Sequence record: NC_019405.1
Reading direction: 5' to 3' (one strand)
DNA length: 64,000 nucleotides
The position numbers were made by a program, and so were the translations under genes. How positions within the stretch are numbered: position 1 is the first letter of the stretch; each line of letters begins with the position of its first letter. The notes beneath the pieces were generated by a model. The model was not told where the DNA came from. It searched no databases and saw only the letters and a program-made list of their open reading frames with translations. Of this stretch, positions 1-64,000 are shown one piece after another.

Positions 1-779
1 GGGCTCTGGGCGAAGTTTTGTGGGACTACTATGACTTGCATTATTTCAAGCGCAAGCGGTCCGAGTGGAAGTACCAAAGATTTGCTTTGGTTTATCAACA
101 ACTTGCCGACGCGGCCTCGGACACCTCCATCGCGTCCAAGTTTCAGACCTACGATCACCTGCCCCACCTGGAGCCGAAGGTGCTCAAGGCCCGGCTTGAC
201 GCGGGTCACGCCGACGAGCGCGGGCGGCCGATTCCGGACCGCAAGGAGCACTTCCGGCGGGTGGTGGTCAGCGTCGACTCGGCCAACAAGCCCGGCGCCC
301 GCAACGACTACAGCGTCGCCCAGGTCTGGGGGGAGACCCACGCCCGCAAGCACTACCTGATCTACCAGGAGCGCAAGAAGGTCGACATCACCGGCCTGAC
401 CGAGATGATCGAGCGGGTGGCCAAGCGCTACGAGGTCGACGCCATCCTGGTCGAAGACAAGGGCAACGGCACCGCCTACATCCAGGCGCGGGGCCAGACC
501 GACAGCCAGCGGCGGCTCGCCCCGGCCCCGATCGAGGCGATCCAGGTCCCGAGCACCTATTCCAAGGAGTTCCGCTTCAACGAGATCGTCCCGATGATCG
601 AGGCCGGCGAGGTCTTCCTGCCGGGCAAGGCCCCGTGGCTCGACCTGCTGATCCGCGAAATCGGTCAGTTCCCCGAAGGCGCCCATGACGACCAAGTCGA
701 CGCCATGACGCAGTACCTCCGCTGGGCCAAGTCCAAGCGCACGCGGTTCGGCGCGCGCAAGGTCGGCTCGATGGGCTGA
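1..779 (+). CDS. terL: Terminase large subunit, C-terminal nuclease domain (5' truncated)
   Basis: VDSANK, ILVEDKGNG and FPEGAHDDQVDAMTQ motifs of the RNase H-like TerL nuclease; frame is open from the window start. Confidence 0.93.
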   Translation, partial: ALGEVLWDYYDLHYFKRKRSEWKYQRFALVYQQLADAASDTSIASKFQTYDHLPHLEPKVLKARLDAGHADERGRPIPDRKEHFRRVVVSVDSANKPGARNDYSVAQVWGETHARKHYLIYQERKKVDITGLTEMIERVAKRYEVDAILVEDKGNGTAYIQARGQTDSQRRLAPAPIEAIQVPSTYSKEFRFNEIVPMIEAGEVFLPGKAPWLDLLIREIGQFPEGAHDDQVDAMTQYLRWAKSKRTRFGARKVGSMG

Positions 780-852
780 CGAGGCCCGTTAACCACGTTT
801 GTTAACCTCCGCCGGGGCCTTAACCCTAACACGGCGAGGGTTAACAGGTCCA

Positions 853-981
853 GGGACCCTTCGAAATTAACCTTTCGGGGACCCTGGGAAATCGTAAGGC
901 GGGGACCCTGGCCATTTTCCGGCTGGGGACCCTGGCAAATTCATCGCCGGGGACCCTCCGAAATTCATCCTCGGGGACCCT
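853..981 (+). repeat. Six GGGACCCT boxes with 24-25 bp periodicity
   Basis: GGGACCCT at 853, 878, 902, 926, 950, 974, most followed by GAAAT/CAAAT. Confidence 0.9.
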
Positions 982-1001
982 GGCAAATCAAGGAGCCGGC
1001 G

Positions 1002-1193
1002 ATGGCCGAATTTCTCGCCCTGATCCCCAACCTCGCGCCGTTCCTGGCCTGGGGAATCCTCCTCTGGATCGCCGCCGAGGTGGTCTGGAGCGTCTGCCTC
1101 TGGGTCTATGGCCTGCGGACCCTGTTCAAGCTGCACCGCGACGATCTGGCCGAGGCGATCAGCTTCGAGCGGGCGCTCAGCCCCTTCGACTAG
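1002..1193 (+). CDS. Small membrane protein (63 aa)
   Basis: AAGGAG RBS; hydrophobic helix. Confidence 0.75.
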   Translation: MAEFLALIPNLAPFLAWGILLWIAAEVVWSVCLWVYGLRTLFKLHRDDLAEAISFERALSPFD

Positions 1194-1276
1194 GCGCGGC
1201 CTGCCGACCTAAGTCACAGACTGTAGGTTTCGTGACAAGGTAGGATATTTCACAACGATTTCAAGGGCTTATACCT

Positions 1277-1540
1277 ATGACGATCCGACACTACCTCCAC
1301 GATCTGGCCGTCCGTTTCGTCGTTTTGGGGTGGATTTTTGCCAAAAAGCCCCGAAAAACCGCTCCAAAAGGGCAAAATTTTCAGCCCCATCCGCCGGCCC
1401 TGGTCGACTGGGACCACCGCTGGCTCTATCTGGCGGCCGGTACTGGGCTGACGGCGGTCTGGCTCTGCTTCAGATTCGTTGGTCCAAGTCAAGACCCCTC
1501 GACCGCCCCGCCGCCAAGTCATAGACCGTGGGCTTCGTGA
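1277..1540 (+). CDS. Hypothetical membrane protein (87 aa)
   Basis: ORF with two hydrophobic stretches; AT-rich 5' part. Confidence 0.5.
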   Translation: MTIRHYLHDLAVRFVVLGWIFAKKPRKTAPKGQNFQPHPPALVDWDHRWLYLAAGTGLTAVWLCFRFVGPSQDPSTAPPPSHRPWAS

Positions 1541-1585
1541 CCAGATCACGCTTCCGTTACCGCTCCAGCCCTTGTGAGGCCTCGG

Positions 1586-1690
1586 ATGTTCGCCTTTCTC
1601 CGCCGGCTCAGCCTCGCCGCCGTCCATGGCGTGCTCTGGGCGATCCTCCTGGCGATGCTCGCCCTGGGCGGCCCGCGCCGCGCGCCCTAA
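1586..1690 (+). CDS. Small hydrophobic peptide (34 aa, MFAFLRRLSLAAVHGVLWAILLAMLALGGPRRAP)
   Basis: GAGG upstream; single TM-like helix; not in the ORF track. Confidence 0.5.
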   Translation: MFAFLRRLSLAAVHGVLWAILLAMLALGGPRRAP

Positions 1691-1770
1691 AGCGTCATAT
1701 CTGACGCCTAAAGCCCTCTAAGGGCTCATCTGTGAGACATTCAACGCCCTCGTGTTCCTCTGAACGCGGG

Positions 1771-1905
1771 GGCGTTTTGACGTCCGAGCGTTTTGACGCG
1801 GGCGCATTTTCGACTTGACGCGCGAGCGTTTTGACGCGGGCGCATTTTTGATTCGACGGGCGAGCGTTTTGACGTCCGAGCGTTTTTCAACTTGACGTCG
1901 TTTCA
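1771..1905 (+). repeat. Imperfect direct repeats (GA)GCGTTTTGACG
   Basis: About 5 copies interleaved with GCGGGCGCATTTT units. Confidence 0.85.
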
Positions 1906-1920
1906 TTTACCGCGAGCGCC

Positions 1921-2105
1921 TTAGGGTTAACGCCGGCCGCCGAGCCCTGGGGCGATTTACCACCACCGCGTTAACCTAACGCCTGTTAACCTATCGGTTG
2001 TTAAGGTTAACGCCCCGTTAGGGTTAACGCCCCTTAACCCTGCGCCCGTTAAGGTTAACGCGCCCCGGCCCAGGCGCCGCCCGGCCCTACCCGTTAACCC
2101 TAACC
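1921..2105. repeat. Dense cluster of GTTAAC/TTAACC half-sites
   Basis: About 10 TTAA cores in 185 bp of otherwise GC-rich non-coding DNA. Confidence 0.8.
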
Positions 2106-2170
2106 GCCCGACCCCCGCGCCCAGGCCATACCCGGTAGGGCCTGACGGCCCTACCGGGTATGCCCCCGCG

Positions 2171-2288
2171 CCCCGGCGGAGGCCAGGGACCGCCCCGGCG
2201 GAGGCCAGGGACCGCCCCGGCGGAGGCCAGGGACCGCCCCGGCGAGGGCCAGGGACCGCCTCGGCGAGGGCCAGGGACCGCCTCGGCG
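2171..2288 (+). repeat. 22-bp tandem repeat CCCCGGCGGAGGCCAGGGACCG x5.4
   Basis: Units start at 2171, 2193, 2215, 2237, 2259, 2281 (partial). Confidence 0.95.
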
Positions 2289-2303
2289 CTTTTTCGCGCC
2301 CCG

Positions 2304-2335
2304 TTTACCTTTTGTTAACTTCTGGCCTCTAGGGT
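2304..2335 (+). promoter_or_regulatory. CtrA-box early promoter 1
   Basis: TTTA-CCTTTTG-TTAA, 10 nt, CTAGGGT. Confidence 0.7.
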
Positions 2336-2383
2336 CGCCCTTGTCCCCGCCGCACTCCCGCGCCGGGCAAGGAGCTTCCCGCC

Positions 2384-2569
2384 ATGGTCCCCGACTCGAT
2401 CATGAACCCCCGCGACCACTTCCACCGCCTGCGCGAGGAAACCGCCCGCGCTCTGGTCGAGACGTTCGCCGAAACCGACCCCGGCGAGGACTACCGCGCC
2501 GAGGAAAAGGCCGGCGCGTGGGTTGTCGCCTATTACGACGCGGCGGGCGAATTCGTCGCCTATCTCTAG
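2384..2569 (+). CDS. Hypothetical early protein (61 aa)
   Basis: AAGGAG RBS downstream of promoter. Confidence 0.75.
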   Translation: MVPDSIMNPRDHFHRLREETARALVETFAETDPGEDYRAEEKAGAWVVAYYDAAGEFVAYL

Positions 2570-2593
2570 CCGCCTTCGCCCCCTGGCGCCGCG

Positions 2594-2626
2594 TTAACGG
2601 TTTGTTAACATATCGGCGCCAGGGTC
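2594..2626 (+). promoter_or_regulatory. CtrA-box early promoter 2
   Basis: Perfect TTAA-N7-TTAA (TTAA-CGGTTTG-TTAA) followed by CCAGGGT. Confidence 0.8.
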
Positions 2627-2668
2627 GCCCTAGCCCGGCGCGTCGCCGCGCCTTCGGAGAAAACCGCC

Positions 2669-3472
2669 ATGCTCTACACCCCCGCCGCCCGCCGCCTTCG
2701 CGCCTATCGCGAAACCGCCGCGAAGAACGCCGAAATTCACGCCCGGCCGCACATGTCCGGCAACGTCGCCGGCTATAACGAGTCGGTTTGGCCGACGACG
2801 GCGCTAGGCGTCGCCGCCAAGGCTGGCGCCTTCAAGCGCCCCGAAACCGCCGGCAACTGGTCGGAAGATCGCAAGGCCTATTACGCCCCCGCGTGGCCGG
2901 CCGGCTGGCGCGTGCTGGGCACGGCCGAAGAGGTTTGCCGCAAGGAAGGTTCGCGCCGGGTGGAACATTCCGGATGGTACACGACGCCCGACGACTACAG
3001 CGCCACCCTTTCGGGCTATGTGCTGCAAATCCCCGCCCGCGACGGCCGCCCGCAATACGTCGCCGGAACCGCCCATAGTGAATGGGACGGGGTGACCCTT
3101 TACCCCGCCGACCGTTTCGACAACCCGCTAGACGCGGCGAGCGCCGCCGACCGTCACGCCGAACGCGACGCCGAAGAGGAACGCGAATATCAAACCGCGT
3201 GGCAAGCGGGCCAGCGCTACGCCGAACTCGGCGCCGAAGCCAAGGAGGCCCGCAAGGAAGCGCTGGCGATCCTCGCCGAACGCCGCAAGGTCAAGGGGCT
3301 GGAAACCCCCGCCTTGTGCGGCGCGATCCGGGCGCAAGTTGAGGCCCTGCTAAGCCGGATCGAAGAGGCGCGCGCCTCGCGCGCCAAGCTCAAGGAAGGC
3401 GAGGACTCGCGCCTCATGTTCTACCCCTCCGCCCGCATGGTCGCGGCCTTCAATGACGGGGCGGCCGGGTGA
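2669..3472 (+). CDS. Hypothetical early protein (267 aa)
   Basis: GGAG RBS; protein-like composition. Confidence 0.85.
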   Translation: MLYTPAARRLRAYRETAAKNAEIHARPHMSGNVAGYNESVWPTTALGVAAKAGAFKRPETAGNWSEDRKAYYAPAWPAGWRVLGTAEEVCRKEGSRRVEHSGWYTTPDDYSATLSGYVLQIPARDGRPQYVAGTAHSEWDGVTLYPADRFDNPLDAASAADRHAERDAEEEREYQTAWQAGQRYAELGAEAKEARKEALAILAERRKVKGLETPALCGAIRAQVEALLSRIEEARASRAKLKEGEDSRLMFYPSARMVAAFNDGAAG

Positions 3473-3678
3473 AGGTCGCCCGCGACGCCTTCGCCGTGTT
3501 CTGGACCCTCCCCGCCGGAGGCGTCCAGTTTCACGCCGACATGAAACGGGCGCTTTACCCGACCGCCCGCGACGCCGCCCGCGCTTTTAGCGCCATGTTC
3601 CCCCGTGACCGGGTCCGGAGCGTCCGCGACGCCTCCGGCCGCTTCCTGGCCTTCAAGGAGTCCGCCCCGTGCGCCTGA
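3469..3678 (+). CDS. Hypothetical early protein (69 aa)
   Basis: GTGA overlap with upstream stop. Confidence 0.65.
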   Translation: MKVARDAFAVFWTLPAGGVQFHADMKRALYPTARDAARAFSAMFPRDRVRSVRDASGRFLAFKESAPCA

Positions 3679-3950
3679 TCAGCTACAACGTCAACGGAAC
3701 CGGCTTTAAGGGCGGGTCCGCCGCCCCCGTCCCGTGTCCCGCCCTCGCCGGCCACGCCGACGACGCGGGGCTATGGGTTCCCGACCGTGAAGCCGTCGCC
3801 GCCATGCTCCCGCATCGCTGGCGCGCCGCCTTCGCCCGCGCGGCGTTTTGGTATGACGCCCGCGACAACAAAAAGCCTTGCCGCGCCGACCTCTACGACG
3901 CGCGCGGCCGGTACCTGACTCAGGTCTGGGCGCATCCGGTTTTCGCCTGA
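3669..3950 (+). CDS. Hypothetical early protein (93 aa)
   Basis: AAGGAG RBS, GTG start. Confidence 0.7.
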   Translation: MRLISYNVNGTGFKGGSAAPVPCPALAGHADDAGLWVPDREAVAAMLPHRWRAAFARAAFWYDARDNKKPCRADLYDARGRYLTQVWAHPVFA

Positions 3951-3979
3951 CCAGACGCCCCGGAAGATTTTCCGGGGCG

Positions 3980-4011
3980 GTAACCTTTTGTTAACTTCTG
4001 GCCTCTAGGGT
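3980..4011 (+). promoter_or_regulatory. CtrA-box early promoter 3
   Basis: GTAA-CCTTTTG-TTAA, 10 nt, CTAGGGT; preceded by hairpin GCCCCGG-AAGATTTT-CCGGGGC. Confidence 0.75.
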
Positions 4012-4069
4012 GACTTTCGCCGCCGGGCAATCCCGCCCGCCGGACCCTCTTTCAAGGATTGCTCCCGTC

Positions 4070-5122
4070 ATGACCTCTCATTCCATGGTCGCGCACCGTT
4101 GGGCGCAGGACGACGAGAACGGCCGCACCGCGCGCGGCTTCAACATGTATTTCGAGCGCTACGGACGCGGCGCCGACCGCGTCAACGTGATTTTTTCCTA
4201 CGGGACTCACTTCCCGGCCGCCGCCTTCGTGACCGATGCGCACGGCCGCCGCGTGGTCCTCTACACGACGCACCGCCGGAGCGTTTCGACCGCGAAACAC
4301 CTTTCGCATATCCGTTGGGCTATCCCGTCGGGCGTGCCGGTGTTTTCCGTGCCGAACGTGTCGCGGATGCACAAGCCGGGCGGCGCGGGCGACTTCCACG
4401 GGGACAACCTGCGCGCCTATATCGAGAGCGCCGCCGGCCTCGCCGAAAAGGCCAAGCGCGCCCGCGTCTACGGCCCTTGGTTGCTTAGCCAAGCCCGCGA
4501 CCAACTCGCCGAAGCGCAACGCTACGCCGACGCCTTCAAGGTCAAGGGCTTCAAGGTCCCGGCCTTGGAAGACGTCGCCGGCCAATGGGCGAAGATGACG
4601 GCCGCCAAGGCGCGGGCCGAAGCCAAGGCCCGCAAGGAAGCCGAAAAGCGAGCCCGCGAAGCCCGTGAAGCCGAACGGCTCGCCGACGCCGAAGCCTTCG
4701 CCGCGTGGATGCGCGGCGAGCGCCAGAGCGCCCCGTTTAGCTACCGGGTGCGCGATGACGGGACCGTCTATCTTCGCCGCTTCCGGGGCGTGGTCCGCGA
4801 CCTGCGCAGTCAAGAGCGCGACGGCTCGCGCGTCGATGAACTGCAAACCTCGCAAGGCGCGGCCGTGCCGTGGGAACACGCGGTAAAGGCCTTCCGGTTC
4901 ATCAAGCTTTGCCGCGAACGCGGCGAGAGCTTCCACCGCAACGGCCGGGTGATTCGCGTCGGACACTTCCAAGTTGACGCGATCAGCCCGCAAGGCGACA
5001 TGACGGCCGGTTGCCACCGGTTCGCGTGGGATGAAATCGAACGCCTCGCCAGGGCCGAAGGGGTTTTCGACCTCCCCGCCGCCGCCGACGCCGTCGAAAC
5101 CCGGCAAGCCGAACCGGCCTAA
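4070..5122 (+). CDS. Hypothetical early protein (350 aa)
   Basis: AAGGA RBS; VAHRWA...IFSYGTHFP motif of a kind seen in phage early proteins; central coiled coil. Confidence 0.85.
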   Translation: MTSHSMVAHRWAQDDENGRTARGFNMYFERYGRGADRVNVIFSYGTHFPAAAFVTDAHGRRVVLYTTHRRSVSTAKHLSHIRWAIPSGVPVFSVPNVSRMHKPGGAGDFHGDNLRAYIESAAGLAEKAKRARVYGPWLLSQARDQLAEAQRYADAFKVKGFKVPALEDVAGQWAKMTAAKARAEAKARKEAEKRAREAREAERLADAEAFAAWMRGERQSAPFSYRVRDDGTVYLRRFRGVVRDLRSQERDGSRVDELQTSQGAAVPWEHAVKAFRFIKLCRERGESFHRNGRVIRVGHFQVDAISPQGDMTAGCHRFAWDEIERLARAEGVFDLPAAADAVETRQAEPA

Positions 5123-5177
5123 GCCCGCCCGACCCTCCAGCGCCCCGGCTCCCCGCCGGGGCGCTTTCGTGTACGCG

Positions 5178-5209
5178 GTAACCTTTTGTTAACTTCTGGC
5201 CTCTAGGGT
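5178..5209 (+). promoter_or_regulatory. CtrA-box early promoter 4
   Basis: Identical to promoter 3 (67-bp repeat 3977-4043 = 5175-5241). Confidence 0.75.
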
Positions 5210-5257
5210 GACTTTCGCCGCCGGGCAATCCCGCCCGCCGGCCAAGGATCGCAGACC

Positions 5258-5557
5258 ATGAATCTTTTCGTTGTCGCCATTGACCCCGCCCTCATCCCTT
5301 CGGCCGCCGGCTTCGTGGTCGCCTCCCCCTACGGGTGCGGCAAGTGGCGCGCGTGCGTCGGGAGCGAGGCGGACATGATCGCGCTTCGCGACAAGATGCG
5401 CCGCGCGCACCCGGCCCCGGAAGGCTACAGCGTCCAGCCCCTGGCGTCGTTCCTGGCCTATCTCGAAACGGTCGGTGAAAGCCCCTATGACCGGTTCCGC
5501 GCCCATGACGCCGCCGCCCGCATCCTTGACACCCTGACGACTCATCTCGCCGCCTAG
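5258..5557 (+). CDS. Hypothetical early protein (99 aa)
   Basis: AAGGA RBS after promoter. Confidence 0.8.
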   Translation: MNLFVVAIDPALIPSAAGFVVASPYGCGKWRACVGSEADMIALRDKMRRAHPAPEGYSVQPLASFLAYLETVGESPYDRFRAHDAAARILDTLTTHLAA

Positions 5558-5614
5558 CCCCTTCTCGCCCCCGGCGCGCGGCCGGGGGCGCTTTCCTCGA
5601 AAGGATCGCCGACC

Positions 5615-5983
5615 ATGACAACCCGTCTTATCGCCGTGCGCGGCCCGACCGCCGCCGAACTCGCCGACCCGTCCAGCCGCGCGGGCGGCGCCGAAGTCGT
5701 TTTCGAGCGCCGCGACCGCGAAGGCCGCACGCGCCTTGTGTTCGCCTCGACCTGCTACGGCTCATATCAGCAATGGGGCGAAACCCGCGACGTGCTCGCC
5801 GACAACGTCGAGGCGGTCACGCTCTGGGCCGAAGGCATGGCGGCCGTTGCCGCCCTCATCGACGAGAGCGACGACGACGACGCGCCCGACTGGGACGCCG
5901 TCACCGATGGAATCGCCTCCTTTGATCACGCCCGCGCCATGGACGGGGAAAACCCGGTCATGCGCGACGACGGGGAGGCGTGA
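5615..5983 (+). CDS. Hypothetical early protein (122 aa)
   Basis: AAGGA RBS. Confidence 0.8.
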   Translation: MTTRLIAVRGPTAAELADPSSRAGGAEVVFERRDREGRTRLVFASTCYGSYQQWGETRDVLADNVEAVTLWAEGMAAVAALIDESDDDDAPDWDAVTDGIASFDHARAMDGENPVMRDDGEA

Positions 5984-5986
5984 GCC

Positions 5987-6406
5987 GTGCGCACAACCAA
6001 GGCTCAACGCTTCGCCGCCATCGCCTTTGACGCCCTCGCCAAGGCCCTAAGCGAGCCGCGCCAAGCCGTCGCCCGCGTGACCAAATGGGAGGGCGCGGGC
6101 CATAGCTTCGCCAACCTCCAGCGCGATTATGAGCGATACGGCCCCGGCGCCCGCTCATGGTTCGGCCGGGCTGAAATGCGCTTCTTTGGGACGCGCCTAG
6201 AGGCCGCGCCGCTGGACTTCCCGGCGCTGGCCTGCACCCTCTTTCTGACCTCCGAAACCCCGCCCGGCGCCGGCCGGGTCTGGACCCTTCGCGCCTATGT
6301 CTGGGCTTCGGCCGATATCACCACGCTAACCCATGGCGACGAAACCGACGCGGCGACCGCGCAAGCGGCCTTTGACCTGCTTTGGCGGGTTCTCGCCGCC
6401 CGGTAA
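5987..6406 (+). CDS. Hypothetical early protein (139 aa)
   Basis: GGAGG RBS, GTG start. Confidence 0.75.
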   Translation: MRTTKAQRFAAIAFDALAKALSEPRQAVARVTKWEGAGHSFANLQRDYERYGPGARSWFGRAEMRFFGTRLEAAPLDFPALACTLFLTSETPPGAGRVWTLRAYVWASADITTLTHGDETDAATAQAAFDLLWRVLAAR

Positions 6407-6434
6407 CCTTTTGTTAACTTCTGCCCGCTAGGGT
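6403..6434 (+). promoter_or_regulatory. CtrA-box early promoter 5
   Basis: GTAA-CCTTTTG-TTAA, 10 nt, CTAGGGT. Confidence 0.75.
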
Positions 6435-6482
6435 CTTCTTGCGGCCGGGCAATCCCGCCCGGCCGCCCAAGGATTGGACCGC

Positions 6483-6755
6483 ATGACCCGCGCTCAAGCC
6501 CTCGCCGAAATGAACGCCCTTCCCGGTATCATCGCCTCTTTTGAGCGCGAGACGGGCGAATATCGCGTGACCCTGCGCTTTGGCCCGCTCCCCATGGGGC
6601 GTGGCGCTCAAGACTGGATGAACAAGCGCCGCGAAGCCGTCGCCAGCTACAGCGACGACAAGGCCGACGCCCTGGCCACCGCCCGCGACATGTCCGCCCG
6701 TTGGGAGGCGATGAACGCCGAAGAGCGTTCGCGCCTCTATCACAACCCCGCCTAA
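6483..6755 (+). CDS. Hypothetical early protein (90 aa)
   Basis: AAGGA RBS. Confidence 0.75.
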   Translation: MTRAQALAEMNALPGIIASFERETGEYRVTLRFGPLPMGRGAQDWMNKRREAVASYSDDKADALATARDMSARWEAMNAEERSRLYHNPA

Positions 6756-6821
6756 AGCCCCGCGCGCCGCCCTGGCCTTCGCCGGGGCGGCTCCCTCAAC
6801 CCCTCGCAAGGATCGCACCCC

Positions 6822-7106
6822 ATGACCGCCCGTAAGCCCCTGACCAAGGAACAAAAGGCCCGCCGCCGCGCGACCCGTCGCGCCGCCCGCCTCAACTGGT
6901 CGGATGAGCGCCGCGCCCGCGAATTCGAGCGTCAAGCCCGCTTCTTCCTAATGATCGCCACCCGCGCCCAAGGCGCCGGCCAAGGCCAGGAAGCCGCCCG
7001 CCTCGCCACGGTCGCACAACGCAAGGTGACAAACTGGCGCATGGCGCAGGCCTGCGCCCGGATTAACGCCCTGGCCGTGCATCCTTGGGCGGGGGTCGCC
7101 TCCTAA
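6822..7106 (+). CDS. Basic hypothetical early protein (94 aa)
   Basis: AAGGA RBS; Arg/Ala-rich. Confidence 0.75.
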   Translation: MTARKPLTKEQKARRRATRRAARLNWSDERRAREFERQARFFLMIATRAQGAGQGQEAARLATVAQRKVTNWRMAQACARINALAVHPWAGVAS

Positions 7107-7288
7107 TGGCCCGCCGCGTCCGCTACATGCCGTCCGAAGCTCTGGACCTCGCCGACGCGCTCGGCGAGGGGCTGGACCTCGTTAAGGCGATGAGCGAGGC
7201 CCGCCGCGCGGGCGCGCCTATCGCCGACACCCTCGCCGCCCTCGAAGACTGGGCTTTAACCGCCGTCAACCTCATAGAAGAGGACTAA
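7106..7288 (+). CDS. Hypothetical early protein (60 aa)
   Basis: TAATG overlap. Confidence 0.65.
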   Translation: MARRVRYMPSEALDLADALGEGLDLVKAMSEARRAGAPIADTLAALEDWALTAVNLIEED

Positions 7289-7293
7289 ACCCA

Positions 7294-7476
7294 ATGACGC
7301 ACCCTCACGCCCTGGCGCTGATCGCCCTCGCCGAAAAGGTGTTGCCGCTTACCCGGCTGCACCCGCTCGACCAACGCGCCGCCGCCGTCGACCTAATCGG
7401 CGACCTCTACGCCCTCGCCGACTCCATTGACGCCACCCCGCAAGCCGCCGCCCTGGCGCAACCGAAGGCCGCCTAA
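7294..7476 (+). CDS. Hypothetical early protein (60 aa)
   Basis: GAGGA RBS. Confidence 0.7.
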   Translation: MTHPHALALIALAEKVLPLTRLHPLDQRAAAVDLIGDLYALADSIDATPQAAALAQPKAA

Positions 7477-7479
7477 GCC

Positions 7480-8070
7480 ATGAACCCGAACCGCTACCGC
7501 CTCGCGCCCCGCGACCGCTTCAGCCGCGAGCTTGCCGAAACGCTCTATCAGGCGGCCGAAGCCGTCGCCCGCGTGATTCCGCTAGTGCCGGAGTCCGTCC
7601 CCGATGAGCGCCGCGCGCTGGGCAAGGTCCGCGCCGACCTGCTAACCCATAGCGCCGGCGCCCTTGTTCCCAAGCCGCCGGCCGCCGTGCTCGCAACCCT
7701 CGTTTGGGTTGTCGAGATGGCGCAAGATCGCGCGACCAACGCCGATTTCAACACCGCCCAAGAGGGACTCGACGAACACGAGTCCCTAGCCTTTGTCGCC
7801 GACTGGCTGGAAGCCGAAGGCCAGGACGTGACGCCGATTCGCAACGCGCAACCGTCCGCCGACGCCCTGGCCGAACTCGCCGCCCGTCGCGACGCCGAAC
7901 AAGAGGCGCTAGACGCCTTGGAGGCCGCCGCCCTGGCCGAAGCGCCGGGCGACGTGATCACCGAAGCCTTGCGCCCCTATCTGGGCGCCACCCTGGCCGA
8001 AAACCACGCCGACGACGTGCTAGACGCCCTCACGCGCGCCGGCTTCCAAATCACCCGCAAGGAGGCTTAA
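7480..8070 (+). CDS. Hypothetical early protein (196 aa)
   Basis: Helical, in operon. Confidence 0.8.
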   Translation: MNPNRYRLAPRDRFSRELAETLYQAAEAVARVIPLVPESVPDERRALGKVRADLLTHSAGALVPKPPAAVLATLVWVVEMAQDRATNADFNTAQEGLDEHESLAFVADWLEAEGQDVTPIRNAQPSADALAELAARRDAEQEALDALEAAALAEAPGDVITEALRPYLGATLAENHADDVLDALTRAGFQITRKEA

Positions 8071-8074
8071 GACC

Positions 8075-8653
8075 ATGTCCCGCGCCGTTTCCACCTTCGC
8101 CACCCCTGAAAAGCTCATCGGGGGTTACCTCATGTCGGCGGCCCGTCACGGGGCCATGACCGAAGCCGCCGAAGTCATCGCCACCCTAGAGGCGGCCGGC
8201 TATGTGATCGCCCGCCGCCGCGACGTCTTCACCGATGAGGGCGAGAAGCTGGGCGACCTGTTGGCGGCGCTTTATGACGCCGTCCCGAACTACGCCGTAA
8301 GATCGCAGCGCCTCGCCGACGCCCTCAAGCCGGCGCGAGACTACGTCTATCAGCCCCGGTTCCGGGTCAAGCTGGACGCCGCGCCCGGCGCGCGCCTGAC
8401 CGACTGCGACACGGGCGCAACGGTCTATTTCCAGCCGGGCGACGACGCCGACGCCTTCCGGGCCGAATTCGCCCCGTGGGTTCACGACGCCAATGTGACG
8501 GCCGAAGGCGCGGCCCTGGCCTCGATGATGAACCCGACGGCCGAAGAGTATTTCAGCGCCAGCGGGGAAGATGACGACTTGCCCGGCGCGCTTTCCGCCT
8601 TCGATTCCGCCGGCTCCGGCCAAAGACTGGGCTACGTTCGCCCGCCTCGCTAA
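8075..8653 (+). CDS. Hypothetical early protein (192 aa)
   Basis: AAGGAGG RBS. Confidence 0.8.
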   Translation: MSRAVSTFATPEKLIGGYLMSAARHGAMTEAAEVIATLEAAGYVIARRRDVFTDEGEKLGDLLAALYDAVPNYAVRSQRLADALKPARDYVYQPRFRVKLDAAPGARLTDCDTGATVYFQPGDDADAFRAEFAPWVHDANVTAEGAALASMMNPTAEEYFSASGEDDDLPGALSAFDSAGSGQRLGYVRPPR

Positions 8654-8763
8654 GTCATCATTCCTACCGTCTATGACTTGTCACCGGCCGAAGTCTTACC
8701 CGGTGACAGTCTGGGCAAGTAAAGCTCACTCTGGATTTTATGACTTAGCGCAAAGGATTGAAA

Positions 8764-8838
8764 TTGCTCGAAAAATTCCTAGAAGCTCACAAAGTCGTTT
8801 TCTGGCTGCTCTTGCTGGCCTGTTTGTGGCGCTTTTAA
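8764..8838 (+). CDS. Candidate 24-aa membrane peptide (MLEKFLEAHKVVFWLLLLACLWRF)
   Basis: AAGGA RBS 6 nt before TTG; amphipathic plus hydrophobic segment; AT-rich island. Confidence 0.4.
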   Translation: MLEKFLEAHKVVFWLLLLACLWRF

Positions 8839-8867
8839 CGGTTTGTTAACCCCTGGCCCTCTAGGGT
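8835..8867 (+). promoter_or_regulatory. CtrA-box early promoter 6
   Basis: Perfect TTAA-CGGTTTG-TTAA, 11 nt, CTAGGGT. Confidence 0.8.
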
Positions 8868-8921
8868 CGAATTCCCGGCGCGGCAATCCCGCCGCCCCGG
8901 CCTTCCTTCGGAGCTTCCAAA

Positions 8922-9368
8922 ATGTTCGCTTCCGTGACCCTTCCCGCCCATGACGCCCAAGGCCTGAGCCTCGAAACCGTCCACATGGTTTTCGCCCGCG
9001 AACTGGCGCAACATTTCGACCACGTGATTTCCGCCCCCGTGGTCGAAAGCTGGCGCGACGAGGAAACCGGCGCCGACCACGCGCAAGCCGCCGTTTGCTT
9101 CACCGTCTCGGCGACCCCGGCCGCGTGGGAAGCCAAGGGCGGGCGCCTCGCGCGCCGGCTGGAAAACCTCGCCGCGCGCTATGCCGCCGACTGTGACGCC
9201 CCGGCCCTGACTGTCACCCATTGCGACGGGCAAACGGTCTATGTCGGCGCTCTGGAAGCCCTGGCGCGCCCCGCTCCGGTGCAAGGCCCGACCCGCGACG
9301 CGGACCCGGCTTTCCTCCCCCGCCAGCGTGAGGACAAGGCCGCCCGCTTCGATCGCCTGACCGCCTAG
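8922..9368 (+). CDS. Hypothetical early protein (148 aa)
   Basis: GGAG RBS after promoter. Confidence 0.8.
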   Translation: MFASVTLPAHDAQGLSLETVHMVFARELAQHFDHVISAPVVESWRDEETGADHAQAAVCFTVSATPAAWEAKGGRLARRLENLAARYAADCDAPALTVTHCDGQTVYVGALEALARPAPVQGPTRDADPAFLPRQREDKAARFDRLTA

Positions 9369-9386
9369 CCCCTGGCCTTCCCCTAG

Positions 9387-9420
9387 CGCACCGCCCCTAG
9401 AAAGGCGGTGCGCTTTTCTG
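9387..9420 (+). terminator. Rho-independent terminator
   Basis: GCGCACCGCC/GGCGGTGCGC stem plus TTTT. Confidence 0.75.
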
Positions 9421-9426
9421 TGTCTG

Positions 9427-9459
9427 TTTACTTGTTGTTAAGGAATAGCCTGCTAGTGT
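9427..9459 (+). promoter_or_regulatory. CtrA-box early promoter 7
   Basis: TTTA-CTTGTTG-TTAA followed by CTAGTGT. Confidence 0.6.
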
Positions 9460-9510
9460 CCCCTTGTCGGCGGACGCATCCCGCGCCCGCCCCTCTCTGG
9501 ATCGCTCCCC

Positions 9511-9903
9511 ATGGCCCGCCCTTCTGACCTGCTCAACGTCAACGCCGCCCGCGTCCTGGCTTGCCTTGAGCCTATCGCCGCCGCCGCTAAGACCGCCCCG
9601 GCCGCCGACCGCGCCGCCCTTTCCTACCTGCTCGACGCTGGCGAGTATGTCGCCGCGTGGCGCCGCAACCTCACGGAAACCGACCGCCGCAAGGCCTATG
9701 GCGCGGCCTGCGCCGCCGAAGCCCTGGCGCTCGCCAACGCCTATCAGCCCGCCACCCTGCAAGGCGGCGCCGTCCGCCGCGCTCTGGGCGCCTATGCCGC
9801 CGCCCTAAAGGTCCTGCTAGACGGGGAGCCGGTTAAGGCGGTCCGCGCCGCCGAAGGCGCGGCGCTTTCGGTCCGCGCTCGCTACGCCAACACCCGCCTT
9901 TAA
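9511..9903 (+). CDS. Hypothetical early protein (130 aa)
   Basis: GGA RBS; Ala-rich helical. Confidence 0.8.
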   Translation: MARPSDLLNVNAARVLACLEPIAAAAKTAPAADRAALSYLLDAGEYVAAWRRNLTETDRRKAYGAACAAEALALANAYQPATLQGGAVRRALGAYAAALKVLLDGEPVKAVRAAEGAALSVRARYANTRL

Positions 9904-9931
9904 CCTCTTGTTAACACCCCCCGGCTATGGT
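9900..9931 (+). promoter_or_regulatory. CtrA-box early promoter 8
   Basis: Perfect TTAA-CCTCTTG-TTAA followed by CTATGGT. Confidence 0.75.
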
Positions 9932-9957
9932 CGGGGGGTCGCAAGGAGACACCCGAC

Positions 9958-10152
9958 ATGACCCGTTCCGGCCCCGCCTCGCTCCTGACCCCGCAAGCCC
10001 GCTTCTCGTCGCCGCGCGTCCTGATCCTTCCGGGCGCGGCTCCCATGCCGATTCGCCAGCCGCGCGGCCTTTGCGCCGTCGAGTGCGTCGCCCTTGGCGT
10101 GACGCTGGGCGCGGCGCTCTACCTCGCCGCCCGCGTGTTCGGTCTGGTCTGA
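9958..10152 (+). CDS. Small protein with C-terminal TM helix (64 aa)
   Basis: AAGGAG RBS. Confidence 0.7.
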   Translation: MTRSGPASLLTPQARFSSPRVLILPGAAPMPIRQPRGLCAVECVALGVTLGAALYLAARVFGLV

Positions 10153-10597
10153 CCAGACCCCCGCCCCGGCCCTACCGGTAAGGCCGGGGGTGTGTCCCAT
10201 AATGAGACACCCCCCGCCACCTAGTATCTTTTTTGATTCGGAGGGACCCAAAGGCCCCCTACGTTAACCATTTTTGGCGGCGCCCCCCGGCGCCTACGGA
10301 TCATTTTGAAAAATCGCGTTGACAAAACCAGCAATCAACGTCAAGGATCGTGACGTCGAGCAGCCCCGCCCGACACGGGCGGCCCGCCCCCCATTCGCCG
10401 CCCGACGGCCCCATCCCTGACGTCCACCGGGGGTGGGGCCTTTTCATTTTCCAGCCGGGGACCCAAGGCCCCCTGGCTTTGTAAATCGGATCGCCAAAAG
10501 GTCCCTCCAAAAATTTTCAAAACCAGAAACGACCGGTTGACACTTCCAGACTTGGCTTCTAAGTGTTGCTCGACGACACGCAATCGAGGAGCCCGTC

Positions 10598-11344
10598 ATG
10601 ACCGACGACATCGCCGCCGCCACCCCGCTGACCAAGTTCACGCCCTACGACTGGCGCGGCTATATCGAGTTCCCCGCCACGCTCGATCTGGCCAAGCTGG
10701 TCCAGGCCGTCTACGCCCGCTCGGTCCCCAGGGGCCTGGGCTTCCTCCACTTCGCCCCCGGCGATCTGGACGAGGGCCGCGTCACCACCGCCATCTATGA
10801 CGCCCAGGAGCGCTTCACCGAGGCCGAAGCCCAGTCGGCGCTCGACTTCAACGGCGAGCCCCGCGACAGCCGTCACCGCTTCTTCGATTTCGACTATGTC
10901 GACGGCCGGGCGGTGAAGTTCAACCTCTACCGCGATCTCAACGACCGCCGCTTCTACTGCCAACTCGACTGGTATGACCATTCCGAGTACGACGTCTTCG
11001 ATCTGGTCGCCTCCCTGCGCGACCTGTCCGACGACGCCACCAAGGCCTATCTCGACGCGGTCGCCGCCGCCAAGGCCCAGAAAAAGGCCGACGAGTTCGC
11101 CGCGACCGAAGCGCGCGCCCTCCTCCTGGTCCGCGCCCTGAAAAACGTCATGGGCGGCTCGGAGACCATCCCCCGCGAGGAGTTCTATCGCCGCTATGGC
11201 GGCAAGCCGAGCGTCATGTACGCCGCCGACGCCCAGGATCGCCCCTATTTCGACTACGCGTTCAACCGCGACCACACCATCGTCACCGTCCGGCCGGACG
11301 AGGGCGGCGAGGCCCTCTACGCCCGCGACGCCGTCCCGGCCTGA
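10598..11344 (+). CDS. Hypothetical protein (248 aa)
   Basis: GAGGAG RBS; TTGACA promoter at ~10548. Confidence 0.85.
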   Translation: MTDDIAAATPLTKFTPYDWRGYIEFPATLDLAKLVQAVYARSVPRGLGFLHFAPGDLDEGRVTTAIYDAQERFTEAEAQSALDFNGEPRDSRHRFFDFDYVDGRAVKFNLYRDLNDRRFYCQLDWYDHSEYDVFDLVASLRDLSDDATKAYLDAVAAAKAQKKADEFAATEARALLLVRALKNVMGGSETIPREEFYRRYGGKPSVMYAADAQDRPYFDYAFNRDHTIVTVRPDEGGEALYARDAVPA

Positions 11345-11348
11345 TCCC

Positions 11349-11576
11349 ATGAGCGACGAACGCGGCCCCGGCCACACCAAGTTCTACGCCTCCGAGGACG
11401 GCAAGCACGTCATGCGCTGCCTGAACAACGACCCGGCCTGGGTCAGTCCGGTCGTCCATGACGAGGCCCCACTGCCGGCCTGGAAGATCGCCTCGATGTT
11501 GCAGGACGCCTATAATCTCGGCAAGCGCGAGCAGCAGGAGATCATCCGCCGCGCCCTTGGAGTTCCCGGACGATGA
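11349..11576 (+). CDS. Hypothetical protein (75 aa)
   Basis: In operon, typical codon use. Confidence 0.7.
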   Translation: MSDERGPGHTKFYASEDGKHVMRCLNNDPAWVSPVVHDEAPLPAWKIASMLQDAYNLGKREQQEIIRRALGVPGR

Positions 11577-12247
11577 CCGAACTGTCCCTTGGCGAGCGCT
11601 ATGCGCGCGAGGCCCTGGCGCTCGCCCTGTTTGGCCAGCGCCGCACGTCCTCGTCGATCGGCGGCGCCTCGACCGCGCTCTGGCACGAGATCGCGCCCCA
11701 GCAGCGCGGAAGCTGGCGCGAGCAGGCCGATCGCCTCGTCGCCGAGCAGGCGGGGGACCCCACGGCCGTCACCAAGGACCAGAAGCGCAAGCTGGAGCGC
11801 TGGGAAGGCGAACTGCTCGCCCTGGCCAGCGGCCTGGACCCGGACGGCTATCACGACGCCAAGGACCACCGCGCCGATCGCGACATCGCCTCCTATTACC
11901 AGGAGATGCAGCCCTACGACTACAAGCTCTCCAACGAGGTGCTGCTGAACGCCCACTCGCACGCCGACGCCCTGGGCCTGGACCTCCCGGCCTTTCCGAC
12001 CGACTACTTCTCGCCCCAAGCGGTCGAGTCGGTCAGCCGGCGCGTCCTGACCGACTGGGAGGCCTGCGTCATGGCCGTGTCGCAGAAAGACATCCCGCGC
12101 CGCTACGAGAACTACAAGTTCTCCGTCCCCTTCGCCTTCCGCTTCACCGAAGAGACCCTGGCCCTCTTCAACGCCGTCATTCCCCTGGGAACCGACCGCG
12201 ACGTCCCCAACCGCACGCCGGCCGACAACAAGAGGTACCCCGCCTGA
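11573..12247 (+). CDS. Hypothetical protein (224 aa)
   Basis: ATGA overlap. Confidence 0.8.
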   Translation: MTELSLGERYAREALALALFGQRRTSSSIGGASTALWHEIAPQQRGSWREQADRLVAEQAGDPTAVTKDQKRKLERWEGELLALASGLDPDGYHDAKDHRADRDIASYYQEMQPYDYKLSNEVLLNAHSHADALGLDLPAFPTDYFSPQAVESVSRRVLTDWEACVMAVSQKDIPRRYENYKFSVPFAFRFTEETLALFNAVIPLGTDRDVPNRTPADNKRYPA

Positions 12248-12519
12248 TGCGCCGTCTCGCCATCCTGACCCTCGCCGCGATCACCCTGACTGCCTGCGCC
12301 GAGCAGACCAAGGTGGACGATCAGGTCTACGCCACGCTGGAGAACGGCTGCGTCGTCCACAAGATCGTCCGCCAGGAGAAGGGCAGCATGTTCGTCGAGG
12401 AGGTCTTCACCACCGTCTGCCCGAACGGGGCGACCCGGACGGAGTGGGAGACGACCAAGATGGTTGGCAAGACGGTGACCGTCGAAAAGCACGCCACCGA
12501 AACCCCGGCGGTGCGCTGA
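12247..12519 (+). CDS. Putative lipoprotein (90 aa)
   Basis: Signal peptide MRRLAILTLAAITLTAC with lipobox LTAC. Confidence 0.75.
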   Translation: MRRLAILTLAAITLTACAEQTKVDDQVYATLENGCVVHKIVRQEKGSMFVEEVFTTVCPNGATRTEWETTKMVGKTVTVEKHATETPAVR

Positions 12520-12629
12520 TGGAGGCGTGCTTGCAGAACACGCACGACTGGGTCGTCGCCCTGTTCGCGGGGATCATCGCGGGCGCGGCGCTGATCAAGC
12601 TCGTCGAACGCTTGTTTGGAAAATACTGA
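12519..12629 (+). CDS. Small membrane peptide (36 aa)
   Basis: TGATG coupling on both sides; TM helix. Confidence 0.55.
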   Translation: MEACLQNTHDWVVALFAGIIAGAALIKLVERLFGKY

Positions 12630-13165
12630 TGACCGCCGCCCTGACCCTCGCCCGCCGCTTCACCCCTACCGACCTCTCCGGGGCGATGAAGATGGTCGCC
12701 CCTTACGGCATCCTGGCCGATCCGCGCGCCGCCAGCCTCGCCGGAACCATGGGGATGGCCTCGGGCGACGCCCGGCACGAAGACACAATCCTGGGCCTCA
12801 AGGTCCTGCTGTTCAAGAACGTCCCAGTCTGGACCGAGGCGGCGCTGACCCTGGCGCCCGAGCCGCCGCTGGGCGAGGTCCTGCGCTTTCTGATCCTCGG
12901 CCGCGCGGCCCACACCAAATTCATCGCCCGCCGGGCCGAGGCCTGGGGCTGGCGCGAGCAGTACGACCCGATGTTCGCCACGCCCGAGAACTACTGCGCC
13001 CTGCGCGACCAGTTCCAGGCCGACTTCCCCGAGCGCCACTTTGGCGGGACCCACGGACTGAACAAGCAGGGCCTCGCCGATCTCCTGGCCCGCGACGACG
13101 TCTTGGATGTCCAGTTCCACGTCCCCGCCGCCCCGGCCGACGCCATCGAAGACTTCAACCCGTAG
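12629..13165 (+). CDS. Hypothetical protein (178 aa)
   Basis: TGATG overlap. Confidence 0.8.
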   Translation: MTAALTLARRFTPTDLSGAMKMVAPYGILADPRAASLAGTMGMASGDARHEDTILGLKVLLFKNVPVWTEAALTLAPEPPLGEVLRFLILGRAAHTKFIARRAEAWGWREQYDPMFATPENYCALRDQFQADFPERHFGGTHGLNKQGLADLLARDDVLDVQFHVPAAPADAIEDFNP

Positions 13166-13172
13166 GCGTAAC

Positions 13173-13544
13173 ATGAGCGTCAACTACTATATCGAGCGCG
13201 CCGTCCGGGCGCCGGAGAAAGGCTTCGTCCAGGTCCGCCACATCGGGCAGTGGGCCAACGGTCGTTTCCTCTTCCAGGGCGAGACCTTCCGGACGACGCG
13301 GGCGTGGCGCGATTATCTCCGGACCCTGACGGACGACGAGCGCATCGCCAGCGAGAACGGCGTCGTCATGACCCCGAACGAGTTCTGGACCATGGTCGGC
13401 CAGACCCTGGCCAACGACACCACGCTCGACTACGCTCTGAACGTCGCCCAGGGCTTCGAGCAGTATAGCCTCGCGCGCGGCTTCCTGGAGGGACGCTACT
13501 GGATGGACGGCCCCTTCGCCTTCACCAGCAACGAGTTCCATTGA
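13173..13544 (+). CDS. Hypothetical protein (123 aa)
   Basis: In operon. Confidence 0.75.
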   Translation: MSVNYYIERAVRAPEKGFVQVRHIGQWANGRFLFQGETFRTTRAWRDYLRTLTDDERIASENGVVMTPNEFWTMVGQTLANDTTLDYALNVAQGFEQYSLARGFLEGRYWMDGPFAFTSNEFH

Positions 13545-13969
13545 TGCCCGGATTTTTCGCCCGCCTGCTTTACCGGATCGCCGGCGTCGCCCCGATTAAC
13601 ACGCCCAAGACCGCCGCCCTGGTCGCGGCGGTCTGGTGGACGACCCGGATGAACATCGACGCCGCAGTCGACCCTGGCACGAGCGATGCGGAAAAGCTCC
13701 AACTGGCCGACGCCTTCCAGGACGAGCTTTGCCGGCTGATCGACGGGCGCCTGGGGCGGATCGGCAAGCGTTCCGAGGGGCTGGCGATCGACTTTGACTA
13801 CACGCCCGACCCGTTGCTGGCCGAGGCCCTGCGCAAGGCCGGCGTCTCGCGCAGCGTCTGGAGCGATCTGTGGCTCAACAAGACCCGCATGGTCGTCCAG
13901 TCCCACCAGATCAGCGTCAAGCCCGGACTGGCGGGCCAGCGCTACACCATCCCCATCGGAGAGGCCTGA
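13544..13969 (+). CDS. Hypothetical protein (141 aa)
   Basis: TGATG overlap. Confidence 0.75.
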   Translation: MPGFFARLLYRIAGVAPINTPKTAALVAAVWWTTRMNIDAAVDPGTSDAEKLQLADAFQDELCRLIDGRLGRIGKRSEGLAIDFDYTPDPLLAEALRKAGVSRSVWSDLWLNKTRMVVQSHQISVKPGLAGQRYTIPIGEA

Positions 13970-14271
13970 TGCCCTACTACCGCAAGAAGCCCGTCGTGAT
14001 CGAGGCGATCACCTTCGACGACCTCGTCGCCCACGGGATCGCCGAGTACAAGGCCGGGCGGGGGAACTACGTCAACGGCATGCCCTGGTCGTTCGACTAC
14101 AAGGGCCAGCGGATCACCCACGAGGACGACGACACCTATCTGATCCCGACTCTGGAGGGGACCATGACCTTCAGCCGAGGCGCGATGCTGATCACCGGGG
14201 TCCAGGGCGAAGTCTACCCGTGCGCGATGGACATCTTCGAAGCAACCTACGAGCGCGTGGAGGCCCCGTGA
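13969..14271 (+). CDS. Conserved phage protein, YRKKPVVIEA / TLEG / GEVYPC family (100 aa)
   Basis: Recognisable widespread phage motif; function unknown. Confidence 0.85.
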   Translation: MPYYRKKPVVIEAITFDDLVAHGIAEYKAGRGNYVNGMPWSFDYKGQRITHEDDDTYLIPTLEGTMTFSRGAMLITGVQGEVYPCAMDIFEATYERVEAP

Positions 14272-14537
14272 GCAAGTCCCAGCCCAGCAAGGCCGAACTG
14301 ATGGCGGTCGGCGAGCGCAAGCACGAGACCTGCCGCTACGGCCGCCTGACCGAGATGTGGACCACCAACCTCGTCACCAACAAGGAGACGGCGGGCGTGG
14401 CGCCGCTCTGCACCTTCGATCCGCCCGGCGATCTCCCGCCGGCCCTCAAGCGGGTCTGGGGCGGCATCATCGACCTGGATCGCGACTGCGCCGTCTGTCT
14501 CGCCCACCGCGAGGTCCCGCTGGAGCCGCTGCCGTGA
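14268..14537 (+). CDS. Hypothetical protein (89 aa)
   Basis: GTGA overlap. Confidence 0.65.
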   Translation: MSKSQPSKAELMAVGERKHETCRYGRLTEMWTTNLVTNKETAGVAPLCTFDPPGDLPPALKRVWGGIIDLDRDCAVCLAHREVPLEPLP

Positions 14538-14827
14538 AATCCTGGGACCACCGCGTCTTCTGCCCTTGCGGCCACAATGACGAGCACTATGGCGGCGATC
14601 CGGCCCTGGCCGGGTTCTGGTACAAGAACGACGTCTGCCCCCGCTGCGCCACGCGCGGCGACCGCTGGCGCGTCTTCACCGTCCGCTGGGTCTCGAAGGC
14701 CAAGCTCTGGGCGCCGTGGACCTGGGGCCGGGGCTATTGGGAGGTCGACACCGGCGAGGGCCGCAAGCCCCTGACCGAGGTCTGGCCGGTGCTCGCCGGC
14801 AAGGAGGCGATCCATGCCGAAATCTGA
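14534..14827 (+). CDS. Zn-ribbon-like protein (97 aa)
   Basis: CPCG...CPRC. Confidence 0.7.
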   Translation: MKSWDHRVFCPCGHNDEHYGGDPALAGFWYKNDVCPRCATRGDRWRVFTVRWVSKAKLWAPWTWGRGYWEVDTGEGRKPLTEVWPVLAGKEAIHAEI

Positions 14828-15215
14828 GGTCGACGCCGTCCTTGACGCGGCCTTCCCGCCGCTGGTCAAGGTCTGGACCTACGACAAGGCCCCGCGCTAC
14901 CGCGCCAAGCGAGTCCTGCGCATGGAGCACCACGCCGCCCCGAGGACCGTCTGGGTCGTCGGCCGGCGCCTGCCGCTCCCCTGGCTCAACCTCTACTGGC
15001 CGCTGCGCTACTGGTATGTCGAGCCGGGCGAGAAGCCCGTCAAGCTCGCCGCCCAGTTCAGCACCCCCGAGGCCGCCGCCCAGTTCATCGCCACCCAGCC
15101 GGACTTCTTCCCTCACCGCCCGGCCGTGCGCCTGGATGATGTCCACTACTTCACCCAGCGGGGCGATCCGGCCATCCTTGGAACCCTCAAGCCCCGCAAG
15201 GAGCGTGTCTTTTGA
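14814..15215 (+). CDS. Hypothetical protein (133 aa)
   Basis: AAGGAGG RBS. Confidence 0.75.
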   Translation: MPKSEVDAVLDAAFPPLVKVWTYDKAPRYRAKRVLRMEHHAAPRTVWVVGRRLPLPWLNLYWPLRYWYVEPGEKPVKLAAQFSTPEAAAQFIATQPDFFPHRPAVRLDDVHYFTQRGDPAILGTLKPRKERVF

Positions 15216-15877
15216 GCATCCGGATCGGCGAGCGCCACCTCGAATACACCACCGACAAGGTCTACTGGCTCCCGCGCGGCTATTCCAAGCGGAGCGGCCG
15301 GTATGTCTACCCGCACCAAGGCTGGTCGTGGACCGAGTGGCGCTCGGAGGTCACCGACACCTACGAGACCCTGGAGCGCGCCCAGCAGGCGATCTCCGGC
15401 GGCTATCTCAAGGACATGATCAAATCCCAGGAGATCGTCGACATCGTCATCCTCCAGGTCCGCACGGTCCGGGAGATCGTCGAGGACCGCACCATCGTGG
15501 CCCATGACCTCGCCGGCAAGCCGCTCGACCGGGCCGAGCCGTCGGTGAGCGCCCAGGGTCATGTCCTGGAGCCGGGCGCCTATGTCTTCCTCAACTATGA
15601 CGGCGACGCGGACCCGACCACCTATGCGGTCTATGGCAAGGTCCTGGCCATCCACGAGGACCGCGTCAGCCTGTGGGTGGTCAACGGGGCCTGGACCATG
15701 GTCCTGACCGCCGCCGACGGGACCTTGCGGGTCGCGCCCGAGAGCCACGGCCCCGCCGGGCGCGAGGTCTTCATCCTCTATGCCGGCGAGCCGCCCAACC
15801 CCTTGACCGGGTCGGACTTCTACACCGCCCAGTTCAACGCCTATCTCAAGTTGCGCGGCCTGGAAGACGCCGCCTGA
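15212..15877 (+). CDS. Hypothetical protein (221 aa)
   Basis: AAGGAG RBS, TTG start, overlap. Confidence 0.75.
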   Translation: MSIRIGERHLEYTTDKVYWLPRGYSKRSGRYVYPHQGWSWTEWRSEVTDTYETLERAQQAISGGYLKDMIKSQEIVDIVILQVRTVREIVEDRTIVAHDLAGKPLDRAEPSVSAQGHVLEPGAYVFLNYDGDADPTTYAVYGKVLAIHEDRVSLWVVNGAWTMVLTAADGTLRVAPESHGPAGREVFILYAGEPPNPLTGSDFYTAQFNAYLKLRGLEDAA

Positions 15878-15885
15878 AGGACATC

Positions 15886-16497
15886 ATGACCGACTCGCCT
15901 CTTCACCCGACCGACCGCGCGATCCTCGACCTCCTCCAGGAGGAGGCCGCCGAGACCCTGCTGGAATTCGCCCCGGTGATCGCCCGGCTGGTCAAGATCG
16001 CCTCCAAGGTCAAGCGCTTCGGCAACGGGACCAACCCGTTCGATCCGGGCGCCAAGCCCAACTTCGAACTCCTCGAAGACGAGATCGGCGACCTGGAGGC
16101 CCTGGTCGACCTCCTGACCGAGCGCGGTCTGATCTCGCGCGAGCGGATCGCCGCCCGCAAGGTCTGGAAGCGTGGCATGCTCAAGACCCACGGGACGCTG
16201 CCCGAGGACGCCTTCTCGGCCGAGAACCTCCCGCCGCCCACCGTGCAGGGCCTTGACCTGGACCCGTCCAACCCCATTGTCGCTCTGGCGGCGCACGTCC
16301 GCAACGGCGGCTACACCGCCCTCTTTGGCGGTCACGCCCCGTCGGCCGAGCCGCCCGATCCGGGCAAGCCGCTCTACATCCGCTACATCGACAGCCAGTC
16401 GATCCATTCCAACCGCTTCCTGGCCTGGGAAGAACTGAGCCGCACCGACCGCCAGCGGTGGAACGACGCGGCCAAGGCCGGCAAGATCGCCCCGTAA
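15886..16497 (+). CDS. MazG-like NTP pyrophosphohydrolase-fold protein (203 aa)
   Basis: LQEE..E...KVKRFG...N.ELLEDEIGDL pattern. Confidence 0.65.
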   Translation: MTDSPLHPTDRAILDLLQEEAAETLLEFAPVIARLVKIASKVKRFGNGTNPFDPGAKPNFELLEDEIGDLEALVDLLTERGLISRERIAARKVWKRGMLKTHGTLPEDAFSAENLPPPTVQGLDLDPSNPIVALAAHVRNGGYTALFGGHAPSAEPPDPGKPLYIRYIDSQSIHSNRFLAWEELSRTDRQRWNDAAKAGKIAP

Positions 16498-16507
16498 CGA
16501 GGACCCC

Positions 16508-17077
16508 ATGACCCAGCTTCTCCCCGACACCCTCTATGTGACGTCCCAGGACCTGCCCGAGGGTCCCGTCTACAGCGCCACGACCCAAGAAGGCCTGTCC
16601 GGCGCCGTGCGCTACACGCGGTTCGATCACGACCAGCATATCAAGGCCGCTCAAATGCTTCTGGCCGGCGCCACGATCCACGAGGCCCACGGGCAGTACG
16701 GCATCGCCGCCGGTCTGAAGGCGGCCGTGACCGAGGCCGGCGTCAACATCGTCGGCGAGGCCACCGACATCCTCAAGGCCCAGGAACTGACGATCGCCCA
16801 GATGCGTCGCCAGCGCAACGACCTCCTGGTCGCCAACAACCACTATCTGGCCGACGCCCGCGCCGCGCGGGCAGGCGAGCCGTCCCCGCCGGTGACCCCG
16901 GAGGTCGCCGACGCCATCCGGGCGATCGGGATCGACGCCCTTCAGCGCAAGGCCAAGGACTACCTGGAGGACTACGAGTACCGGGGCGAGTTCGGGACCT
17001 TCCAGCCCGGTCCGCAGGAACGGATCGTGCTCGACGATCTCCTGCAAGGCTTCCTGGCCCTGATCACCGAGGCCTGA
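16508..17077 (+). CDS. Hypothetical protein (189 aa)
   Basis: GAGGA RBS. Confidence 0.8.
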   Translation: MTQLLPDTLYVTSQDLPEGPVYSATTQEGLSGAVRYTRFDHDQHIKAAQMLLAGATIHEAHGQYGIAAGLKAAVTEAGVNIVGEATDILKAQELTIAQMRRQRNDLLVANNHYLADARAARAGEPSPPVTPEVADAIRAIGIDALQRKAKDYLEDYEYRGEFGTFQPGPQERIVLDDLLQGFLALITEA

Positions 17078-17078
17078 C

Positions 17079-17306
17079 ATGGACGAAGCGGCCATCCGAG
17101 AGGAGTTCGAGCGCCGGATGTTGACGCTGATGCGCAACGCCCCGCCCGGCTATGTCCAAGCCGCGCTGGAGCGCCGGCCGGATGGACGCTACGTCCAGAT
17201 GACCATCCAGCGCAACTACCGCCACTTCCGGATCGGCTTCGAGATGGGCTACATCGCCCGCGCCAAGGACGACGCCCTGAAGGGCATGAAGAAGGCGAAG
17301 TCATGA
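17079..17306 (+). CDS. Hypothetical protein (75 aa)
   Basis: GAGG RBS. Confidence 0.7.
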   Translation: MDEAAIREEFERRMLTLMRNAPPGYVQAALERRPDGRYVQMTIQRNYRHFRIGFEMGYIARAKDDALKGMKKAKS

Positions 17307-17518
17307 CTCCCTACGCCTACTATCTTCCGGCTTTGCGCCGGATTCGGCACGCGCTGCACGATATCCGTGATCGCGGCATCCGGTCCTGGGCCGCGATCCA
17401 GTACAAATTCCTGGAGAACCGGCTGCGCGATCAATGCCCGACGGAGGCTGACATCGCCAATCTCGAACTGCACATGACCGATGAGGATCGTGCGCGCGGA
17501 CAACTGGCGGCGGCATGA
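17303..17518 (+). CDS. Hypothetical protein (71 aa)
   Basis: ATGA overlap. Confidence 0.6.
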   Translation: MTPYAYYLPALRRIRHALHDIRDRGIRSWAAIQYKFLENRLRDQCPTEADIANLELHMTDEDRARGQLAAA

Positions 17519-17733
17519 TCCCCTACGATCTGCGCCAGCAGCATGACGAGTGGGGCAACGCCGAGCACCTCCTGTCGCCGCTCGACGCGGGCAAGCTGCG
17601 CGACAACGACTGGCGCCGCGTCTCGGGCGATTGCGTCTGCGCGGTCTGTGGCAAGCTCTACTACGACCACCCGCCCGTCCTGGGCGCGCTCTGGCTCAAC
17701 CGCATCTGCGATGGGAACTTGGTGAAGCTCTGA
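17515..17733 (+). CDS. Hypothetical protein with CxC..C Cys cluster (72 aa)
   Basis: ATGA overlap. Confidence 0.7.
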   Translation: MIPYDLRQQHDEWGNAEHLLSPLDAGKLRDNDWRRVSGDCVCAVCGKLYYDHPPVLGALWLNRICDGNLVKL

Positions 17734-17900
17734 TGAAGGACGACAAGGGCATCAAGGCCGCCTTCAGCCTGATCGGGGCGATCGCCCTGATCATCATCCT
17801 GTCGACGATCTTCCTCGGAGTCGCGCGGCGCTATGGCTGGACCGAGCCGAAGCTGGACCTGAATCTGGACCCGCCCGAAACTGTGAGGCCCATTCGATGA
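17733..17900 (+). CDS. Small membrane protein (55 aa)
   Basis: TGATG overlap; TM helix. Confidence 0.65.
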   Translation: MKDDKGIKAAFSLIGAIALIIILSTIFLGVARRYGWTEPKLDLNLDPPETVRPIR

Positions 17901-18103
17901 ACAATCCCGACGGCGTTCTGATCAAGACCTGGGAGGTCCACTGCCGGGCCTGCCAGGAACCCTATCTGGGCATCCGGGGCGACATGTCCCAGGCCCAGGC
18001 GGAGCTTCGCAAGATGGGCTGGCGCACGCGCGGCGGGCGCTGGGTCTGCGCGGTCTGCGAGCCGGGCGTGCCGATCGGCCACCGGTGGACAGATGAGCCC
18101 TGA
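17897..18103 (+). CDS. Small Zn-finger protein (68 aa)
   Basis: CRAC...CAVC. Confidence 0.7.
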   Translation: MNNPDGVLIKTWEVHCRACQEPYLGIRGDMSQAQAELRKMGWRTRGGRWVCAVCEPGVPIGHRWTDEP

Positions 18104-18194
18104 ATGACTTACCTATCGTCCATATAGGGCCATTACGCCTTACCTGTAAGGCGCCCGGAAATGGGCTAGTCGCGGCCCCAAGCCCTCTGGAGGG

Positions 18195-18398
18195 CTACTT
18201 TTCCATGAATTTCCGCACCTGGAGGTAGCGCCCAAGCAAGTCGTGCAGCACCTCCGCCTCCCGGAGCGTGATGATCTGCTCGCCGAGCGACGTCGGCCCC
18301 TCTAGGGCTACGAGGACCTGATCGTCGACCGCATCCTCGATCGTCACCACGATGGGATTGCCGAGTTCGTTGATGAACGCCTTCTGAAGCTGCCGCAC
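18195..18398 (-). CDS. Hypothetical protein (67 aa)
   Basis: AAGGAG RBS inside the end of the upstream minus-strand gene. Confidence 0.7.
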   Translation of the reverse strand: MRQLQKAFINELGNPIVVTIEDAVDDQVLVALEGPTSLGEQIITLREAEVLHDLLGRYLQVRKFMEK

Positions 18399-18402
18399 GG
18401 TG

Positions 18403-19158
18403 CTACTCCTTGAGGTAGCCGGCGGCGATCGCCTCGGCCCTGGTGTCGGCTTTGCTCAGGACCGAATAGCCCCGCGCCTGGATGAAACGGACGTCCTCGT
18501 AAAGCTGGACCTCCAGCTTGCCGTCGAGCGCGATGCGCCCCAGCCGAACGGGCGAGGCCACGAACGGCGCCGGCTCTCCGCCCTTCCAGACATTGATCTC
18601 GACCTCGCCGCGATCGGCCGTCGCCACCACCAGCGAGGCGTGGCCGCCGATCCAGTTGGGATTCCAGATTTCCAGCCACATCGTGTCGCCGCCCGCGCCG
18701 GCGTCGGCCAAGCGGCGCGCCAGCGTCAGGGCGTAGTCCTCGCAGTCGCCGCAGAAGGCGTTTTCGGCCCAAAAATCGCCCTTTTGGTACATCGTGCGGT
18801 CGGAAGTGTACTGAAAAGTGCTCCTGAGCGCCTTGTCTTGCTCAAAAACCTCTGAAAATGCCAATTTTTGCCCCTTCCTGACCTCGCAGAGGGGATTTTT
18901 GGCCCATTTTTCGCAGAAAACCCGCAGATCGGGGATCGCCACCGCCACTTCGCCGCCATAGGCGGGCGTCTCGTCGCCCGAGCCGCTGGATTTCGGGTCG
19001 GCGGGGCATTGGTGGTCGACGGCGGCCGGCGCGGTGACGAACGGCAAGTCCTGGCCCGGCGCGGCGAGGGAAAGAGCGCTCCAGGCGAACCAGCCCAGGG
19101 TGCCAAACAGGATCGTTGCGATCGCGACGACGACAAGCCAGAAACGCATGATCGACAC
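18403..19158 (-). CDS. Transglutaminase-like cysteine peptidase (BTLCP/C93, LapG-like), exported
   Basis: N-terminal signal/TM; GDCEDYALT...L...G and GHASLVV catalytic motifs. Confidence 0.8.
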   Translation of the reverse strand: MSIMRFWLVVVAIATILFGTLGWFAWSALSLAAPGQDLPFVTAPAAVDHQCPADPKSSGSGDETPAYGGEVAVAIPDLRVFCEKWAKNPLCEVRKGQKLAFSEVFEQDKALRSTFQYTSDRTMYQKGDFWAENAFCGDCEDYALTLARRLADAGAGGDTMWLEIWNPNWIGGHASLVVATADRGEVEINVWKGGEPAPFVASPVRLGRIALDGKLEVQLYEDVRFIQARGYSVLSKADTRAEAIAAGYLKE

Positions 19159-19278
19159 CCCTTAAGTGTCATTAACCATGACACAAGATGTCGTGAATCG
19201 CAACATTCGCGCATAAGAAGAGCCCCGCCTGTCGTGATTCCAGGCGGGGCTCGTGCTGCTTAGGAGAAACAGAAGAGA

Positions 19279-19310
19279 AGAGGTCGATCCCTGGGTGGCG
19301 GATCAACCTC
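19279..19310 (-). terminator. Terminator of the minus-strand minigene transcript
   Basis: GAGGTTGATCC/GGATCGACCTC stem then U-rich tract on the minus strand. Confidence 0.65.
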
Positions 19311-19318
19311 TCGACAGT

Positions 19319-19330
19319 TTACTTGAGCAT
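19319..19330 (-). other. Minigene ATG CTC AAG TAA (Met-Leu-Lys)
   Basis: AAGGAAGGAG 6 nt upstream; TTGACG-17-TAGCTT promoter at 19421-19393. Confidence 0.5.
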
Positions 19331-19452
19331 ACCGGTCTCCTTCCTTGGTCTGGTCTGTCCGGCGGCCTTGCGCGGCCCCTTGTGAAGATTTGAAGCTAAA
19401 CCGGCAACGAAACGGCGTCAAGACCTAAATGTGCTGATTCACGACTTCGAAT

Positions 19453-19468
19453 GTCGTGAATCTTGACA
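19453..19468 (+). promoter_or_regulatory. GANTC/-35 promoter motif before portal
   Basis: GTCGTGAATCTTGACA; inverted copy GATTCACGAC just upstream. Confidence 0.7.
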
Positions 19469-19576
19469 ACCGGGCGTTAACCATGCCATTTTCCCGCCTA
19501 CCTGCCCCACCGGTAGGGCCTCCAACGTCAACTTGGGGAGGATGCGTGCGTCCTCCCCTCCTTCTCCGGGCGCCGC

Positions 19577-21475
19577 ATGGCCGGTCAGACGCCGAACTCC
19601 CTGAACATCTCGCGGGTCGCCCGCGCGACCTCGCAGGCCATCTATCTGGTCACCCATCCTGAGTACCAGCACTGGCGCTCGGAGTGGACCAAGCTGCGCG
19701 ACGTCCTGGCGGGTCAGCGCGAGATCAAGCGCAAGGGCGAGGCCTATCTGCCGGCCATGAAGGGCGCCGACAAGGACGACTACAAAATCTACCTGGAGCG
19801 GGCGACCTTCTTCAACATGCTCGCCCAGACGCGCGATGGCATGACCGGCATGGTCTTCCGCCGCGACCCGTCGATCAAGAACCTGCCGCCCAAGTTCAAG
19901 GACGCCGTGCGGCGCTTCGCCAAGGACGGCTCCTCGCACGCCACTTTCGCCAAGGCGGTCCTGTCGGACCAGTCGGGCATTGGCCGCTACGGCGTCCTGG
20001 TCGACGTCACCGATTCCCCGGTCCGCAACGCCCAGCCGTCAAGCTTCGCGGTCGGCTACGCGGCCGAAAACATCCTCGACTGGGACGAGGTGGTCGACAC
20101 CGCCGGCTTCTATGTCCCCAGCCGCGTCCTGCTGCGCGAATTCGTCCGCGACCTGCGCTGGAAGAGCGACATCGAGCCCCTGACCACCGCCAAGGCCCGC
20201 AAGGCGCGCGCCGAGGCCCTGGCCTCCGGCTCCTCGTCCAGCCCCCTGGTGCGCCAGACCGCCCGCACCCTGGGCGGCTACAGCTACATCACCGTCTATC
20301 GGGAACTGAAGCTCGAAGAGATCGAGTGGCCGTCCGGCGAGGTCAAGCCCGCCTACGTCCAGTACCTCTACGAAGAAGACCCCGAGTCGACGCCGATCGC
20401 CCGCCTCGTCCCCAATGTCCGGGGCGAGCCGCTCGACTTCATCCCCTTCAAGTTCTTCGGCGCCTCGGGCAACACCGCCGACGTCGAAAAGCCGCCGCTG
20501 CTCGACATCTGCGACCTCAACCTGTCGCACTACCGCACCTACGCCGAACTCGAATACGGCCGCCTGTTCACCGCCCTGCCGGTCTATTACGCGCCGGGCA
20601 CCGACAGCGAGGGCACGGGCGAATACCACATCGGCCCGAACATGGTCTGGGAAGTCCCGCAGGGCTCCGAGCCGGGCATCCTGGAATATACCGGCCAGGG
20701 CCTGAAGGCCCTCGAAACCGCCCTCAACGACAAGGAGCGGCAGATCGCCGCGATCGGCGGTCGGATGATGCCCGGCGCCTCCAAGTCGGTGTCGGAGAGC
20801 AACAACCAGACGACCCTTCGCGAGGCCAACGAGCAATCGCTGCTCCTCAACATCATCCAGGCCTGCGAGGCGGGGATGACCGACGTCGTCCGCTGGTGGC
20901 TGATGTGGCGCGACGTGCCGCTCGCCGAGACCCAGGACCTGCGCTACGAGATCAACACCGACTTCCTGTCGACGCCGATCGGCGCGCGCGAGATGCGGGC
21001 GATCCAGCTTATGGCCAACGACGGCCTGCTGCCCGACCCGGTCTTCTACGAGTACATGCGCAAGGCCGAGGTCATCTCCTCGGACATGACCTTCGAGGAG
21101 TTCCAGGAACTGCGCGCCGATCCGGATTCGTTCATCAACAACCCGGACGCCCAGGCCCGCCAGCGCGGCTTCACCAACCGCAGCCAGGAACTCGAACAGA
21201 CCCGCATGGCGCGCGAGGCCGACTTCACCCAGCAGAAGATCGACATCCAGGAGCGCGCGGTCGCCGTCCAGGAAGGTCACGCCGAAGTCGCCCACGCCGT
21301 CGGTTCGACCTCGGTCTCGGCCTCGCGCAAGCTGGGCGATCCCGAGCAGGCCAAGCCGGCGCAGGCCGAGGCCGCCCAGATCGCCAACCAGCGCCGTCAG
21401 ATCAGCAACGCCGCCGCGACCCCGCCGGCGGCGCCGGGCGCTCCCCCCGCCCCGAACCCGAGGACCGCCCGATGA
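19577..21475 (+). CDS. Portal protein (632 aa)
   Basis: DUF4055-like portal pattern (W...RD...G...K..GEAYLP, YL.RA.F.N, PPLLD.C.LNL.HY); size and context. Confidence 0.88.
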   Translation: MAGQTPNSLNISRVARATSQAIYLVTHPEYQHWRSEWTKLRDVLAGQREIKRKGEAYLPAMKGADKDDYKIYLERATFFNMLAQTRDGMTGMVFRRDPSIKNLPPKFKDAVRRFAKDGSSHATFAKAVLSDQSGIGRYGVLVDVTDSPVRNAQPSSFAVGYAAENILDWDEVVDTAGFYVPSRVLLREFVRDLRWKSDIEPLTTAKARKARAEALASGSSSSPLVRQTARTLGGYSYITVYRELKLEEIEWPSGEVKPAYVQYLYEEDPESTPIARLVPNVRGEPLDFIPFKFFGASGNTADVEKPPLLDICDLNLSHYRTYAELEYGRLFTALPVYYAPGTDSEGTGEYHIGPNMVWEVPQGSEPGILEYTGQGLKALETALNDKERQIAAIGGRMMPGASKSVSESNNQTTLREANEQSLLLNIIQACEAGMTDVVRWWLMWRDVPLAETQDLRYEINTDFLSTPIGAREMRAIQLMANDGLLPDPVFYEYMRKAEVISSDMTFEEFQELRADPDSFINNPDAQARQRGFTNRSQELEQTRMAREADFTQQKIDIQERAVAVQEGHAEVAHAVGSTSVSASRKLGDPEQAKPAQAEAAQIANQRRQISNAAATPPAAPGAPPAPNPRTAR

Positions 21476-21798
21476 GCTACCTCCTGTCGCCCTACAAGGC
21501 CCCCGAGCCCGAAGTGGTCGCCGCCCACGCCAAGACCCTCCTGGCCCAGCAGGGCTACAGCGCCCGTGACGCGCTGATCGGGCGCTGCCAGGAAGCGAGC
21601 GTTGATCTGGCCCGCACCGCCGGCCTGAACGTCGCCGAGGCCGCCGAGGTCGGCGAGGAGATCGCCAACTTGCAGCGGCTGGTCGCCGAACTGACCGCCA
21701 CCCAAGCCAAGCTGGAGGCCGAGGGCCGCAGCGCCTACGAAGCCGCCGCCCTCAACGCCGCGACGGCCGTCTATCTGTCGCGCGGCCTGACGCCGTAA
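21472..21798 (+). CDS. Hypothetical protein (108 aa)
   Basis: ATGA overlap with portal. Confidence 0.75.
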   Translation: MSYLLSPYKAPEPEVVAAHAKTLLAQQGYSARDALIGRCQEASVDLARTAGLNVAEAAEVGEEIANLQRLVAELTATQAKLEAEGRSAYEAAALNAATAVYLSRGLTP

Positions 21799-21817
21799 CC
21801 CTAGCTTGCAGAGTAAC

Positions 21818-21997
21818 ATGCCCTCGCGCTACGATTCCCTTGAAGACCTGATGCACGACCTCGATCACGAGGGCATCGTGGACGATGGCTTTGGCGAACT
21901 GGACGAGGAGGACCTGTCCCTTCTCACCCCGCCGGGCAAGAAGACCGCGCCCGCGCCGGCCGCCAAGAAGCGGGGCCGCCCCAAGAAAGCGACCTGA
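21818..21997 (+). CDS. Small acidic/basic protein (59 aa)
   Basis: Ends in an AT-hook-like KKRGRPKK. Confidence 0.65.
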   Translation: MPSRYDSLEDLMHDLDHEGIVDDGFGELDEEDLSLLTPPGKKTAPAPAAKKRGRPKKAT

Positions 21998-22236
21998 TGC
22001 GCCACGCCTCCGCTCGCTGGAACGTCCTGACCGTCCGCCTGGACGACGTCGCCCACTGGGTCGACGAGGTCGACGTGGTCATCACCGATCTGGAGACGGG
22101 CGAGCACCCGCGCGGCGAGGACGGCGAGTTCCTCCCCATTCTGTCGGCGACCCCCGAAACCATCACCCTCTATAACGGCCACGCCATCGCCGGCCGCTAC
22201 GAGATCACCTCCAGCCTTGAGGCGCCCCGTGTCTGA
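21997..22236 (+). CDS. Hypothetical protein (79 aa)
   Basis: TGATG overlap. Confidence 0.65.
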   Translation: MRHASARWNVLTVRLDDVAHWVDEVDVVITDLETGEHPRGEDGEFLPILSATPETITLYNGHAIAGRYEITSSLEAPRV

Positions 22237-22402
22237 GACGACCCTGATCGGCGATCCGAACGCCGAGCGGACCATCGAGGTCCTGGCCATGCACCCCGAC
22301 GAGGCCGCGAGCTTCGTTCCCACGCCCGAGCAGGCCGCCAAGATCGCGGCGGGCGACATGATCATCGGGATCATCCGCTACGGTCCGCCGCCAACGTCGT
22401 GA
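22229..22402 (+). CDS. Hypothetical protein (57 aa)
   Basis: GAGG RBS, GTG start. Confidence 0.55.
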   Translation: MSETTLIGDPNAERTIEVLAMHPDEAASFVPTPEQAAKIAAGDMIIGIIRYGPPPTS

Positions 22403-22450
22403 ATCTTGACACGCCATGTCAGGTGTGATGACGTAGCCCTCGTTAACCAC
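22396..22450 (+). promoter_or_regulatory. GANTC/-35 promoter, extended type
   Basis: GTCGTGAATCTTGACAC...ATGTCA-N7-TGAC...CTCGTTAACCA. Confidence 0.7.
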
Positions 22451-22462
22451 GAGGGCTTTTCC

Positions 22463-22720
22463 ATGACCACCGCCGTCGACATCCAAGCCGCCGGGCACAA
22501 CCTGATCGTCTACCTGACGGACATCTATGTCGTCGACGGCGAAGCCCAGGAGCGCGACTCCATCGAGTTCGTCCGCAAGGGCGCCAAGCGGACCTTCCAC
22601 GTTCACCAGACCCGCGACCTCTATGTGACCGAGGTCCGCGACGCCGAGACCGATCTCAACGCCCTGATCGACGCTGGCGACGAGGCGGCGGCCCGCCAGT
22701 ACATCGCCGAGGCGACTTAA
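22463..22720 (+). CDS. Hypothetical protein (85 aa)
   Basis: GAGGG RBS. Confidence 0.75.
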   Translation: MTTAVDIQAAGHNLIVYLTDIYVVDGEAQERDSIEFVRKGAKRTFHVHQTRDLYVTEVRDAETDLNALIDAGDEAAARQYIAEAT

Positions 22721-22911
22721 GTTCATAGCGGCGCCGATTGCCCAGCGGGCGCATGCCGGACACGCGCTGGGAAACCAAATCGGCCGCGATGCGCGCGAGG
22801 GCTTTTTTGATGCAGGCCTAGCGCGTCAACAGGTGGCGCCGGCTCCTGGGTTCCAGGGGTTCCTTTCAACCTGAATCGCGGCAAGTCCGGGCTCCTTTCC
22901 CAGAGGGCTCC

Positions 22912-23490
22912 ATGAGCGACGATTTCGACAAGCGTTTCGACGAGATGAAGGCGGCCCTGGACGGCGTCGCGCCGGGCCAGCTTCGGCTCCCCTTCCCCGG
23001 ATCGGCCTCGGCTTCGGCCGAGGAGTTGATCCGCCGCTTCTCGGCCCTCAATCCCGCCCCGGCCTTCGTGCTCGGGGCGGCCGTCAAGCTCTCGGACGCC
23101 CCGCCCGAGCCGCTGCTGCGCGACGGCCACGCCGACGAGGTCTTCGTCGACCTGCCGTTCGACCACAAGACGGTGGCCGACTGCAAGGCCAAGTTCGTCG
23201 ACAGCCACAAGGTTCTCCAGGGCTTTTCGGGCGGGGCGGTCGAGGAAGCGGCGCCCAAGATCACGATCCAGGTCTATCTCAAGAACGGGCAGGTGCGCGA
23301 GTACGACGTCGACACCCAGGCCGCCGCCCGCGAGCACGCCTACGAGATCATCCAGACCGGCTACCGCGCCGTCGACGAGGCCGACCCCACCGTCCTGACC
23401 CACTGGCCGCCGCACGAGATCAAGAAGGTCAAGATCAAGGCGCCCGCGCCGTGGACGACCCGCTTTTTCGACCGCGTGCGGGGCACCTGA
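22912..23490 (+). CDS. Hypothetical protein (192 aa)
   Basis: GAGGG RBS. Confidence 0.8.
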   Translation: MSDDFDKRFDEMKAALDGVAPGQLRLPFPGSASASAEELIRRFSALNPAPAFVLGAAVKLSDAPPEPLLRDGHADEVFVDLPFDHKTVADCKAKFVDSHKVLQGFSGGAVEEAAPKITIQVYLKNGQVREYDVDTQAAAREHAYEIIQTGYRAVDEADPTVLTHWPPHEIKKVKIKAPAPWTTRFFDRVRGT

Positions 23491-23726
23491 TGACCACCGC
23501 GTTCGACGCCGTCCTCGCCCGGATCGAGTCCGGCGAGCCCTTTACCTATGCCGGCCTGAGCGCGGTCAACGACGCGGCTGGCGGGAACGAGGCGCGCGAC
23601 CGGCTGGCCGACCGCACGATCCAGAAGTACCGCCGCAAGGGCTGGATCACCTTCACCCGCGAGGGCCGCTACGTGGTCTGGCGTCCGACGCCGGCCGGCG
23701 CCGCCCAGTTCAACCTCCAAGCTTAG
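23490..23726 (+). CDS. Small winged-helix-like protein (78 aa)
   Basis: TGATG overlap; RTIQKYRRKGWITF...W..TPAG wHTH-like pattern. Confidence 0.65.
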   Translation: MTTAFDAVLARIESGEPFTYAGLSAVNDAAGGNEARDRLADRTIQKYRRKGWITFTREGRYVVWRPTPAGAAQFNLQA

Positions 23727-23736
23727 GAGCCCGTCC

Positions 23737-24120
23737 ATGTGCGTTGTTTCCGCCGTGATGGACTACGGCCGCCGGCAATGGCCCGACCTGATGGGGCCGG
23801 GCGGTCCGACCATCGTGCCGGGCGTGGATCAGCCCTGGTTCGAGATCGTCTCGCCCGGCCTGCCCCCGGCCCCGGTTCACCCCAAGCCCAAGGTCCCGAC
23901 TCGCGCTGAGATCGAGGCTTTCCGCCGGCTGGTCCAGGCCGCCAATGAATTCGACCAGCAGACCGGCCAGCCCCACTGCGAGGACCCCGAGAAGATCAAG
24001 CTGCTCGACGCGATCAACAAGCTGGCCGATCGCCTCGACGCCATCGAAAAGCGTCTCGCCGCCCAGGACAGCGCCGACGCCGAGGACGCGGCGGCGATCA
24101 CCGCCTCGGTCGAGACGTGA
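23737..24120 (+). CDS. Hypothetical protein (127 aa)
   Basis: AGGAG RBS. Confidence 0.75.
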   Translation: MCVVSAVMDYGRRQWPDLMGPGGPTIVPGVDQPWFEIVSPGLPPAPVHPKPKVPTRAEIEAFRRLVQAANEFDQQTGQPHCEDPEKIKLLDAINKLADRLDAIEKRLAAQDSADAEDAAAITASVET

Positions 24121-24362
24121 GCGTCTTCGATCTCCCGGCCGACGGCTTTGATCGCCGCAAGCCACTCTACCGGGTCTTCAACATCGACGGCGAGAAGCAG
24201 TGGTGGACGGTGATCGCCGCCCTCAACGCGCCGGGCCGCCGCTGCACCAAGCAGGAGGCCATGGGCTGCGAGGACTATGTCGCCGCCCATGCCTGGGCCG
24301 AGCACTTCTGGAACTGTTACGCCGCCACTGGCAAGGCGACCATCTACGAGAGCACGCGATGA
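24117..24362 (+). CDS. Hypothetical protein (81 aa)
   Basis: GTGA overlap. Confidence 0.65.
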   Translation: MSVFDLPADGFDRRKPLYRVFNIDGEKQWWTVIAALNAPGRRCTKQEAMGCEDYVAAHAWAEHFWNCYAATGKATIYESTR

Positions 24363-24643
24363 AACTCACCGTCAGCGGTCAGGACATGAGCGGGACCGAG
24401 ACCGTCTATCTGATGCTGGTCCCCCGCGTGGGCGTGCGCCTGGAGAGCGACAAGCCCGTCACCCTGACCTTCGATCCGCTGCCCGGCGCGGCCGGCGCCG
24501 TCAGGGTCGATCCCAAGACCCCCCTGACCCTGGCCGAGAACCCCAAGCCGAGCGAACTGCGGCTGCTGCCGGCCGGCGCCGAGCAGGTCTTCTACCTCAA
24601 CGCCAATGGCCGCTGGATGGTGACCTTCAGGGAAGAGCCGTGA
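24359..24643 (+). CDS. Hypothetical protein (94 aa)
   Basis: ATGA overlap. Confidence 0.7.
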   Translation: MKLTVSGQDMSGTETVYLMLVPRVGVRLESDKPVTLTFDPLPGAAGAVRVDPKTPLTLAENPKPSELRLLPAGAEQVFYLNANGRWMVTFREEP

Positions 24644-24879
24644 AACCGGCCCAGCCCATGCCCAACGGCATGCCGTTCGGGCGCGACGGCTTCCCGCGCG
24701 TCGAGAAGATCGACGCGGTGCGCAACATCGTCACCTTCCATACCGGCGAGACGGCCCCGATCACCAGTTACCTCGCCGGCGGCGAGGAGGTCGGCAACCC
24801 GCTGCGCGCCCAGGTCATCGTCTGCGGCCCCTATCGCGGCAAGTGGCTGGTCATTCCGGTCGAGGAGGGTGACATTTGA
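24640..24879 (+). CDS. Hypothetical protein (79 aa)
   Basis: GTGA overlap. Confidence 0.65.
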   Translation: MKPAQPMPNGMPFGRDGFPRVEKIDAVRNIVTFHTGETAPITSYLAGGEEVGNPLRAQVIVCGPYRGKWLVIPVEEGDI

Positions 24880-25115
24880 GCCGCCCCCGCAGCGTCACCG
24901 AAGTCCTCTGCGACGACTTCCGCGCCCTCCTGACCACGGGCTTCTACGTCACCGACGAGCATGGCGAGGTCCATGGACCGGGCACCCCGCTGGGCGATGC
25001 GGCCCTGGCGGCGACCAAAGCGTGGCGCGGCGATCTCTGGAAGGCCTTCCGCCCGATCGACGACAGCATGTGCCCGGTCCGCGTCCACGAGCGCGAAGCC
25101 GCCAAGCGTCCATGA
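24876..25115 (+). CDS. Hypothetical protein (79 aa)
   Basis: GAGGAGG RBS, TTGA overlap. Confidence 0.65.
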   Translation: MSRPRSVTEVLCDDFRALLTTGFYVTDEHGEVHGPGTPLGDAALAATKAWRGDLWKAFRPIDDSMCPVRVHEREAAKRP

Positions 25116-25483
25116 CCCATCGTCCCTCGGCCTATCTCCGGACCCCGCCGATGCGCTATCCCGGCCCTTCCGGCTTCGACGAACGGCTGCACCGGGCCGA
25201 CGGGCGCGCGACGCGGCTTTTGGTCGCGCCGCATCTGGCCTGGGCGCTCCACCAGCTACGGCGCTATGGTTCGCCGATCGACTGGCTCTTGCCGGCGACG
25301 CGCGAGGGCCTCGTCGCGCCGGGCGATCGCCCATTCGGCCAGAAGACGGTGCGTCTCAAGCTCGGCCGCCGGCGGCTGACCCGCCTGGGCGACTACCTCG
25401 AATACATGCAGTTCGCGAGTGATGTGGACCTTGCAACCTACAAGCAGTGGCTGAAGGAGACGCCGATTTTTCCGGTGTCGTGA
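25112..25483 (+). CDS. Hypothetical protein (123 aa)
   Basis: ATGA overlap. Confidence 0.65.
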   Translation: MTHRPSAYLRTPPMRYPGPSGFDERLHRADGRATRLLVAPHLAWALHQLRRYGSPIDWLLPATREGLVAPGDRPFGQKTVRLKLGRRRLTRLGDYLEYMQFASDVDLATYKQWLKETPIFPVS

Positions 25484-25530
25484 TTCTTGACACCCTATGT
25501 CGTCTGTGGTGACATCCGCTCGTTAACCAT
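25477..25530 (+). promoter_or_regulatory. GANTC/-35 promoter, extended type (paralogue of 22396)
   Basis: GTCGTGATTCTTGACAC...ATGTCG-N7-TGAC...CTCGTTAACCA. Confidence 0.7.
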
Positions 25531-25894
25531 GACGGGCTCCCTGATGATCCGCCTGACCAAATCCCAGCACTACACGAACACGGCGGAGAACGACCGTAGC
25601 TGGTACCTCGATCCGGGCCTGACCTTCGAGGTCCACGGCCTGCCGCCCGTCAAGCCGGAGCAGAAGATTGGCTACCCGGACGCCGGCGCCCTGGTCTGTG
25701 TGAATGGCGAGGCCCACTATGTCGACGAGGATGTCGAAACCATCCTCACCTTGATCAAGATCGCGCGGAACCCGCAGCGCTATCGACTGGCGACGGACGA
25801 GGGGAAGCTGATCGCCCACGAGGACCTGATCTACCTCGGCTACTCGGACGGCTCGTTCGATTACGGCCTGATGGGCGAGGAGCGCTACCAGTGA
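25529..25894 (+). CDS. Hypothetical protein (~121 aa; start uncertain)
   Basis: ORF directly after promoter. Confidence 0.7.
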   Translation: MTGSLMIRLTKSQHYTNTAENDRSWYLDPGLTFEVHGLPPVKPEQKIGYPDAGALVCVNGEAHYVDEDVETILTLIKIARNPQRYRLATDEGKLIAHEDLIYLGYSDGSFDYGLMGEERYQ

Positions 25895-26571
25895 TTGGCA
25901 ACCTCATCGCGCTTCGTCAGAACGAAGCCCTGGCCCTGGCGCGCGGCGTGCTGTCGAGCCCCGATCCGGTCGGTCACATCACCCGCAAGCTGGCCCAGGC
26001 CCTGGTTGACGAAGCCGCGCTCTACGAGGACCGGCGCCTCGCCTTCATGCACCCTTCGATCCTCTGCGCCAACGGTGAGTATTACGACTTCACCGATCCG
26101 GACGCCTTTTCCTGGGACATCGAGGTGATCGCCGCCGGCCTGCGCGCCCCGCGCTTCACCGCCCAGACCCGGAGCCTGGGGACCTATTCGATCCTCCAGC
26201 ACTCGGTCCTGGCCAGCTACATCGTCCCCAAGGGCTTCGAACTGGAGGCCCTGCTGCACGACGCCCAGGAGAGCGTGCTCGGCGACAAGGCCACGCCGTT
26301 CAAAATCCTCCTGCCTGACTACAAGCACTACGAGGACGCGGCCGAGCGCGCCGTGCGGCGCAAGTACGGCCTGCCCGAGACGATGTCGCGCGAGGTCAAG
26401 CACGCCGACGTCGTCATGCTCGCCACCGAGAAGCGCGACATCATGCCCAACCCCGAGGACGAGTGGGAAATGCTCAAGGATATCAAACCCTTGGACTTCC
26501 CGATCGAGGTTTGGGACGTCGAGCACGCCCGCAAGGTCTTCCTCGACCGCTTCGCCGATCTGACGGCCTGA
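25891..26571 (+). CDS. HD-domain phosphohydrolase (YfbR/5'-deoxynucleotidase-like)
   Basis: RF...YSILQHSVL...ALLHDAQE...GD..TP.K motif. Confidence 0.85.
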   Translation: MIGNLIALRQNEALALARGVLSSPDPVGHITRKLAQALVDEAALYEDRRLAFMHPSILCANGEYYDFTDPDAFSWDIEVIAAGLRAPRFTAQTRSLGTYSILQHSVLASYIVPKGFELEALLHDAQESVLGDKATPFKILLPDYKHYEDAAERAVRRKYGLPETMSREVKHADVVMLATEKRDIMPNPEDEWEMLKDIKPLDFPIEVWDVEHARKVFLDRFADLTA

Positions 26572-26610
26572 CGTCCGCTCCTGACGTAGAACGATACGAG
26601 AACATCCGCT

Positions 26611-27135
26611 ATGCGCCATGTCACCCTCACCCTGGATGGTCCGATCGCCGTCGGCAAGTCGCGGCTGCTGCGCACCATCGCCTTCGCCCTGGAGAAGACC
26701 TATCCGGGCAAGTTCGCCTTCACCGGCGACGTGGTCGACTGCGCGCCCCTGGCGGTCAACACCATCGAGCCGATGACCATCACCGTGGTCGAGAAGACCG
26801 ACGGCCGCGCCTATCCCGTGACCCAGGCCGCGCTCTTGAGCGCCGAGGCGGCGCGTGAACTGACCGCCGGCCTGACCAGCGACGAACTCGTGGCCGAAAT
26901 CTCCAAGGCCGTCGGCGCCGCCGCCCGCGCCGGCCTGAGCCGCGCGGTGATCGGCAAGGACATCGTGCGCGGGGTCTCCGACTGGAACGGCGACGCCAAC
27001 GACACCGTGATCGGCCGGGCCGCCAAGCAGGCCCGCGCCGCCGGCTACGCGGTCAAGAAGGGCATGGATGGCGACCTCGTCATCGAGTGGAAGACCAAGG
27101 TCGCTCCGCCCTTCGCCGGCTATCTGGACCGCTGA
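26611..27135 (+). CDS. Hypothetical protein (174 aa)
   Basis: N-terminal GPIAVGKS resembles a P-loop; otherwise unknown. Confidence 0.75.
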   Translation: MRHVTLTLDGPIAVGKSRLLRTIAFALEKTYPGKFAFTGDVVDCAPLAVNTIEPMTITVVEKTDGRAYPVTQAALLSAEAARELTAGLTSDELVAEISKAVGAAARAGLSRAVIGKDIVRGVSDWNGDANDTVIGRAAKQARAAGYAVKKGMDGDLVIEWKTKVAPPFAGYLDR

Positions 27136-27139
27136 GCCG

Positions 27140-27343
27140 ATGTCGACCCGCATCCAGCCGCATGACCTTCGCCTCCAGTCGGCGATCGCCGACTTCCACG
27201 AGCGCAACCTGATGTGCCCGGAGCCGGACTGCGACTGGGGCGTGATCGAGACCGGGGAAGAGGACCCCGACACCTGCATCCCCATCACCAAGACCTGTCC
27301 GGTGTGCGCCGGCCGGGGCTTCCTGCCGAAGAAGGCCGCCTGA
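27140..27343 (+). CDS. Zn-finger protein (67 aa)
   Basis: CPEPDC...CPVCAGRG (DnaJ-like CxxCxGxG). Confidence 0.7.
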   Translation: MSTRIQPHDLRLQSAIADFHERNLMCPEPDCDWGVIETGEEDPDTCIPITKTCPVCAGRGFLPKKAA

Positions 27344-28401
27344 TGACCGACGTCTACGCCCCCGATCTCTGCATCTACCATGGCAACTGCGCCGACGGGT
27401 TCACCGCCGCCTGGGCGGTCTACCGCCGCTTCGAGGGCGCGGTGCAGTTCCTGCCCGGCGTCTACGGCCGCCAGATCAACGACGACGTCGTGCTGGGCCG
27501 CCACGTCCTGCTGGTCGACTTCTCCTTCAAGAAGGAGGAGTTGAAGCGCATCGCCCAGATCGCCGCCTCGGTGACCATCATCGACCACCACAAGTCGGCG
27601 GCCGAGGACCTCAAGGACTTCATCGTCTCCGAGGCGCTGATGGACCTGACCCCGGCCGAATACGCCGAACTCTGCCATTTCGCCGGGCGCCTGCCGATCC
27701 GCGCCCTGTTCGACATGGATCGCTCGGGCGCGGGCATGACCTGGGACTTCTTCCACCGTGACACCCCGCGCATGAAGATCATCGACTATGTCGAGGACCG
27801 CGACCTGTGGCGCTTCGACCAGGAAGGCTCGCGCGAGGTCTCGGCCTACATCTTCGCCCACGACTACCGCTTCGACAACTGGGACGCCCTGGCCGGCGAG
27901 ATCGAGATCGACCTCCCGACGGTGATCGCCGCCGGCGCGGCGATCGAGAAGAAGCACCACAAGGACATCGGCGAGCTTCTGCGCCAGACCCAGCGCGAGA
28001 TGATCATCGGCGGCTACCGCGTGCCGGTCGCCAACATGCCCTACACCCTGGCCAGCGACGCGGCCAACAAGATGGCCTCCACCCCGCGCGCCGACGGCAC
28101 CCTGCCGGCCTTCGCCGCCTGCTACTTCGACAACAACGCCGGCAAGCGGGCCTTCTCGCTGCGGGCGATCGACGGCGGCGCCGACGTCTCGCAGATCGCC
28201 AGTCAGTACGGCGGCGGCGGGCACGCCAAGGCCGCCGGCTTCTCGGCCGACCAGGGCTGGGAGGGCGAGGGCGACGAGGCCTATGACGCGTGGCTGAAGA
28301 CCAGGGTCGCCGCCAGCATCGCCGAACTGGAAGCCGGCAAGGGCATCCCCGGCGAACTGGTCGAGGCCGAGTTCGCCAAGCGCCGGGCGGGGACGGCGTG
28401 A
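27343..28401 (+). CDS. DHH/DHHA1 phosphoesterase with C-terminal PaaA2-like extension (352 aa)
   Basis: YHGNCADG, VDFS, IDHH, DRDLW and GGGGHAKAAG motifs. Confidence 0.88.
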   Translation: MTDVYAPDLCIYHGNCADGFTAAWAVYRRFEGAVQFLPGVYGRQINDDVVLGRHVLLVDFSFKKEELKRIAQIAASVTIIDHHKSAAEDLKDFIVSEALMDLTPAEYAELCHFAGRLPIRALFDMDRSGAGMTWDFFHRDTPRMKIIDYVEDRDLWRFDQEGSREVSAYIFAHDYRFDNWDALAGEIEIDLPTVIAAGAAIEKKHHKDIGELLRQTQREMIIGGYRVPVANMPYTLASDAANKMASTPRADGTLPAFAACYFDNNAGKRAFSLRAIDGGADVSQIASQYGGGGHAKAAGFSADQGWEGEGDEAYDAWLKTRVAASIAELEAGKGIPGELVEAEFAKRRAGTA

Positions 28402-28574
28402 CCGAGACCCGCACCCGGATCGCCAAGGCCGTCCACACCCTCGTCAAGGTGCTGACCGCGCCCGACGTCCCGGACGAACTGACCAAGAAGCTCGTCCTCG
28501 CCGATATCAAACGCGCCCGCTGGGAACTCCAGGAGATCGAGCGCATCTGCCAACAGGAGATCGCCGGTGGCTGA
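28398..28574 (+). CDS. Hypothetical protein (58 aa)
   Basis: GTGA overlap. Confidence 0.6.
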   Translation: MTETRTRIAKAVHTLVKVLTAPDVPDELTKKLVLADIKRARWELQEIERICQQEIAGG

Positions 28575-29043
28575 TCTGACGATCAATCTCGACGCCCTGC
28601 CGGCTCCGCCCGAGCCGCCGGCCTACGATTTCCGGGACGATCAAAACCTCGTCCCCCGCGCCCGGATAATCGCCGACGGCCTCCTGGCCGGCCGCCACAT
28701 CCTCCACGGCGACGAGCACACCCTGGCGCGCGCCGTGATCGTGCTGCTGGAGGAGCGGGAGAAGAAGACCAATTCGCCCTGCACCCTGATCGTCGTCGAG
28801 GGCGTGGTCGAGCGCGATCGGCTGCAAAAGCTGCTCGATCCGACCACCAAGGCCTTCCATGTCATCACCCCGATGCAGCGCGGCGAGGCCACGCGGGGCC
28901 GGCGCTATGCGGCGATCTTCGTCCGCTATCCCTCGGCCGCGTGGTTCGACGCCAAGAACGTCGAGACCCACCAGTTCCAGGCCTGGGAACGCGAGCACCT
29001 CTTTCCCCGCCTCCTCAAGGGCGGTCACTTCCAGCACATCTAG
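28567..29043 (+). CDS. Hypothetical protein (158 aa)
   Basis: AGGAG RBS, GTG start. Confidence 0.75.
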   Translation: MADLTINLDALPAPPEPPAYDFRDDQNLVPRARIIADGLLAGRHILHGDEHTLARAVIVLLEEREKKTNSPCTLIVVEGVVERDRLQKLLDPTTKAFHVITPMQRGEATRGRRYAAIFVRYPSAAWFDAKNVETHQFQAWEREHLFPRLLKGGHFQHI

Positions 29044-29049
29044 GACCCC

Positions 29050-29214
29050 ATGCAACAGCCCGAAACCATCACCGTCGACGTCCAGCCGGCCGAAGTCCCC
29101 GCGCCCAAGCCGCGCCCGCGCGCCAAGGTCCACGAGCCCCAGCGGTTCAACACCTTCAAGGCCGCCCTGTTCGGCACCACGTCCCTGATCCAGATCACCC
29201 GCTACGCCGGATGA
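29050..29214 (+). CDS. Hypothetical protein (54 aa)
   Basis: AGGA RBS. Confidence 0.6.
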   Translation: MQQPETITVDVQPAEVPAPKPRPRAKVHEPQRFNTFKAALFGTTSLIQITRYAG

Positions 29215-29480
29215 ACCCCTCCCGCCGCCGCGCGATGCTGGCCCAGATCGAGACCTGCAAGCAGTCGAGCTTGGTCGTCGAGGAGGCGACCAAGCACTGG
29301 CGGCGCGATTACGAGGCCTATCACCACGTGATGGTCTCCGGGCAGGTGGGACGCTATTCCGACGAGGCCATGAAGGCGCTTACCCTCCAGGCCTCCGCCA
29401 CCTATGAGGCCCTTCTGGACGCGCTCCGTGTACACGCCAACAACCTCGAACGCCTGCGTTCGCTGCGAGGCCATTTCTGA
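29211..29480 (+). CDS. Hypothetical protein (89 aa)
   Basis: ATGA overlap. Confidence 0.65.
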   Translation: MNPSRRRAMLAQIETCKQSSLVVEEATKHWRRDYEAYHHVMVSGQVGRYSDEAMKALTLQASATYEALLDALRVHANNLERLRSLRGHF

Positions 29481-29920
29481 TGCGCTACTACCTCGACACC
29501 GAGTTCAATGGCTTTGGCGGGGAGTTGATCTCCCTGGCCCTGGTCCGCGAGGACGGCAAATGGCTGTACCTCGTCTACGAGACGCCCAAGGCGGTCGATC
29601 CGTGGGTCGCCGAGAACGTGATCCCGATCGTTCACCTGCCGGGCCTGCTGCCGATCCACGTCTCCCACGAGGCGGGGGCGGAATTCCTCGCCCAGTTCCT
29701 GGCGGGCGACGACGCGGTCGAGATCATCACCGACTGGCCCGACGACATCCGCTACTTCTGTCAGGCGATCATCGCCGGCCCCGGCATGCTATCGCCCATG
29801 GTCCCGAATCTGAAGTTCTCCATGGTGCGGACCGACGCCTACCCGACCACCTTGCCGGGCGCGGTGCAGCACAACGCCGTCTGGGATGCGCGCGCCCTGC
29901 GCCACCTCATGCTCTCGTGA
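29480..29920 (+). CDS. DEDDh 3'-5' exonuclease (Rv2179c-like exoribonuclease)
   Basis: YLDTEF...LISLALV, WP.D, HNA.WDARAL. Confidence 0.85.
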   Translation: MRYYLDTEFNGFGGELISLALVREDGKWLYLVYETPKAVDPWVAENVIPIVHLPGLLPIHVSHEAGAEFLAQFLAGDDAVEIITDWPDDIRYFCQAIIAGPGMLSPMVPNLKFSMVRTDAYPTTLPGAVQHNAVWDARALRHLMLS

Positions 29921-30450
29921 GGCCCACGGCTCGGTGCCGGCGCAAGAAGCCGGCGCGCAACTTCCGGATGATGGCGGCGACCTCGACCACGAGCGTCGCC
30001 ACCCACCGCACCTATCCGGGCAAGCTGATCGCCCCGGCGCCGGGCCACTGCCGCTGGTGTACTGGCCCCATCCTCAAACCGGACGGCTCGATCAACCGCC
30101 GCAAGACCTTCTGCTCGCAGGTCTGCGTCTCCCACTACCTGCTGCGCGCCGATCCCGCCGAGATGCGCCGCCACGTCTTCTTCCGCGACCAGGGAGTCTG
30201 CGCTGCTTGTAAAAAGAGATGGCTCTACCTTGACGATAGTGGCTGGCAGGCCGACCACATCGAGCCCCTCTTCCTGGCCTTCGGGGACCTCGCCTACTGG
30301 GAGCCGGAGAACGTCCAGGTCCTCTGCACCGACCCGTGTCACAAGCAAAAATCGGCCGACGACATGCGCAAGTACGGCTTCGTGCTCAAGCTGACCCGCG
30401 AGCGCAAGCAGCCCGAAAAGCGGCGGCGGTTAGCCGAAAGACTATCTTGA
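29917..30450 (+). CDS. HNH endonuclease with N-terminal Zn ribbon
   Basis: RD...C..C...WQADHIEP...N.Q.LC..CH..KS; start uncertain (29917/29968). Confidence 0.85.
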   Translation: MRPTARCRRKKPARNFRMMAATSTTSVATHRTYPGKLIAPAPGHCRWCTGPILKPDGSINRRKTFCSQVCVSHYLLRADPAEMRRHVFFRDQGVCAACKKRWLYLDDSGWQADHIEPLFLAFGDLAYWEPENVQVLCTDPCHKQKSADDMRKYGFVLKLTRERKQPEKRRRLAERLS

Positions 30451-30464
30451 GTCAAGCGCGATCT

Positions 30465-30505
30465 GTCGTGAATCTTGACATTCGGCGAATTTTTTGCTAG
30501 GTTCC
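30465..30505 (+). promoter_or_regulatory. GANTC/-35 promoter for the head operon
   Basis: GTCGTGAATCTTGACA-16-CTAGGT. Confidence 0.7.
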
Positions 30506-30608
30506 CCAGCATCCCGATAGAGGTTGGCACATCCCGACGCCGCCAGCCGTCTCGCAACGCGACGGGTCGTCGCCCATACCACGGGGTCCGTGGGTAGAGA
30601 GAAACTGT

Positions 30609-31400
30609 ATGCCTGTTCTGTCCTACGATACGCTCGACATGGTCCCCGAGGGCCTGCGCGAGTTCGCGAAGCAAGTCGACGGCAGCGAGAAGTTCCAAGT
30701 GAACGTCGTCAGCGCCGCGAAGATCGACGAGTTCCGCGACAACAACATCAAGATTTCGAAGGAGCGTGACGCGCTCCTGGAGAAGGTGGCCCGGCTGGAG
30801 CCGATCGTCGGCGAAGACCCGGACGCCTTCAGCGCCAAGCTGACGGAACTGCAAGCGATCGCCCAGCGCGTCGCCGACGGTGACCTGAAGGAAGGCCGCG
30901 CCCTCGAAGAAGCGCTCCAGAAGCGCACCGAGGAGATGCGGAAGCAGTACGACGACCGTCTCCAGCAGACGGGCAAGGAACGGGCCGCGTGGCAGTCCAA
31001 GCACGATGAACTGGAGCGCCGGTTCAAGCAGTCGCTGGTCAGCAACGCGATCACCGCCGCCGCGATGGCGCAGGGCTCGGGCATCGACCCGACCGCGATC
31101 ACCGAGGTGGTTCGCTCGGGCCTGGACGTGTTCAAGGCCGACGATCAGGGCCGTCTGACCCCCTATGTGGGCGACGCTCCGCTCTACGGCGCCGACGGTG
31201 TCACGCCGATGACGCCGAAGGAATGGCTGCAAAAGCTGAAGGAGGAGAAGCCGTTCTTCTTCCTCAACAGCAGCGGCGGCGGGGCCGGCGGCGACAAGAC
31301 CAAGACGGTTCACGGCGTCACGCCGGAGCGTCTGAAGGGCATGTCGGCGGCCGAGCGTCTGGCCATCGCCAATGGCGAGAAGTCGGCGCGGCTGCGCTAA
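30609..31400 (+). CDS. Probable capsid scaffolding protein (263 aa)
   Basis: Long coiled coil ending PFFF..SSGGGAGG, directly upstream of MCP. Confidence 0.7.
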   Translation: MPVLSYDTLDMVPEGLREFAKQVDGSEKFQVNVVSAAKIDEFRDNNIKISKERDALLEKVARLEPIVGEDPDAFSAKLTELQAIAQRVADGDLKEGRALEEALQKRTEEMRKQYDDRLQQTGKERAAWQSKHDELERRFKQSLVSNAITAAAMAQGSGIDPTAITEVVRSGLDVFKADDQGRLTPYVGDAPLYGADGVTPMTPKEWLQKLKEEKPFFFLNSSGGGAGGDKTKTVHGVTPERLKGMSAAERLAIANGEKSARLR

Positions 31401-31564
31401 GTCACGAAACCCTGGTTTCGTGATCTGATCTAGGCCCCTCGGGGCGGAGTTGCCGGGCTCTCTTGCAAAAGCCCGGACCGATTTCGCCCGCACGGGCCAG
31501 AGCTTGAGCGCCGATCCTGGCGATCGCTCGAACAAGTCAAGTCACGAAACTCTGGTTTCGTGAC
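31401..31564. promoter_or_regulatory. Two GTCACGAAAC-N4-GTTTCGTGA(C/T) palindromes before MCP
   Basis: 31401-31424 and 31541-31564. Confidence 0.75.
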
Positions 31565-31663
31565 AAGAGAATTCCCTCGGTGACGGCCGGTCGACCGAGG
31601 GGCAGACCGAGACGGGGTCCGTCTCTCAACCAGACCGGTGCGAACACCAAGAGGAGCAAGCCA

Positions 31664-32599
31664 ATGGCTGCTGTGACCCTGCTGCAAGCGTCCGAAATGG
31701 CGCTCGGCAACGACGAAGTCAAGCGCGCCGCGATCATCGAACTTTTCGCGACGCCCGACATCCTGCGCGTGATCCCGTTCCTGGACATCCAGGGCGGCGC
31801 GTACACCTACCTGCAAGAAGGCCAGCTCTCGGGCGTCGCCTTCCGGGGTATCAACGAGTCCTACGACACGTCGACCGGCGTGATCAACCCGCAAGTCGAG
31901 CGCCTGCGCATCGTCGGCGGTGACCTGGACGTCGACAAGTCCCTGCTGAAGACCCACGGCGCCAACGTGCGTTCGCAGCAGGAGCGCATGAAGGTCAAGG
32001 CCCTGAGCCTGTACCTCGCCGGCAAGATCATCAACGGCGACTCGGAAGCCGACCCCCGCGAGTTCGACGGTCTGCGCAAGCGCATCACCGGTTCGCAACT
32101 GTTCCCGGCCGGCGCGACCGCTGGCGGTGACGCCCTGTCGCTGGCCATCCTGGACGAAGCCATCGACGCGGTCGACGGCGCCACGCACCTGATCATGTCG
32201 AAGCGCATGCGTAACCTGCTCGCGCAGTCGGCCAACAACCCCAACGTCACCGGCTACGTGACCTGGGACAAGGACGAGTTCGGCATGCGCGTGATGCGCT
32301 ACGCTGACCTGCCGATCCTGGTCACCGACTACGACGACAAGAACCAGCAGGTCATCGACTTCAACGAAGCCTGCCCTGGCGGCGGCTCGGCGGTCGGCAC
32401 CTCGATCTACGTCGTCAACATCGGCGACGAAGGCGTGGTCGGCCTCCAGAACGGCGTCATGGAGATCGAAGACCTCGGCGAGATCGACGCCAAGCCGGTT
32501 CTGCGCACCCGCGTTGAATGGCTGGTCTCGCTGGCCGTCCTGAGCGGTCGCTCCGCCGCTCGCGTCTGGGGCATCAAGAAGGCCGCCGTCACCCGCTAA
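31664..32599 (+). CDS. Major capsid protein (311 aa)
   Basis: GAGGAG RBS; HK97-fold-like pattern (FRGINESY, GGDLDVDK, FDGL.KR); highly biased codons. Confidence 0.9.
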   Translation: MAAVTLLQASEMALGNDEVKRAAIIELFATPDILRVIPFLDIQGGAYTYLQEGQLSGVAFRGINESYDTSTGVINPQVERLRIVGGDLDVDKSLLKTHGANVRSQQERMKVKALSLYLAGKIINGDSEADPREFDGLRKRITGSQLFPAGATAGGDALSLAILDEAIDAVDGATHLIMSKRMRNLLAQSANNPNVTGYVTWDKDEFGMRVMRYADLPILVTDYDDKNQQVIDFNEACPGGGSAVGTSIYVVNIGDEGVVGLQNGVMEIEDLGEIDAKPVLRTRVEWLVSLAVLSGRSAARVWGIKKAAVTR

Positions 32600-32676
32600 G
32601 GGTGATGGCTCAGGGGGCTCCTAGCCCCCTGACCTTCCTGGTCCTCTCCACCCCCATCTAAGCAGGAAATCCCCAG

Positions 32677-33123
32677 ATGGAATCCAAGATTCGTCACCAG
32701 TACGACGCGCTCCTGGCGCTTCAGCCGGTCGGCACCGCTGCGGTGACCGCCGACGGCTCGTCGGTCAACGCCGTCGACATCTACCGCATCGCCAACGGTC
32801 GCGGCGACGTCGCCGGCCGTTACGGCATCGGCTCGTTCGACATCGTGTTCTACTTCAAGGCGGCCACCACCGGCGGCGCGACCCCGGAGACGTACACGAT
32901 CAACGTCGTGACCACCGACGCCGCTGGCGCCAACCCCGTGGTGCAGGAGACCTTCACGGTCGAAAGCAACATGATCGGCGACCCCTACGTCCTGGCCTTC
33001 CACCCGGCTTCGCTGAAGCTGAAGGACGCCGACGCGGCCAAGGTGAAGCTGACCATCGACGTGGCCGGCACCGCGCCGTCGCTCGACTTCTACGCCTTCG
33101 TGGCTCCGCACTCGCACCAGTAA
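32677..33123 (+). CDS. Minor capsid / decoration protein (148 aa)
   Basis: Follows MCP, biased codons, terminator after; matches phiCbK-type gene order. Confidence 0.7.
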   Translation: MESKIRHQYDALLALQPVGTAAVTADGSSVNAVDIYRIANGRGDVAGRYGIGSFDIVFYFKAATTGGATPETYTINVVTTDAAGANPVVQETFTVESNMIGDPYVLAFHPASLKLKDADAAKVKLTIDVAGTAPSLDFYAFVAPHSHQ

Positions 33124-33160
33124 TGGGCGAGCCGGGTTCCCGGCGTTCGGTCAAAGTCAA

Positions 33161-33190
33161 CCCCCGGACCCTGGTCCGGGGGTTTTCTTT
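33161..33190 (+). terminator. Rho-independent terminator
   Basis: CCCCGGACC/GGTCCGGGG plus TTTTCTTTT. Confidence 0.8.
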
Positions 33191-33314
33191 TGGTCGCTAT
33201 GGCCCAGAAATGTCGTGAATCTTGACACAAGGGCCGTTTCATGCCAGAAGTCAAGTCTCTTTTGAGCGCGGCATAGAAGGGCCGTGCCGGTCTCCCCCGA
33301 AACGGAAAATCCCC

Positions 33315-33701
33315 ATGAGCAACAAGAACCTCGTGCCCGTCTACTCGCCGGAAGGCAAGAAGGAACTGCACACCCGCCTGAACGCCTACGACCTCGTCAA
33401 TGGCGCCGGCTGGACCTGGAAGCCGGGCATCGAGACCACGCCGGCCGCGATCCCGCCCTACCGCGCTCCGGCCGTCGGCGCTGAACCGGCCCAAGCCGTG
33501 CTGGATCGCGCCGGTCACCGCAACGATCGCACCCTGACCGAAGTGGTCGGCGACGAAGCCGAGGCCGACGCTGATCTGGACGCCGCCGAGGACGAAGTCG
33601 TCGAGGACGCCGCCGACGAGGCTCCGGTCGCCGAAGAAGCCCCCGCCGCTCCTGCCGCCCCGGCGGCGCGCGGTCGTGGCCGTAAGCCCACGGCGGCCTA
33701 A
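33315..33701 (+). CDS. Hypothetical protein, acidic tail (128 aa)
   Basis: After GANTC promoter at 33212. Confidence 0.8.
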   Translation: MSNKNLVPVYSPEGKKELHTRLNAYDLVNGAGWTWKPGIETTPAAIPPYRAPAVGAEPAQAVLDRAGHRNDRTLTEVVGDEAEADADLDAAEDEVVEDAADEAPVAEEAPAAPAAPAARGRGRKPTAA

Positions 33702-33704
33702 GCC

Positions 33705-33986
33705 ATGGTGGAACTCGGCTACTTCAGCAAGACCTGGGTCGTGGACGTCACCTCGACCTCCGACGTCTTCCCCAACCCCGGCAACGGGCAGACCTTCATG
33801 CTGCGCGCCGACCGCAAGATTCACCTCGCGCGGTCGGTGGACAACAACGCCGAGGCCACCACGGGCGACTGCCTCCTCCTGGCCGACGAGCCCGCCAGCT
33901 TCGCTATGGAAGTCGGCGGCTCGATCGCCTTCATCCTGGCCGCCGGCGAGACCGACGGCAAAATCTTCATCACCCAGGTGAACTAA
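33705..33986 (+). CDS. Putative virion structural protein (93 aa)
   Basis: Beta-rich, in structural operon. Confidence 0.75.
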   Translation: MVELGYFSKTWVVDVTSTSDVFPNPGNGQTFMLRADRKIHLARSVDNNAEATTGDCLLLADEPASFAMEVGGSIAFILAAGETDGKIFITQVN

Positions 33987-33989
33987 GCC

Positions 33990-34382
33990 GTGGCGAACCA
34001 GTCCTACAAGCTGCACGACGTGATCATCGCCTACGTCAAGGCCAGCAACCCGGAACTCGGGTTGCTGACCGCCGCCCCGAACCCGGACGGCACCGGCGTG
34101 GTCGAGCCCAACAGCGTCTTTGGCTACGGACGTCAACCCATCGCGTTTGGCACGACCGTGCGCATGACCGGCGTCGACGCCGGCAAGTCCTCGATCTCCA
34201 ATACCGTGCCGATCGTCTTCGGCCCGACCGTCACCGACGGCTGGCCGACGGTCACCCACTGGGGCGTGTTCGACGAGAACGGCGACCTGCTCGACTACGG
34301 CCCGCTGCCGGCGACCCGCACCCTGCCGGTCGGCGACTCGATCTCGTTCGGTGTGGGGGCGGTGCAACTCCGCTACGCCTAA
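33990..34382 (+). CDS. Fibre/baseplate-type structural protein (130 aa)
   Basis: GY.RQ.I.F...NT..I.F...W.TVTHW.VFD...G.LL.YG.L pattern. Confidence 0.75.
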   Translation: MANQSYKLHDVIIAYVKASNPELGLLTAAPNPDGTGVVEPNSVFGYGRQPIAFGTTVRMTGVDAGKSSISNTVPIVFGPTVTDGWPTVTHWGVFDENGDLLDYGPLPATRTLPVGDSISFGVGAVQLRYA

Positions 34383-34385
34383 GTC

Positions 34386-36329
34386 ATGGCCCGCGTCTGG
34401 ACCGCACGCGCTGGCGCCCTGGTCCGCTCCGAAGCGGTCCTGGTCTCCAATCTCCAGCAGGCGACCGAGTTCGTCGGCGAGATCGCGTTCGACGCCACCC
34501 TCAAGCCGTATTCGGGGCAGTCCTCCGCCATCGTCGCCGAGTTCGGCCTCGATGGCGACTCGGTCTGGTGGCCGGGCTATCCGGTCGCGTTCGATCCGCC
34601 GTTCCTGATCATCGGCGAGTTCGGACTGAGCCTGTCGAAGGGCGCCTCGTCGATCTTCCCGTTCGAGTTCGATCGGGGCATCGACGACAAAACCTCCCTG
34701 GTCCAGGCCCTGAACGACGCCGGCTACACGGGCGGCGGGGGCGGCACGCCCTTCGACGACAGCTTCGACATCGTCCTGAGCGACGGTGACGAGGATGTCT
34801 CGCAAGGCGCCCTGGACCTCACCGGCCTGTCGGTCGGCGAGTCGATCGTCAATCTCGACGTCCTGCTCGGCAAGCTCATCCCGCCGATGCCGCCGGCCTT
34901 CCCGAACGGCACGCTGTCGATCAGCAACACCGCCGGCAACGACCCGCGACTGGCGAGCGGCTTCACCGACAATATCGGCTCGGGCCTGACGGCGGGGACC
35001 TCGGTCACCCGCATCACCGCCGCCGGCGTTTCGACCTTCGCCTTCAACGACGTCGGTCCGGGCAATGACGGCGTCCTCCAGGCCCTGCTCAACGGCGCGG
35101 TCGCCGCCACCCGCACCCTGACTGGCGCCGACGAGGGCAACTATTCGGGTCTGGTGATCGCCGACCAGAAGGACTACCCGACCGACCGGCCGGGCTTCTG
35201 GAAGTCGATGGACGTCAGCCTCAACCTCCTGGCGGTCCCGGTCGGGGTCGACAAGATCAGGCTCAACCATACGGCGGCGGGCCAGACCAACGAGGCGGTG
35301 TTCATCCGCGACACCCTGACGGCGGTCCCGACTGTGAGCGCCGGCAGCGTCGTCCAGGAAAACGCCGGCACCCTGGCCTATTCGTCAGGCGTGCCCCATT
35401 ATGGCACCGGCGCGACCCTGACGGTGGGCCTGTCGTTCAACAACCTCGCAGGGGAGACCTATTACGGCGGCACGGACCCGGTGACGATCTCCGGCTCCAA
35501 TTCGATCATGTCGAACAAGACGCTGAGCTACGGCGCGATCGGGTTCACCACGCCATTCGCGCGCAACACCACCGCCGCCCAGGCGATCACCCCGCAGTCG
35601 GTCGCCATCGACGGCACCAACGTCCACACCTCGGGCGTGATCCAGGGCACGGCGCGCAACGTCAACGGGGCTTCGGCCACGGTGACCCTGTCCTCGACGG
35701 TGATCCTGGTCAAGCGCGGAACGGCGACCGGCAAGCTCGACGAGCTTTCGATCCCGGTTTCGGGCATGGGCTCGACGCCCAACGGCCTCAACGCCACCCG
35801 CGTCGGACTGGGCGCGGGCGACACCCCGGCCGGCACGCCTCAGTCCTGGGACCAGACCGCCGCTCTGGCGACCCACGAAGCCGCCTGCGTGGCCGGGATC
35901 ATCGGGCACAACACGACCAACTACGCCACCGGCTACCTCCCGCAGGGACCCAATCTCTCGGTGGGCCGGACCGGGGCGCAGTACATCACCCTGTCGTTCA
36001 AGCGCGCGGCGCGCTCGACCTTCCGGATCGCGCTTTCTGGCTCCTACGCCGGCTGCTGGATCAAGCTGCCCGGCGTGTCGACCGCCCAGCCCAACGCCCC
36101 GAACGGCTGGTGGAACGCGTTCCAGGCCTATGACGGCGCCGGCATCCCCGGCGAGGCGGGCGATCCGAACGCCGGCTGCGCCCTCGGGGCGGTCATGAAC
36201 GGCGCCTCGGGCACGTTCCAGATCACCTTCGGTACGGAGTCCTCGACCAACGCGACCAACAACGAAATCCTGGTCCGCCTGAAGTTCAACTCCGGGCAGA
36301 CGCTCACCGCGCTGTCGTTCACGAACTAA
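34386..36329 (+). CDS. Putative virion structural protein (647 aa)
   Basis: Thr/Gly/Ser-rich beta protein. Confidence 0.85.
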   Translation: MARVWTARAGALVRSEAVLVSNLQQATEFVGEIAFDATLKPYSGQSSAIVAEFGLDGDSVWWPGYPVAFDPPFLIIGEFGLSLSKGASSIFPFEFDRGIDDKTSLVQALNDAGYTGGGGGTPFDDSFDIVLSDGDEDVSQGALDLTGLSVGESIVNLDVLLGKLIPPMPPAFPNGTLSISNTAGNDPRLASGFTDNIGSGLTAGTSVTRITAAGVSTFAFNDVGPGNDGVLQALLNGAVAATRTLTGADEGNYSGLVIADQKDYPTDRPGFWKSMDVSLNLLAVPVGVDKIRLNHTAAGQTNEAVFIRDTLTAVPTVSAGSVVQENAGTLAYSSGVPHYGTGATLTVGLSFNNLAGETYYGGTDPVTISGSNSIMSNKTLSYGAIGFTTPFARNTTAAQAITPQSVAIDGTNVHTSGVIQGTARNVNGASATVTLSSTVILVKRGTATGKLDELSIPVSGMGSTPNGLNATRVGLGAGDTPAGTPQSWDQTAALATHEAACVAGIIGHNTTNYATGYLPQGPNLSVGRTGAQYITLSFKRAARSTFRIALSGSYAGCWIKLPGVSTAQPNAPNGWWNAFQAYDGAGIPGEAGDPNAGCALGAVMNGASGTFQITFGTESSTNATNNEILVRLKFNSGQTLTALSFTN

Positions 36330-36338
36330 GGGACGGCC

Positions 36339-37037
36339 ATGGCGATCAACAGCACTGAACTCGTCGACCGGCTGATCAAGCTGGTCGCCTTCGGGGTCAC
36401 CAAGACCGGCAAGGCGTCCGACAAGTCCGGCTCGAACGAATCGATCCCTTCCCCGACCGTGGTGTTCCCCGAGAACATCTGGAACGAGAAGGGCCTGCTC
36501 CCGGCCCTGCCGCCGGCGGCCGACACGCCTCAGGTCAAGGTCTATTCGGGCGCCACGCGCATCCGGGCGACCGCCGACCCGACCGCCCAGCCCAACGAGA
36601 CGTGGCTGGCGACCTCGACCTATGGGACGCCGTCGACGCGGCTGACCAACTTCATCGCTCCCTCGGTGGGCGGCTCGGGCTACGCGGCCCGCGTCTTCAT
36701 CGGGGACCCCAACACCGGCCCGGCGGCCCGTATCTTCCCCGACACCACGGGCGAGGAATGGACCTTCGACTATATCGCCGGCGTCCTCAACTTCCCGACC
36801 GCCGTGCCGGGCTCCAAGACCGCCACGATCGGCACGGGGTCCGTCAGCATCGCGGCCAACGGTATCTATCTCGAACTCTACCGCTACATCGGGGCCACCG
36901 GCGGCGGCGGAGGCGGGGTCGACCCCGGCAGTCTCGGCACCATGGCCTACCAGGACGCCGACGCGGTCGACATCACCGGAGGCGACATCAGCAACGTCGT
37001 CTTCACCAACGTCACCATCGACGGTGGAACCTTCTAA
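36339..37037 (+). CDS. Putative virion structural protein (232 aa)
   Basis: Ends LGTMAYQDADAVDITGG, a fibre-like motif. Confidence 0.8.
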   Translation: MAINSTELVDRLIKLVAFGVTKTGKASDKSGSNESIPSPTVVFPENIWNEKGLLPALPPAADTPQVKVYSGATRIRATADPTAQPNETWLATSTYGTPSTRLTNFIAPSVGGSGYAARVFIGDPNTGPAARIFPDTTGEEWTFDYIAGVLNFPTAVPGSKTATIGTGSVSIAANGIYLELYRYIGATGGGGGGVDPGSLGTMAYQDADAVDITGGDISNVVFTNVTIDGGTF

Positions 37038-37057
37038 CCCCCCAGGAGCCCTGAACC

Positions 37058-37474
37058 ATGGCCTCTCTCGTCTACAACTCCATGCTGCACGATCTGGTCA
37101 ATGGCGACATCGCCTTTGACACCGACACCTTCAAGGTGATGCTGGTGACCTCGGCCTACACGCCGAACAAGGACACTCACACCCGCAAGAACCAAGTCAC
37201 CAACGAGGTGACCGGCGCGGGCTACACCGCCGGCGGTCAGACCTCGGCCGTGACCATCACGCCCGACACCGCCAACGACCGCGAGGACCTGTCCTTCGCC
37301 ACGGTCACCTGGACCAGCGCCACCATCACCGCCCGCGCGGCCGTGATCTACAAGGACACCGGCACGGCCACGACCTCGCCGCTGATCGCCTATGTCGACT
37401 TCGGCACGGACGTGTCGTCGACCAACGCGAACTTCGCCGTGTCGTTCTCGTCGCCGCTGCGCTTCCAGAACTAA
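37058..37474 (+). CDS. Putative virion structural protein (138 aa)
   Basis: DT.KVMLV...NEV.G.GYTAGG conserved phage structural pattern. Confidence 0.85.
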   Translation: MASLVYNSMLHDLVNGDIAFDTDTFKVMLVTSAYTPNKDTHTRKNQVTNEVTGAGYTAGGQTSAVTITPDTANDREDLSFATVTWTSATITARAAVIYKDTGTATTSPLIAYVDFGTDVSSTNANFAVSFSSPLRFQN

Positions 37475-37481
37475 GCCCTAA

Positions 37482-37505
37482 GTCACGATCCCATAGGATC
37501 GTGAC
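37482..37505. promoter_or_regulatory. Perfect palindrome TAAGTCACGATCC-CATA-GGATCGTGACTTA
   Basis: GTCA-N16-TGAC family, before the giant fibre gene. Confidence 0.75.
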
Positions 37506-37548
37506 TTAGTCCGCCTCCTCGTCTCCGCCGCCTCAAGGGTCCTTCGCG

Positions 37549-40500
37549 TTGGTCGATATCGTCGCCGGCACGCCTGTGTCCGTCTCCTATTCGGGGGCGT
37601 CGACGACCTATGTCGCGGCGGAAACGGGCTTGATGACCGTCCACCTGTGGGGTGGCGCGGGCGCGGGCGGCTACTACGCCAACGGCTCGGGCAACGCCAA
37701 CAAGTATGGCGGCGCGGGCGGCTACGCCACCCTTAACTTCCTGGTCAAGGAAGGCGATGTCCTGACCATCGAGGTGGGGCAAGGTGGGCAGGTCCCTACG
37801 GGATCGGGAACGACCGTAACCGCAGGCGGCGCCGGCGGTTGGCCCGACGGCGGCTATGGCGGTAAATCGACCAGTGCGTGGGTTGGCCTGGGCGGCGGCG
37901 GTGGCTCGACCCGCCTCTACCGTAATGGCGAACTGATCGGCGTCGCCGGCGGCGGCGGCGGCGCGACCGGCTTCTACAACGGTGGCAATGGCGGCGGCAT
38001 GGTCGGTCTGGCCTCCGCCGATGCCTCGTCGGGGGCTGGAGGCACCCAGAGCGCGGGTGGCGTCGCCGGCTCGGGCACCCTGGCGATCCAATCCGGTCAG
38101 GGGTTCCAAGGTGGGCGCGGTGGCACGACCGCCTCGACCGCTCATGCCTATGCCGGCGGCGGCGGCGGCGGCGGCCTCTATGGTGGCGCCTCCAACGGCG
38201 GCGGCTCCGGCGCCCATGGCTCGGGCGGCGGCGGTTCGGGCTACATCAACCAGAACCTCCTCTATTCCGGCCGTCTCCAGGCGGGCCGCATCGACGCGCT
38301 CGGCGTGCCGTTCGATGTCGCCGGCATCCGCCCGGCTGGCGTCGCCGAGGGCGGCACGGGTCCGACGGTCGCGAGCACCGGCTGGGGTTCGATCACGCCG
38401 GGCGGTAATGGCTTCGCCTATCTCTCTCTGACCTCCGTGGCCTCGGCGACGGCCTTCCCGACCTCGGGCACGACCACGCTCGCCTATAGCGGCGCCCGGC
38501 AGGTCTACACCGTCACCCAGCTTTCGACCGTCGACATCGAGATGTGGGGCGGCGGCGGTGGCGGCGGCTTCTACACCTCCGGCGGAGCCTCCCCGCGCTA
38601 TGGCGGCGCGGGCGGCTACACCAAGTTCACCAAGGTCCTGTTCCCCGGCGATATCGTCGAGATCGAGGTCGGTCAGGGCGGTCAGGCCCCGACCGGGGTC
38701 GGCGGCAATATCGGTGGCTTCGGCGGCTGGCCCAACGGCGGCGACGGCGGACGCTCGTCGGTCAATTCCGCCACCAATTTTGGCGGCGGCGGCGGCTCGA
38801 CCAACATCTATGTCAACGGACGCCTGCTCGGCGTCGCCTCGGGCGGCGGCGGCGCGACCGGCTTCTATAACGGCGGCAATGGCGGTGGCAAGTGGGGGCT
38901 TGCTGACGCCGCTGCCGCGTCCGGCACGGCAGGCACCTGGGCGTGCGACAACAGCACCAGCACCGGTCTGGCGCGCGGCTTCTTCCTGCGCGGCGGCCAT
39001 GGTTCGCCGAATGAATCGCGTGACGTCGCCCACCCCAACGCGGGCGCGGGCGGCGGCGGCGGCTACTGGGGCGGCGGCGGCGCGCGCGGCGGCTCGGGCA
39101 CCCATGGCGCGGGAGGCGGCGGCTGCGGCTTCATCAACGGTGACCTGACCTGGAACCGCGACTACCAGTGGGGTACGCAAGGCACCGGCCAGCCCTATAC
39201 GGGCGGCGCCTATGCCGCTGGCGTGGGCGTGGGCGGCACCTGCGGCAACACCGCCGGCACCACGAGCAACGGCGGCGACGGCCAGATCGTCTTCACCGTC
39301 ACGGCCGCCAGCACCGCGACCCTGCCGACCGACAAGAACGCCCTGACCTATACCGGCGCGGTGCAGCACTATGTCGCCCCGTCCGCCGGCGTCATCGACC
39401 TGAAGATGTGGGGGTCTGGCGGCGGCTCGGGCGTGCGCACCTCGGGCACGCCCGGTCGTGGCGGCGGCGGTGGCTGCACGCTGGTCCCCTTCGTGCCGAT
39501 CAAGGCGGGGGACATCATCACCTTCGCCGTGGGGCAAGGTGGTCGCGGCGCGGTCGATGCCAACTCCATCTCACCCGGAGGCTGGCCCAACGGCGGCTAT
39601 TCGGGTCCCTCGGCCTCGGCCGGTGGTGGCGGCGCCAGCCTGTTCTATGTCAATGGCGAGCTTGTCGCGGTCGCTGGCTCCGGCGCGGGCGCCGGTATCT
39701 CCAACGGCGGGTTCCCCGGTGGTTCGGCTTCGTGCGATCCCGGCTACGTTAACTTCACCTCCCACGGCGGCACCCAGACCACGGCGGGCTGGTGCCCCAC
39801 GCGCGTGCTCGAAGGCACCACCTATGGCACCTACATGCTGGCCGGCGACGGCCAGATCGATGGCGTCGCTCCCAACAACGTCAACGTCAACACAGGCGGC
39901 GGCGGCGGCGGCGGCTATTATGGCGGCGGCGGCAACGCCACTAACTCCAGCCGCTATTGGGGCGGCAACGGTGGCTCGGGCTACATCAATCCCAAATATA
40001 CCGGTACGATCACTGGCGCGTCGAGCGCGCTTGCCGCCAACAACACCGATCCTGACTATGTCGCCGGCGTCGGTGTCGCCGGTGTCGGCTCGACGACCTA
40101 TAACAACCCTGTCACCAATGGCGGTGACGGTCAGATCGTCTTCACCTACGAAATCCCGCCCAATCTGGTCGAAAGCCTGACCACGGCGGTGCCGGTCGAC
40201 GGAACGGTCAAGACCTACATCGTCGGCGCTGACGGTAACCTCGTGCTCGACCTGTGGGGCGGCGGCGGCGGCGCGGCGACCATGCTGGCCGCCGGCGGCA
40301 GCGAGCGCGGCGGCGGCGGCGGTTATGTGGGGGGCACCATTCCGGTCACGGCCGGACAGATCATCCGGTTCTATAATGGTCGTGGCGGCGGCGGTGGGGT
40401 CTATACCAGCGGCACGGCCACGGCCCTGGTAGGCACGGGCGGACCTGGAGGTTGGCCGGATGGTGGGGCCGGGGGCTATTATGCCGGGGCGGCGCCGTCG

Positions 40501-43500
40501 ACCAACGGCATCCTCGCGGGCGCCGGTGGTGGCTCTTCGCGGGTCTATATCGATGACCAACTGATCCTGGTGGCCGGCGGCGGCGGCGGCGGCGGCGATG
40601 GCACCGGCACCCGCACGCCCGGCGGGGGTGGCGGCCTGACTGGTGGCAATTCGGATATTCCCTCGGGCCAAAACTTTGGTGCCACGCAGATTCGTGGCGG
40701 TTATAACAGCAACCGACCGACCGACCCGGTCACGACCGGTGGTCTCTTCCGGGGCGGCGCGGGCTACGTCTCGGGGGGCTCGAACAGCATCAGCGCCACC
40801 TCGCCCGGCGGCGGCGGCGGCGGCGGTCTGTTCGGCGGCGGCGGCTCGGGCAACTCCACGATCTACATCGGCGGCGCTGGTGGCTCGGGCTTCATCTTTG
40901 ATGGCCTGACGCTCTCGAAGACCGATCCTTTCCGCGCCGAAGTCATTGCCCAGATGACCTTCGAGACGGGTGGCGTCATCGACGACGGCCGTCAGCGCGA
41001 AATTCTGCCGGTCGACACCGCGCCGACGGCGGTCACCACCTCGCCCAAGTACGGCGCCTATTGCGGTAACTATCCCGGCAGCGGTCATACCACTATGACT
41101 GTGCCGGCCTTCGGCCTGCAAAACTTCACGATCGAGGCGTGGTTCAGCCCCAACTCGCTGTCCAGCGGCGTCCTGTTCGCCTATGGTAACAGCGGCGTCG
41201 GTGGCTTCTCCCTGCACTATAACGTCAACACCCTGACCCTGCGCCACAACGGCGACACGGCCACCGACCTGACTTGGGCCGACACCGCTCGCGTCGCCAA
41301 CGTCTGGGCGCACTACGCCGTCGTCCGCGACATGGCCGGCACCCGCGTCTACAAGGACGGGCGGCTGGTGATGACCTATGTCAACTCGATCGGCACCAGC
41401 TTTACCGCCACGCAACTGACCCTGGCCAACTATACGGGGGCAGCGGGTAATAGCACGCGCTTCACCGGCCGGATCGACGAGTTCCGCGCCACCCTGGGCG
41501 CATGCCGCTACGTCAAGCCGTTCACGCCGTCGTCGTTTGCGGCGGTGTCGACTTCTGTCCCGACCCTGACGACCATCACCCAAGCCCCGCAAGGCTCGTC
41601 GGGCACCGCCGCCAACAACGGCTCGGCGAAATATATTGCCGGACGGGGCATGGGCGCCCTGACGCGTCTCACGGCTGGCACCGCTCCATCGGGCGGCGAC
41701 GGTCAGATCAGTTATTTCATCGCCACCTCCACGGTCTCGGCGGCGGGGCCGATCGGCACGGTCATCGTCTCGGGTCTGACCGACGCCGCCGCCGGCGCCT
41801 TCTATCCCCTCCCGCCGGTGGGTTCGGTCGTCGTCGAGCCTTATAGTGGCGCGCGCGTAAACTACGAGGTCACCGAAGCCGTCGGCGCGCGGATCAAGGT
41901 CGAGATGTGGGGCGGCGGCGGCGGCGGCAGTTCGGCCAACACCACCCTGACCACCAACGGCGGTGGCGGCGGCGGCTACACCGTCATCGAACTCGACCTT
42001 GTTCAGGGCGATCGGATCACCGTCCAGACGCCGTCGGGCGGCGCGGGCGGCGTCAACGCCGGTAGTGGCTCGGCGATCAACCTCGGTGGTTATCCCGACG
42101 GCGGTGACGGTTATCGGCCGGCCTTCACGGCGCTCAACTGCGGTGGCGGCGGCTCGGCGCGTCTGTGGGCGCAAGGCAATCTGGCGGCCGTCGCCGGCGG
42201 CGGCGGCGGCGCGGCCTATGGCGGCGGCGCCTATGACTTCCCTGGCGGCGCGGGCGGCGGCAACCTCGGCGGCCCCGGCGCCTATGACGGCGTCAACGCC
42301 CCCTTCCCCAATGGCGGCGGCACCCAGGTCGCGGGCGGCGCGGGTACGGCCAACGGCGTCAATGGGACGTCGCTGCAAGGCGGGCACGGCGGCACCGTTT
42401 CGGGGATCGCCAACAACGGCTGCGGCGGCGGCGGCGGCTATTATGGCGGCGGCGGCGGCGGCGCCTATAAGTCGGGTGGCGGCGGCTCGGGCTACGTCAA
42501 CACGGGCCTGCCGGGCTACCGCACGGGCTCCACCACGGGCGGCTCGGGCAACTTGCCGGCCGGCATGTCCTCGCCCAACTACGTTTCGGGCATTGGCGTC
42601 GGCTCGAACGGCAAGGGCGGGGCGTTCACCAACGGCGGCAACGGCCGGATCGTCATCTCGGTCATCACCCCGACGCCGGGCAACGCGTCGGGCTCGATCG
42701 GCACCGTCAACGTCTCGGGCCTGAACAATTTCGGTCTGTTGATCGGCGTTCCGACCGGGCCGCTCGACACCATCGACGTCGTTGTTCCGGTCGGCGTCTC
42801 GGGCCAGCCCGGTTTCGCCGAAGGCCCGCTGACCACCATTGGCGTCGGCCCGGCCGAGACGATTCCCCGGGCCCAGGCGATCGTCATCGTCCCGATCAAC
42901 GATCAGACCTCGATCCTGATCGAACCGCCGATCAACGCGCCACTGGAGGTCCCTGGCGACGGGATCGGCGAGCTTGACACGATCCTCGTCTCGCCGTTCG
43001 ATTCGACCCAGACGGCGGGTGTCGCCTTCGATGTGGCGGACCTGCCGACCATCATCCTGACCGCGCCCGAGGGCGAGGCGGTCGAGATTCCCCCGGTCTT
43101 GACGTCCGGCGATATCGGCACGGTCGTGGTCACCACGCCCGAGGCGACGACCCAGATCATTCCGCCGGTCGAGACCAGCGGGGCCATCGGCACCATCACC
43201 GTGGTGACGGTGACGGGCGAGGCGTCGTGGAATAACAACGTCTCGGCCTCGGGCGATATCGGCACGATCACCCTCGCCGCGCCGACCGCCGACGCCGTGG
43301 GCGACGATCTAGCCATGGGCGATATCGGCACGATCACGGTGATCGCGCCCGAGGGCGTGGCGCTCCAGGACGCCGCCGTCGCGGCCGACATCGGCACCAT
43401 CTCGGTCTATCCGATCGAGGGTGGTCAACCCGGCGACGCGGTCGGCGACATCCCCTATATTCAGGTGGTCACGCCGGGCGCGACGGTCAACGCCTCGTCG

Positions 43501-45948
43501 GGCGACGACATCTCGCTCTACGCCGATATCGGCACGATCTATGTCCTTCAGGTCTACGGCCAGGGCTTCTGGATTTCCGAGGACAACTACGTCCACGCCC
43601 TGCCGGACCCGCTGATCGTCAGCATCACCGCCGCGCCGCAAGCCTCGGCGCGCGGCGACGTCCATATCGTCCAGCCGCTGCCGACCATCGTCGTCACCGC
43701 GCCGGTCCCGGTCGCGGCCGGTAATGCCCTGGCCGACGCCTATACGGGCGATTTCATCATCCTGGTCGCCGCGCCGGTTCCGCAAACGGAACTGAACGCG
43801 AACGTCAACGTGGCGATGCCGCCGCCGATCGTCATCAACGGCAATGACGCGGAAGCCTCGCTTGACGTCACCGTCCCGTTCAGCGACACGGCGGTGTTCA
43901 TCACCGGCCCCGAGGCTCTGGGTCTGGGCTTCCACGGGGCGGACCTTGGTCCGCCGATCGTGGTCACGCCGCCGCAGGGCGGTCCGGAGATTTCGGTCGA
44001 AATCTTTGTCGATCCCGGCACGATCCTGGTGGAGGCCCCGCGCTTCCACTATATCCCGCCGATCACGGTTCTGCCGCCCGAAGGCGTGGCGCTCGACGCC
44101 AAGTCGGCCGAGGCCTCCGGTGATCTCGGCACCATCACCATCGGGGTCCCGACCGGCGGCTACCAAGCCAACGTCGCCATCAACCTGCCGCTGCCGACGA
44201 TCTTCGTCAACGTCCCGCAGGTCATGGTCTTCGCCTCGGTCGCCGTCTCGGGCGACATCGGGACGATCACCCTCACCCCGCCGGCCGCCACCCTGACCAC
44301 CGGCGCGGACGCGGCCTTCACCCTGCCCGGCCCGATCGTCGTCACCGCGCCCGAGGCGACGGCGACGGCGGGCACGGCGGCGGCGACCTCCGGCGCCCTG
44401 ACCACGATCACCCTGACCCCGCCTGAGGGTTCGGTCTCGACCGGCGCGGCGGCGGCGACCTCGGGCGCGATCGGCACGATCCTCGTCTCGCCGTTCGACG
44501 GCAGCGTCTTCATCTCCTATCCGGGCAATGCGTCGGGCGCGATCGGCACGATCGTCGTCACGCCGCCGGCCGCGACCGTCTCCAACGGCCGCAACCTGTC
44601 GATCGCCCTGCCCGGCCCGATCATCGTCACCCCGCCTGCGGCCCAGCCTCAGGCTGGCGCGGCGCTCTCCGGCGACATCGGTACGATCGTCGTCACCAGC
44701 CCGGATGGTCAGGGCACCGGCGACACCGTGCTGGCCTCGGGCGCGATCGGCACGATCGTCGTCACCACCCCGGACGGCGCGGCGACCGGGCGGGGCCTGG
44801 GCACGGGCGCGATTGGCACGATCGTCGTCACTCCGCCGGCCGCGACCCTGACCACCGGCGCCAACAAGGCCGCCGCCCTTCCCGGCCCGATCATCGTCAC
44901 CCCGCCGGTCGGCGTGGGCCGCGTCCCCGCCGCCGGCGCGGGCGATCTAGCGACGATCACCATCACCAGCACGCCTGAAGCCACCCTTTCGGTGGGCCAG
45001 GACATCGCTGGTCAGATCGGCACGATCAGCATCATCCCGCCCGAGGCGCTGCCGCAGGGCTCGGTGTTCGTCGACCCGACCGACGAAATGGTCGTGCAGG
45101 TCCTGCCCCCGCAGGCCATCCTCTTCCGCGAGGCCACGGTCATCGTCGGCTTCCCGACGGTCTATCTGGTCGCGCCCGAGGCGATCACCTATTCGCTGGC
45201 CGAATTCGCCTCGATCACCCTGCTGCCGCCGGACGCCTATGTCGACGTCCCGCTCCCGCTGGGCAAGAACCGCATCCGCTACCGCCGCAACACCACCGCC
45301 GGCCGCGCCCCGACCAGCCTGCGGCCCAACGAGATCGCCCTGAATGAGACCGACGGCTTGCTGTTCACGCGCGACGGCGCCGGCGCGGTCAAGGCCACCC
45401 CGCTGGGCTTCCTGACCGGCGCGGGCGTGCCGCCGCCGATCACCGACAACGGCAAGGTCCTGTCGGGCGGCCTGTCCTGGGAGACGCCGAACACCCGCTA
45501 CCTCCTGCCGGTCCGCAACGCGCCGCCGGCCGGCGCGCGCATCGCCCTGGGCGAGGGCGTGGTGGGCGTCACGACCTTCACCCCGACGGTCGACGTCACC
45601 TACACGCGCCCGTTCTTCGTGGCCAAGACCATCGACATCCAGGCGCTGTCGGTCGACGTGGTGGGTGCCGCCGCCGCCACCGCCGAACTGGGCCTGATCG
45701 GCTGGTCCCTGACGGGCGTCCCCGGCGCGACCCTGGCGCTCGGCACGGTCAGCACCGCGACTACCGGCGTCAAGACGGCGACCGGCACGGCCGTGACCTT
45801 GACGCCGGGCTGGTACGCCTCCACCTTCAAGGTCACCGGCGCGGCGGGGGCGTCGTTCCGGGCTCCGACCGCACCGACGGCGATCGCGCCGGACCTCACC
45901 GTGACGCCGGGCGCCCCGGCGCCGGTCATGGCAGACCTGGAGGCCTAA
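37549..45948 (+). CDS. Giant Gly-rich / LamG lectin-like fibre protein (2799 aa), candidate head-filament or fibre component
   Basis: Repeated .MWGGGGGG Gly-rich domains; LamG/concanavalin segment (FTIEAWF...HYAVVR...G.IDEFR); ~20-aa GDIGTIxV repeats; C-terminal attachment motif. Confidence 0.88.
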   Translation: MVDIVAGTPVSVSYSGASTTYVAAETGLMTVHLWGGAGAGGYYANGSGNANKYGGAGGYATLNFLVKEGDVLTIEVGQGGQVPTGSGTTVTAGGAGGWPDGGYGGKSTSAWVGLGGGGGSTRLYRNGELIGVAGGGGGATGFYNGGNGGGMVGLASADASSGAGGTQSAGGVAGSGTLAIQSGQGFQGGRGGTTASTAHAYAGGGGGGGLYGGASNGGGSGAHGSGGGGSGYINQNLLYSGRLQAGRIDALGVPFDVAGIRPAGVAEGGTGPTVASTGWGSITPGGNGFAYLSLTSVASATAFPTSGTTTLAYSGARQVYTVTQLSTVDIEMWGGGGGGGFYTSGGASPRYGGAGGYTKFTKVLFPGDIVEIEVGQGGQAPTGVGGNIGGFGGWPNGGDGGRSSVNSATNFGGGGGSTNIYVNGRLLGVASGGGGATGFYNGGNGGGKWGLADAAAASGTAGTWACDNSTSTGLARGFFLRGGHGSPNESRDVAHPNAGAGGGGGYWGGGGARGGSGTHGAGGGGCGFINGDLTWNRDYQWGTQGTGQPYTGGAYAAGVGVGGTCGNTAGTTSNGGDGQIVFTVTAASTATLPTDKNALTYTGAVQHYVAPSAGVIDLKMWGSGGGSGVRTSGTPGRGGGGGCTLVPFVPIKAGDIITFAVGQGGRGAVDANSISPGGWPNGGYSGPSASAGGGGASLFYVNGELVAVAGSGAGAGISNGGFPGGSASCDPGYVNFTSHGGTQTTAGWCPTRVLEGTTYGTYMLAGDGQIDGVAPNNVNVNTGGGGGGGYYGGGGNATNSSRYWGGNGGSGYINPKYTGTITGASSALAANNTDPDYVAGVGVAGVGSTTYNNPVTNGGDGQIVFTYEIPPNLVESLTTAVPVDGTVKTYIVGADGNLVLDLWGGGGGAATMLAAGGSERGGGGGYVGGTIPVTAGQIIRFYNGRGGGGGVYTSGTATALVGTGGPGGWPDGGAGGYYAGAAPSTNGILAGAGGGSSRVYIDDQLILVAGGGGGGGDGTGTRTPGGGGGLTGGNSDIPSGQNFGATQIRGGYNSNRPTDPVTTGGLFRGGAGYVSGGSNSISATSPGGGGGGGLFGGGGSGNSTIYIGGAGGSGFIFDGLTLSKTDPFRAEVIAQMTFETGGVIDDGRQREILPVDTAPTAVTTSPKYGAYCGNYPGSGHTTMTVPAFGLQNFTIEAWFSPNSLSSGVLFAYGNSGVGGFSLHYNVNTLTLRHNGDTATDLTWADTARVANVWAHYAVVRDMAGTRVYKDGRLVMTYVNSIGTSFTATQLTLANYTGAAGNSTRFTGRIDEFRATLGACRYVKPFTPSSFAAVSTSVPTLTTITQAPQGSSGTAANNGSAKYIAGRGMGALTRLTAGTAPSGGDGQISYFIATSTVSAAGPIGTVIVSGLTDAAAGAFYPLPPVGSVVVEPYSGARVNYEVTEAVGARIKVEMWGGGGGGSSANTTLTTNGGGGGGYTVIELDLVQGDRITVQTPSGGAGGVNAGSGSAINLGGYPDGGDGYRPAFTALNCGGGGSARLWAQGNLAAVAGGGGGAAYGGGAYDFPGGAGGGNLGGPGAYDGVNAPFPNGGGTQVAGGAGTANGVNGTSLQGGHGGTVSGIANNGCGGGGGYYGGGGGGAYKSGGGGSGYVNTGLPGYRTGSTTGGSGNLPAGMSSPNYVSGIGVGSNGKGGAFTNGGNGRIVISVITPTPGNASGSIGTVNVSGLNNFGLLIGVPTGPLDTIDVVVPVGVSGQPGFAEGPLTTIGVGPAETIPRAQAIVIVPINDQTSILIEPPINAPLEVPGDGIGELDTILVSPFDSTQTAGVAFDVADLPTIILTAPEGEAVEIPPVLTSGDIGTVVVTTPEATTQIIPPVETSGAIGTITVVTVTGEASWNNNVSASGDIGTITLAAPTADAVGDDLAMGDIGTITVIAPEGVALQDAAVAADIGTISVYPIEGGQPGDAVGDIPYIQVVTPGATVNASSGDDISLYADIGTIYVLQVYGQGFWISEDNYVHALPDPLIVSITAAPQASARGDVHIVQPLPTIVVTAPVPVAAGNALADAYTGDFIILVAAPVPQTELNANVNVAMPPPIVINGNDAEASLDVTVPFSDTAVFITGPEALGLGFHGADLGPPIVVTPPQGGPEISVEIFVDPGTILVEAPRFHYIPPITVLPPEGVALDAKSAEASGDLGTITIGVPTGGYQANVAINLPLPTIFVNVPQVMVFASVAVSGDIGTITLTPPAATLTTGADAAFTLPGPIVVTAPEATATAGTAAATSGALTTITLTPPEGSVSTGAAAATSGAIGTILVSPFDGSVFISYPGNASGAIGTIVVTPPAATVSNGRNLSIALPGPIIVTPPAAQPQAGAALSGDIGTIVVTSPDGQGTGDTVLASGAIGTIVVTTPDGAATGRGLGTGAIGTIVVTPPAATLTTGANKAAALPGPIIVTPPVGVGRVPAAGAGDLATITITSTPEATLSVGQDIAGQIGTISIIPPEALPQGSVFVDPTDEMVVQVLPPQAILFREATVIVGFPTVYLVAPEAITYSLAEFASITLLPPDAYVDVPLPLGKNRIRYRRNTTAGRAPTSLRPNEIALNETDGLLFTRDGAGAVKATPLGFLTGAGVPPPITDNGKVLSGGLSWETPNTRYLLPVRNAPPAGARIALGEGVVGVTTFTPTVDVTYTRPFFVAKTIDIQALSVDVVGAAAATAELGLIGWSLTGVPGATLALGTVSTATTGVKTATGTAVTLTPGWYASTFKVTGAAGASFRAPTAPTAIAPDLTVTPGAPAPVMADLEA

Positions 45949-45952
45949 GACC

Positions 45953-46621
45953 ATGCCGACCAACATCAACATGGCGCCGGACACCACCCTGCTGGCCGAC
46001 ATCCTCCTCAATGGCGGGGCTGGCGCGCCGGCGGACCTGGAGGATGGCGAACTCTATATCGACGAGGCGGGCCGCAAGCTCTATGTTGAGACCGTGGTCG
46101 GCGTCCAGGCCATTCCGCTCGACGTCGGCTATGTCCCGCGCCGTCCCAGCGGCACGCCGCTCGATTACGTGGTCAACAAGACCGAGACCGGGGCCGAGTG
46201 GGGACCGCTGGAAGGCGGGGCCGGTGGCTCGCCGTTCGACGCGGCCGAGTTCCGCATCCCCGGCTTGGCTCCCACGGGCCTGGACACGGTTGCCATGCCC
46301 GGCGCCTCCGGAGGCCTGGGCCTGTTCGAGATGCCGATCCAGGACGTGCTCCTGAGCATCCGCGTACACGCCTCGGCGGGCGCGGGGTCCGTGACCGTGG
46401 CGCTCTATCCGTACAACGGCTCGCTCGGCTCGCTGATCTTCACTCAGACCCTGACCTTCGCCGCCCCCGAGGCCCAGGTCGTGCCCGTGTCCCAGCCCCT
46501 GACGCCGGGCGTCTACGCCTGGGTCTGGACCGGGACCGACGGCCTGACCCTCGACGCGATCAAGGGCTCGCTCCCGTGGGCGACGCGCGAGCAAACCCAT
46601 CCCGTGGCGATGAAGTTCTAA
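45953..46621 (+). CDS. Fibre-associated protein (222 aa)
   Basis: N-terminal PADLEDGELYID motif. Confidence 0.8.
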   Translation: MPTNINMAPDTTLLADILLNGGAGAPADLEDGELYIDEAGRKLYVETVVGVQAIPLDVGYVPRRPSGTPLDYVVNKTETGAEWGPLEGGAGGSPFDAAEFRIPGLAPTGLDTVAMPGASGGLGLFEMPIQDVLLSIRVHASAGAGSVTVALYPYNGSLGSLIFTQTLTFAAPEAQVVPVSQPLTPGVYAWVWTGTDGLTLDAIKGSLPWATREQTHPVAMKF

Positions 46622-46623
46622 CG

Positions 46624-47400
46624 ATGGCGATCCAGAACCCCCATTCCACCACGCCCGGCGCCATGCCGCACCTGACGCCCGGCGAGATCGGCGTCAACAA
46701 GGCCGACGACATCCTCTGGTTCCGCTCGCAGGGGCGCCGCGTGCCGATCATCCTGAGCGACCTTGACCGCGCCCCGCCGGCGGACGGCTATGTCGGCGCG
46801 CCCCTGACCCTGGTGGACGGCGCGCCGGCCTGGAACGTCAAGCTCTTGCCGTCCTCGATCGTCTCCGGCGCGGTCAAGGTCGATCTCCCGCCCGCCGCCG
46901 GGCTACACGCCGTGCCGAGCGTCCTGCTCCAGGGCCTGGGGGCCGATCGCGCCCTGGCGGCCAATGATCTGGACCTCACCCCCTTCTATGTCCGCTCCGA
47001 CTCCATCACCCTGACCCATCTGGCCTTCAGCGTGCGCTCGGCGGGCGCGCCGGCCATGCGCGTGGGGATCGTCGACAGCTTCGGCGTCGTCCAGGCCGAC
47101 ATCCTGGTCGCCGCGCCGGTCGTGGGGGCCAATGTCGTGGCTCTCTCGCCGGTCCTGACTCTCCAGCGCGGCGTCTACCGCACCATCCTGGCGACGACCG
47201 GGGCGGTGACCGTGGGGATCGCCACGGGCGCGCGCATGGAGCAGGGCTGGGACATCATCGCCGACGCGCCGTCGTTCATCCGGGGCTACAGCGGCAGCAA
47301 GAACACCGGCGGCGGTATCGGGAGCCTGCCGGCGCTGACCCCGCGCCGCGATCCCACGCCGGGCCAGGATCACGCCGTCCTCCTGCGCTGGACGGCGTGA
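46624..47400 (+). CDS. Fibre-associated protein (258 aa)
   Basis: N-terminal STTPG.MP.LTPGEIGVN motif; C-terminus similar to the end of the giant protein. Confidence 0.8.
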   Translation: MAIQNPHSTTPGAMPHLTPGEIGVNKADDILWFRSQGRRVPIILSDLDRAPPADGYVGAPLTLVDGAPAWNVKLLPSSIVSGAVKVDLPPAAGLHAVPSVLLQGLGADRALAANDLDLTPFYVRSDSITLTHLAFSVRSAGAPAMRVGIVDSFGVVQADILVAAPVVGANVVALSPVLTLQRGVYRTILATTGAVTVGIATGARMEQGWDIIADAPSFIRGYSGSKNTGGGIGSLPALTPRRDPTPGQDHAVLLRWTA

Positions 47401-47462
47401 ATCTTGACACTCGGTCGAAATACGGTTAACCTGCGCGCTCATCTGGAGTTTCGAGCGCCATC

Positions 47463-47741
47463 ATGGCCGAGCTTGTCCGCATCTATCACCCCGAGACGAA
47501 CGAGCCGTTCGACGTGATCCCGTCGACCGCCGAACGTCTGCGCCTGGGTCAAGGTCTGGACGGTCTGGTGTGGCTCTCGCAGCCCTTCTCCCGCGCCGCT
47601 GCCGAAGAGCCGGCGCCGGAAGCCCCCAAGGGGCGAGGTCGTAAGCGCGTCGCCGCGCCCGTCTCGGACGAAGCCGAAGCCGAAGCCGAAGACGATGGCT
47701 GGCGTGACGCGCCGACCGAGGACGCTTCCGAAGCCGCGTAA
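47463..47741 (+). CDS. Hypothetical protein (92 aa)
   Basis: After GANTC promoter at 47394; GGAG RBS. Confidence 0.8.
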   Translation: MAELVRIYHPETNEPFDVIPSTAERLRLGQGLDGLVWLSQPFSRAAAEEPAPEAPKGRGRKRVAAPVSDEAEAEAEDDGWRDAPTEDASEAA

Positions 47742-47785
47742 GGCGCTTCCCCGTCCACTCTGCTGAAATTCGGTCTCAGTCCCAT

Positions 47786-47861
47786 GTCGGTCTAGCTCAT
47801 GGGGTAGAGCGGCGGTCTCCAAAACCGCGCGTGGCAGGTTCGAGTCCTGCGACCGGCGCCA
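47786..47861 (+). tRNA. tRNA-Trp(CCA)
   Basis: GCGGT-CTCCAAA-ACCGC arm, TTCGA loop, encoded CCA. Confidence 0.9.
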
Positions 47862-47866
47862 TTTCC

Positions 47867-47941
47867 GCGTCCATCGTATATGGGTTATTGCTTCGCGTTG
47901 CCAACGCGACGAACCGGGTTCGAGTCCCGGTGGACGCTCCA
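47867..47941 (+). tRNA. tRNA-Gly(GCC)
   Basis: TCGCG-TTGCCAA-CGCGA. Confidence 0.9.
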
Positions 47942-47947
47942 ATCCAG

Positions 47948-48021
47948 GCGGATATAGCTCAAAGGGAGAGCTACTGCCTTCCAAGCAGAAGATGCGGGTT
48001 CGAGCCCCGCTATCCGCTCCA
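47948..48021 (+). tRNA. tRNA-Gly(TCC)
   Basis: CTGC-CTTCCAA-GCAG, U73. Confidence 0.9.
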
Positions 48022-48080
48022 AAATTTTCTTCCACGACAAGCTTGACAGCCGTCGAGATTTGTGAGAGCCTTCAACCATT

Positions 48081-48143
48081 ATGACGCACCTCCTGACCCG
48101 TTACGAACGCGAGGCCACCGGCCTCGATACCACCACCGCCTAA
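48081..48143 (+). CDS. Candidate leader peptide (MTHLLTRYEREATGLDTTTA)
   Basis: Immediately after TTGACA...TGTGAGAGCC promoter; overlaps alternative hairpins. Confidence 0.45.
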   Translation: MTHLLTRYEREATGLDTTTA

Positions 48144-48177
48144 AAGCGGTTCTGGTAACCGAGGCCTTTTGTCATGT

Positions 48178-48255
48178 GGCCCGGTCGTCTAGCGGTTTGC
48201 AGGATTCGTGACTTTCAATCACGAGAGCGGAGTTCGAGTCTCCGTCGGGCCTCCA
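48178..48255 (+). tRNA. tRNA-Glu(TTC)
   Basis: CGTGA-CTTTCAA-TCACG. Confidence 0.9.
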
Positions 48256-48277
48256 CCCCAAAGCCTCCTCTGAGCTT

Positions 48278-48352
48278 GGTGCGTTCGTATATCGGTCAAT
48301 ACTCCGGATTGTCGATCCGGCAAGAGGGGTTCGATTCCCCTACGCACCGCCA
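48278..48352 (+). tRNA. tRNA-Asp(GTC)
   Basis: CCGGA-TTGTCGA-TCCGG. Confidence 0.9.
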
Positions 48353-48362
48353 GGGCTTTTCC

Positions 48363-48521
48363 ATGCCGCTCCAGTCGGGTTCGAGCGACGCCGTCGTCTC
48401 GCACAACATCGCCAAGCTGATCGACGAGGGCTACTCCAGGGAGCAGGCCGTGGCGATCGCCCTCTCCCAGGCGCGCAAGCCGCGCCGTCCGAAGGTCTCG
48501 CGCGGCTCGCGCCGGCGCTGA
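48363..48521 (+). CDS. Small conserved phage protein (MPL..G.S..V.S.NI..L..EG...[11 protein letters not shown] family, 52 aa)
   Basis: Recognisable small basic phage family. Confidence 0.8.
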
Positions 48522-48591
48522 CCTCGCCTCGCTAATGCAACCCAGGTTCCCGGCCTCATCGTGAGGCCGCCTGCGGTCGCGCGAGGCTTCC

Positions 48592-48816
48592 ATGACCTTT
48601 CTTGATCTTCGTTCGCAGTCGAGCGCCGTGCTCCTGCGCCATGTGTCTTCCCGATCCCCGATGGCGGAAGCGGCTCGCACCGAGTTGCTGACCCGAGGCC
48701 TCGTCCCGCTCCTCACGCGGCACAACGGCTGGCGCCTCGCCCCGAGCGAGCCCTTTCCGCAGCATCTCATCCCGCGCCCCGATCCGCTCGCGAGGTTCAC
48801 GTGGCGGGCGGGATGA
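48592..48816 (+). CDS. Hypothetical protein (74 aa)
   Basis: GAGG RBS. Confidence 0.45.
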   Translation: MTFLDLRSQSSAVLLRHVSSRSPMAEAARTELLTRGLVPLLTRHNGWRLAPSEPFPQHLIPRPDPLARFTWRAG

Positions 48817-48837
48817 GAGCCGTCTACAGACTATAGA

Positions 48838-49335
48838 CTAGAAAGTTTGGGCCTGGAACGCCCCCATAATGATGCCCGGAGAGGCATGTTCGATGAGCCA
48901 GTGGCGCCCCATCCAGCGAAGGAAGGCGGACAATGGCGTAATGTCTTCAGCGCCAGTCTCTTGATCGAAGGGCAAGATCGCGGACAAGCGAATCTCAAGG
49001 ATTCTACCATAGCTGTTGATGTTCGGATCAGGAGCGGTTGGATAGTAGAACAAAGGAGCGTGATAGATCGCCGGAGCCTGTGCTATGAGCTTAATGGGAG
49101 GCACTTGTATCGGCTCCTGATCCGCCATCGGGAAGGCGATCTTGGAGAACGTCAGGAGGAGGGTATCGCCGATCTTTTCACCGGGAGCGATAACACCCCA
49201 GCGATAATCGGCCGGCCCCGGAGGCGTTCCTGTCTCGGAGAAGGGCTCGGGAATGACATTGACGAGGCTCTCCCCATTCGGGTTCACGAACTCCGCCTTG
49301 TCGAAAGTCGCCGCGCGCAGGATTTTGTAGGACAT
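48838..49335 (-). CDS. Hypothetical protein, lower GC, inverted (165 aa)
   Basis: AGGAG RBS on the minus strand; atypical codons. Confidence 0.65.
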   Translation of the reverse strand: MSYKILRAATFDKAEFVNPNGESLVNVIPEPFSETGTPPGPADYRWGVIAPGEKIGDTLLLTFSKIAFPMADQEPIQVPPIKLIAQAPAIYHAPLFYYPTAPDPNINSYGRILEIRLSAILPFDQETGAEDITPLSAFLRWMGRHWLIEHASPGIIMGAFQAQTF

Positions 49336-49539
49336 AAGCTGCTCCTAAGGTTGAGACGTCCCATCGCTATCGGATTCGGTCCTCGGCTGACAGTGAATAT
49401 TTTTCTCACGACGTGCTTGACATTCGTTTGAAGTTGTGAGAGCCTGTCCAACGTCACGGATCACGACACTCCTCGGAGTGCAAAAGCGCGATCCTTCGTT
49501 ATTCCCAGGCCGCCAGCGGGCGGCCGTTCGAGAGCTATC

Positions 49540-49677
49540 ATGTTCGCCTTGTCGCATAACAGCCTGAGCACGAAAGCCGCCTCCCCGGCGTCGCTTTCGC
49601 TTGCCCCGCTGGCGACGGCCACGAAGCCCTCGACCAAGCCGACCACCTCGGCCTCGCACTCGACGGATCACCTCTAG
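49540..49677 (+). CDS. Candidate small Ala/Ser/Thr-rich peptide (45 aa)
   Basis: GAGAG RBS; lies between promoter 49417 and terminator 49744. Confidence 0.4.
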   Translation: MFALSHNSLSTKAASPASLSLAPLATATKPSTKPTTSASHSTDHL

Positions 49678-49742
49678 GGTATCTCGTCTCGGGTGCAGGC
49701 CTTGGAGCCGCACCCGCTACCAACATCCTGTTGACCTAGCGC

Positions 49743-49780
49743 AAGGCGGCTCCCAGCAAGGAGACCGCCTTTTCTTTTTC
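49743..49780 (+). terminator. Rho-independent terminator
   Basis: AAGGCGG-CTCC-CAGCAA-GGAG-A-CCGCCTT plus TTCTTTTT. Confidence 0.75.
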
Positions 49781-49791
49781 GCGTTGATCAT

Positions 49792-49867
49792 CGGGGTGTA
49801 GCTCAGTCGGTAGAGCGCTCGGTTCGGGACCGAGAGGCCGTGGGTTCGAGTCCCGCCACCCAGACCA
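49792..49867 (+). tRNA. tRNA-Pro(CGG)
   Basis: CTCGG-TTCGGGA-CCGAG. Confidence 0.9.
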
Positions 49868-49874
49868 ACGCCAT

Positions 49875-49949
49875 CGGGATGTAGCTCAGCGGTAGAGCGC
49901 GCGGCTGGGGGCCGCGAGGCCGCAGGTTCGAGACCTGCCACCCCGACCA
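49875..49949 (+). tRNA. tRNA-Pro(GGG)
   Basis: CGCGG-CTGGGGG-CCGCG. Confidence 0.9.
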
Positions 49950-49954
49950 ACAAC

Positions 49955-50027
49955 GCTGCTGCGCCTGGATTGGCGCCGGCCCCTTGGTATGGGGAAGTAG
50001 AAGGTTCAATTCCTTCCGGCAGCACCA
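49955..50027 (+). tRNA. tRNA-Thr(GGT), atypical D arm
   Basis: CCCC-TTGGTAT-GGGG; GCTGCTG/CGGCAGC acceptor. Confidence 0.75.
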
Positions 50028-50032
50028 ACAAC

Positions 50033-50102
50033 GCCGATGCCTCTAGGAGGGAACGTCTTTCGTAATGACGTCAGGTGGGTGCGATCCCCACTTTCGGCTC
50101 CA
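50033..50102 (+). tRNA. Degenerate tRNA-Thr(CGT)-like element
   Basis: GCCGA/TCGGC acceptor plus CCA; ACGTC..TTCGTAA..GACGT arm; T loop GTGCGAT. Confidence 0.5.
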
Positions 50103-50139
50103 TCAAGATGATCGAGGAGAGATCGTAGACGAAACAAAT

Positions 50140-50226
50140 GGATGTGTCACCTCAGTGGCGAGAGGACCGGGCTCTTAATCCGGCAGCGAAAGCTCATCGT
50201 GGGTTCGAGTCCCACCACATCCTCCA
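50140..50226 (+). tRNA. tRNA with Lys(CTT) anticodon and long variable arm (87 nt)
   Basis: CCGGG-CTCTTAA-TCCGG; V arm AGC-GAAA-GCT. Confidence 0.85.
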
Positions 50227-50232
50227 AACTAT

Positions 50233-50323
50233 GCACGAGTGACCCGAGCGGCGAAGGGCGTCGACTTTTAATCGACTAGGCGTCCGCGCCTCACCGAGGG
50301 TTCGAGTCCCTCCTCGTGCTCCA
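50233..50323 (+). tRNA. tRNA with Lys(TTT) anticodon and long variable arm (91 nt)
   Basis: GTCGA-CTTTTAA-TCGAC; V arm AGGCG..CGCCT. Confidence 0.85.
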
Positions 50324-50329
50324 GGTTGT

Positions 50330-50413
50330 GCGAAAGTGGCGGAACGGCAGACGCACTGGTCTCAGGTACCAGCGACTTCGGTCATGAGGGTTCGAATCCC
50401 TCCTTTCGTACCA
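50330..50413 (+). tRNA. tRNA-Leu(CAG)
   Basis: CTGGT-CTCAGGT-ACCAG, type II. Confidence 0.9.
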
Positions 50414-50420
50414 ACGACAT

Positions 50421-50505
50421 GCCGGTCTGGCGGAAATGGCAGACGCAGTGGCTTCAAGTCCCACCGCCTTCGGGCGTCCCGGTTCGAGGCCGGGGACCGG
50501 CACCA
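50421..50505 (+). tRNA. tRNA-Leu(CAA)
   Basis: Loop TTCAAGT, type II. Confidence 0.88.
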
Positions 50506-50510
50506 TTTGA

Positions 50511-50599
50511 TGCGAAGTGGCGGAACTTTGGTAGACGCACCGGCATGAGAGGCCGGCGCCCTTCGGGGCGTGAGGGTTCGAGTCCCTTCTTCGCGACCA
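50511..50599 (+). tRNA. tRNA-Leu(GAG)
   Basis: CCGGC-ATGAGAG-GCCGG, type II. Confidence 0.85.
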
Positions 50600-50606
50600 A
50601 TATCAT

Positions 50607-50678
50607 GCCGGACGGCGCAGGCGCGCGGGGGAGGTTGTGTCCCTCCTTGGCTCCGATCGTTACGGAGGTTCGGTTCCA
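50607..50678 (+). tRNA. Degenerate tRNA-His(GTG)-like element
   Basis: GCCGGAC/GTTCGGT acceptor plus CCA; GGAGG-TTGTGTC-CCTCC; CTCCG-ATCGTTA-CGGAG T arm. Confidence 0.55.
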
Positions 50679-50682
50679 TTAC

Positions 50683-50753
50683 GGGGTATGCGCAGGGCGC
50701 AGGCATCCTTTGCAAGGAAGTCGGGGTGGGTTCGAGTCCCACATACTCCACCA
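50683..50753 (+). tRNA. tRNA-Ala(TGC), reduced D arm
   Basis: G3.U70 acceptor; loop TTTGCAA. Confidence 0.75.
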
Positions 50754-50757
50754 ACAT

Positions 50758-50845
50758 GGTAGGTTGGCTGAGAGGCCGAAGGCGCCCGTTTCGAAAACGG
50801 GAGGACCGCAAGGTTCCGTGGGTTCGAATCCCACACCTACCTCCA
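50758..50845 (+). tRNA. tRNA-Ser(CGA)
   Basis: CCCGT-TTCGAAA-ACGGG, type II, U73. Confidence 0.9.
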
Positions 50846-50849
50846 ACAT

Positions 50850-50937
50850 GGATGTATGGCTGAGAGGCCGAAGGCGCCCGCTTGGAAAGCGGGTGAACCG
50901 CAAGGTTCCGTAGGTTCGAATCCTACTGCATCCGCCA
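50850..50937 (+). tRNA. tRNA-Ser(GGA)
   Basis: CCCGC-TTGGAAA-GCGGG, type II. Confidence 0.9.
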
Positions 50938-50941
50938 ACAG

Positions 50942-51028
50942 GGTAGGTGGTTCCGGCCTGGGGCCGGACCCGGTTGCTAACCGGCCGGAGCCGCAAGGCT
51001 TGGGGTTCGATTCCTCCTCCTACCGCCA
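50942..51028 (+). tRNA. tRNA-Ser(GCT), probable 8/4 fold with extended D stem
   Basis: CCGG-TTGCTAA-CCGG; D stem TCCGGC/GCCGGA. Confidence 0.8.
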
Positions 51029-51340
51029 TTTCGGTGTTGACACCCGCAACGCGGCCTGTCATACGTCACGACAGAGCGAACACCCCCCGGCCGGGTTTGT
51101 TGTCATACCGGGTCGTCACGCCCCGTCGGGGCTCTAGTAGCTCTTCGTGTGGAGTTTTCCGCCTCCCTCCCAGACAAGGAGGCGGACCCAACCAACATCG
51201 CGATCTCCCGTGATCGTCGGCGACGGGCGCCGTCAGAGACCTTTGCCTGCGCGGCTCCGCTGCGGCCCTGGTCTCGTCCCGACCAAATTTTTTCGTCGTG
51301 GTGCTTGACACTGCGAAACTGTTCTGCTAGGGTTCACGTC

Positions 51341-51439
51341 ATGAGCAAGACCTATCGTCAATTTGTGCGCCAGATTCAGGTCGTCCGGAATATCCGGGCG
51401 GGCCGCTCGCGCATGGCTGACGAAGGGTTCCGGGACTAG
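51341..51439 (+). CDS. Candidate near-leaderless small protein (32 aa, MSKTYRQFVRQIQVVRNIRAGRSRMADEGFRD)
   Basis: ATG 6 nt after TGCTAGGGT -10 of a TTGACA promoter; terminator 51468-51501. Confidence 0.45.
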   Translation: MSKTYRQFVRQIQVVRNIRAGRSRMADEGFRD

Positions 51440-51540
51440 GTCCCACTCCACGTTCAACCAGTTTCGCGAAGGCCCGCCTGGACACCCAGGCGGGCCTTTT
51501 CGCATTTCAGCTTCAGATCACGGAGATCGCCAACAGACAC

Positions 51541-51625
51541 GGATGCTTAAAGCTGGAGGGCTCCAGCCGGGGACTGTAAATCCCCTCTCTTCGGAGGAGT
51601 GGTTCGATCCCACAAGCATCCACCA
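51541..51625 (+). tRNA. tRNA-Tyr(GTA), 8/4 fold with 6-bp D stem
   Basis: GGATGCTT/AAGCATCC acceptor; GTGG/CCAC T stem; GGGGA-CTGTAAA-TCCCC. Confidence 0.85.
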
Positions 51626-51630
51626 ACCAC

Positions 51631-51706
51631 GGACTCGTAGCTCAGCAGGTAGAGCGCCGGCTTGAAACCCCGGAGGTCGGAGGTTCGATTCCTCCCGTTT
51701 CCACCA
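51631..51706 (+). tRNA. tRNA-Phe(GAA)
   Basis: Loop TTGAAAC; two acceptor mismatches. Confidence 0.8.
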
Positions 51707-51711
51707 ACAAC

Positions 51712-51787
51712 GCCCGATGAGCCAGATGGGAAGGCGCCGCCGTGACATGGCGGGATTGAGAAGGTTCGATTCCTTCATCAGGCACCA
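51712..51787 (+). tRNA. tRNA-Val(GAC)
   Basis: CCGCC-GTGACAT-GGCGG. Confidence 0.8.
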
Positions 51788-51789
51788 AT

Positions 51790-51865
51790 GCAAGTGTAGC
51801 TCAGTCGGTAGAGCAGCGGACCGATAATCCGCCTGTCCCTGGTTCGAGTCCAGGCATTTGCACCA
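51790..51865 (+). tRNA. tRNA-Ile(GAT)
   Basis: GCGGA-CCGATAA-TCCGC (C33). Confidence 0.85.
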
Positions 51866-51872
51866 ATTCTGA

Positions 51873-51947
51873 TGTGGCATAGCTCAGGGGTAGAGCGCGC
51901 GCTTGATAAGCGTGAGGTCGGGGGTTCGAAGCCCTCTGCCACTACCA
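51873..51947 (+). tRNA. tRNA-Ile(GAT), second copy
   Basis: CGCGC-TTGATAA-GCGTG. Confidence 0.85.
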
Positions 51948-51980
51948 GTTTCCAGGCCGGCGGAGATGCGCCGGACCTGA

Positions 51981-52056
51981 TGGCGTTTAGCATAGTGGGA
52001 GTGCAGGGGTGTCACATACCTCGATCGAACTGGTTCGATTCCAGTAACGCCAACCA
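51981..52056 (+). tRNA. tRNA-Val(CAC)
   Basis: GGGGT-GTCACAT-ACCTC. Confidence 0.8.
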
Positions 52057-52061
52057 ATCGT

Positions 52062-52135
52062 TGAGGGTTCGTCTAACGGTAGGACGGCTGGGTCTGGTCC
52101 AGCTAATCTAGGTTCGAGTCCTAGCCCCTCATCCA
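52062..52135 (+). tRNA. tRNA-Gln(CTG)
   Basis: GCTGG-GTCTGGT-CCAGC. Confidence 0.85.
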
Positions 52136-52142
52136 AGCTTGT

Positions 52143-52216
52143 TCTCGGGTGGTCTAATGGTAAGACATCTGGTTTTGGTCCAGAGGATTGGGGTTCGATT
52201 CCTTGGCCGAGAACCA
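52143..52216 (+). tRNA. tRNA-Gln(TTG)
   Basis: TCTGG-TTTTGGT-CCAGA. Confidence 0.85.
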
Positions 52217-52231
52217 ACTATTTGAGTTTAT

Positions 52232-52306
52232 TCCAGTCAATGCACAAGGTGTGCAGCGGCACTGTTAATGCCTGTGAGCCCGGTTCGATTCCGGGGTCTG
52301 GAGCCA
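52232..52306 (+). tRNA. tRNA-Asn(GTT)
   Basis: GGCA-CTGTTAA-TGCC. Confidence 0.85.
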
Positions 52307-52332
52307 ACACGTCGGCCTCGGCCGGCACATGC

Positions 52333-52415
52333 GCCCTGGTAACCGAGGGGGATTACGAATCCCTTAGTCGTAGCAGGAGTTGAAAAGGGTGGTTCGAATC
52401 CACTCCAGGGTGCCA
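52333..52415 (+). tRNA. D-armless tRNA-Arg(ACG)-like element with ~23-nt variable loop
   Basis: GCCCTGG/CCAGGGT acceptor plus GCCA; GGGA-TTACGAA-TCCC; GGTGG-TTCGAAT-CCACT. Confidence 0.65.
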
Positions 52416-52422
52416 AATTCAT

Positions 52423-52505
52423 AGCGCGCAGGCCGAGCAGGATCATCGTCAGGCGTCGCCCTCCGAAGGCGAAGAGGCCCGGTTCGAGTCCGGGGCGCGC
52501 TGCCA
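52423..52505 (+). tRNA. tRNA-Arg(CCG) with enlarged D loop
   Basis: TCGCC-CTCCGAA-GGCGA; AGCGCGC/GCGCGCT acceptor. Confidence 0.75.
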
Positions 52506-52508
52506 TTC

Positions 52509-52586
52509 GCGCGGGTAGCTCAATGGACCCAGAGCAGCCGTCTTCCACACGGAAGGTTGGGGGTTCGAATCCCTCCCCGTGCGCCA
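52509..52586 (+). tRNA. tRNA with Gly(TCC) anticodon, G3.U70 pair and G73
   Basis: GCGCGGG/CCCGTGC acceptor; CCGT-CTTCCAC-ACGG. Confidence 0.75.
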
Positions 52587-52949
52587 AACTTGACGGGCGA
52601 TGCCGAATCGCTCAGCTTCCCGATTGGCTCTCGATGGGCCGCCACTGCACGCCGCCGGCGCCCTCCCGGTACAAGGAGGGGCGCACGTCGGCGACGTTCC
52701 AACCCAGTTCCGGACGATCTTCGAACGCGGCCTGCCGTGGAGGGGTGCTGGAAGGGCCGGGGTTGTGGAAACCGTCGAGCATCTCCTACTCCGGATCGGG
52801 CCTCCTGGGGGCTCCTCCGGTCAACCAGGGCCTGACCCGACCCCGGAGATGCGCCGTCTACGATCACCCAGGACCGTCCTGGCGGTGGAAAGGGTCTGAA
52901 ATTTTTCTGGCGCTGATGTGTTGACACTCCTCGGAGGCTCGGCTAAAAC

Positions 52950-53052
52950 CAGCAGCGTCAGAGCGGCGTTGGACCACGAGGTCCGCCGCGAGCTTCTGCG
53001 TTGTCGTCAGGAACGGCCCGCCAGCAATCCCGCTGGCGGGTCGTTTCGTTTT
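52950..53052 (+). ncRNA. Candidate ~100-nt small RNA
   Basis: TTGACA (52921)/GCTAAA promoter, long hairpin, terminator CCCGCCAGC-AATCCC-GCTGGCGGG plus T-tract; no ORF. Confidence 0.5.
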
Positions 53053-53172
53053 GGGCGCAATGCGACGTTCAGTCCAACCATGGGTAGTGTCATGAATCTT
53101 GACTTTCGGCTCTTATTCCGGTAGCTTTCCCGACATCAGCAAACGCTCACAAGTCGGGGACCGAGAGCCGTC

Positions 53173-53589
53173 ATGTCGCAAGACCACAACGGCTCGTCCT
53201 CGGGCCAAGAACGCATCTACCAGAAACTGGATGAGCTTGGCTCCATGCACGCGCGCACCCGTGAAGATATTGCCCGCATCCAGGAGATGATGCGAGCCGT
53301 CGGTTCGTCGCAGGAGCGGATCGAAAAGCGCCAGGACCATTTCGAGCGCGAAATCTGGCGTGAGATGGAAGACCGCGCCGCGCGCACGAGCGCCCAACTC
53401 GACGAAATCAAGAGCCACACCAACCTGCGCATCGAGGAGATCGAGGCCAAGGTCGACACGATCCGCGAGGAGCGGATCGCCGAAAAGGCCCAGTGGCGCG
53501 GCCCCGAGAAGGCCATCGCCGCCCTGGTCGCCGTCGCCGGGGCCATCGCCGCCTTCGCCACCATCCTCACTTTCCTGAAGGGACACTAG
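53173..53589 (+). CDS. Coiled-coil protein with C-terminal TM helix (138 aa), possible holin-like
   Basis: GAGAG RBS; after GANTC promoter at 53089. Confidence 0.8.
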   Translation: MSQDHNGSSSGQERIYQKLDELGSMHARTREDIARIQEMMRAVGSSQERIEKRQDHFEREIWREMEDRAARTSAQLDEIKSHTNLRIEEIEAKVDTIREERIAEKAQWRGPEKAIAALVAVAGAIAAFATILTFLKGH

Positions 53590-53696
53590 GATTTATAGTC
53601 AAGCTTGGGTGCCTGCGGCCAGAAGTCGCGCTTCTTGACACCCGATCTGGGCCGGCATAACCATAGGGCCATCATTCCTGGGTGGAGTTTTCCCTA

Positions 53697-53903
53697 ATGG
53701 CTGTCGCGCTTACTGTCGTCTCGGTTGAGACCGAATCTACCATCCAAGGTGTTGACCCCGACGCGGCGCATGTCCGCCTGATCGAGGTCCTGCATACCGC
53801 CGCAGAAGCGGGTCTTGGGGAAATGACGTTGGAAGTCAAAGCGGAGATCGCGGCGCTGCTCCAGCAGGCGTCCGTGGAACTCTCCCACTGCCGGCCGGTG
53901 TAG
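53697..53903 (+). CDS. Hypothetical protein (68 aa)
   Basis: GGAG RBS; TTGACA promoter at 53635. Confidence 0.65.
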   Translation: MAVALTVVSVETESTIQGVDPDAAHVRLIEVLHTAAEAGLGEMTLEVKAEIAALLQQASVELSHCRPV

Positions 53904-53937
53904 GGGTCCCGTAAATCGCCATCCCAGAGGGAGCGAC

Positions 53938-54804
53938 GTGTCCGAGTCTGCTGAGTTCAACCCGCTCGACCAAAATCAGTTCCCTCCTCGCCTCACCAAG
54001 GCTGCTGCGCGACAGGCGCGGCGCCAGGAGCGCAGCCAGAAAAAGGACCCCACGGCCAACAAGCCGAACTACAAGGCGCTCGAAGCCAAGACCGAACGCC
54101 AACGGCGCTATATCCAGGCCCTCAAGGCCGGTGAAAGCGTCATCGCTATTGGTGGGGCCGGCACGGGGAAGACCTATATCCCGTCCCGGCTCTTCGCCAA
54201 GAAGCTGATCGAAGCGAAGATCGAACGCCTGATCATCGCCCGCGTCACCGCCTCGCGCCCCAAGCACGCCCTGGGCTTCCTGCCCGGCAAGCTGGAAGCC
54301 AAACTCGCCCCGTGGCTCGTCCCGGTGATCGAGGGCGTCAAGGCCGAGATGAACGCCCAGACCTACACCCAGTTGCAGGAAGCCGGCAAGATCGAGTTCG
54401 CCTCGTTCGAGCATATGCGGGGCCGGACCTTCGCCGAGTGCTGCGTCCTCCTCGACGAGGCGCAGAACGCCGACTACAAGGACCTGAAGATGGTCCTGAC
54501 CCGCTGGGGCGAGAACGCCCAATACGCGGTCACCGGCGACGTCGACCAGATCGACGTCGACGATTCGGGCCTGGAGACGGTCGTCGACATCGTCGAGACC
54601 CACGACATCCCGATCCACGTGATCGAGTTCACCGACGAGGATGTCGTCCGCTCGCCCATGGCCAAGGCCTGGGTCAAGGCGTTCTCCGCCCACGAGGGCA
54701 AGGACGGACGGACGCGGCGCTTCCATCGCCCCACTGTCAGGAATCTTGACGTCTTGCCGGCTTTTATCGATAATGGCCGAGTCACGAAACCCGTGGCGTC
54801 GTGA
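53938..54804 (+). CDS. phoH: PhoH-like ATPase
   Basis: GGAGTGKT, LGFLPGKLEAK, MRGRTF, LLDEAQN, GDVDQID, DVVRS. Confidence 0.95.
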   Translation: MSESAEFNPLDQNQFPPRLTKAAARQARRQERSQKKDPTANKPNYKALEAKTERQRRYIQALKAGESVIAIGGAGTGKTYIPSRLFAKKLIEAKIERLIIARVTASRPKHALGFLPGKLEAKLAPWLVPVIEGVKAEMNAQTYTQLQEAGKIEFASFEHMRGRTFAECCVLLDEAQNADYKDLKMVLTRWGENAQYAVTGDVDQIDVDDSGLETVVDIVETHDIPIHVIEFTDEDVVRSPMAKAWVKAFSAHEGKDGRTRRFHRPTVRNLDVLPAFIDNGRVTKPVAS

Positions 54805-54821
54805 CAAAGACGTAGCGCACC

Positions 54822-55343
54822 ATGGCCTTCACCTTCGTTGTTGAGACTGGCGCCGGGGACCCGGCCGCGAACTCGTACTGCGACGTGCAGTTCGCGGACG
54901 ACTACATCTACGCCAATGTCTACGCCAACACCGCCTGGGACGCGCTGGATCAGGATGGCAAGGAACGCTTCCTGGTCCGGGCGTCCAAGTACCTCGACCG
55001 CACGATCGCCTGGGCCGGGGAGAAGGTCGACGAGGATTCCGGCCTGCGCTGGCCGCGCGCCGGGGTCTACGACATCGACGGCTTCCTGATCCCCAGCGAC
55101 GCGATCCCGCAGCAACTCATGGAGGCCACCGCCGAGATGGCGGCGGCCCTCATGAACAACGACTGGACCTCGCCGCAGACCACGCGCGGCATGAAGGAAA
55201 TCCAGGTCGACGTCATCGAACTGAAGTTCGACAGCGAAATCCAGCGCGGCTCCATGCCCGACATCGTCATGTCGATCCTCGAAGGTCTGGGGGTCGTCAA
55301 GACCGGCACCCGCCCGGCCTTCAAGAAGATCATTCGCCACTAA
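54822..55343 (+). CDS. Head-tail connector/adaptor (DnaT-like domain family)
   Basis: VETG.G...ANSY..V..AD.Y, L.RAS.YLD, L.WPR, IP..L..A.AE.A. Confidence 0.8.
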   Translation: MAFTFVVETGAGDPAANSYCDVQFADDYIYANVYANTAWDALDQDGKERFLVRASKYLDRTIAWAGEKVDEDSGLRWPRAGVYDIDGFLIPSDAIPQQLMEATAEMAAALMNNDWTSPQTTRGMKEIQVDVIELKFDSEIQRGSMPDIVMSILEGLGVVKTGTRPAFKKIIRH

Positions 55344-55735
55344 TGGCCCTCGAAGCCTTCATCCGTTCCCAGGTCGTCATCGCCTTCAACCAGCTTGACG
55401 ACATCGCCAAGCGCTGGACCTACGTCCAACGCTCGGGCGATCCGGTGCGTGATGTCGAGAGCGGCGTGACCACCTATCCTTCCACCGAGATCGTCATTCC
55501 CAAGGCGGTCAAGGTGCGGTTCAAGAAGGACGAGAAGGACGCCCACGGCCAGACCCTGGTGGGCGAGAAGGTCCTGTTCCCCCGCGTCTTCCTGCCGGGC
55601 GACTTCGAGACCGCGACCTCCGACTACCTCGTCGACCAGAACGACATCATCTGGGAGATCATCAGCGACCTGGGTGACCCGGCCTCGGCGCTGGCGATGT
55701 TCCAGGTCCGCAGCACGCGGAAGAAGACCCCGTGA
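55343..55735 (+). CDS. Head closure / stopper-type protein (130 aa)
   Basis: Position after adaptor; beta-rich. Confidence 0.65.
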   Translation: MALEAFIRSQVVIAFNQLDDIAKRWTYVQRSGDPVRDVESGVTTYPSTEIVIPKAVKVRFKKDEKDAHGQTLVGEKVLFPRVFLPGDFETATSDYLVDQNDIIWEIISDLGDPASALAMFQVRSTRKKTP

Positions 55736-56205
55736 AGTCGGGCGGAGCCAAGCTCAGCTTCTACACCGACGGGAACCTGGAGGCGGCGTTCAAGCGCTTC
55801 TTCGCCACCGCCGAGAAGCGCTATGACGAGCGGGCCGATCGCCTGCTGATCAAGCTGAACGAACTGATCCTGGCCCGCACCCCGGTGTGGGAAGGCGACA
55901 CCATCCACAACTGGCGCTGGTCGACGCGCGCCCCGGACATGCGCCACGAGGCCCCGCTCGACAATGGCGATCCGGGCCGCACGAGCGAGATGGACCTGGG
56001 CCAGGAGCCGCGCCGCCGCGTCAACGAGACGCGCCCCCGCCAGTCGCTGGCCGGCGCTCTGCGCGCCAAGGAGCCGATCGACATCTATCTGACCAACACC
56101 GCCGAGAGCGCGGTCGATCTCGAATACGGCCTGCTCCCGACCAGGGCGCAGAGCCGAAACAAGATGGGGATGGTCCGAATCTCGATTAAAGAGGTGTTCG
56201 GATGA
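55732..56205 (+). CDS. Neck/tail completion protein (HK97 gp10-like position, 157 aa)
   Basis: RTPVW.G...NW, Y.TN..E...LEYG. Confidence 0.7.
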   Translation: MKSGGAKLSFYTDGNLEAAFKRFFATAEKRYDERADRLLIKLNELILARTPVWEGDTIHNWRWSTRAPDMRHEAPLDNGDPGRTSEMDLGQEPRRRVNETRPRQSLAGALRAKEPIDIYLTNTAESAVDLEYGLLPTRAQSRNKMGMVRISIKEVFG

Positions 56206-56276
56206 TCCCCGCCTTCATCATCCTGCCGCGCGTCTATCTCGCCGCGTGGCTGTCGTTTTGGCTGGGAGAGGACTGA
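56202..56276 (+). CDS. Coupled 24-aa hydrophobic peptide (MIPAFIILPRVYLAAWLSFWLGED)
   Basis: ATGA overlap upstream and TGATG overlap downstream. Confidence 0.55.
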   Translation: MIPAFIILPRVYLAAWLSFWLGED

Positions 56277-56731
56277 TGCTCGAACACGACATGCTCCGGC
56301 AAGTCCTGGAGCAGCAGGCCGTCGCCGCTGCCCCGACGATCGGGCTGAAGCTGAACTTCGACAACTCCGAATTCGTCCAGCCCAAGGACGGTGCGCACTG
56401 GGCTGAGTTCTGGGTCCAGACGGGCAACACCGTGCCCTGCGAGGTCGCTGGCCCGCGCGGCTACGAAAAGACCTCGGGCCTGATCCAGTTCACGCTCAAG
56501 GCCCCTGAGGAAGAAGGCAACGGCGCGATCCTCAAGAAGGCCGGCGCGCTCAAGAAGGTCTTCAACCGCCGCCAATGGGTCGTGCCGCCGGACGGCTATG
56601 TCACTCTCGACCCGATCTCGGTCCAGTCGCACGGCAAGCCGATCGACGGCTTCTATAATGTCGTGGTCTGGGCGACCCTCTGGTTCCACCACCGCGATCC
56701 CGACGCCGACGATCGCTGGATTCGCGGTTGA
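56276..56731 (+). CDS. Tail terminator protein (DUF4128-like, 151 aa)
   Basis: FDN..F..P....W, G..Q......G.G pattern; precedes the tube gene. Confidence 0.75.
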   Translation: MLEHDMLRQVLEQQAVAAAPTIGLKLNFDNSEFVQPKDGAHWAEFWVQTGNTVPCEVAGPRGYEKTSGLIQFTLKAPEEEGNGAILKKAGALKKVFNRRQWVVPPDGYVTLDPISVQSHGKPIDGFYNVVVWATLWFHHRDPDADDRWIRG

Positions 56732-56874
56732 CCGCGTCTTTCACACCGGCTAAGGTCGTGAATCTTGACATTTCCCAAAGTCTAGGGTAGGGTCACCACA
56801 CTTGCGATGCAGGGCCGGGTCGGCACGCTCGCTGACCCCCTTTTGTCACAAAACCGTGGATTGGTGACCTGCCC

Positions 56875-58707
56875 ATGGCTGCATCGTTCTTCGCCGACTC
56901 CAACCGCGCGCGGATGCGCTACATCAAGGAGAACAACGTTGTCTGGGGCGTGACCCCCGCCAGCGGCGTCTCCCGTGAACTGCGGTACACCGGCTCCACC
57001 GTCAACGCCCAGAAGGACACGACCCTCTCGGAAGAAATCCGTGCTGACCGCATGGTGTCCGAGATCGTCGAAGTCGCCGCGCGCACGACGGGCGAAATCA
57101 ACATCGAATTCTCGGCCGGCTCGCACGACGACCTGCTGGAAGCTTTCATGTACGGCGCCTGGACGCGCCCGATGACCTTCGACTCGGTCCAAGGCGTCTC
57201 GCTCGAATGGGCTGACACCGACACCCTGTACGTCAAGGGCAAGAACGTCACGCCCTACTTCTTCGCCGGCCGTCGCGTCCGCACCCAGGGCTTCGTCAAC
57301 GTCGCCAACAACGGCTACTGGCAGATCGCCACGATCACCTTCAACGCCGGCGCCAACCGCACCGAAATCAACATGTCGACGTCGACCGCTGTCGCTGAGC
57401 GCGGCACGGCCTACTCGGCGCTCTACGACGCCAACGACGTCATCGTCCTGAACAACACCGCCATCCGCGCCGGCACCGCCGGCGAGGCGGCGTTCGACTC
57501 CAACGGCACCAACGCTTTCGCTGCGGCGATCGCGGCGGGCCAACTGTCGGTCGGTCAGAAGATTTTCGTCGAAGGCCTGGGCTTCGAGACCGGTACGGTC
57601 GTCCTGGCTGGTCTGCCGACCGCCGGCGCTCGCGTCCAGGTCAGCGATGGCGTCAAGACGGTTCCCTTCCAGTTCGGCGGTTCGGCGGCTCAGCCGACCG
57701 TGGTCGTCGCCCTCGGCGCCGACGAGACGGAGACCGCTCAGAATCTCGCCGATGCGATCAACAAGCTGCGCGTGCGCAAGCAACTGGAAGTCGGGGCCTC
57801 GGCCGCGACCGGCACCGTCACCCTGCGCAACCTGCTGGTCACCGGCGGCTCGATCATCGAGACCGTGGCCGACGCCAACGTCACCGTGACCAACTTCTCG
57901 GGCGGCGACGCCTCGCTGCGCGGCGTGTTCACGATCGAAGCGCTGACCGACGACAAGATCACGGTCAACCCCGCGCCCGCGACCCTGGATAACTCGACCA
58001 TCAAGGTCAACATCAAGGGCTCGATGCTCCGCAACCCGTTCGACCCGGACGTGATCACGGCGCAGTCGTTCACCTTCGAGACCGGCTTCGAGGATGTCGA
58101 CCAATACTATCTCGCCGACGGCATGCGGATCGGCACGATCGCGCTGAACATCGCCGCCAACTCGATCCTGACGGGCTCGTTCGGTCTGCAAGGCCGCGCC
58201 TCGACCCGCCAGAACACCTCCAAGCTCGGCGAAGCGCCCTACACCGCGCTCCAGACGACCGCGACGCCCGTGGCCAACGCCACCGTCAACGTCGGCAAGA
58301 TCGCCATGAACGGCGAAGAACTGTCGACCGCCGTGCAGTCGATCGCCATCAACGGCACGAACAACCTGCGTGACCAGATGGCCGTGGGCTACAAGTTCCC
58401 CGCCGGCATCGGCGCGGGCCGCATGGAAATCTCCGGCTCGCTGGTCGCCTACTTCGCCGACGGCAACCTGTGGGACAAGTTCATCAACCACGAGACCGTC
58501 TCGGTGAGCTTCCCGCTGACCGACGTGCTGGGCAACCACTACGAGTTCACGATCCCGGCGGCGAACTTCTCGACCGACACCGTGAACCCGGCCGGCGGCA
58601 ACCAGGACATCATGGAGAACCTGGAATACACCGCCAAGCGCGACCCGGTCACCGACTGCCAGTTCCAGATCGACCGCTACTCCTCGATCTTCGCGAACAC
58701 GAACTAA
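56875..58707 (+). CDS. Major tail tube protein (610 aa)
   Basis: SNRA...YIKE, S.EIR.DR.V..., NNLR...AVG, G..EISGS...YF.D; inserted accessory domains. Confidence 0.88.
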   Translation: MAASFFADSNRARMRYIKENNVVWGVTPASGVSRELRYTGSTVNAQKDTTLSEEIRADRMVSEIVEVAARTTGEINIEFSAGSHDDLLEAFMYGAWTRPMTFDSVQGVSLEWADTDTLYVKGKNVTPYFFAGRRVRTQGFVNVANNGYWQIATITFNAGANRTEINMSTSTAVAERGTAYSALYDANDVIVLNNTAIRAGTAGEAAFDSNGTNAFAAAIAAGQLSVGQKIFVEGLGFETGTVVLAGLPTAGARVQVSDGVKTVPFQFGGSAAQPTVVVALGADETETAQNLADAINKLRVRKQLEVGASAATGTVTLRNLLVTGGSIIETVADANVTVTNFSGGDASLRGVFTIEALTDDKITVNPAPATLDNSTIKVNIKGSMLRNPFDPDVITAQSFTFETGFEDVDQYYLADGMRIGTIALNIAANSILTGSFGLQGRASTRQNTSKLGEAPYTALQTTATPVANATVNVGKIAMNGEELSTAVQSIAINGTNNLRDQMAVGYKFPAGIGAGRMEISGSLVAYFADGNLWDKFINHETVSVSFPLTDVLGNHYEFTIPAANFSTDTVNPAGGNQDIMENLEYTAKRDPVTDCQFQIDRYSSIFANTN

Positions 58708-58857
58708 GGGCTTAGTCACGATTCCCCCGAATCGTGACAGCCCCACCCGCTTCCCCCGATAGACCAAAGTCCCCAGGACAGAAGTCTCAGCGCTGAGCAG
58801 GGCCGCCCGGAAATCGGGGCCGGGCGGCCCACCCTCCCCGATACGGAATCCCCGAAC

Positions 58858-59286
58858 ATGACCGACAAGATCAAGATCGACATGCTGGACCTCTTCTCGA
58901 CCGATCGCGAGTCGGAAGAAGCGGGCGTCTGGATTTACCTGGACGAGGCCGAGCAGACCGGTTTCAAGATTCGCGCCCTGGGCGCCAAGGCGGTCCTCGA
59001 CCTGCGCGAGGAACTGACCAAGAAGTACCAGTCTCTGATCCGCGCGGGCGGCAAGCTCCCGGACGAGAAGGTCGAGGAAATCAACCTGAAGGTCATCGCC
59101 GGCGGCGTGCTGGCGGACTGGAAGGGCATCATCGTCGGCGGCGAGGAAATCCCCTACAGCGCCGAGGCGGCCTATACGGTCCTGAGCAACCCGAAGCTGG
59201 GCAAGATGTCCGCCTTCATCGCCCAGCACTCGATGGACGCCCAGAACTATCGCGACGACGCCCGTGAGGACGCCGCAAAAAACTAA
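58858..59286 (+). CDS. Tail assembly chaperone (142 aa)
   Basis: F.TD...EE.GVW, A..VL.DWKG; ends at slippery A AAA AAC TAA. Confidence 0.85.
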   Translation: MTDKIKIDMLDLFSTDRESEEAGVWIYLDEAEQTGFKIRALGAKAVLDLREELTKKYQSLIRAGGKLPDEKVEEINLKVIAGGVLADWKGIIVGGEEIPYSAEAAYTVLSNPKLGKMSAFIAQHSMDAQNYRDDAREDAAKN

Positions 59287-59753
59287 CGGCGGCTCTGGAG
59301 TTCACGCTCAGCCAGAAGCACGGGGGCAGCGGGCGCGTCAAGTCGGCGGCCCGCGCCCCCAATGCCGAATCGCCTGACGACTGGCTGGCGCGGATCAAGG
59401 CTCAGAACTCCGGCCCTCCGCCGAGCGCGGACGACGAGTTCGACCTGAACGCAGAGCCGAAGGGGATTGAGCCCTATCCGGACCTTCTGTGGGTCTGGGA
59501 CGGTTTCTGGCGCCTCTCGAACAAACGCCCCAACGGCATGTCCGGCCCGATGCGGATTCCGACCTCGGAGATCGAGGCCTTCACCCGCATCCGGCGCTGG
59601 GACTACGCCAAGAGCAACGAATTCCTGTTCTACGTCGACATGATGGACGAGGTCTACATGGCCCACGTCGCCAAGGTCCTCGAAGAGCAGGAGCGCCAGC
59701 GAGAAACCGCCGCCAACAAGCCCCCGATCCACAATAAGCGGGGCCGCCGATAG
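58858..59753 (+). CDS. Tail assembly chaperone -1 frameshift extension (G-T type)
   Basis: Heptamer AAAAAAC at 59277-59283; the -1 frame is open to TAG 59751-59753. Confidence 0.85.
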
Positions 59754-59758
59754 GATCA

Positions 59759-62700
59759 ATGGACAGCGAAGCCCTCAAGCTTAAGATCGATTCCTCGCAA
59801 GCGCGTACCGACCTGGACGCGCTTGCGAAGTCCCTCGACCGCGCGTCCAAGGCCGCCGGCGCCATGCAGTCGAACCTCGCCAAGGGGGTCGACAAGTCCA
59901 ACGAGGCCCTGTCGCGCGGGGCCAAGAACATCGAGAAGTTCGCCCGCGTCACGGCGGAACTCTCGAAGGTCAAGCTGTCGGGCGACCCCGCCAAGCAGTT
60001 GACCGAATTCGCCAACGCCGTCTCGGCCGTGGCGCGCGCGCGCGAGATCAGCGCCGCCAAGCTCAATGGCCTGTCGAAGTTCGTCCAGGTCGGCGCGGCT
60101 ATCTCCAAGCTGCGGTTCACCGGCGAGTCCTTCTCGGGCCTGCACGCCCTGACCCAGGCGATGGACGAAGCCGGCCGCGCCCGCGCCGTCAGCGCCGCCA
60201 AGCTCAAGTCGTTCGTCGACTACATGGAAGTCGCCGCGCGCGCCTCGCGCCTGCGCTTCTCCTCCCAGACCTCCGAAGCCCTGAAGTCCCTGGCCAGCGC
60301 CATGGACGCGGTCGCGCGCTCGCGCGTGGTCAGCCCCCAGAAGCTGGCGGCCTTCAAGGAACTCTTTGCCACCCTGGCCACCGCCAAGGGCGTGCCGAAC
60401 GCGGGCGCGATCGCCCGCGACCTCGACACCATCGCCGGGGCCGCCTCGCGCGCCGCCAAGGCCATGGCGGAACTCAAGGGCGCGCGCTCGGGCATGGGCT
60501 CGATGCGGGCCTCGGGCGGAGCCGCCAGCGGGGGCGGCGGGATCGCCTCGGGAGCCTCCTCCAACGTCAAGCGCTTCAACGAGGAAGTCGCCAAGGTCAA
60601 GGGCCACACCGACAACGCCGCCAAGGGCGTCGACGGGCTTGGCAAGGGCCTGGGCCTCCTGACCGGCCGCTTCAACCTCTCCTATCAGGCGGGCACGCTG
60701 TTCTCGGCGCTGTTCTCGTCCTTCACCTTCGGCCAACTGGTCAAGGGCATCTACGACACCACGGTCTCGTTCCAGAAGCTGAACAAGGCCATGCTGTTCG
60801 TCACCGGCACCTATGCCGGCGCGCACAAGGCGACGCAGGACTTCATCGACATCTCGGTGCAACTGGGCGCGTCCGTCGAGGACAACGCCGACGCCTACTC
60901 GCGCTTCGCCATCTCGTCGGCCGCCGCCGGCCTGAAGCTGGCCGACGTCAACAAAATCTACAAGTCCACCCAACTTGCCCTGACCGCCGTCGGCGCCAAT
61001 AGCGAGCAGGTCGGCTACGCCTTCTACGGCCTGTCGCAGGCCATGGCGAAGGGCAAGATTTCGTCCGAAGAGTTCAACCGCCAGATCGGCGAGCAAATCC
61101 CCGGCAACGCCCAGGCGGGCGCACGCGCCCTGTCCAAGCTGACCGGGCAGCAGAAGTCGGTCGCCGATCTCTTCGACGAGATGCGCAAGGGCACGCTCCA
61201 GTCGGCGCCGTTCCTGAAGGCCTGGGCCGACGAGATCAACCGCATGTTCGCCCCGCTGCTGCCGGAGGCCGAAAAGCGCCCTGACTTCCAACTGAACAAG
61301 CTCAAGACCGCCTTCTCGCTGTGGAAGAAGGAAGTCGGCCAGTCGCAGTTCATCGGCGCCCTGACCACCCAGTTCAAGAAGCTCTCGGACATGCTGATCG
61401 TGGTCGAGGGTGACCACTATGTCCTGACCGAGCGGGGGCGCAAGCTCGCCGATTCGTTCGGCAAGGGACTGGCCCAGGCCGTCAACATCCTCGGCAACGC
61501 CCTGGCGTGGCTGGCGGACAACCTCGACAAGGTCGTCGCCGTGATCAAGGTGGTTGGCGCCCTGGCGATCGGCAACGAGTTCGCCAAGTGGGGCCGGCAG
61601 GTCGCGGCCTTCGCCGACAACATGCTGGGCGTCAAGCGGGCGATCGAGGAAGTCTCGGCCGCCGAGACCGCCGCCTCGGGCAAGCGCGCGGTGACCTCCA
61701 AGGCTGGGGCGGTCAACGCCGTCTCGACCGTGGCGTCCGACCGCATGGCGATGGCGACCAACCGCACCCGTAACGCGGTGATGGGCGGCACCTTCGTCGC
61801 CAATGCCGTGGCTCCTGCCGTGCGTCAGTCGCCGCAGTTCTCGCAACTCTCCTACCTGACCGGCAACCCGACCTCGCCCACGCGGGGCGCGCCGACGTTC
61901 GGCCGTCGCCAGCCCTATACCGGCACCATGACCTTCGACGCGCGCCCGACGGGCCGGGCCGGAGGCATGGGCGGCCTGTTCGCCGCCATGGGCTCGGGCG
62001 CGGCGACCGCCGCCACCGGAGCCTTCACGGGCCTGCGCAAGGCGCTCAACGTCCTGCCCGGCGTCGCCCTGGCGGGGGCCGTCGCCCTGGCGATCTTCGG
62101 CAACAGCATCACCAAGCTGAACGACAAGGCCGTCTCGTACAACAACATCGCCGCCGGCGCCCTGGGCACGGTGGGCGACGAGATCGGCAACGGCATGACC
62201 GGGCTGATCAACGGCATCCGGGGCCTGTTCGGCGCCCAGCAGAAGGCCCAGGGCACCGGCGACTGGCTGGTGGACCTCTCGGCGACGCTGATCGTCTTCG
62301 GCAAGGCCATCTTCACCCTGGCGACCACGCTCGGTAAAATCCTCGGTACGCTGATGGCCAATGTCATCATCCCGTGGATCGAATTGGGTCAGAAGCTGGC
62401 GTCGGGCGATCTGAAGGGCGCGGCGGCCAAGTCCGGTGAAGTCCTCATGGGTCAACTGGGCAAGGGTAACCGCGAGCGCTGGGCCGAACTGGGCAAGGAA
62501 CTGGGCAAGGACTGGGGCAAGGCCCTGGACTACGCGGGCACGCGCCAATCGATCGTCAATGGCGCCCTGAAGTCGGCGGCCGGCGACAGCGCCGCCCAGC
62601 AGGGGGCCAACGCCGCCGAGAAGATGACCGAGGCGGCCCTGGCGCAGATGAAGGCCGCCGACCAGCAGGCCCTCGCCGCCGCCGACCTGAAGGACGCCAC

Positions 62701-64000
62701 GGCGAACTTCAAGAAGGACCTGGAGCCGCTCAACTTCAACGACCTCTTCAAGCGCGCCTCCGCCCTGGCCGATGGCAGCTTCGCACGCACCGCCGCCGCA
62801 TCCAAGCCGGGCGGCGTGATGGCGCCGCCGGCCGTGGCGACCCAGCAAACCGCCGCCGCCGTCAAGGCGACCATCGCCTCGATGGGCGATCGCGTGTACG
62901 CGACGGCCGGACAGCACCTCGGTCAGACCGAAACCAAGGACGCCGCGTCCCTGCAAGCCTACTTCAAGGCCAACGGCGTCACCATCGACCCCAAGAAGCT
63001 CTCCTGGTGCGCGGCCTTCGTCAATGCCGTCCTGGCCCAGAACGGGCTCTCGGGCTCGGGCTCGCTGGCGGCCTCGTCCTTCAAGGACTACGGTGACGAG
63101 GTCTCGCGCACCGACGCCCGCAAGGGCGACATCGTCGTCCTCAAGCCTCAGGCGGCGGGCGCGACCGGTCACGTCGGCTTCCTCGACGGCTTTGACCGCC
63201 ACGGCAACGTGCGCGTCCTGGGCGGCAACCAGGGCGCGGCCGGCGGCGGCGGCGTCAACGTCTCGACCTTCGCCTCCAATCAGGTCGTCTCCTTCCGCCG
63301 CACGGGCAGCGGCGGGGCCTCCAACTTCCTGGGCGGCGGGATCACCGAGGCCCAGGGCGAAGAAGGCGGCTCGCGCTACGAGCGCCGGATGAACGCCTTC
63401 AAGGCGCTCGGGACGATCACCGGCCAAGCCTCGCCGGCCGCCGACGCCCTGGCCGACTACCAAGGCAACCTCGAAAAGCTGCGCGACATCATCGTCTCGG
63501 AAGAGAAGCTGATGAAGGACGTCGGAGGCGACGGCCAGTCGTTCTTCAACAAGACGAACCTGGAAGCCCTGGTCGCCGCCCAGAAGAAGTGGAACCGCTC
63601 GATCGTCGAGGCGCTCAACCCGATCGCCAAGGAAGCCCGGAGCCTCTCCGAGGCCAACGACGTCCTGCAACTGCGCGCCAAGGGCCTGTCGCAGGAAGCC
63701 GACTGGCAAGAGCGCCTGACCGAACTGCGCAACTCCGGCATCAATGTCGACCTGATGCAGGACGAGGCCAAGTGGACCCAGTACCTGAACGAGTTGAAGA
63801 AGCAGGGCCTGGAGATCGACGTCAAGGCCCTGCAACTGAAGCCGGACGAACTGCGCTACCAGCAAGGCCGCGCCGAGGCGCTCCAGGCCGAACTCGACCT
63901 GACCAAGGCGCTGAACGACGCCAAGCTGGCGGGCATCGCCCGCACCGGCTCCAGCTACGACCGCACCCTGTCGGGCCTCGTCGCCGGCAAGGGCCGCGAC
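59759..64000 (+). CDS. Tape measure protein (3' truncated) with internal NlpC/P60-type peptidoglycan hydrolase domain
   Basis: Ala-rich helices; FYGLSQAMAKGKISSEEFNRQIGEQIPG TMP motif; SWCAAFVNAVL...GDIVV...GHVGF...LGGNQ at ~62900-63305 in the same frame. Confidence 0.92.
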   Translation, partial: MDSEALKLKIDSSQARTDLDALAKSLDRASKAAGAMQSNLAKGVDKSNEALSRGAKNIEKFARVTAELSKVKLSGDPAKQLTEFANAVSAVARAREISAAKLNGLSKFVQVGAAISKLRFTGESFSGLHALTQAMDEAGRARAVSAAKLKSFVDYMEVAARASRLRFSSQTSEALKSLASAMDAVARSRVVSPQKLAAFKELFATLATAKGVPNAGAIARDLDTIAGAASRAAKAMAELKGARSGMGSMRASGGAASGGGGIASGASSNVKRFNEEVAKVKGHTDNAAKGVDGLGKGLGLLTGRFNLSYQAGTLFSALFSSFTFGQLVKGIYDTTVSFQKLNKAMLFVTGTYAGAHKATQDFIDISVQLGASVEDNADAYSRFAISSAAAGLKLADVNKIYKSTQLALTAVGANSEQVGYAFYGLSQAMAKGKISSEEFNRQIGEQIPGNAQAGARALSKLTGQQKSVADLFDEMRKGTLQSAPFLKAWADEINRMFAPLLPEAEKRPDFQLNKLKTAFSLWKKEVGQSQFIGALTTQFKKLSDMLIVVEGDHYVLTERGRKLADSFGKGLAQAVNILGNALAWLADNLDKVVAVIKVVGALAIGNEFAKWGRQVAAFADNMLGVKRAIEEVSAAETAASGKRAVTSKAGAVNAVSTVASDRMAMATNRTRNAVMGGTFVANAVAPAVRQSPQFSQLSYLTGNPTSPTRGAPTFGRRQPYTGTMTFDARPTGRAGGMGGLFAAMGSGAATAATGAFTGLRKALNVLPGVALAGAVALAIFGNSITKLNDKAVSYNNIAAGALGTVGDEIGNGMTGLINGIRGLFGAQQKAQGTGDWLVDLSATLIVFGKAIFTLATTLGKILGTLMANVIIPWIELGQKLASGDLKGAAAKSGEVLMGQLGKGNRERWAELGKELGKDWGKALDYAGTRQSIVNGALKSAAGDSAAQQGANAAEKMTEAALAQMKAADQQALAAADLKDATANFKKDLEPLNFNDLFKRASALADGSFARTAAASKPGGVMAPPAVATQQTAAAVKATIASMGDRVYATAGQHLGQTETKDAASLQAYFKANGVTIDPKKLSWCAAFVNAVLAQNGLSGSGSLAASSFKDYGDEVSRTDARKGDIVVLKPQAAGATGHVGFLDGFDRHGNVRVLGGNQGAAGGGGVNVSTFASNQVVSFRRTGSGGASNFLGGGITEAQGEEGGSRYERRMNAFKALGTITGQASPAADALADYQGNLEKLRDIIVSEEKLMKDVGGDGQSFFNKTNLEALVAAQKKWNRSIVEALNPIAKEARSLSEANDVLQLRAKGLSQEADWQERLTELRNSGINVDLMQDEAKWTQYLNELKKQGLEIDVKALQLKPDELRYQQGRAEALQAELDLTKALNDAKLAGIARTGSSYDRTLSGLVAGKGRD

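Follow-up and report, generated by a model that had tools for sequence, protein, structure and literature searches.

The stretch of DNA analysed here (the window) comprises bases 1-64000 of the genome of Caulobacter phage phiCbK (JX100813; record NC_019405.1) and carries a family of short palindromes bounded by GTCA and TGAC. phiCbK is the phage standardly used with Caulobacter as a cell-cycle model, yet its regulatory signals have hardly been mapped so far. We found neither a description of the palindrome family nor a transcription-start study of phiCbK in the literature, and the 2012 genome paper does not mention a repeated intergenic motif or palindrome. The nine sites listed in the original prediction are all present, the one at 31401 with a single mismatch (it ends in GTGAT), and an extra copy lies at 93182, beyond the 64-kb window.

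On the plus strand, two palindromes are located in the terminal repeat: site A (1213..1236; -12.7 kcal/mol, z -2.3) is imperfect, its better arm, GTCACGAAACC, being on the minus strand, and site B (1518..1541; z +0.4) is weak and overlaps the stop codon of gp002. The ends of site B are conserved in the related phages Rogue and Bajun. Site C (8654..8707), a weak GTCAT...ATGAC palindrome, abuts the stop of gp017; a stronger second hairpin comes next, at 8680-8707. Site D (31401..31424; -12.5 kcal/mol, z -3.45) adjoins the TAA stop of the scaffold gene gp067 and forms a 10-bp stem with a 4-nt loop, in which the last base pair is G.U; it is conserved in Rogue. Site E (31541..31564; -14.6 kcal/mol, z -3.9), a perfect 10-bp stem with a 4-nt loop, is the first helix of a structured leader of about 125 nt ahead of the major capsid gene, whose true ATG is probably at 31664. 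Site F (37478..37509, core 37482-37505; -23.3 kcal/mol, z -9.3) has a 14-bp stem and lies 7 nt past the stop of gp075 and 43 nt ahead of the giant gp076 gene.

Further downstream, a sigma-70-type promoter of the TCTTGAC family, TTGACG-17-GATAAT (54746..54774, plus strand), has its predicted +1 at about 54781, exactly where site G (54781..54805; z -1.1) begins, 7 nt past GATAAT; the palindrome is thus downstream of the promoter and not a part of it. Site G folds into a 7-bp stem, a 2x2 internal loop and a 2-bp stem, its right arm includes the TGA stop of the PhoH-like gp086, and gp087 starts 16 nt downstream. Its orthologs have stems of 12-13 bp, perfect in Colossus and with one G.U pair in Kabachok; that of Gurke is shorter and contains wobble pairs. 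Site H (56845..56868; -4.2 kcal/mol, z +0.9) is degenerate, with only 5-bp GTCAC/GTGAC pairing, and is found in phiCbK and Rogue only; it occupies about +45 of the tail-tube leader, 6 nt ahead of the ATG, and is directly preceded by a terminator-like hairpin (56817-56838). Site I (58708..58743, core 58715-58738; -23.2 kcal/mol, z -7.7) combines a 10-bp stem with a 5-bp outer stem, lies 7 nt past the TAA stop of the tail-tube gene gp092, a spacing identical in five phages, and forms the first helix of a conserved structured spacer ahead of the chaperone and tape-measure genes.

The pattern GTCA-N16/17-TGAC has 12 matches in the window, against 1.19 +/- 1.12 expected (maximum 4 in 100 dinucleotide shuffles), and its strict form GTCACGA-N10/11-TCGTGAC has four, against none expected. 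Eight of the 12 are intergenic or run across a stop codon, in a window that is about 87% coding; the motif is thus not equally frequent in coding DNA, the outcome that the original prediction had named as counting against it. The matches at 24850, 33514, 37097 and 55376, which lie inside genes and have no self-complementarity in their interior, were rejected as chance occurrences. The repeat unit consists of the arm GTCACG-WWW-C(C), 3-5 bases, and the complementary arm, giving a total length of 24 or 25 nt, in one case 22. The loops (UCUG, CCUG, CAUA, CCCC and CGU in phiCbK) are unconstrained in sequence, the conserved part being the stem, and the GTCACG arm with its A/T-only triplet is kept in a genome of 66% G+C. 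As predicted, genes do lie downstream of the copies in the structural region, but "preceding structural genes" is an incomplete description, since most copies directly follow an upstream stop codon: those at 31401, 8654, 37482 and 58715 begin 0-7 nt after it, and the right arms of those at 1518 and 54781 contain it.

The arm also occurs by itself. Lone GTCACG arms are found beside start codons, single arms serve as stop-RBS-start linkers in Colossus and Kabachok, and clusters of 3-7 arms are present in Kabachok and Gurke, downstream of the gene located after that for the terminase. Intergenic single arms have no preferred orientation (16 sense, 18 antisense). Among the six phage genomes scanned (Rogue was left out), AGTCAC is enriched 4-10x in the intergenic DNA of phiCbK, Colossus, Kabachok and Gurke, and only about two-fold in that of Bajun. 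In bacterial chromosomes (about 185,000 species genomes) the motif is not enriched, with 115 matches against about 140 expected by chance, and no Caulobacter or Brevundimonas title appears among the bacterial matches listed; any binder would therefore be phage-encoded. A scan of IMG/VR with the strict pattern returned mostly single chance matches, plus CcrRogue and CcrBL10, and a search of the window with Rfam yielded only tRNAs at the gathering score.

Six of the phiCbK copies fold well and four weakly. The predicted RNA folds of the palindromes at 31401, 31541, 37482, 58715, 54781 and 1213 have energies of -11.8 to -23.3 kcal/mol, with z-scores of -3.5 to -9.3 for the first four, while those at 1518, 8654 and 56845 are weakly self-complementary (-4 to -6 kcal/mol, z around 0). 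The predicted combination of conserved arms with a palindromic interior therefore holds for 31401, 31541, 37482 and 58715, and in part for 54781 and 1213. The four copies that barely fold have nonetheless kept their GTCA...TGAC ends at the fixed 24-bp length in Rogue and Bajun.

Across 35 aligned copies, the proportion of paired cells is 80% (shuffles: 68%) and the covariation score 0.298 (shuffles: 0.140), neither value being reached in any of 500 shuffles. Double-change cells number 58 against 34. These figures are to be read bearing in mind that related sequences can beat all shuffles without any structure and that a DNA palindrome would score alike. Template-switch mutation, moreover, can keep palindromes perfect without selection on RNA. 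A comparison made to tell which strand tolerates G.U gave no significant difference, with 18 G.U and 12 A.C mismatches in the sense strand (p = 0.36). At least five variants of the inner stem exist, and complementarity is preserved at the positions that are not conserved: the inner stem is AAA/TTT in phiCbK and Rogue and flipped to TTT/AAA in Colossus, Kabachok and Gurke, with retention of pairing, as at site E, which is conserved in all four relatives. Between phiCbK and Rogue, site F exhibits three mirrored double changes, one of them in the flank outside the core. In the leaders that start with sites E and I, the other helices covary too.

The family occupies the same gene junctions in CcrRogue, CcrColossus and the Brevundimonas phages Kabachok and Gurke, namely scaffold|MCP, gp075|gp076, PhoH|gp087, tube|chaperone and gp121|gp120, i.e. 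in four other genera-level lineages whose divergence is large (the capsid gene is about 75% identical at the DNA level). In Bajun and CcrSC the motif is absent from these junctions, and unrelated GC-rich hairpins, some of them terminator-like, are found there instead; in particular, both phages have a hairpin of different sequence at the place of site E and other GC hairpins at the place of site I. At gp075|gp076, Kabachok, Gurke and CcrSC have a terminator-like GC hairpin followed by a U-rich tail.

We propose, with a probability of about one half, that the palindromes function as RNA stem-loops at cistron boundaries, which protect or process mRNA ends or attenuate transcription. Of the two possibilities raised in the original prediction, a protein operator and an RNA hairpin signal, the latter is now better supported, through the compensatory changes, the hairpins in the motif-less relatives, and the two copies embedded in covarying leaders. 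The palindromes are transcribed, each giving an arm GUCACG-WWW-C(C), a free loop of 3-5 nt and the complementary arm, and have one of three placements: 0-7 nt past the stop of the gene for an abundant protein (scaffold, gp075, tail tube), at the extreme 5' end of a transcript or leader (as the first helix ahead of the capsid gene, and at the predicted +1 for gp087), or immediately ahead of a start codon (tail tube, gp120). According to our proposal, the hairpin would cap whichever mRNA end carries it, protecting the upstream segment from 3' exonucleases or the downstream one from 5'-end-dependent attack by RNase E; the RNA may first be cut within the A/U-rich stretch immediately 5' of the stem. 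Attenuation of read-through is a possible further effect at some junctions. With either effect, neighbouring products of one operon would be made in different amounts. Location, pairing with its conservation and covariation, and replacement by other hairpins in relatives are observed; that the hairpins act at the RNA level, with a stabilising or attenuating effect, is what we infer.

Stabilising hairpins of this kind are exemplified by the intercistronic stem-loops of Rhodobacter capsulatus puf and the 5'-terminal stem-loops of the E. coli ompA type. The phiCbK hairpins resemble them in being stem-loops devoid of a U-tract, placed between cistrons or at the mRNA 5' end beside genes whose products are required in widely differing quantities, and in that any stable hairpin can substitute; they differ in that about 10 copies share one cross-genus arm, and stabilisation is here a proposal. 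As a conserved family of intergenic hairpins flanking highly expressed genes in long polycistronic transcripts, they also recall the RNase III sites of T7, which, however, are interrupted helices of about 20 bp (about two helical turns), whereas the phiCbK stems measure 10-15 bp and are conserved in sequence. The lambda nut/boxB signals are likewise small hairpins located close behind a stop codon or near the start of a transcript, but in boxB it is the loop that is conserved and recognised by an N-type protein, while in phiCbK conservation is confined to the stem, the loop being free, and a boxA-like partner is absent.

Because the arm sequence and its A/T triplet are conserved across genera far beyond the needs of a generic hairpin, the hairpins may have an additional, sequence-specific partner. 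The excess conservation of the arm, the retention of the ends in the weakly pairing copies, and the single and clustered arms all fit a sequence-specific binding protein, possibly one acting on DNA. A tentative alternative to RNA stem-loops, which we consider rather less than probable, is therefore that the palindromes are double-stranded DNA operators for a candidate dimeric phage regulator with the half-site GTCACG plus an A/T triplet. Such a protein would act as a repressor or roadblock, between cistrons or, in the case of the gp087 promoter, by covering +1 to +25, where site G overlaps the predicted start. This reading retains its weight because the arm is conserved across genera and also occurs singly, and the intergenic enrichment of AGTCAC is in its favour. 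It does not account well for the complementarity preserved at non-conserved positions of the inner stem, for the variation of arm spacing by 1-3 bp, or for the finding that the motif-less relatives place unrelated hairpins, rather than unrelated sequence, at the same spots. Moreover, TgrL (gp216, XRE), the only phiCbK regulator with a measured motif, was rejected as the binder, since its weight matrix, derived from ChIP-seq, has C-A-A-C-C as the strong half-site (PMC10688885, S2 Table) and is unlike GTCACG. The short phage-specific sequences that touch stops and starts in many intergenic gaps are reminiscent of the stoperators of mycobacteriophage L5 and the C1 operators of P1, the latter also in occurring both as single sites and as inverted pairs. 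On the other hand, L5 stoperators are asymmetric and have one orientation, whereas the single arms of phiCbK have no orientation bias; in contrast to both systems, most phiCbK copies are self-complementary with covariation, and phiCbK is virulent. To our knowledge, no protein that binds the phiCbK palindromes has been described.

It is also conceivable, if unlikely, that the 12-nt word (A)GTCACG-WWW-CC defines a phage-encoded regulon of several Dolichocephalovirinae genera, read by a candidate small phage protein. The word would be presented as a hairpin at operon boundaries, or as a single arm in ribosome-binding regions and in the arrays downstream of the gene after the terminase gene, and by binding it the protein would coordinate either what becomes of the mRNAs or transcriptional roadblocks, for the genes of capsid and tail and for some of those of replication. 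Phylogenetic profiling for a candidate binder yields a lead only: nine phiCbK proteins are present in the four motif-bearing relatives and absent from Bajun, four of the nine are also absent from CcrSC, and no Pfam domain was found in any of them. The four candidates that share the profile of the motif are gp064, gp232, gp237 and gp252; that they have no recognisable DNA-binding domain speaks against the operator reading.

Hairpins located directly past the stops of gp067, gp075 and gp092 could also be terminators or attenuators that lack a U-tract, possibly factor-dependent, and cut read-through into gp076 and the chaperone and tape-measure genes, the more so as three other lineages have canonical-looking terminators at gp075|gp076. 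We regard this as improbable. The 3' flanks of the family hairpins are not U-rich, so that the U-tract of intrinsic terminators is absent, and a consensus terminator scan called 33159-33184 and 56817-56838 but no member of the palindrome family, although the former, predicted as a canonical terminator, indicates that the phage uses such signals elsewhere. Neither gp076 nor gp093-095 has a promoter to itself, hence read-through must be substantial. In each of four RNA-seq runs from infected cells, one contig covers 53600-59500 without a break and passes through three palindrome sites, which thus lie in RNA-derived contigs; contigs show neither RNA ends nor strand nor depth steps, but since they bridge the sites there is no sign of a complete stop there. 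Finally, the copies at the promoter +1 and in the capsid-gene leader cannot be terminators.

There is very little likelihood that the family is a selfish or recombinogenic repeat without a regulatory role, spreading from one intergenic site to another as a short mobile element or linker. Site F of Rogue equals, with one change, the reverse complement of a D/E-type hairpin, which suggests replacement of copies between sites, and the single-arm linkers of Colossus and Kabachok point in the same direction; however, copies are kept at the same five junctions in very divergent phages, phages without the motif have other hairpins in their place, and we found neither an associated transposase nor copies in host genomes. 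The phiCbK family shares with the PeSL cassettes of T4-type phages and with REP elements the character of repeated intergenic stem-loops exchangeable between sites, but, unlike PeSL, it is not tied to a promoter copy (site G excepted) and, unlike REP, it is not above chance in bacterial chromosomes and is syntenic across genera.

The role first suggested, that of binding sites for a late-gene activator or part of a late promoter, is largely refuted and carries the lowest probability: the family is concentrated in the structural-gene region with a gene downstream of each copy, but a separate and much better promoter family, tGTCGTGAATCTTGACa followed by a -10-like element, with 20 copies in phiCbK, heads the structural, lysis and replication operons and accounts for them, the distance from palindrome to start codon is not fixed (6, 8, 16, 40-44 or about 100-120 nt), no -10-like element lies at a constant distance and no other element is conserved downstream, two copies (6 and 16 nt from the ATG) are too close for a promoter, copies abut upstream stops, and site G is downstream of its promoter.

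Most likely, then, the family represents an ordinary kind of phage control, in which hairpins would shape the messages of structural genes, and its interest would rise only if a sequence-specific partner of the conserved arm were found. The separation of the promoter family from the hairpin family provides a first operon map of the structural region and marks about 10 short, mutable elements at which the relative amounts of capsid, tail and tape-measure products are probably determined.

Three further ideas were considered and rejected. A methylation site for CcrM/GcrA was dismissed, as GANTC is present in the Colossus-type arms (GAGTC, GACTC) and not in most copies of phiCbK and Rogue. Placed 7 nt past a stop codon, a hairpin could by its geometry stimulate read-through or frameshifting, but after the tail-tube stop the frames remain open for at most 9-18 codons. 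A factor shared by promoters and hairpins was suggested by the resemblance of the upstream element of the phiCbK promoter, GTCGTGA, to the right arm of the hairpin; its counterparts in Colossus, Kabachok and Gurke differ from it, reading TGCCAGGAA, TGCCGTAAA and TGTTGTAAT, respectively, and the hairpin arm is still GTCACG, so that the two do not co-vary and the idea was dropped.

All nine GTCA...TGAC sites of the original prediction are found in the sequence, at 1213, 1518, 8654, 31401, 31541, 37482, 54781, 56845 and 58715 (sites A to I), and the existence of a palindrome family is confirmed and sharpened. The 64-kb window (left terminal repeat, early genes, head and tail genes, tRNA array) is identical, with unchanged coordinates, to bases 1-64000 of JX100813.1/NC_019405, the genome of Caulobacter phage phiCbK; it was compared with the remainder of that genome and with the complete genomes of CcrRogue, CcrColossus, CcrSC and three Brevundimonas phages, Kabachok, Gurke and Bajun. 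Within the window, GTCA-N16/17-TGAC has 12 matches (1.19 expected) and the strict GTCACGA-N10/11-TCGTGAC has four (0 expected). When spacings of 12-20 were scanned over 213 kb, with terminal-repeat copies counted twice, N16 stood out with 14 matches, compared to 2-7 for each other spacing. Exact matches at 24850, 33514, 37097 and 55376 lie within genes, lack internal complementarity and are due to chance. Only one other copy within the unique 205 kb belongs to the family; located at 93182, it separates gp121 from gp120, both of them minus-strand genes. In the family unit, the arm GTCACG-WWW-C(C) and its complement enclose 3-5 free bases. Treated as RNA, the copies at 31401, 31541, 37482, 58715, 1213 and 54781 have folding energies of -11.8 to -23.3 kcal/mol, while those at 1518, 8654, 56845 and 93182 barely fold.

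The copies are placed at gene junctions. Sites D (31401) and C (8654) abut a TAA stop codon, F (37482) and I (58715) begin 7 nt past TAA, the right arm of B (1518) includes the gp002 stop codon, and that of G (54781) the stop codon of the PhoH-like gp086. Site H (56845) ends 6 nt upstream of the tail-tube ATG, the copy at 93182 lies 8 nt upstream of the gp120 start, and E (31541) is about 100 nt upstream of the probable true start of the capsid gene. We propose, with a probability of roughly one half, that the motif is a cistron-boundary RNA stem-loop. It would cap mRNA ends arising from transcription start, processing or termination, and could thereby help to fix the stoichiometry of the scaffold, capsid, tail-tube and tape-measure products. 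Our literature search found no published description of the GTCAC...GTGAC motif, which is a new instance of a well-known type of phage signal.

With tblastn anchors, the family was located at the same junctions in CcrRogue, CcrColossus, Kabachok and Gurke, namely scaffold/capsid, gp075/gp076, PhoH/gp087, tube/chaperone and gp121/gp120. The GTCACG base is constant, and the inner stem is AAA/TTT in phiCbK and CcrRogue and TTT/AAA (or TTAG/CTAA) in CcrColossus, Kabachok and Gurke. Between phiCbK and CcrRogue, site F shows mirrored double changes at three places, of which one falls in the flank beyond the core, and the CcrRogue version is, but for one change, the reverse complement of the hairpin type seen at D and E. 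Among 35 aligned copies, the share of paired cells is 80% (68% in shuffles) and the covariation score reaches 0.298 (0.140 in shuffles); none of 500 shuffles reached either value. The copies measure 24 or 25 nt in total, with a single case of 22 nt, and the 7-nt gap past the tail-tube stop is the same in five phages. The motif was not found in the structural region of Bajun, and the complete CcrSC genome has zero matches to GTCAC-N14/15-GTGAC; in both phages unrelated G+C-rich hairpins occupy the same junctions. The gp075/gp076 junction carries a hairpin with a U-rich tail behind it in Kabachok, Gurke and CcrSC, and a promoter with a 5' hairpin after it in Bajun. Since unrelated hairpins replace the motif at these positions, the conserved feature there is a stem-loop, which argues for action on a single strand, most simply on the mRNA. 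Covariation and hairpin replacement thus support the RNA hairpin signal that had originally been offered as an alternative.

Two copies belong to larger structures. Sites E and I each form the opening helix of a longer intergenic RNA in which the remaining helices covary too. The segment 31541-31663 is a conserved, covarying leader of three or four helices. The alignment reveals an ATG at 31664 behind a conserved AGGAG, equivalent to the capsid start of the relatives (where the protein is annotated as 311 residues), so the GTG at 31580, annotated as the start of the major capsid gene, is probably incorrect. In all six phages compared, the tail-tube/chaperone spacer (58745-58855), directly preceding the frameshifting chaperone genes, contains a structured RNA that is strongly conserved; it combines a CUCA-GCGC-UGAG hairpin with a covarying 11-bp hairpin carrying a conserved GGAAATCGGGGCC loop.

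The main rival of the RNA stem-loop reading, a DNA operator bound by a phage protein, appears rather unlikely to us. Several observations do point to a sequence-specific partner: the arm is conserved beyond the needs of pairing, with a triplet that is always A/T despite a genome of 66% G+C, and in the sense orientation the 5' arm is intact in 30 of 36 copies versus 21 of 36 for the 3' arm. At gp121/gp120, CcrColossus, Kabachok and Gurke retain the left arm only, directly before the ATG. Among these phages GGAGTCACGTTTC also makes up whole stop-RBS-start linkers (in CcrColossus and Kabachok) and is clustered, 3-7 copies together, downstream of the first gene after the terminase gene (in Kabachok and Gurke), in a region homologous to phiCbK 800-1600, where sites A and B are located. 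Intergenic AGTCAC is enriched 4-10 times in phiCbK, CcrColossus, Kabachok and Gurke, and about two-fold in Bajun. On the other hand, no orientation bias was found for single arms, which argues against a stoperator-like system; a sense-strand wobble test gave 18 versus 12, a difference that is not significant. TgrL (the XRE regulator gp216), the sole phiCbK regulator with a measured motif, was rejected as the binder, as it binds CAAC(C); four small proteins (gp064, gp232, gp237 and gp252), all of unknown fold, are left by phylogenetic profiling. The phage also encodes the helix-turn-helix proteins gp109, gp149, gp171 and gp268. The motif is not a host repeat, since a search of 185,000 species genomes returned 115 matches, approximately the chance level; no Caulobacterales were among the match titles listed. 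Three copies of the search pattern, 166-191 bp apart, occur at 7031-7410 of an Ectothiorhodospiraceae metagenome bin and are probably an unrelated repeat array. Just past the terminase large-subunit stop, the unannotated phiCbK segment 793-987 has about 40% identity to the N-terminus of a 335-residue Kabachok/Gurke protein, whose gene bears GTCACG arm clusters in its 3' flank.

An attenuator without a U-tract, a close variant of the RNA stem-loop reading, is considered quite improbable; gp076 and gp093-095 have no tGTCGTGAATCTTGACa-family promoter and must be transcribed through sites F and I. The original proposal of a late promoter or activator element is not supported, because the palindromes lie downstream of or far from promoters, at irregular distances to the next gene, and the operons are headed by the tGTCGTGAATCTTGACa family.

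This family, found in a scan prompted by near-matches, consists of tGTCGTGAATCTTGACa with a -10-like element (often GTTAACCAT) about 17 nt further on; its members would be the real promoters, and it is a much stronger family than the palindromes. The 20 phiCbK copies stand at the head of structural, lysis and replication operons. Each is intergenic or at the extreme 3' end of the gene before it, and each faces downstream genes, including portal, scaffold, gp070, gp084, gp087, tail-tube, gp096, gp100, endolysin and ribonucleotide-reductase. They are located on the plus strand at 19455, 22398, 25479, 30467, 33214, 47396, 53091, 54738 and 56757 in the window and at 65671, 71808, 78368, 113275, 115694 and 200178 beyond it, and on the minus strand, also beyond it, at 107243, 101267, 94015, 87911 and 86954. 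Every relative has the family; the element that precedes the -35 box varies with the lineage: GCCAGGAA in CcrColossus, GCCGTAAA in Kabachok, GTTGTAAT in Gurke and GTCG(T/C)(G/C)(A/G)A in Bajun. A GANTC (CcrM) site is found immediately upstream of the -35 box. At three promoters (19438-19460, 200161-200183 and 101262-101284) the conserved upstream element is the right arm of a full palindrome, TCACGAC-N7-GTCGTGA, a possible operator for the regulator of the promoter. The promoter TTGACG-17-GATAAT (54746-54774) was called independently by a consensus scanner, and its predicted +1, around 54781, would be the base at which hairpin G begins. The tail-tube leader contains hairpin H at about +45 and, ahead of H but after promoter 56757, a terminator-like hairpin (56817-56838) with a CCTTTT tail, which may be a leader attenuator. 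The hairpins at 22436-22456 and ~25510-25535 carry terminator annotations or predictions. Each is situated after a TCTTGAC promoter and ahead of the following start codon, and they look like 5' leader hairpins instead; their loops exhibit TTAACCA(T), a word resembling a CtrA half-site. RNA-seq contigs in three of four runs start at 53040-53050, at a predicted terminator (53010-53047) upstream of promoter 53091, consistent with a real transcription gap.

Follow-up and report, generated by a model that had tools for sequence, protein, structure and literature searches.

The evidence supports the interpretation that a 16-base box recurring in the genome of Caulobacter phage phiCbK (NC_019405) is a real, class-specific signature of sigma70/73-type promoters belonging to one temporal class. 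This reading follows from a -10-like signal at 17 bp, the orientation of the boxes, their conservation and their restriction to particular gene modules. The explanation we favour, at a probability of roughly 0.45, is that the box marks delayed (middle/late) promoters of the host RNA polymerase and that its 5' block would be recognised by a phage-encoded regulator. The box also contains a GANTC site, which the initial annotation took to be a CcrM methylation switch read by GcrA; it looks more like a by-product of the box's construction than a proven methylation switch.

Distribution and anatomy of the box

The window (i.e. the whole stretch that was analysed) comprises bases 1–64000 of phiCbK. 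All nine boxes previously listed are present in this 64 kb, each on the plus strand and upstream of the next gene, with 67–193 nt from box start to start codon. When the 15-mer was matched with up to three mismatches there were 23 matches against 2.3 expected from shuffles, and no shuffle reached 23. As had been claimed, TTGAC directly adjoins GANTC in all nine, and N is the sole variable base within GANTCTTGAC (A in eight, T in one). Outside N the motif is not invariant, since the five bases 5' of GANTC differ at three of the nine sites. All 16 bases are shared by six copies (19453, 22396, 25477, in which N is T, 30465, 33212 and 56755). Relative to these, one base is changed at 47394, two at 53089 (one of them in the 5' block, the other at box position 16) and three at 54736 (position 16 and two in the 5' block).

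The predicted promoter of the portal gene (19646) spans nt 19453–19491, with the box at 19453–19468, GANTC at 19458–19462, the -10 region at 19486–19491 and a TTAAC at 19477. It is kept in Rogue and Bajun, as is that of the scaffold and major capsid genes (30609; nt 30465–30503, -10 TAGGTT). The box ahead of gp047 (22463; nt 22396–22434) overlaps the end of gp046 and has a Rogue orthologue; downstream of this promoter is a hairpin with a TTAACCA loop, the annotated terminator 22436–22456. Ahead of gp056 (25544; nt 25477–25515) stands the single GATTC copy, its box overlapping the end of gp055; GATTC is retained in the Rogue orthologue, and the Bajun orthologue has no GANTC. The promoters of gp070 (33315; nt 33212–33250) and gp334 (53173; nt 53089–53127, box beginning GTCAT) lie downstream of terminators at 33161–33182 and 53010–53047, respectively. 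The others serve gp079 (47463) with the first tRNA cluster (nt 47394–47432; box beginning GGC, -10 TAACCT), the head-tail adaptor gene (54822; nt 54736–54774; box beginning GTCAG, within the 3' end of a PhoH-like gene) and the gene for a 610-aa tail protein (56875; nt 56755–56793; -10 TAGGGT). By the annotation of NC_019405, five of the boxes stand before portal, scaffold/capsid, gp079/tRNAs, head-tail adaptor and the 610-aa tail protein; the remaining window boxes precede small unnamed genes (three) or a run of head-associated genes (one).

Three further window sites have the outer parts of the box but not GANTC. At nt 51295–51333 (plus strand) the outer block and TTGACA are retained, the middle four bases are changed and there is a good -10, TAGGGT; a second (nt 53625–53663, plus strand) precedes gp333 (53697) and also keeps the outer parts. 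The third, a tentative and weak variant (GATCC, GTGAC) starting at 49467 on the minus strand (nt 49429–49467), lies upstream of the region's only minus-strand gene (48838–49335).

The nine boxes are real, but the list was incomplete: the full record holds 20 GANTC-bearing boxes, 11 of them outside the window, and 4–5 GANTC-less variants of the same class. Beyond the window, boxes also precede endolysin, NrdA, helicase, a methyltransferase and the terminase operon, so that the 20 boxes and 4–5 variants serve structural, lysis, terminase and internal replication-module operons. No boxes occur at 1–19 kb or 116–200 kb of the phiCbK genome, where about 22 promoters of a second class are found, with GTG before TTGACA, a better -10 and a conserved leader. 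An early-type promoter heads the tgrL operon, and RNA-seq places this operon early and the structural and lysis genes in the middle/late period (PMC10688885). Middle/late timing had been part of the original proposal. The promoter and timing part of that proposal holds, because the box class belongs to the structural, lysis, terminase and replication operons, in RNA-seq middle/late modules, while the early regions lack it and use another class; the CcrM/GcrA part is not supported.

A sigma70-type core is apparent at the 20 sites. TTGACA is followed, at a fixed spacing of 17 bp, by a -10-like signal (G in 15, A in 14 and T in 13 of 20), and the sites match the Caulobacter -10 with a mean of 4.25 (background 3.3). 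Judged from this -10, transcription would start about 46 nt from the start of the box, placing GANTC at about -40 to -36. That the boxes are not promoters at all, and are instead sites for packaging, recombination or replication, is hardly credible. A strict E. coli-type consensus scan does call none of them a promoter, but their -10s are of the Caulobacter type, for which such a scan was not built; moreover, 20 of 20 are co-directional with the next gene, 46–193 nt ahead, and several stand downstream of terminators.

The 5' block and its putative reader

The box is 99% identical between phiCbK and Rogue and 92% identical between phiCbK and Bajun, compared with only 36% and 27% for the 40 nt upstream. 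In all lineages the architecture is a block, an A/T-rich linker and TTGACA, in that order. Rogue and Bajun share the block GTCGTG with phiCbK, whereas Colossus/CcrPW have TGCCAG; that of Kabachok contains TGCC, and CcrSC and RpAliso have other blocks. There are five or six blocks in six lineages, three of which infect one strain, CB15, and similar blocks are found across host genera. In these comparisons the upstream block goes with the lineage of the phage rather than with its host.

The first ten bases of the box behave like a protein site. Three window copies have no TTGAC: two on the plus strand (19190–19199 and 19231–19240), in the divergent region between the peptidase and portal genes, and one on the minus strand (19436–19445). 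The latter forms an inverted repeat (nt 19436–19462) with the portal-box unit (19453–19462), the two being separated by 7 bases and situated between divergent promoters; 14 nt downstream of the minus-strand unit is a plain TTGACG-17-TAGCTT promoter-like site facing the peptidase gene (nt 19393–19421, minus strand). This inverted repeat is not conserved in Rogue. The unit also occurs in tandem copies and, elsewhere in the genome, as 15-base near-palindromes (98011 and 137896), of which GANTC forms the centre.

Under the favoured reading, the 3' part of the box (AATC, then TTGACA) would be an optimal, slightly extended -35, a looser form of which is common to all CbK-like phages. The 5' part, GTCGTG at about -45 to -40, would be a lineage-specific block, at which a DNA-binding regulator encoded by the phage most likely docks beside sigma region 4 and would set the timing of the delayed class. 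GANTC would emerge at the junction of the block's final G with AATC. As expected of a class-specific box, many promoters of a single gene set carry the element, always equally far from the core, while the other temporal class has a different signature and none of its approximately 22 promoters carries the box.

A phage-encoded reader seems likeliest because the block follows lineage rather than host and tracks the putative recognition helix of a phage HTH protein. This protein, the best candidate, is a 266-aa XRE-HTH protein with a cI/LexA-like C-terminal part (Pfam matched the HTH only; the C-terminal assignment comes from reading of the alignment and the annotation of other records). Its gene (nt 80860–81660 of NC_019405) lies after the dUTPase gene, outside the window, and is present and syntenic in 57 of 57 CbK-like records. 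The putative recognition helix is the same in phiCbK and Rogue, and the same in Colossus and Kabachok (TGCC is common to their blocks); the helices of CcrSC and RpAliso differ. This co-variation extends over five or six lineages and is imperfect, as the Bajun helix differs from that of phiCbK and the block is nearly the same. Binding of a protein to the block is our inference from these patterns, as is the identity of that protein, which may act as an activator or as a repressor. Given a consensus -35 the promoters could fire unaided, and the regulator may be a repressor or needless. The matrix of TgrL does not match the box. The early class, too, has conserved upstream blocks, though host polymerase alone is available at entry; conserved blocks alone are thus no proof of a phage factor.

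GANTC and alternative readings

The positions known for GcrA sites are -20, -30 and +5 to +30, with none further upstream (PMC4647560; PMC9976885), an absence ascribed to linker length. The GANTC of the boxes, at about -40 to -36, is outside every one of these positions (taken as -20 ± 1, -30 ± 2 or +5 to +30). Its flank in 19 of the 20 boxes, TGAATCT (= AGATTCA), ranks 32nd of 32 for host GcrA, and only 25477 (TGATTCT) fits the high-ranked form YGAKTCK. Nor is GANTC a conserved determinant across same-host relatives. The sister genera keep the architecture mostly without it (GANTC by the -35 in 2 of 6 promoters of Colossus/CcrPW and 0 of 5 of CcrSC, both on CB15, 1–2 of 6 of Kabachok and 0 of 4 of RpAliso), the 4–5 phiCbK variants and two palindromic or tandem units are without it, and Bajun retains the box without a phage GcrA gene. 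In addition, host promoters whose GANTC falls outside the interval from -35 to -10 are not turned on at the time of GcrA, GcrA acts as a monomer whereas the ten-base unit forms dyads, and N is nearly always A in the boxes, a requirement that CcrM does not have. The phiCbK lineage holds its linker much more tightly (GAATC in 19 of 20 boxes) than the others do, which would allow for a further constraint, for instance methylation.

The phage GcrA homologue envisaged in the initial annotation does exist (Pfam GcrA, 5e-25) and can be aligned with C. crescentus GcrA over both of the latter's domains. The switch model in its strongest form would have GANTC at about -38 methylated by CcrM or a phage enzyme and read by GcrA, most plausibly this early-made phage paralogue, which as a sigma70 cofactor would help open the promoters, with methylation state or paralogue level timing the class. 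We regard this as unlikely on the grounds just given, although 20 of about 25 class promoters contain GANTC despite its depletion in the unique genome (279 observed, 433–644 expected) and in the window (125 sites, 152–308 expected, depending on the model). The paralogue retains DNA-binding and sigma-interacting domains, and its gene lies downstream of a plain promoter in a region of the early type. GcrA aids the formation of open complexes (PMC4647560), and such help would suit the consensus -35 and weak, heterogeneous -10 of the box promoters; a centre at -38 is approximately in helical phase with -20 and -30, the strictest GANTC is found in the two genera with the paralogue, and ccrM mRNA persists at 1.3–1.5 fold during infection. 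Still more doubtful is that the paralogue has been retargeted to TGAATCT at about -38, a context and position ignored by host GcrA. If true, phiCbK would possess a private, methylation-gated sigma70 cofactor turning on about 20 delayed promoters, and late transcription would be coupled to the methylation/replication state of phage DNA.

It also seems improbable that there is no dedicated reader, the whole box being an intrinsic high-affinity contact for the host holoenzyme (extended -35 plus UP-like element). Timing would then arise elsewhere, e.g. from CtrA acting on TTAAC(C) half-site-like boxes in the spacer, -10 and leader, or from competition by early promoters. In agreement with this, TC is reportedly found before TTGACA in the general sigma70 -35 region consensus (said to be that of Hawley and McClure, 1983), and an A/T-rich linker ending in TC recurs across all lineages. 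Of 24 promoters, 10 have TTAAC on the same strand in the 50 nt that follow the -35, where 0.23 would be expected, and no early-class promoter has it; CtrA half sites over the -10 repress (PMC4287350), and other phiCbK promoters are bound and regulated by CtrA (PMC9437464). Host polymerase cannot explain, however, why the 5' block differs among phages of the same strain, or why the ten-base unit is found away from any -35, as dyads and repeats, and TTAAC is present in just 10 of the 24 promoters, its position varying from spacer to leader. Methylation might act without GcrA, N6-methyladenine at about -39/-37 altering the affinity of the box reader or of sigma region 4, such that unreplicated and replicated phage DNA are transcribed differently and a replication-coupled delay results. 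This is very unlikely: GANTC losses in relatives count against it as they do against the GcrA model, and the 204-aa NPPY amino-methyltransferase that the phage encodes behind a box promoter is not CcrM-like in any family search. In its favour are that enzyme, the location of GANTC inside a putative protein site adjoining the -35, and the precedent for a methyl site in a core promoter set by ctrA P1. Dam-sensitive promoters are a further precedent of this kind.

Comparison with known systems

The GcrA/CcrM sigma70 promoters of C. crescentus (ctrA P1, mipZ, csM; PMC4647560, PMC3667746, PMC9976885) resemble the phage promoters in being of the host sigma70 type with GANTC near the core, and phiCbK encodes a GcrA homologue with both domains. 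Unlike them, the phage site is centred at about -38 rather than -20, -30 or +5 to +30, has the lowest-ranked flank and is mostly lost in sister phages of the same architecture; its methylation and its dependence on GcrA are putative. With CtrA-controlled promoters and the proposed lytic deferment (PMC4287350, PMC9437464), the delayed promoters share a strong enrichment of TTAAC(C) half-site-like boxes, located in the spacer, -10 or leader, in several genera. In phiCbK the CtrA sites published so far precede gp005 and gp018, at the left genome end, whereas the delayed boxes are a different element at which a role of CtrA is putative.

Phage regulators acting at the -35, such as lambda cI at PRM and Mu Mor at the middle promoter, provide class II-type activation. 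In phiCbK, too, a dyad-like putative protein site lies against or across the -35 of a promoter used by host polymerase, an XRE HTH is combined with a cI/LexA-like C-terminal part in the candidate reader, and one promoter class would be switched jointly. The phiCbK -35, however, is consensus rather than weak, only one dyad half is retained at the promoters, and the regulator is a candidate whose binding and sign of effect are putative. At T4 middle promoters the MotA box replaces the -35, with sigma appropriation by AsiA; there, as in phiCbK, a box upstream of a host-type -10 defines a phage temporal class, but in phiCbK the -35 is retained and extended.

Distribution and anatomy of the promoter box

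The window is the same, coordinate for coordinate, as bases 1–64000 of phiCbK (JX100813 / NC_019405). Early genes and the left terminal repeat occupy its first 19 kb; the rest carries the genes of head and neck, 24 tRNAs (ARAGORN) grouped in an island, and the first of the tail genes. Predictions made only by ARAGORN, tRNA-Ala(tgc) (nt 50683–50753) and tRNA-Ile(aat) (nt 52232–52306), are absent from the RefSeq annotation and fall below the Rfam tRNA threshold; Rfam found nothing but tRNAs in the 47–54 kb stretch.

The initial annotation had placed a motif in which the CcrM site, GANTC, abuts TTGAC at nine positions (19453, 22396, 25477, 30465, 33212, 47394, 53089, 54736 and 56755). All nine carry, on the plus strand, a 16-base box made up of a GTCGTG block, an AATC linker and TTGACA, and the two motifs adjoin in every copy. 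The N of GANTC was described as the sole variable base, which holds within the ten bases GANTC-TTGAC but not beyond them: six copies are identical over 16 bases, and three differ by 1–3 changes, mainly in the first five bases. Searching with a 15-mer of the box at up to three mismatches gave 23 matches, against 2.3 expected.

The observation was confirmed and extended by scanning the whole of NC_019405, its consecutive unaltered stretches joined into one string. Twenty GANTC-bearing boxes were found, these nine included; the others lie before tail genes (65669, 71806), endolysin (78366), five minus-strand genes of the replication module (86956, 87913, 94017, 101269, 107245), near a divergent site at 113 kb (113273, 115692), and before an operon ending in the terminase genes (200176). 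All 20 are directed at the next annotated gene, 46–193 nt from the box start, and the same scan found none in 1–19 kb or 116–200 kb. Four or five variants retain the outer parts of the box and lack GANTC (51295, 53625, 80504, 198304 and, weakly, 49467 on the minus strand). The variant at 80504 lies past the last gene of the lysis cassette, with no annotated gene before the terminator at 80812–80835 (nt 80504–80835, or L002:16504–16835 in a further stretch of the record). Among the matches listed for bacterial genomes there were only single chance matches in unrelated taxa, and multi-copy viral contigs came from CcrBL10, Rogue and Karma only.

Across the 20 aligned sites, positions 1–16 hardly vary. 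Beyond them a clear preference is seen in three columns only: 15/20 sites have G at 32, 14/20 have A at 35 and 13/20 have T at 39. These columns match a predicted −10 of the Caulobacter type, separated from TTGACA by 17 bp; with this −10 as reference, and transcription starts deduced accordingly, GANTC falls at about −40 to −36. A strict E. coli-type promoter scan of 19–34 kb called none of the box sites because their −10s are not TATAAT-like, and the evidence for the −10 therefore rests on the column counts. When six Rogue and four Bajun orthologous promoters were anchored on the box and compared with phiCbK, identity within the box was 99% (Rogue) and 92% (Bajun), relative to 36% and 27% in the 40 nt upstream and 76–89% and 41–67% in the downstream segment. 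Judged by this alignment, the box is a conserved island with sharp bounds.

Two promoter classes and their timing

The box-free regions harbor about 22 promoters of a second class, confined to early regions, which have a CTGGCG-like element, GTG directly 5' of TTGACA, a good GCTAGAAG-type −10, and a leader whose sequence is conserved down to the ribosome-binding site (GGAGG) at its end. Two of these lie in the tRNA island, at 51034 (51016–51079) and 52918 (52900–52963), and those in the rest of the record extend from 113254 to 196488. One, at 156560 on the minus strand, heads an operon with tgrL as its third gene. According to the module-level statement of PMC10688885, from which timing was taken, tgrL belongs to the early group by RNA-seq, and structural and lysis genes are middle and late. 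An early-type promoter (113254, minus strand) heads the replication module, which has boxes further in, and this layout fits the module's reported early onset. The sequence 5' of the −35 thus separates two promoter classes, the box being that of the delayed class. Mean matches to the host −10 pattern were 4.25 for delayed promoters and 4.91 for early ones, against a background of 3.3; the −10s of the delayed class are heterogeneous and weaker. The proposal that the box marks middle and late promoters is upheld, since early regions bear a different signature and the RNA-seq timing of modules agrees.

The early-class promoter at 52918 is followed within about 90 nt by an annotated terminator (53010–53047), with no gene between them. 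The transcript of this segment (nt 52918–53047) could be a small RNA; Rfam gave no matches there.

GANTC, GcrA and the comparison with related phages

The reading in the initial annotation is thus partly supported. Its second part, that the boxes form a methylation switch read through CcrM and GcrA, finds no support in the position of GANTC, in its flank or in the comparison with relatives. GANTC is not enriched in the phage: the window has 125 sites (152–308 expected) and the unique genome 279 (433–644 expected), so that GANTC stands at about 0.4–0.65 of expectation in the whole record (1.36 per kb). This density is close to that of the host (4542 sites per genome), and the promoter boxes account for about 7% of all phage sites.

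Host GcrA acts as a monomer and is tethered to domain 2 of sigma70; sites for it occur at −20 ± 1, −30 ± 2 or +5 to +30, and linker length has been blamed for their absence further upstream (PMC4647560; PMC9976885). The site of ctrA P1 is at −29/−28, and no activation at the time of GcrA is seen for host promoters whose GANTC falls outside the interval from −35 to −10 (PMC4287350). The preferred context is YGAKTCK; that of the phage, TGAATCT, reads AGATTCA on the other strand and is listed 32nd of 32. By position and flank the phage sites fail both rules, the flank rule being satisfied by the 25477 copy only (TGATTCT).

The ccrM mRNA persists in infected, unsynchronised cultures (1.3–1.5 fold). 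The phage itself encodes a C5 cytosine methyltransferase (L002:32933–33991, minus strand) and, behind a box promoter, an amino-methyltransferase of 204 aa with FAGNG and NPPY motifs (L002:36539–37153, minus strand). For the latter, Pfam, NCBIfam and PDB returned nothing, and PHROG a partial match only. Neither is CcrM-like, and a phage CcrM was rejected on these grounds.

The delayed promoters of related phages share one architecture, a block of 6–13 bases, an A/T-rich linker usually ending in TC, and TTGACA. The phiCbK block recurs in Rogue (host Caulobacter), with GANTC beside the −35 in 6/6 promoters, and in Bajun (Brevundimonas), in 5/7. Colossus and CcrPW (Caulobacter CB15) have the block TGCCAG, with GANTC in 2/6, and Kabachok (Brevundimonas) a block with TGCC, in 1–2/6. 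Different blocks are found in CcrSC (Caulobacter CB15) and RpAliso (Ruegeria), with GANTC in 0/5 and 0/4. A phage GcrA gene is present in Shapirovirus and Poindextervirus only, and Bajun keeps the box while lacking this gene. Given these losses, and Bajun, the architecture does not require GANTC, nor does GANTC go together with the phage GcrA gene. It is formed at a junction, where the final G of the block of the phiCbK lineage meets the linker AATC. The phage GcrA paralogue, or methylation of the box GANTC, may still play a role; until a methylome is available, the embedded CcrM site should not be taken as evidence of epigenetic control.

Candidate readers and CtrA-like half sites

The ten bases at the 5' end of the box are found without TTGAC as well. 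Two copies lie upstream of the portal promoter, an inverted one gives rise to a ten-base inverted repeat between the promoters of the peptidase and portal genes, which diverge, and tandem units precede the boxes at 94017 and 115692. Near-palindromes of 15 bases are found at 98011 and 137896, the latter lacking GANTC. The promoter box itself is a half-palindrome centred on GANTC, its right half (with the −35) matching the mirror of the left at 5/7 positions. The unit behaves like a putative protein site. That the box is the 3' arm of terminator hairpins is true of the inverted repeat at 19436–19462 and was rejected as a general explanation.

TgrL was rejected as reader because its published matrix is unlike the box and its scores near boxes are no better than in random windows. 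Phyletic profiles of four other HTH proteins showed none restricted to lineages with the GTCGTG block. A 266-aa XRE-HTH protein is present and syntenic in 57/57 CbK-like records, its gene directly following that of dUTPase (L002:16860–17660, minus strand). It is annotated in some records as ImmR or LexA-like, and has a cI/LexA-like C-terminal part with no Ser at the G-D-S-M position. In four lineages the gap upstream of its gene holds a promoter like those of the early class, with TTGCCA. The protein's putative recognition helix is the same in phiCbK and Rogue, and the same in Colossus and Kabachok, whose blocks both have TGCC and whose hosts differ; it is different again in CcrSC and RpAliso, and intermediate in Bajun. 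This co-variation of helix and block, in few lineages, is suggestive.

The search of the rest of the genome for GcrA-like genes, as had been proposed, did recover a paralogue. As it keeps both GcrA domains and is encoded in an early-type region, behind a plain promoter, it is a possible reader of the box in its two genera. The GcrA-like operon is preceded by TTGTCA-17-TAGGGT (L003:46150–46260, minus strand; NC_019405 about 160150–160260), a site formed by the reverse complement of the GTGTTGACA boxes of two divergent early promoters.

PhiCbK is the standard phage of a leading bacterial cell-cycle model, and its transcription programme has had no described cis-elements. No published description of the box was found in the literature searched. 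The two promoter classes are sharply defined, and one has a block specific to the lineage; they provide a concrete map for interpreting the published infection time course and yield a short list of candidate regulators.

A further element was found in the delayed class. In 10/24 delayed promoters (0.23 expected), and in none of the early class, TTAAC lies no more than 50 nt past the −35 on the same strand, usually extended to TTAACC with ATG or ACG after it (19477, 22443, 25523 and 47426 in the window, with more copies outside). Colossus, CcrSC, Bajun and Rogue have it in their delayed promoters too. Hairpins with a TTAACCA loop lie right after the −10 of two box promoters (22436–22456, annotated as a terminator, and about 25517–25537); upstream transcripts would end there, and those of the box promoters would start inside. 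To judge from its sequence, TTAAC(C) resembles a CtrA half site and may add a cell-cycle input to the delayed class, which links these genes to the view that phages of this group sense the cell cycle of their host; at host promoters, CtrA half sites over the −10 bring about repression (PMC4287350).

Follow-up and report, generated by a model that had tools for sequence, protein, structure and literature searches.

The tRNA array of Caulobacter phage phiCbK is probably a working, self-regulated tRNA supply unit, with ribosome-mediated transcription attenuation of clusters 3 and 4 and perhaps also of cluster 2. The window that we analyzed, a 64-kb stretch of DNA, corresponds to bases 1-64000 of this phage, and positions 47500-52800 are 100% identical to NC_019405.1 at the same coordinates. 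The array itself was already known (Gill 2012, PMC3556154). ARAGORN at default settings called 24 tRNAs between 47786 and 52586, all on the plus strand, and 21 tRNAs reached the gathering score of Rfam model RF00005. Relaxed ARAGORN settings contributed Thr(GGU), His, Ser(GCU), Arg(ACG) and Arg(CCG), and manual cloverleafs, with relatives as support, added Tyr and Thr(CGU). By these three approaches the array holds 31 CCA-ending tRNA genes (47786-52586), all on the plus strand, as are all other features described below; 22 of them are annotated in GenBank, and most are separated by gaps of only 2-7 nt. An earlier note, made from the sequence alone, had estimated about 31 such genes with about 10 of non-canonical shape, and we count roughly 12 that deviate from the standard cloverleaf. 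Its remarks on composition also hold: U73 is present in 9 of the 31 tRNAs, where it is expected in the two Gly tRNAs only, and the 18 amino acids covered leave out Met and Cys, for which no tRNA was found in the array or in the rest of the 64-kb window scanned.

The array comprises four clusters, each predicted to be driven by its own promoter. Eleven promoter-like sites, all on the plus strand, form one family with the upstream motif GTCGTGAA in common. One member, with a TTGACA -35 box at 47404-47409, precedes cluster 1 and gp079, an annotated 92-aa ORF (47463-47741) directly 5' of the cluster that is kept in relatives, the IMG/VR contig L133 among them; a Pfam search with gp079 returned no match, and the interval between gp079 and tRNA-Trp contains no terminator. 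Cluster 1 encodes tRNA-Trp(CCA) (47786-47861, 53 bits), tRNA-Gly(GCC) (47867-47941, 50 bits) and tRNA-Gly(UCC) (47948-48021, 68 bits), all found by ARAGORN and Rfam, as were tRNA-Glu(UUC) (48178-48255, with U73) and tRNA-Asp(GUC) (48278-48352) of cluster 2. The TTGACA boxes of cluster 2 (48043-48048) and cluster 3 (49417-49422) belong to the same promoter family, and that of cluster 4 (51305-51310) is invariant in seven phages.

Clusters 3 and 4 each lie downstream of a promoter, a short ORF and an intrinsic terminator, and the codons of the ORF match the tRNAs that follow. The cluster 3 leader ORF, L3 (gp335, 45 aa, 49540-49677), is conserved in the relatives Colossus and Gurke; 41 of its 44 residues belong to the cluster 3 amino-acid set (A, H, K, L, P, S and T; p = 3e-12), and its codons sample all 14 cluster 3 anticodons. 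The cluster 4 leader ORF, L4 (32 aa, 51341-51439), is unannotated in GenBank; its codons 5-19 form the run YRQFVRQIQVVRNIR, whose amino acids all come from the cluster 4 set, and L4 codons sample all 11 cluster 4 anticodons. In six phages this run keeps its composition, with 14-15 residues of the cluster 4 set, and differs in order. Both leaders reach the minor tRNAs via rare codons. Full anticodon sampling of this kind occurred in none of about 8000 real ORF windows and in 0 of 200,000 random draws, and testing each of the two leaders against the amino-acid set of the other cluster gave no enrichment.

Leader content follows tRNA content across phage genera. In L133, an independent lineage, the Pro-Met-Thr-Lys, Leu x5 and His-Ala-Ser sub-clusters each have a separate leader of corresponding composition, and the first of these leaders also has an antiterminator pairing of its own (z = -4.6). 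When 160 other phage tRNA clusters were scanned by a crude method, the matched leaders that turned up were almost confined to relatives. The placement of the largest clusters behind leaders written in their cognate codons suggests that the tRNAs are made only once ribosomes slow down on those codons. The earlier note had proposed leader-controlled promoters; control by the leader is strongly supported and is the best part of the finding, but it would act as attenuation after the promoter rather than at the promoter itself.

In each of the three leader transcripts, a segment can pair with the 5' arm of the terminator, the arrangement of a classical ribosome-mediated attenuator. For L4, RNAalifold returned a hairpin between region 1 (51379-51388) and region 2 (51393-51405), together with an intrinsic terminator formed by region 3 (51469-51481) and region 4 (51486-51498) and followed by a T tail (51469-51505 overall). 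A 2:3 antiterminator appears when the transcript ends before region 4. This duplex (-22 to -27 kcal/mol in six phages) persists when the ribosome mask is placed at codons 5-14 and disappears from codon 17 onward, and regions 2, 3 and 4 co-vary in L109/L116 and in Colossus. At the last three to four codons of the run, a stalled ribosome would sit over region 2, and termination should then be favored; hence, in a simple steric model, not every sampled codon would be an inducer.

The predicted L3 attenuator (49691-49780), identified by folding, has a hairpin at 49691-49715 and a terminator whose arms, 49743-49753 and 49760-49771, precede a T run; the antiterminator duplex that 49704-49711 could form with 49746-49753 has a z of only about -2 against shuffles. 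The L3 model is weaker than that for L4, and its multi-hairpin logic is our own reading of the predicted folds. Cluster 2 has a 20-aa leader ORF, L2 (48081-48143), which ends within the terminator hairpin and recurs in Rogue, BL57, Colossus and Gurke, where its Glu-x-Glu and Asp codons are retained; a statistical test for Glu/Asp codon enrichment in L2 found none. In its predicted attenuator (48109-48170, with a terminal T run and a terminator annotated in GenBank), the terminator arms are 48120-48126 (5') and 48160-48166 (3'), and segment 48109-48117 is able to pair with the first of them, a duplex with z = -4.2 against shuffles.

We propose the following model. A host-type promoter would start a transcript with a short leader ORF, which in L4 and L2 is predicted to begin at, or a few nucleotides from, the transcript 5' end: the L4 ATG is 36 nt downstream of TTGACA, so this mRNA is predicted to be leaderless, and the L2 ATG is 38 nt downstream, so its 5' UTR would be absent or very short. 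The leader codons would be those read by the tRNAs encoded downstream. When the leader is translated fast, the ribosome would cover the segment able to pair with the terminator 5' arm, or another segment would sequester this partner; with the partner unavailable, the terminator would form and transcription would end before the tRNAs. When the tRNAs are scarce or uncharged, the ribosome would stall, the antiterminator would form and the cluster would be transcribed. If this model is true, tRNA production is both demand-driven and self-limiting.

We examined the unusual tRNAs individually, by ARAGORN and manual folding across related phages. In cluster 3, ARAGORN and Rfam both identified tRNA-Pro(CGG) (49792-49867, with a G2.A71 mismatch), Pro(GGG) (49875-49949), Leu(CAG) (50330-50413), Leu(GAG) (50511-50599), Ser(CGA) (50758-50845, U73), Ser(GGA) (50850-50937) and two Lys tRNAs; Leu(CAA) (50421-50505) was found by ARAGORN. 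The long-armed Lys tRNAs of the earlier note are both present with U73. Lys(CUU) (50140-50226, 87 nt) is also kept in Colossus, Gurke, L109 and L133, and its 12 compensatory pairs include the variable stem, and Lys(UUU) (50233-50323, 91 nt, with a 5-bp variable stem and a 3-bp D stem) is 96-98% identical in relatives. The reduced D arms reported for Ala and Thr are likewise there. Ala(UGC) (50683-50753, 71 nt; ARAGORN, Rfam 23 bits) has a compact D arm with a 4-bp stem and a 3-nt loop, together with G3.U70 and A73; it is 96-100% identical in the Rogue group, and in Colossus a 93%-identical copy adjoins a canonical Ala tRNA. Thr(GGU) (49955-50027; relaxed ARAGORN, unannotated in GenBank) has a 4-bp D stem and a 6-nt loop, is called in the Rogue group without relaxed settings, and has 74 of 78 cells still paired. 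The Thr(CGU)-like gene (50033-50102; manual fold, unannotated) is the weakest of the set: its D arm is compact, its anticodon stem is closed by a U.U pair and its T loop has G at position 55, and it may be impaired. Nine of its pairs show compensatory change across relatives, and L3 contains four ACG codons. Ser(GCU) (50942-51028; relaxed ARAGORN and manual fold, unannotated) has 8/4 acceptor/T stems as described earlier, with one U.U pair and a 6-bp D stem; it scores 44 bits with the tRNA-Sec model, below the cut-off of 47.

Cluster 4 opens with the other 8/4 gene of the earlier note, Tyr(GUA) (51541-51625; manual cloverleaf, unannotated), which has a 6-bp D stem and 4-nt D loop, is 98-100% identical in Rogue, BL10 and BL57, and has 15 compensatory pairs; the Gurke gene in this slot is drawn as 8/4 by ARAGORN at the relaxed setting -ps90. 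ARAGORN and Rfam both identified Phe(GAA) (51631-51706, with two acceptor-stem mismatches and 100% identical in Rogue), Val(GAC) (51712-51787), two copies of Ile(GAU) (51790-51865 and 51873-51947), Val(CAC) (51981-52056), Gln(CUG) (52062-52135, U73) and Gln(UUG) (52143-52216). The gene at 52232-52306 was labeled Ile(AAU) by ARAGORN; we rejected this label, as the slot is Asn(GUU) in Colossus, PW, Gurke, RB23 and L109. This Asn(GUU) has a compact D arm with a 5-bp stem and a 5-nt loop and is 100% identical in Rogue, BL10 and BL57, with divergent flanking spacers.

Several of the odd tRNAs are 98-100% identical to those of Rogue-group phages despite differences in the adjoining 3-26 nt spacers, and compensatory changes are present in every helix tested. 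Judged from these comparisons, they are real genes under selection and not decaying or unconserved pseudogenes, and the dozen odd shapes appear to be lineage-specific, functional tRNA architectures. The earlier note read the array as nuclease-resistant replacements, decoys and possibly mis-acylated tRNAs, a reading that our results do not support; any link to host defense, or role in recoding, would be conjectural. The D-armless Arg tRNA that it described, Arg(ACG) (52333-52415; relaxed ARAGORN and covariation, unannotated), pairs nt 11-13 in a 3-bp helix with the bases immediately after the anticodon arm; a conserved stretch of about 17 nt that includes GG comes next. The gene has 17 pairs, 68/68 cells paired and 7 compensatory pairs. 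This scaffold occurs in seven lineages with anticodons ACG, UCG, CCG and UCU, its extra helix covarying, which points to ordinary Arg decoding rather than a decoy. Arg(CCG) (52423-52505; relaxed ARAGORN and covariation, unannotated) has the enlarged D loop noted before (17 nt, on a 3-bp stem), and is 99-100% identical in the Rogue group; of its 20 pairs, 8 are compensatory relative to Colossus, PW and Gurke, and 60/60 cells are paired. The earlier note also listed a G3.U70 Gly tRNA. The pair is present in the last gene (52509-52586, G73), but comparison with relatives identifies an Arg-type body with anticodon UCC (Gly): the anticodon is UCU (Arg) in six of six relatives, and three of the six have G-C at 3:70, so G3.U70 is polymorphic and not a conserved Ala mark. 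With its mutated anticodon, this tRNA may be impaired. The codons of each odd tRNA are sampled by its own leader ORF, as expected of working decoders, and we infer that the odd tRNAs most likely carry the amino acid implied by the anticodon.

The His(GUG) tRNA (50607-50678, unannotated, at a position offset from the ARAGORN call), described as degenerate in the earlier note, is a well-formed 72-nt tRNA with G1.U72, no G-1, U73, a compact D arm and an unusual T loop; comparison with Rogue, BL57, Colossus, Gurke and L109 shows 15 compensatory pairs. Its G1:U72 without G-1 is consistent with the alpha-proteobacterial His identity rule (PMC7590224), and 8/4 tRNA-Ser and tRNA-His were already known from alpha-proteobacterial phages (Mukai 2017, PMC5389517). 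We found no publication on the tRNA-matched attenuation proposed here. In Caulobacter, leaderless mRNAs are translated efficiently and an ilv leader attenuator is in use (PMC4117421).

Positions 47500-52800 of the window are 100% identical to Caulobacter phage phiCbK (NC_019405.1), with the same coordinates, which makes the window bases 1-64000 of that genome. phiCbK is a large siphovirus whose host is a non-pathogenic freshwater bacterium. For 50 years there has been debate over what tRNAs do for phages, with codon supply and escape from tRNA-cutting defences as the main candidates. Run at default settings on the whole window, ARAGORN called 24 tRNAs, all on the + strand at 47786-52586, and no tRNA elsewhere in the 64 kb; the GenBank annotation (NC_019405) places 22 in this array. 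Relaxed ARAGORN settings gained Thr(GGU), His, Ser(GCU) and two Arg genes, and two further genes, Tyr at 51541-51625 and Thr(CGU) at 50033-50102, form cloverleafs supported by relatives. A CCA end is present in 31/31 genes, the gaps between them are mostly just 2-7 nt, and the array covers 18 amino acids. Met and Cys tRNAs are absent from the 64 kb scanned. With 31 CCA-ended genes for 18 amino acids and neither Met nor Cys among them, the count and list in the earlier note are right. Its description of the His gene as degenerate did not hold: the gene is a sound 72-nt tRNA at 50607-50678, for which we dropped the 77-nt model of ARAGORN. We also dropped an ARAGORN call of Ile(AAU), the gene being Asn(GUU). 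The gathering threshold of the Rfam tRNA model RF00005 was passed by 21 of the 31 genes; below it were Ala (23 bits, under the cut-off of 29), Leu(CAA), Asn, both Thr, His, Tyr, two Arg and Ser(GCU). Rfam searches at permissive E-values returned solely tRNA-related or chance matches and no tmRNA, and Pfam matched none of seven neighbouring ORFs except PhoH downstream.

About 12 genes depart from the canonical shape, which we took as 7/5 acceptor and T stems, a D-hairpin loop of 8-11 nt and, for class I amino acids, a variable region of 4-5 nt. They are Lys x2, Tyr, Ser(GCU), Arg(ACG), Arg(CCG), His, Ala, Asn and Thr x2. A compact D arm, with a stem of 4-6 bp and a loop of 3-6 nt that retains GG, recurs in His, Ala, both Thr, Asn, Tyr and Ser(GCU). 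Tyr and Ser(GCU) have 8/4 acceptor and T stems (every pair standard in Tyr, one U.U pair in Ser), 6-bp D stems with 4-5 nt loops, and paired variable arms; the gene in the Tyr slot of Brevundimonas phage Gurke is likewise drawn as 8/4 by ARAGORN at a relaxed -ps90. The 8/4 type is known for Ser and His in alpha-proteobacterial phage tRNA clusters (Mukai et al. 2017, PMC5389517). Here the anticodons of the 8/4 genes are cognate, GCU for Ser and GUA for Tyr (with A73), and neither gene joins Ser identity to a non-Ser anticodon. We rejected a tRNA-Sec identity for Ser(GCU), which scores 44 bits against a cut-off of 47 and carries GCU, not UCA. The His gene has G1.U72 without G-1, the alpha-proteobacterial HisRS rule (PMC7590224), and U rather than A as discriminator.

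The Arg(ACG) gene has no D hairpin. Instead, bases 11-13 pair with three bases right after the anticodon arm (A-U pairs in phiCbK, G-C elsewhere), and a conserved GG-containing stretch follows that, from its sequence and position, looks like a relocated D loop. With the full T arm kept along with this stretch, the change looks like relocation, not loss. The scaffold occurs in seven lineages with the anticodons ACG, UCG, CCG and UCU; since each of these belongs to Arg, the tRNA is probably charged with Arg and decodes Arg codons. There are other irregularities. Acceptor-stem mismatches occur in Phe (51631-51706; C4.U69 and U5.U68), a gene still 100% identical in the relatives Rogue and BL57, and in Pro(CGG) (49792-49867; G2.A71) and Val(GAC) (51712-51787; C4.A69). 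The syntenic Asn(GUU) slot holds three architectures: genes of 84-89 nt whose long variable arm is paired, in Colossus, PW and Gurke (L014:1697-1785, L015:1694-1782 and L016:1320-1403), a compact-D form of 75 nt in phiCbK, and canonical forms in RB23 and the IMG/VR contig L109.

We assessed conservation by aligning the array with those of Rogue, BL10 and BL57, at an overall identity of about 85-89%. Against all three, Asn is 100% identical, Arg(CCG) 99-100%, Tyr 98-100% and Ala 96-100%; Arg(ACG) is 100% identical to Rogue and BL10 and 90% to BL57. In the same alignment the spacers of 3-26 nt adjoining these odd genes diverge, and some ordinary tRNAs of the array have been replaced (56-67% identity). 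For more distant comparison we used Colossus, PW, Gurke, RB23 and IMG/VR contigs. The helices of the odd genes stay paired through double changes in these relatives: 68/68 cells over 17 pairs in Arg(ACG), with 7 compensatory pairs; 60/60 over 20 pairs in Arg(CCG), with 8; 134/144 over 24 pairs in Lys(CUU), with 12, the extra arm included; 114/138 over 26 pairs in Tyr, with 15; and 116/126 over 21 pairs in His, with 15. Compensatory substitutions thus hold the helices and conservation is confined to the gene, as in functional tRNAs. The prospect of unconserved pseudogenes, raised in the earlier note, fails on this evidence, since the odd genes are conserved and their helices covary across relatives. 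That they are decaying copies riding along in the array is barely credible, even though standard tools overlook or flag them, the T loop of Thr(CGU) is non-standard and the last tRNA of the array (52509-52586) has an altered anticodon and a G.A pair. Identity of 98-100% across genera beside diverged flanks, fully paired Arg helices, 7-15 compensatory pairs per gene and the presence of the odd tRNAs' codons in leader ORFs (see below) all speak against decay. Conservation beside diverged flanks, together with compensatory pairing, largely refutes this reading for 10 of the 12 odd genes; the exceptions, perhaps pseudogenes, are Thr(CGU), whose T loop has G55, and the last tRNA.

The last tRNA had been described as a G3.U70 Gly gene. 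The Gly anticodon UCC is indeed present in phiCbK, but the gene is Arg(UCU) in 6/6 relatives compared, and UCC is confined to phiCbK and three near-identical isolates (Ccr32, Ccr34 and S2L). We rejected G3.U70 as a conserved Ala mark, pair 3:70 being G-C in 3/6 of the relatives compared. The G.A pair lies in the anticodon stem and is G.U in most relatives. Judged from these sequences, the change to UCC may be specific to the phiCbK lineage. These features bear on the idea that the array serves deliberate mistranslation of phage or host proteins, in that the class-II-shaped Lys would receive Ser or Leu, the G3.U70 tRNA would receive Ala, and Arg would be loaded on the Arg-bodied UCC tRNA. In its favour, the acceptor stem and T arm of Lys(CUU) resemble those of the phage's own Ser tRNAs, the last tRNA joins an Arg-type body to a Gly anticodon, and allo-tRNAs with Ser or Ala identity and non-cognate anticodons are described as functional in E. 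coli (PMC5389517). However, AAG makes up 93% of phage Lys codons, so decoding Lys as Ser would hit every phage protein; in both Lys genes the extra arm is paired and leaves 4 bases unpaired on its 3' side, where the phage Ser tRNAs leave 1, and the Lys discriminator is U, not G. The G-C form of pair 3:70 in three relatives and the narrow distribution of UCC also weigh against it. We therefore regard recoding as highly improbable. The LysRS of the host is class I.

The long-arm Lys shape is not peculiar to phiCbK. We searched IMG/VR with a spacing-restricted pattern for both Lys anticodons and ran the resulting loci in ARAGORN at default settings. Across the whole analysis, four short degenerate patterns of window letters, with N, R or Y where window tRNAs or relatives vary, served as search keys only. 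Long-arm Lys genes of 82-94 nt were called in at least 180 of the 234 loci listed (L018-L251), representing at least 175 distinct sequences, with A as discriminator in at least 121 and U in at least 52. They are rarer in cellular genomes, at 21 of 120 loci among the matches listed, mostly inside large tRNA arrays; none of the 80 genome-collection matches listed is a Caulobacter record. Among the genome loci concerned (L255, L266, L277, L332 and others) are large bacterial arrays with class-II-shaped Lys in Terracidiphilus MAGs, and a Colwellia contig with Lys genes of 76 and 88 nt in tandem.

This distribution bears on a second alternative, in which the long-arm Lys, 8/4 Tyr and rebuilt Arg exist mainly to escape host tRNA-cutting nucleases and any attenuators of the array would act as an alarm that turns on the spare tRNAs once host tRNAs are cut. 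Nucleases are proven to target Lys and Tyr tRNAs, and infection can be rescued by tRNAs of phage T5, its tRNA-Lys countering PARIS (PMC11464382) and its tRNA-Tyr countering retron PtuAB (PMC11555353). Anticodon-loop variants of mycobacteriophages likewise neutralise a tRNA-cutting defence (PMC10264068). AriB cuts the tRNA-Lys of E. coli at 40/41, adjoining the site of the extra arm, long-arm Lys is widespread in viral contigs, and an attenuator induced by stalling would respond to tRNA loss. On the other hand, Ala, Thr, His, Asn, Ser and Arg are also odd with no known targeting in this host, long-arm Lys is present in bacterial tRNA arrays as well, and the attenuators would be equally responsive to plain demand or starvation. 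Nuclease evasion as the main purpose is plausible by analogy with T5, though on balance unlikely; it would be compatible with an attenuator that serves as a depletion sensor.

We located promoters by a Caulobacter-type motif, not by the sigma-70 consensus, for which a promoter and terminator scan of the region gave 1 promoter-like and 2 terminator-like sites, at or below shuffle expectation. A promoter family with TTGACA, most members with a preceding GTCGTGAA, has 11 sites in the window, all on the + strand (CTTGACA at 19462, 22405, 25486, 30474, 33221, 47403, 48042, 49416, 51304, 53634 and 56764). Four members stand before the four tRNA clusters, one each. From their sequence and placement, the family probably comprises the host-polymerase promoters of the phage for this part of the genome. 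Clusters 2, 3 and 4 share one order: the promoter, a short ORF (the leaders L2, L3 and L4), a GC-rich hairpin with a U tract, then the tRNAs. Another TTGACA box stands at 51037; the next 230 nt or so hold neither a tRNA nor a convincing ORF, and at 51269-51291 comes a terminator-like hairpin with a T run. By its layout, 51037-51291, which separates cluster 3 from the L4 promoter, may be a small RNA unit. The 165-aa ORF gp336 (48838-49335, - strand), located between clusters 2 and 3, has no Pfam match and is missing from Ccr5 and Swift, and Karma has a similar-sized minus-strand ORF between clusters 3 and 4 (L013:4487-4975); gp336 may be a mobile insert. The spacer at 51948-51980, between the second Ile(GAU) copy and Val(CAC), is unusually long (33 nt) and contains a GC-rich hairpin; Rogue-group phages and BL57 match it at 27/33 to 32/33 positions, and it may serve as a processing signal.

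The leaders of clusters 3 and 4 match the tRNAs that follow them. L3, annotated as gp335 (49540-49677), has 41 of 44 residues among A, H, K, L, P, S and T, where 43% would be expected from phage proteins (p = 3e-12), and its codons sample 14/14 cluster 3 anticodons, the odd Thr, His, Ala and Ser included. L4, which is unannotated (51341-51439), carries at codons 5-19 the run YRQFVRQIQVVRNIR, made up of cluster 4 amino acids only, and samples 11/11 cluster 4 anticodons, in part via rare A/T-ending codons. Swapping L3 and L4 between the amino-acid sets of the two clusters gave no enrichment, and equal anticodon coverage was reached in 0 of about 8000 real ORF windows and 0 of 200,000 random draws. 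For L2 we tested Glu/Asp enrichment and found none; a short ORF between promoter and cargo that is enriched in the codons of the cargo, as in an attenuator, is therefore seen for L3 and L4 but not for L2. In six phages of several genera the L4 run keeps its composition and varies in residue order, and its RNA-pairing segment is kept. Composition kept while order is shuffled points to selection on codons rather than on the peptide. Because the ATG of L4 lies 36 nt after the -35 box, its mRNA is predicted to be leaderless. In Caulobacter, leaderless mRNAs are translated no less well than led ones, and an attenuator of this leader type is known from ilv (PMC4117421).

Matched leaders also occur in another phage lineage. 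In the IMG/VR contig L133 the array is split, and every piece has its own composition-matched leader, at 6434-6529, 8093-8179 and 10383-10487, each with its ATG at a distance of 36 nt from TTGACA. Pro-Pro-Pro-Met-Thr-Thr-Thr-Lys has a leader in which T, K, P and M abound, the five Leu have one with LLLL, and the leader of His-Ala-Ala-Ala-Ser x4 abounds in H, A and S. When 160 other IMG/VR tRNA clusters were scanned generically for a matched leader ahead of them, 2 gave z > 3, with 0 in the reverse-strand control. The top matches were mostly relatives, and so, by this crude test, the device is not general to phage tRNA arrays.

Folding of the leader transcripts predicts an RNA switch. For L4, RNAalifold on seven phages gave a 1:2 hairpin, in which the end of the codon run pairs with the next 12 nt, and a 3:4 terminator. 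Region 2 is a near-repeat of region 4 and is for this reason able to pair with region 3; the 2:3 duplex amounts to -22 to -27 kcal/mol in six phages and forms when the transcript is folded just through region 3. It persists when a ribosome mask is placed at codons 5-14 and is gone at codons 17 and beyond. Regions 2, 3 and 4 change in step in L109/L116 and in Colossus, a three-way covariation that in L109/L116 turns Ala-Gly-Arg into Thr-Gly-Leu in region 2. The terminator arms of RB23 fail the strict perfect-stem rule used in tracing the arms. L3 and L2 have alternative pairings analogous to that of L4, with weaker statistics: z = -4.2 for L2 and about -2 for L3, against three-way covariation for L4. 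A terminator before the cargo, with an alternative pairing through its 5' arm, was thus found.

In the mechanism that we propose, fast translation of the leader would let the terminator form, and a ribosome stalled at codons that need the downstream tRNAs would free the antiterminator, so that the cluster is transcribed. Among its weak points, L2 lacks enrichment, matched leaders came almost exclusively from relatives in the crude scan, and a simple steric model would have a ribosome at the final codons of the L4 run promote termination. Might the ORFs instead be ordinary small genes or chance frames, the hairpins processing signals or plain terminators that belong to the preceding units, and the tRNAs constitutively expressed by read-through? 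The annotation of gp335 as a protein, the lack of enrichment in L2 and the negative generic scan of other phages would fit, but we consider this quite improbable. It does not account for a codon match beyond 200,000 random draws, for peptide order that shuffles among phages under a constant composition and RNA-pairing segment, for the covariation of the three regions or for the sub-cluster-specific leaders of L133, and a terminator between a promoter and its sole cargo makes little sense without regulation. On the predicted folds and codon content, tRNA-stall attenuation together with ordinary cognate decoding by the odd tRNAs is reasonably likely. More tentatively, and with a little less than even confidence, we envisage a feedback circuit in which each cluster would be induced by stalling at its own tRNAs' codons. 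Depletion of host tRNAs through demand, starvation or anticodon-nuclease attack would be sensed, and rebuilt replacements would be made, including the undescribed Arg with a relocated D loop and the widespread class-II-shaped Lys.

If tRNA-stall attenuation is correct, a leader that lists the downstream tRNAs ahead of a terminator would be a phage's means of metering tRNA output against translational need, and the question of why phages carry tRNAs would become readable from transcript ends and ribosome positions. The leader logic also serves as an annotation tool: the leaders list His, Ala, Thr, Tyr, Asn and Arg codons, and tRNAs for these had been missed or flagged by the published annotation and standard tools. 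The range of shapes that bacterial translation appears to accept is widened by these conserved forms, namely long-arm Lys and Asn, 8/4 Tyr, and an Arg scaffold without a D hairpin but with four Arg anticodons; such architectures are of interest to tRNA biology and to orthogonal-tRNA work. The array and the 8/4 Ser and His types were already known, and leader-peptide attenuation is classical; what is new here is the cargo and the multi-codon design of the proposed attenuator. In the literature searched, itself incomplete, we found no account of the unannotated genes (seven to nine), of the Arg scaffold, of how broadly long-arm Lys occurs or, above all, of attenuators with leaders that enumerate downstream tRNAs.

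The phiCbK genome paper described the same array, counted 26 tRNAs and proposed that they supply codons commonly used by the phage (Gill et al. 2012, PMC3556154). It reported Thr and Tyr tRNAs in none of these phages, Asn and His as confined to Colossus, and Arg as absent from phiCbK; here, Thr, Tyr, Asn, His and Arg were all found in phiCbK. Leaders and attenuators are unmentioned in that paper. The 8/4 tRNAs of Mukai et al. (2017, PMC5389517) share with those of phiCbK the 8/4 stems, a tiny loop on a long D stem, and a variable arm that is long. In phiCbK this type comprises Ser(GCU) and Tyr(GUA), and the text of that paper mentions no 8/4 Tyr; the phiCbK His gene is 7/5 where theirs is 8/4, and the anticodons of the phiCbK genes fit the expected identity, unlike those of most allo-tRNAs. 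The Arg scaffold resembles the mitochondrial tRNAs that lack a D arm in having no D hairpin and an extended helix below the anticodon arm, but it keeps a full T arm, has a GG stretch after the anticodon arm and occurs in bacterial phages. With the anti-defence tRNAs of T5 and mycobacteriophages, phiCbK shares Lys and Tyr isoacceptors that are structurally unlike standard tRNAs; in those cases a few bases of the anticodon stem-loop differ, whereas in phiCbK whole arms are rebuilt.

The closest parallel to the leaders is found in the trp, his, thr and ilv attenuators, ilv being present in Caulobacter itself (PMC4117421), which likewise have a promoter, a short ORF with many regulatory codons, an intrinsic terminator ahead of the cargo, and 1:2, 2:3 and 3:4 hairpins that exclude one another. 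In these classical attenuators, slow translation of the regulatory codons leads to read-through, a response proposed for phiCbK from predicted RNA folds. The cargo of the proposed phiCbK attenuators is the tRNAs themselves, in contrast to biosynthetic enzymes, and a single leader samples 11-14 anticodons for 7 amino acids in place of a run of one or two. The mRNA of L4, and perhaps that of L2, appears to be leaderless, unlike the trp, his, thr and ilv leaders, and the phiCbK attenuator would be encoded by a phage rather than by a bacterial amino-acid operon.
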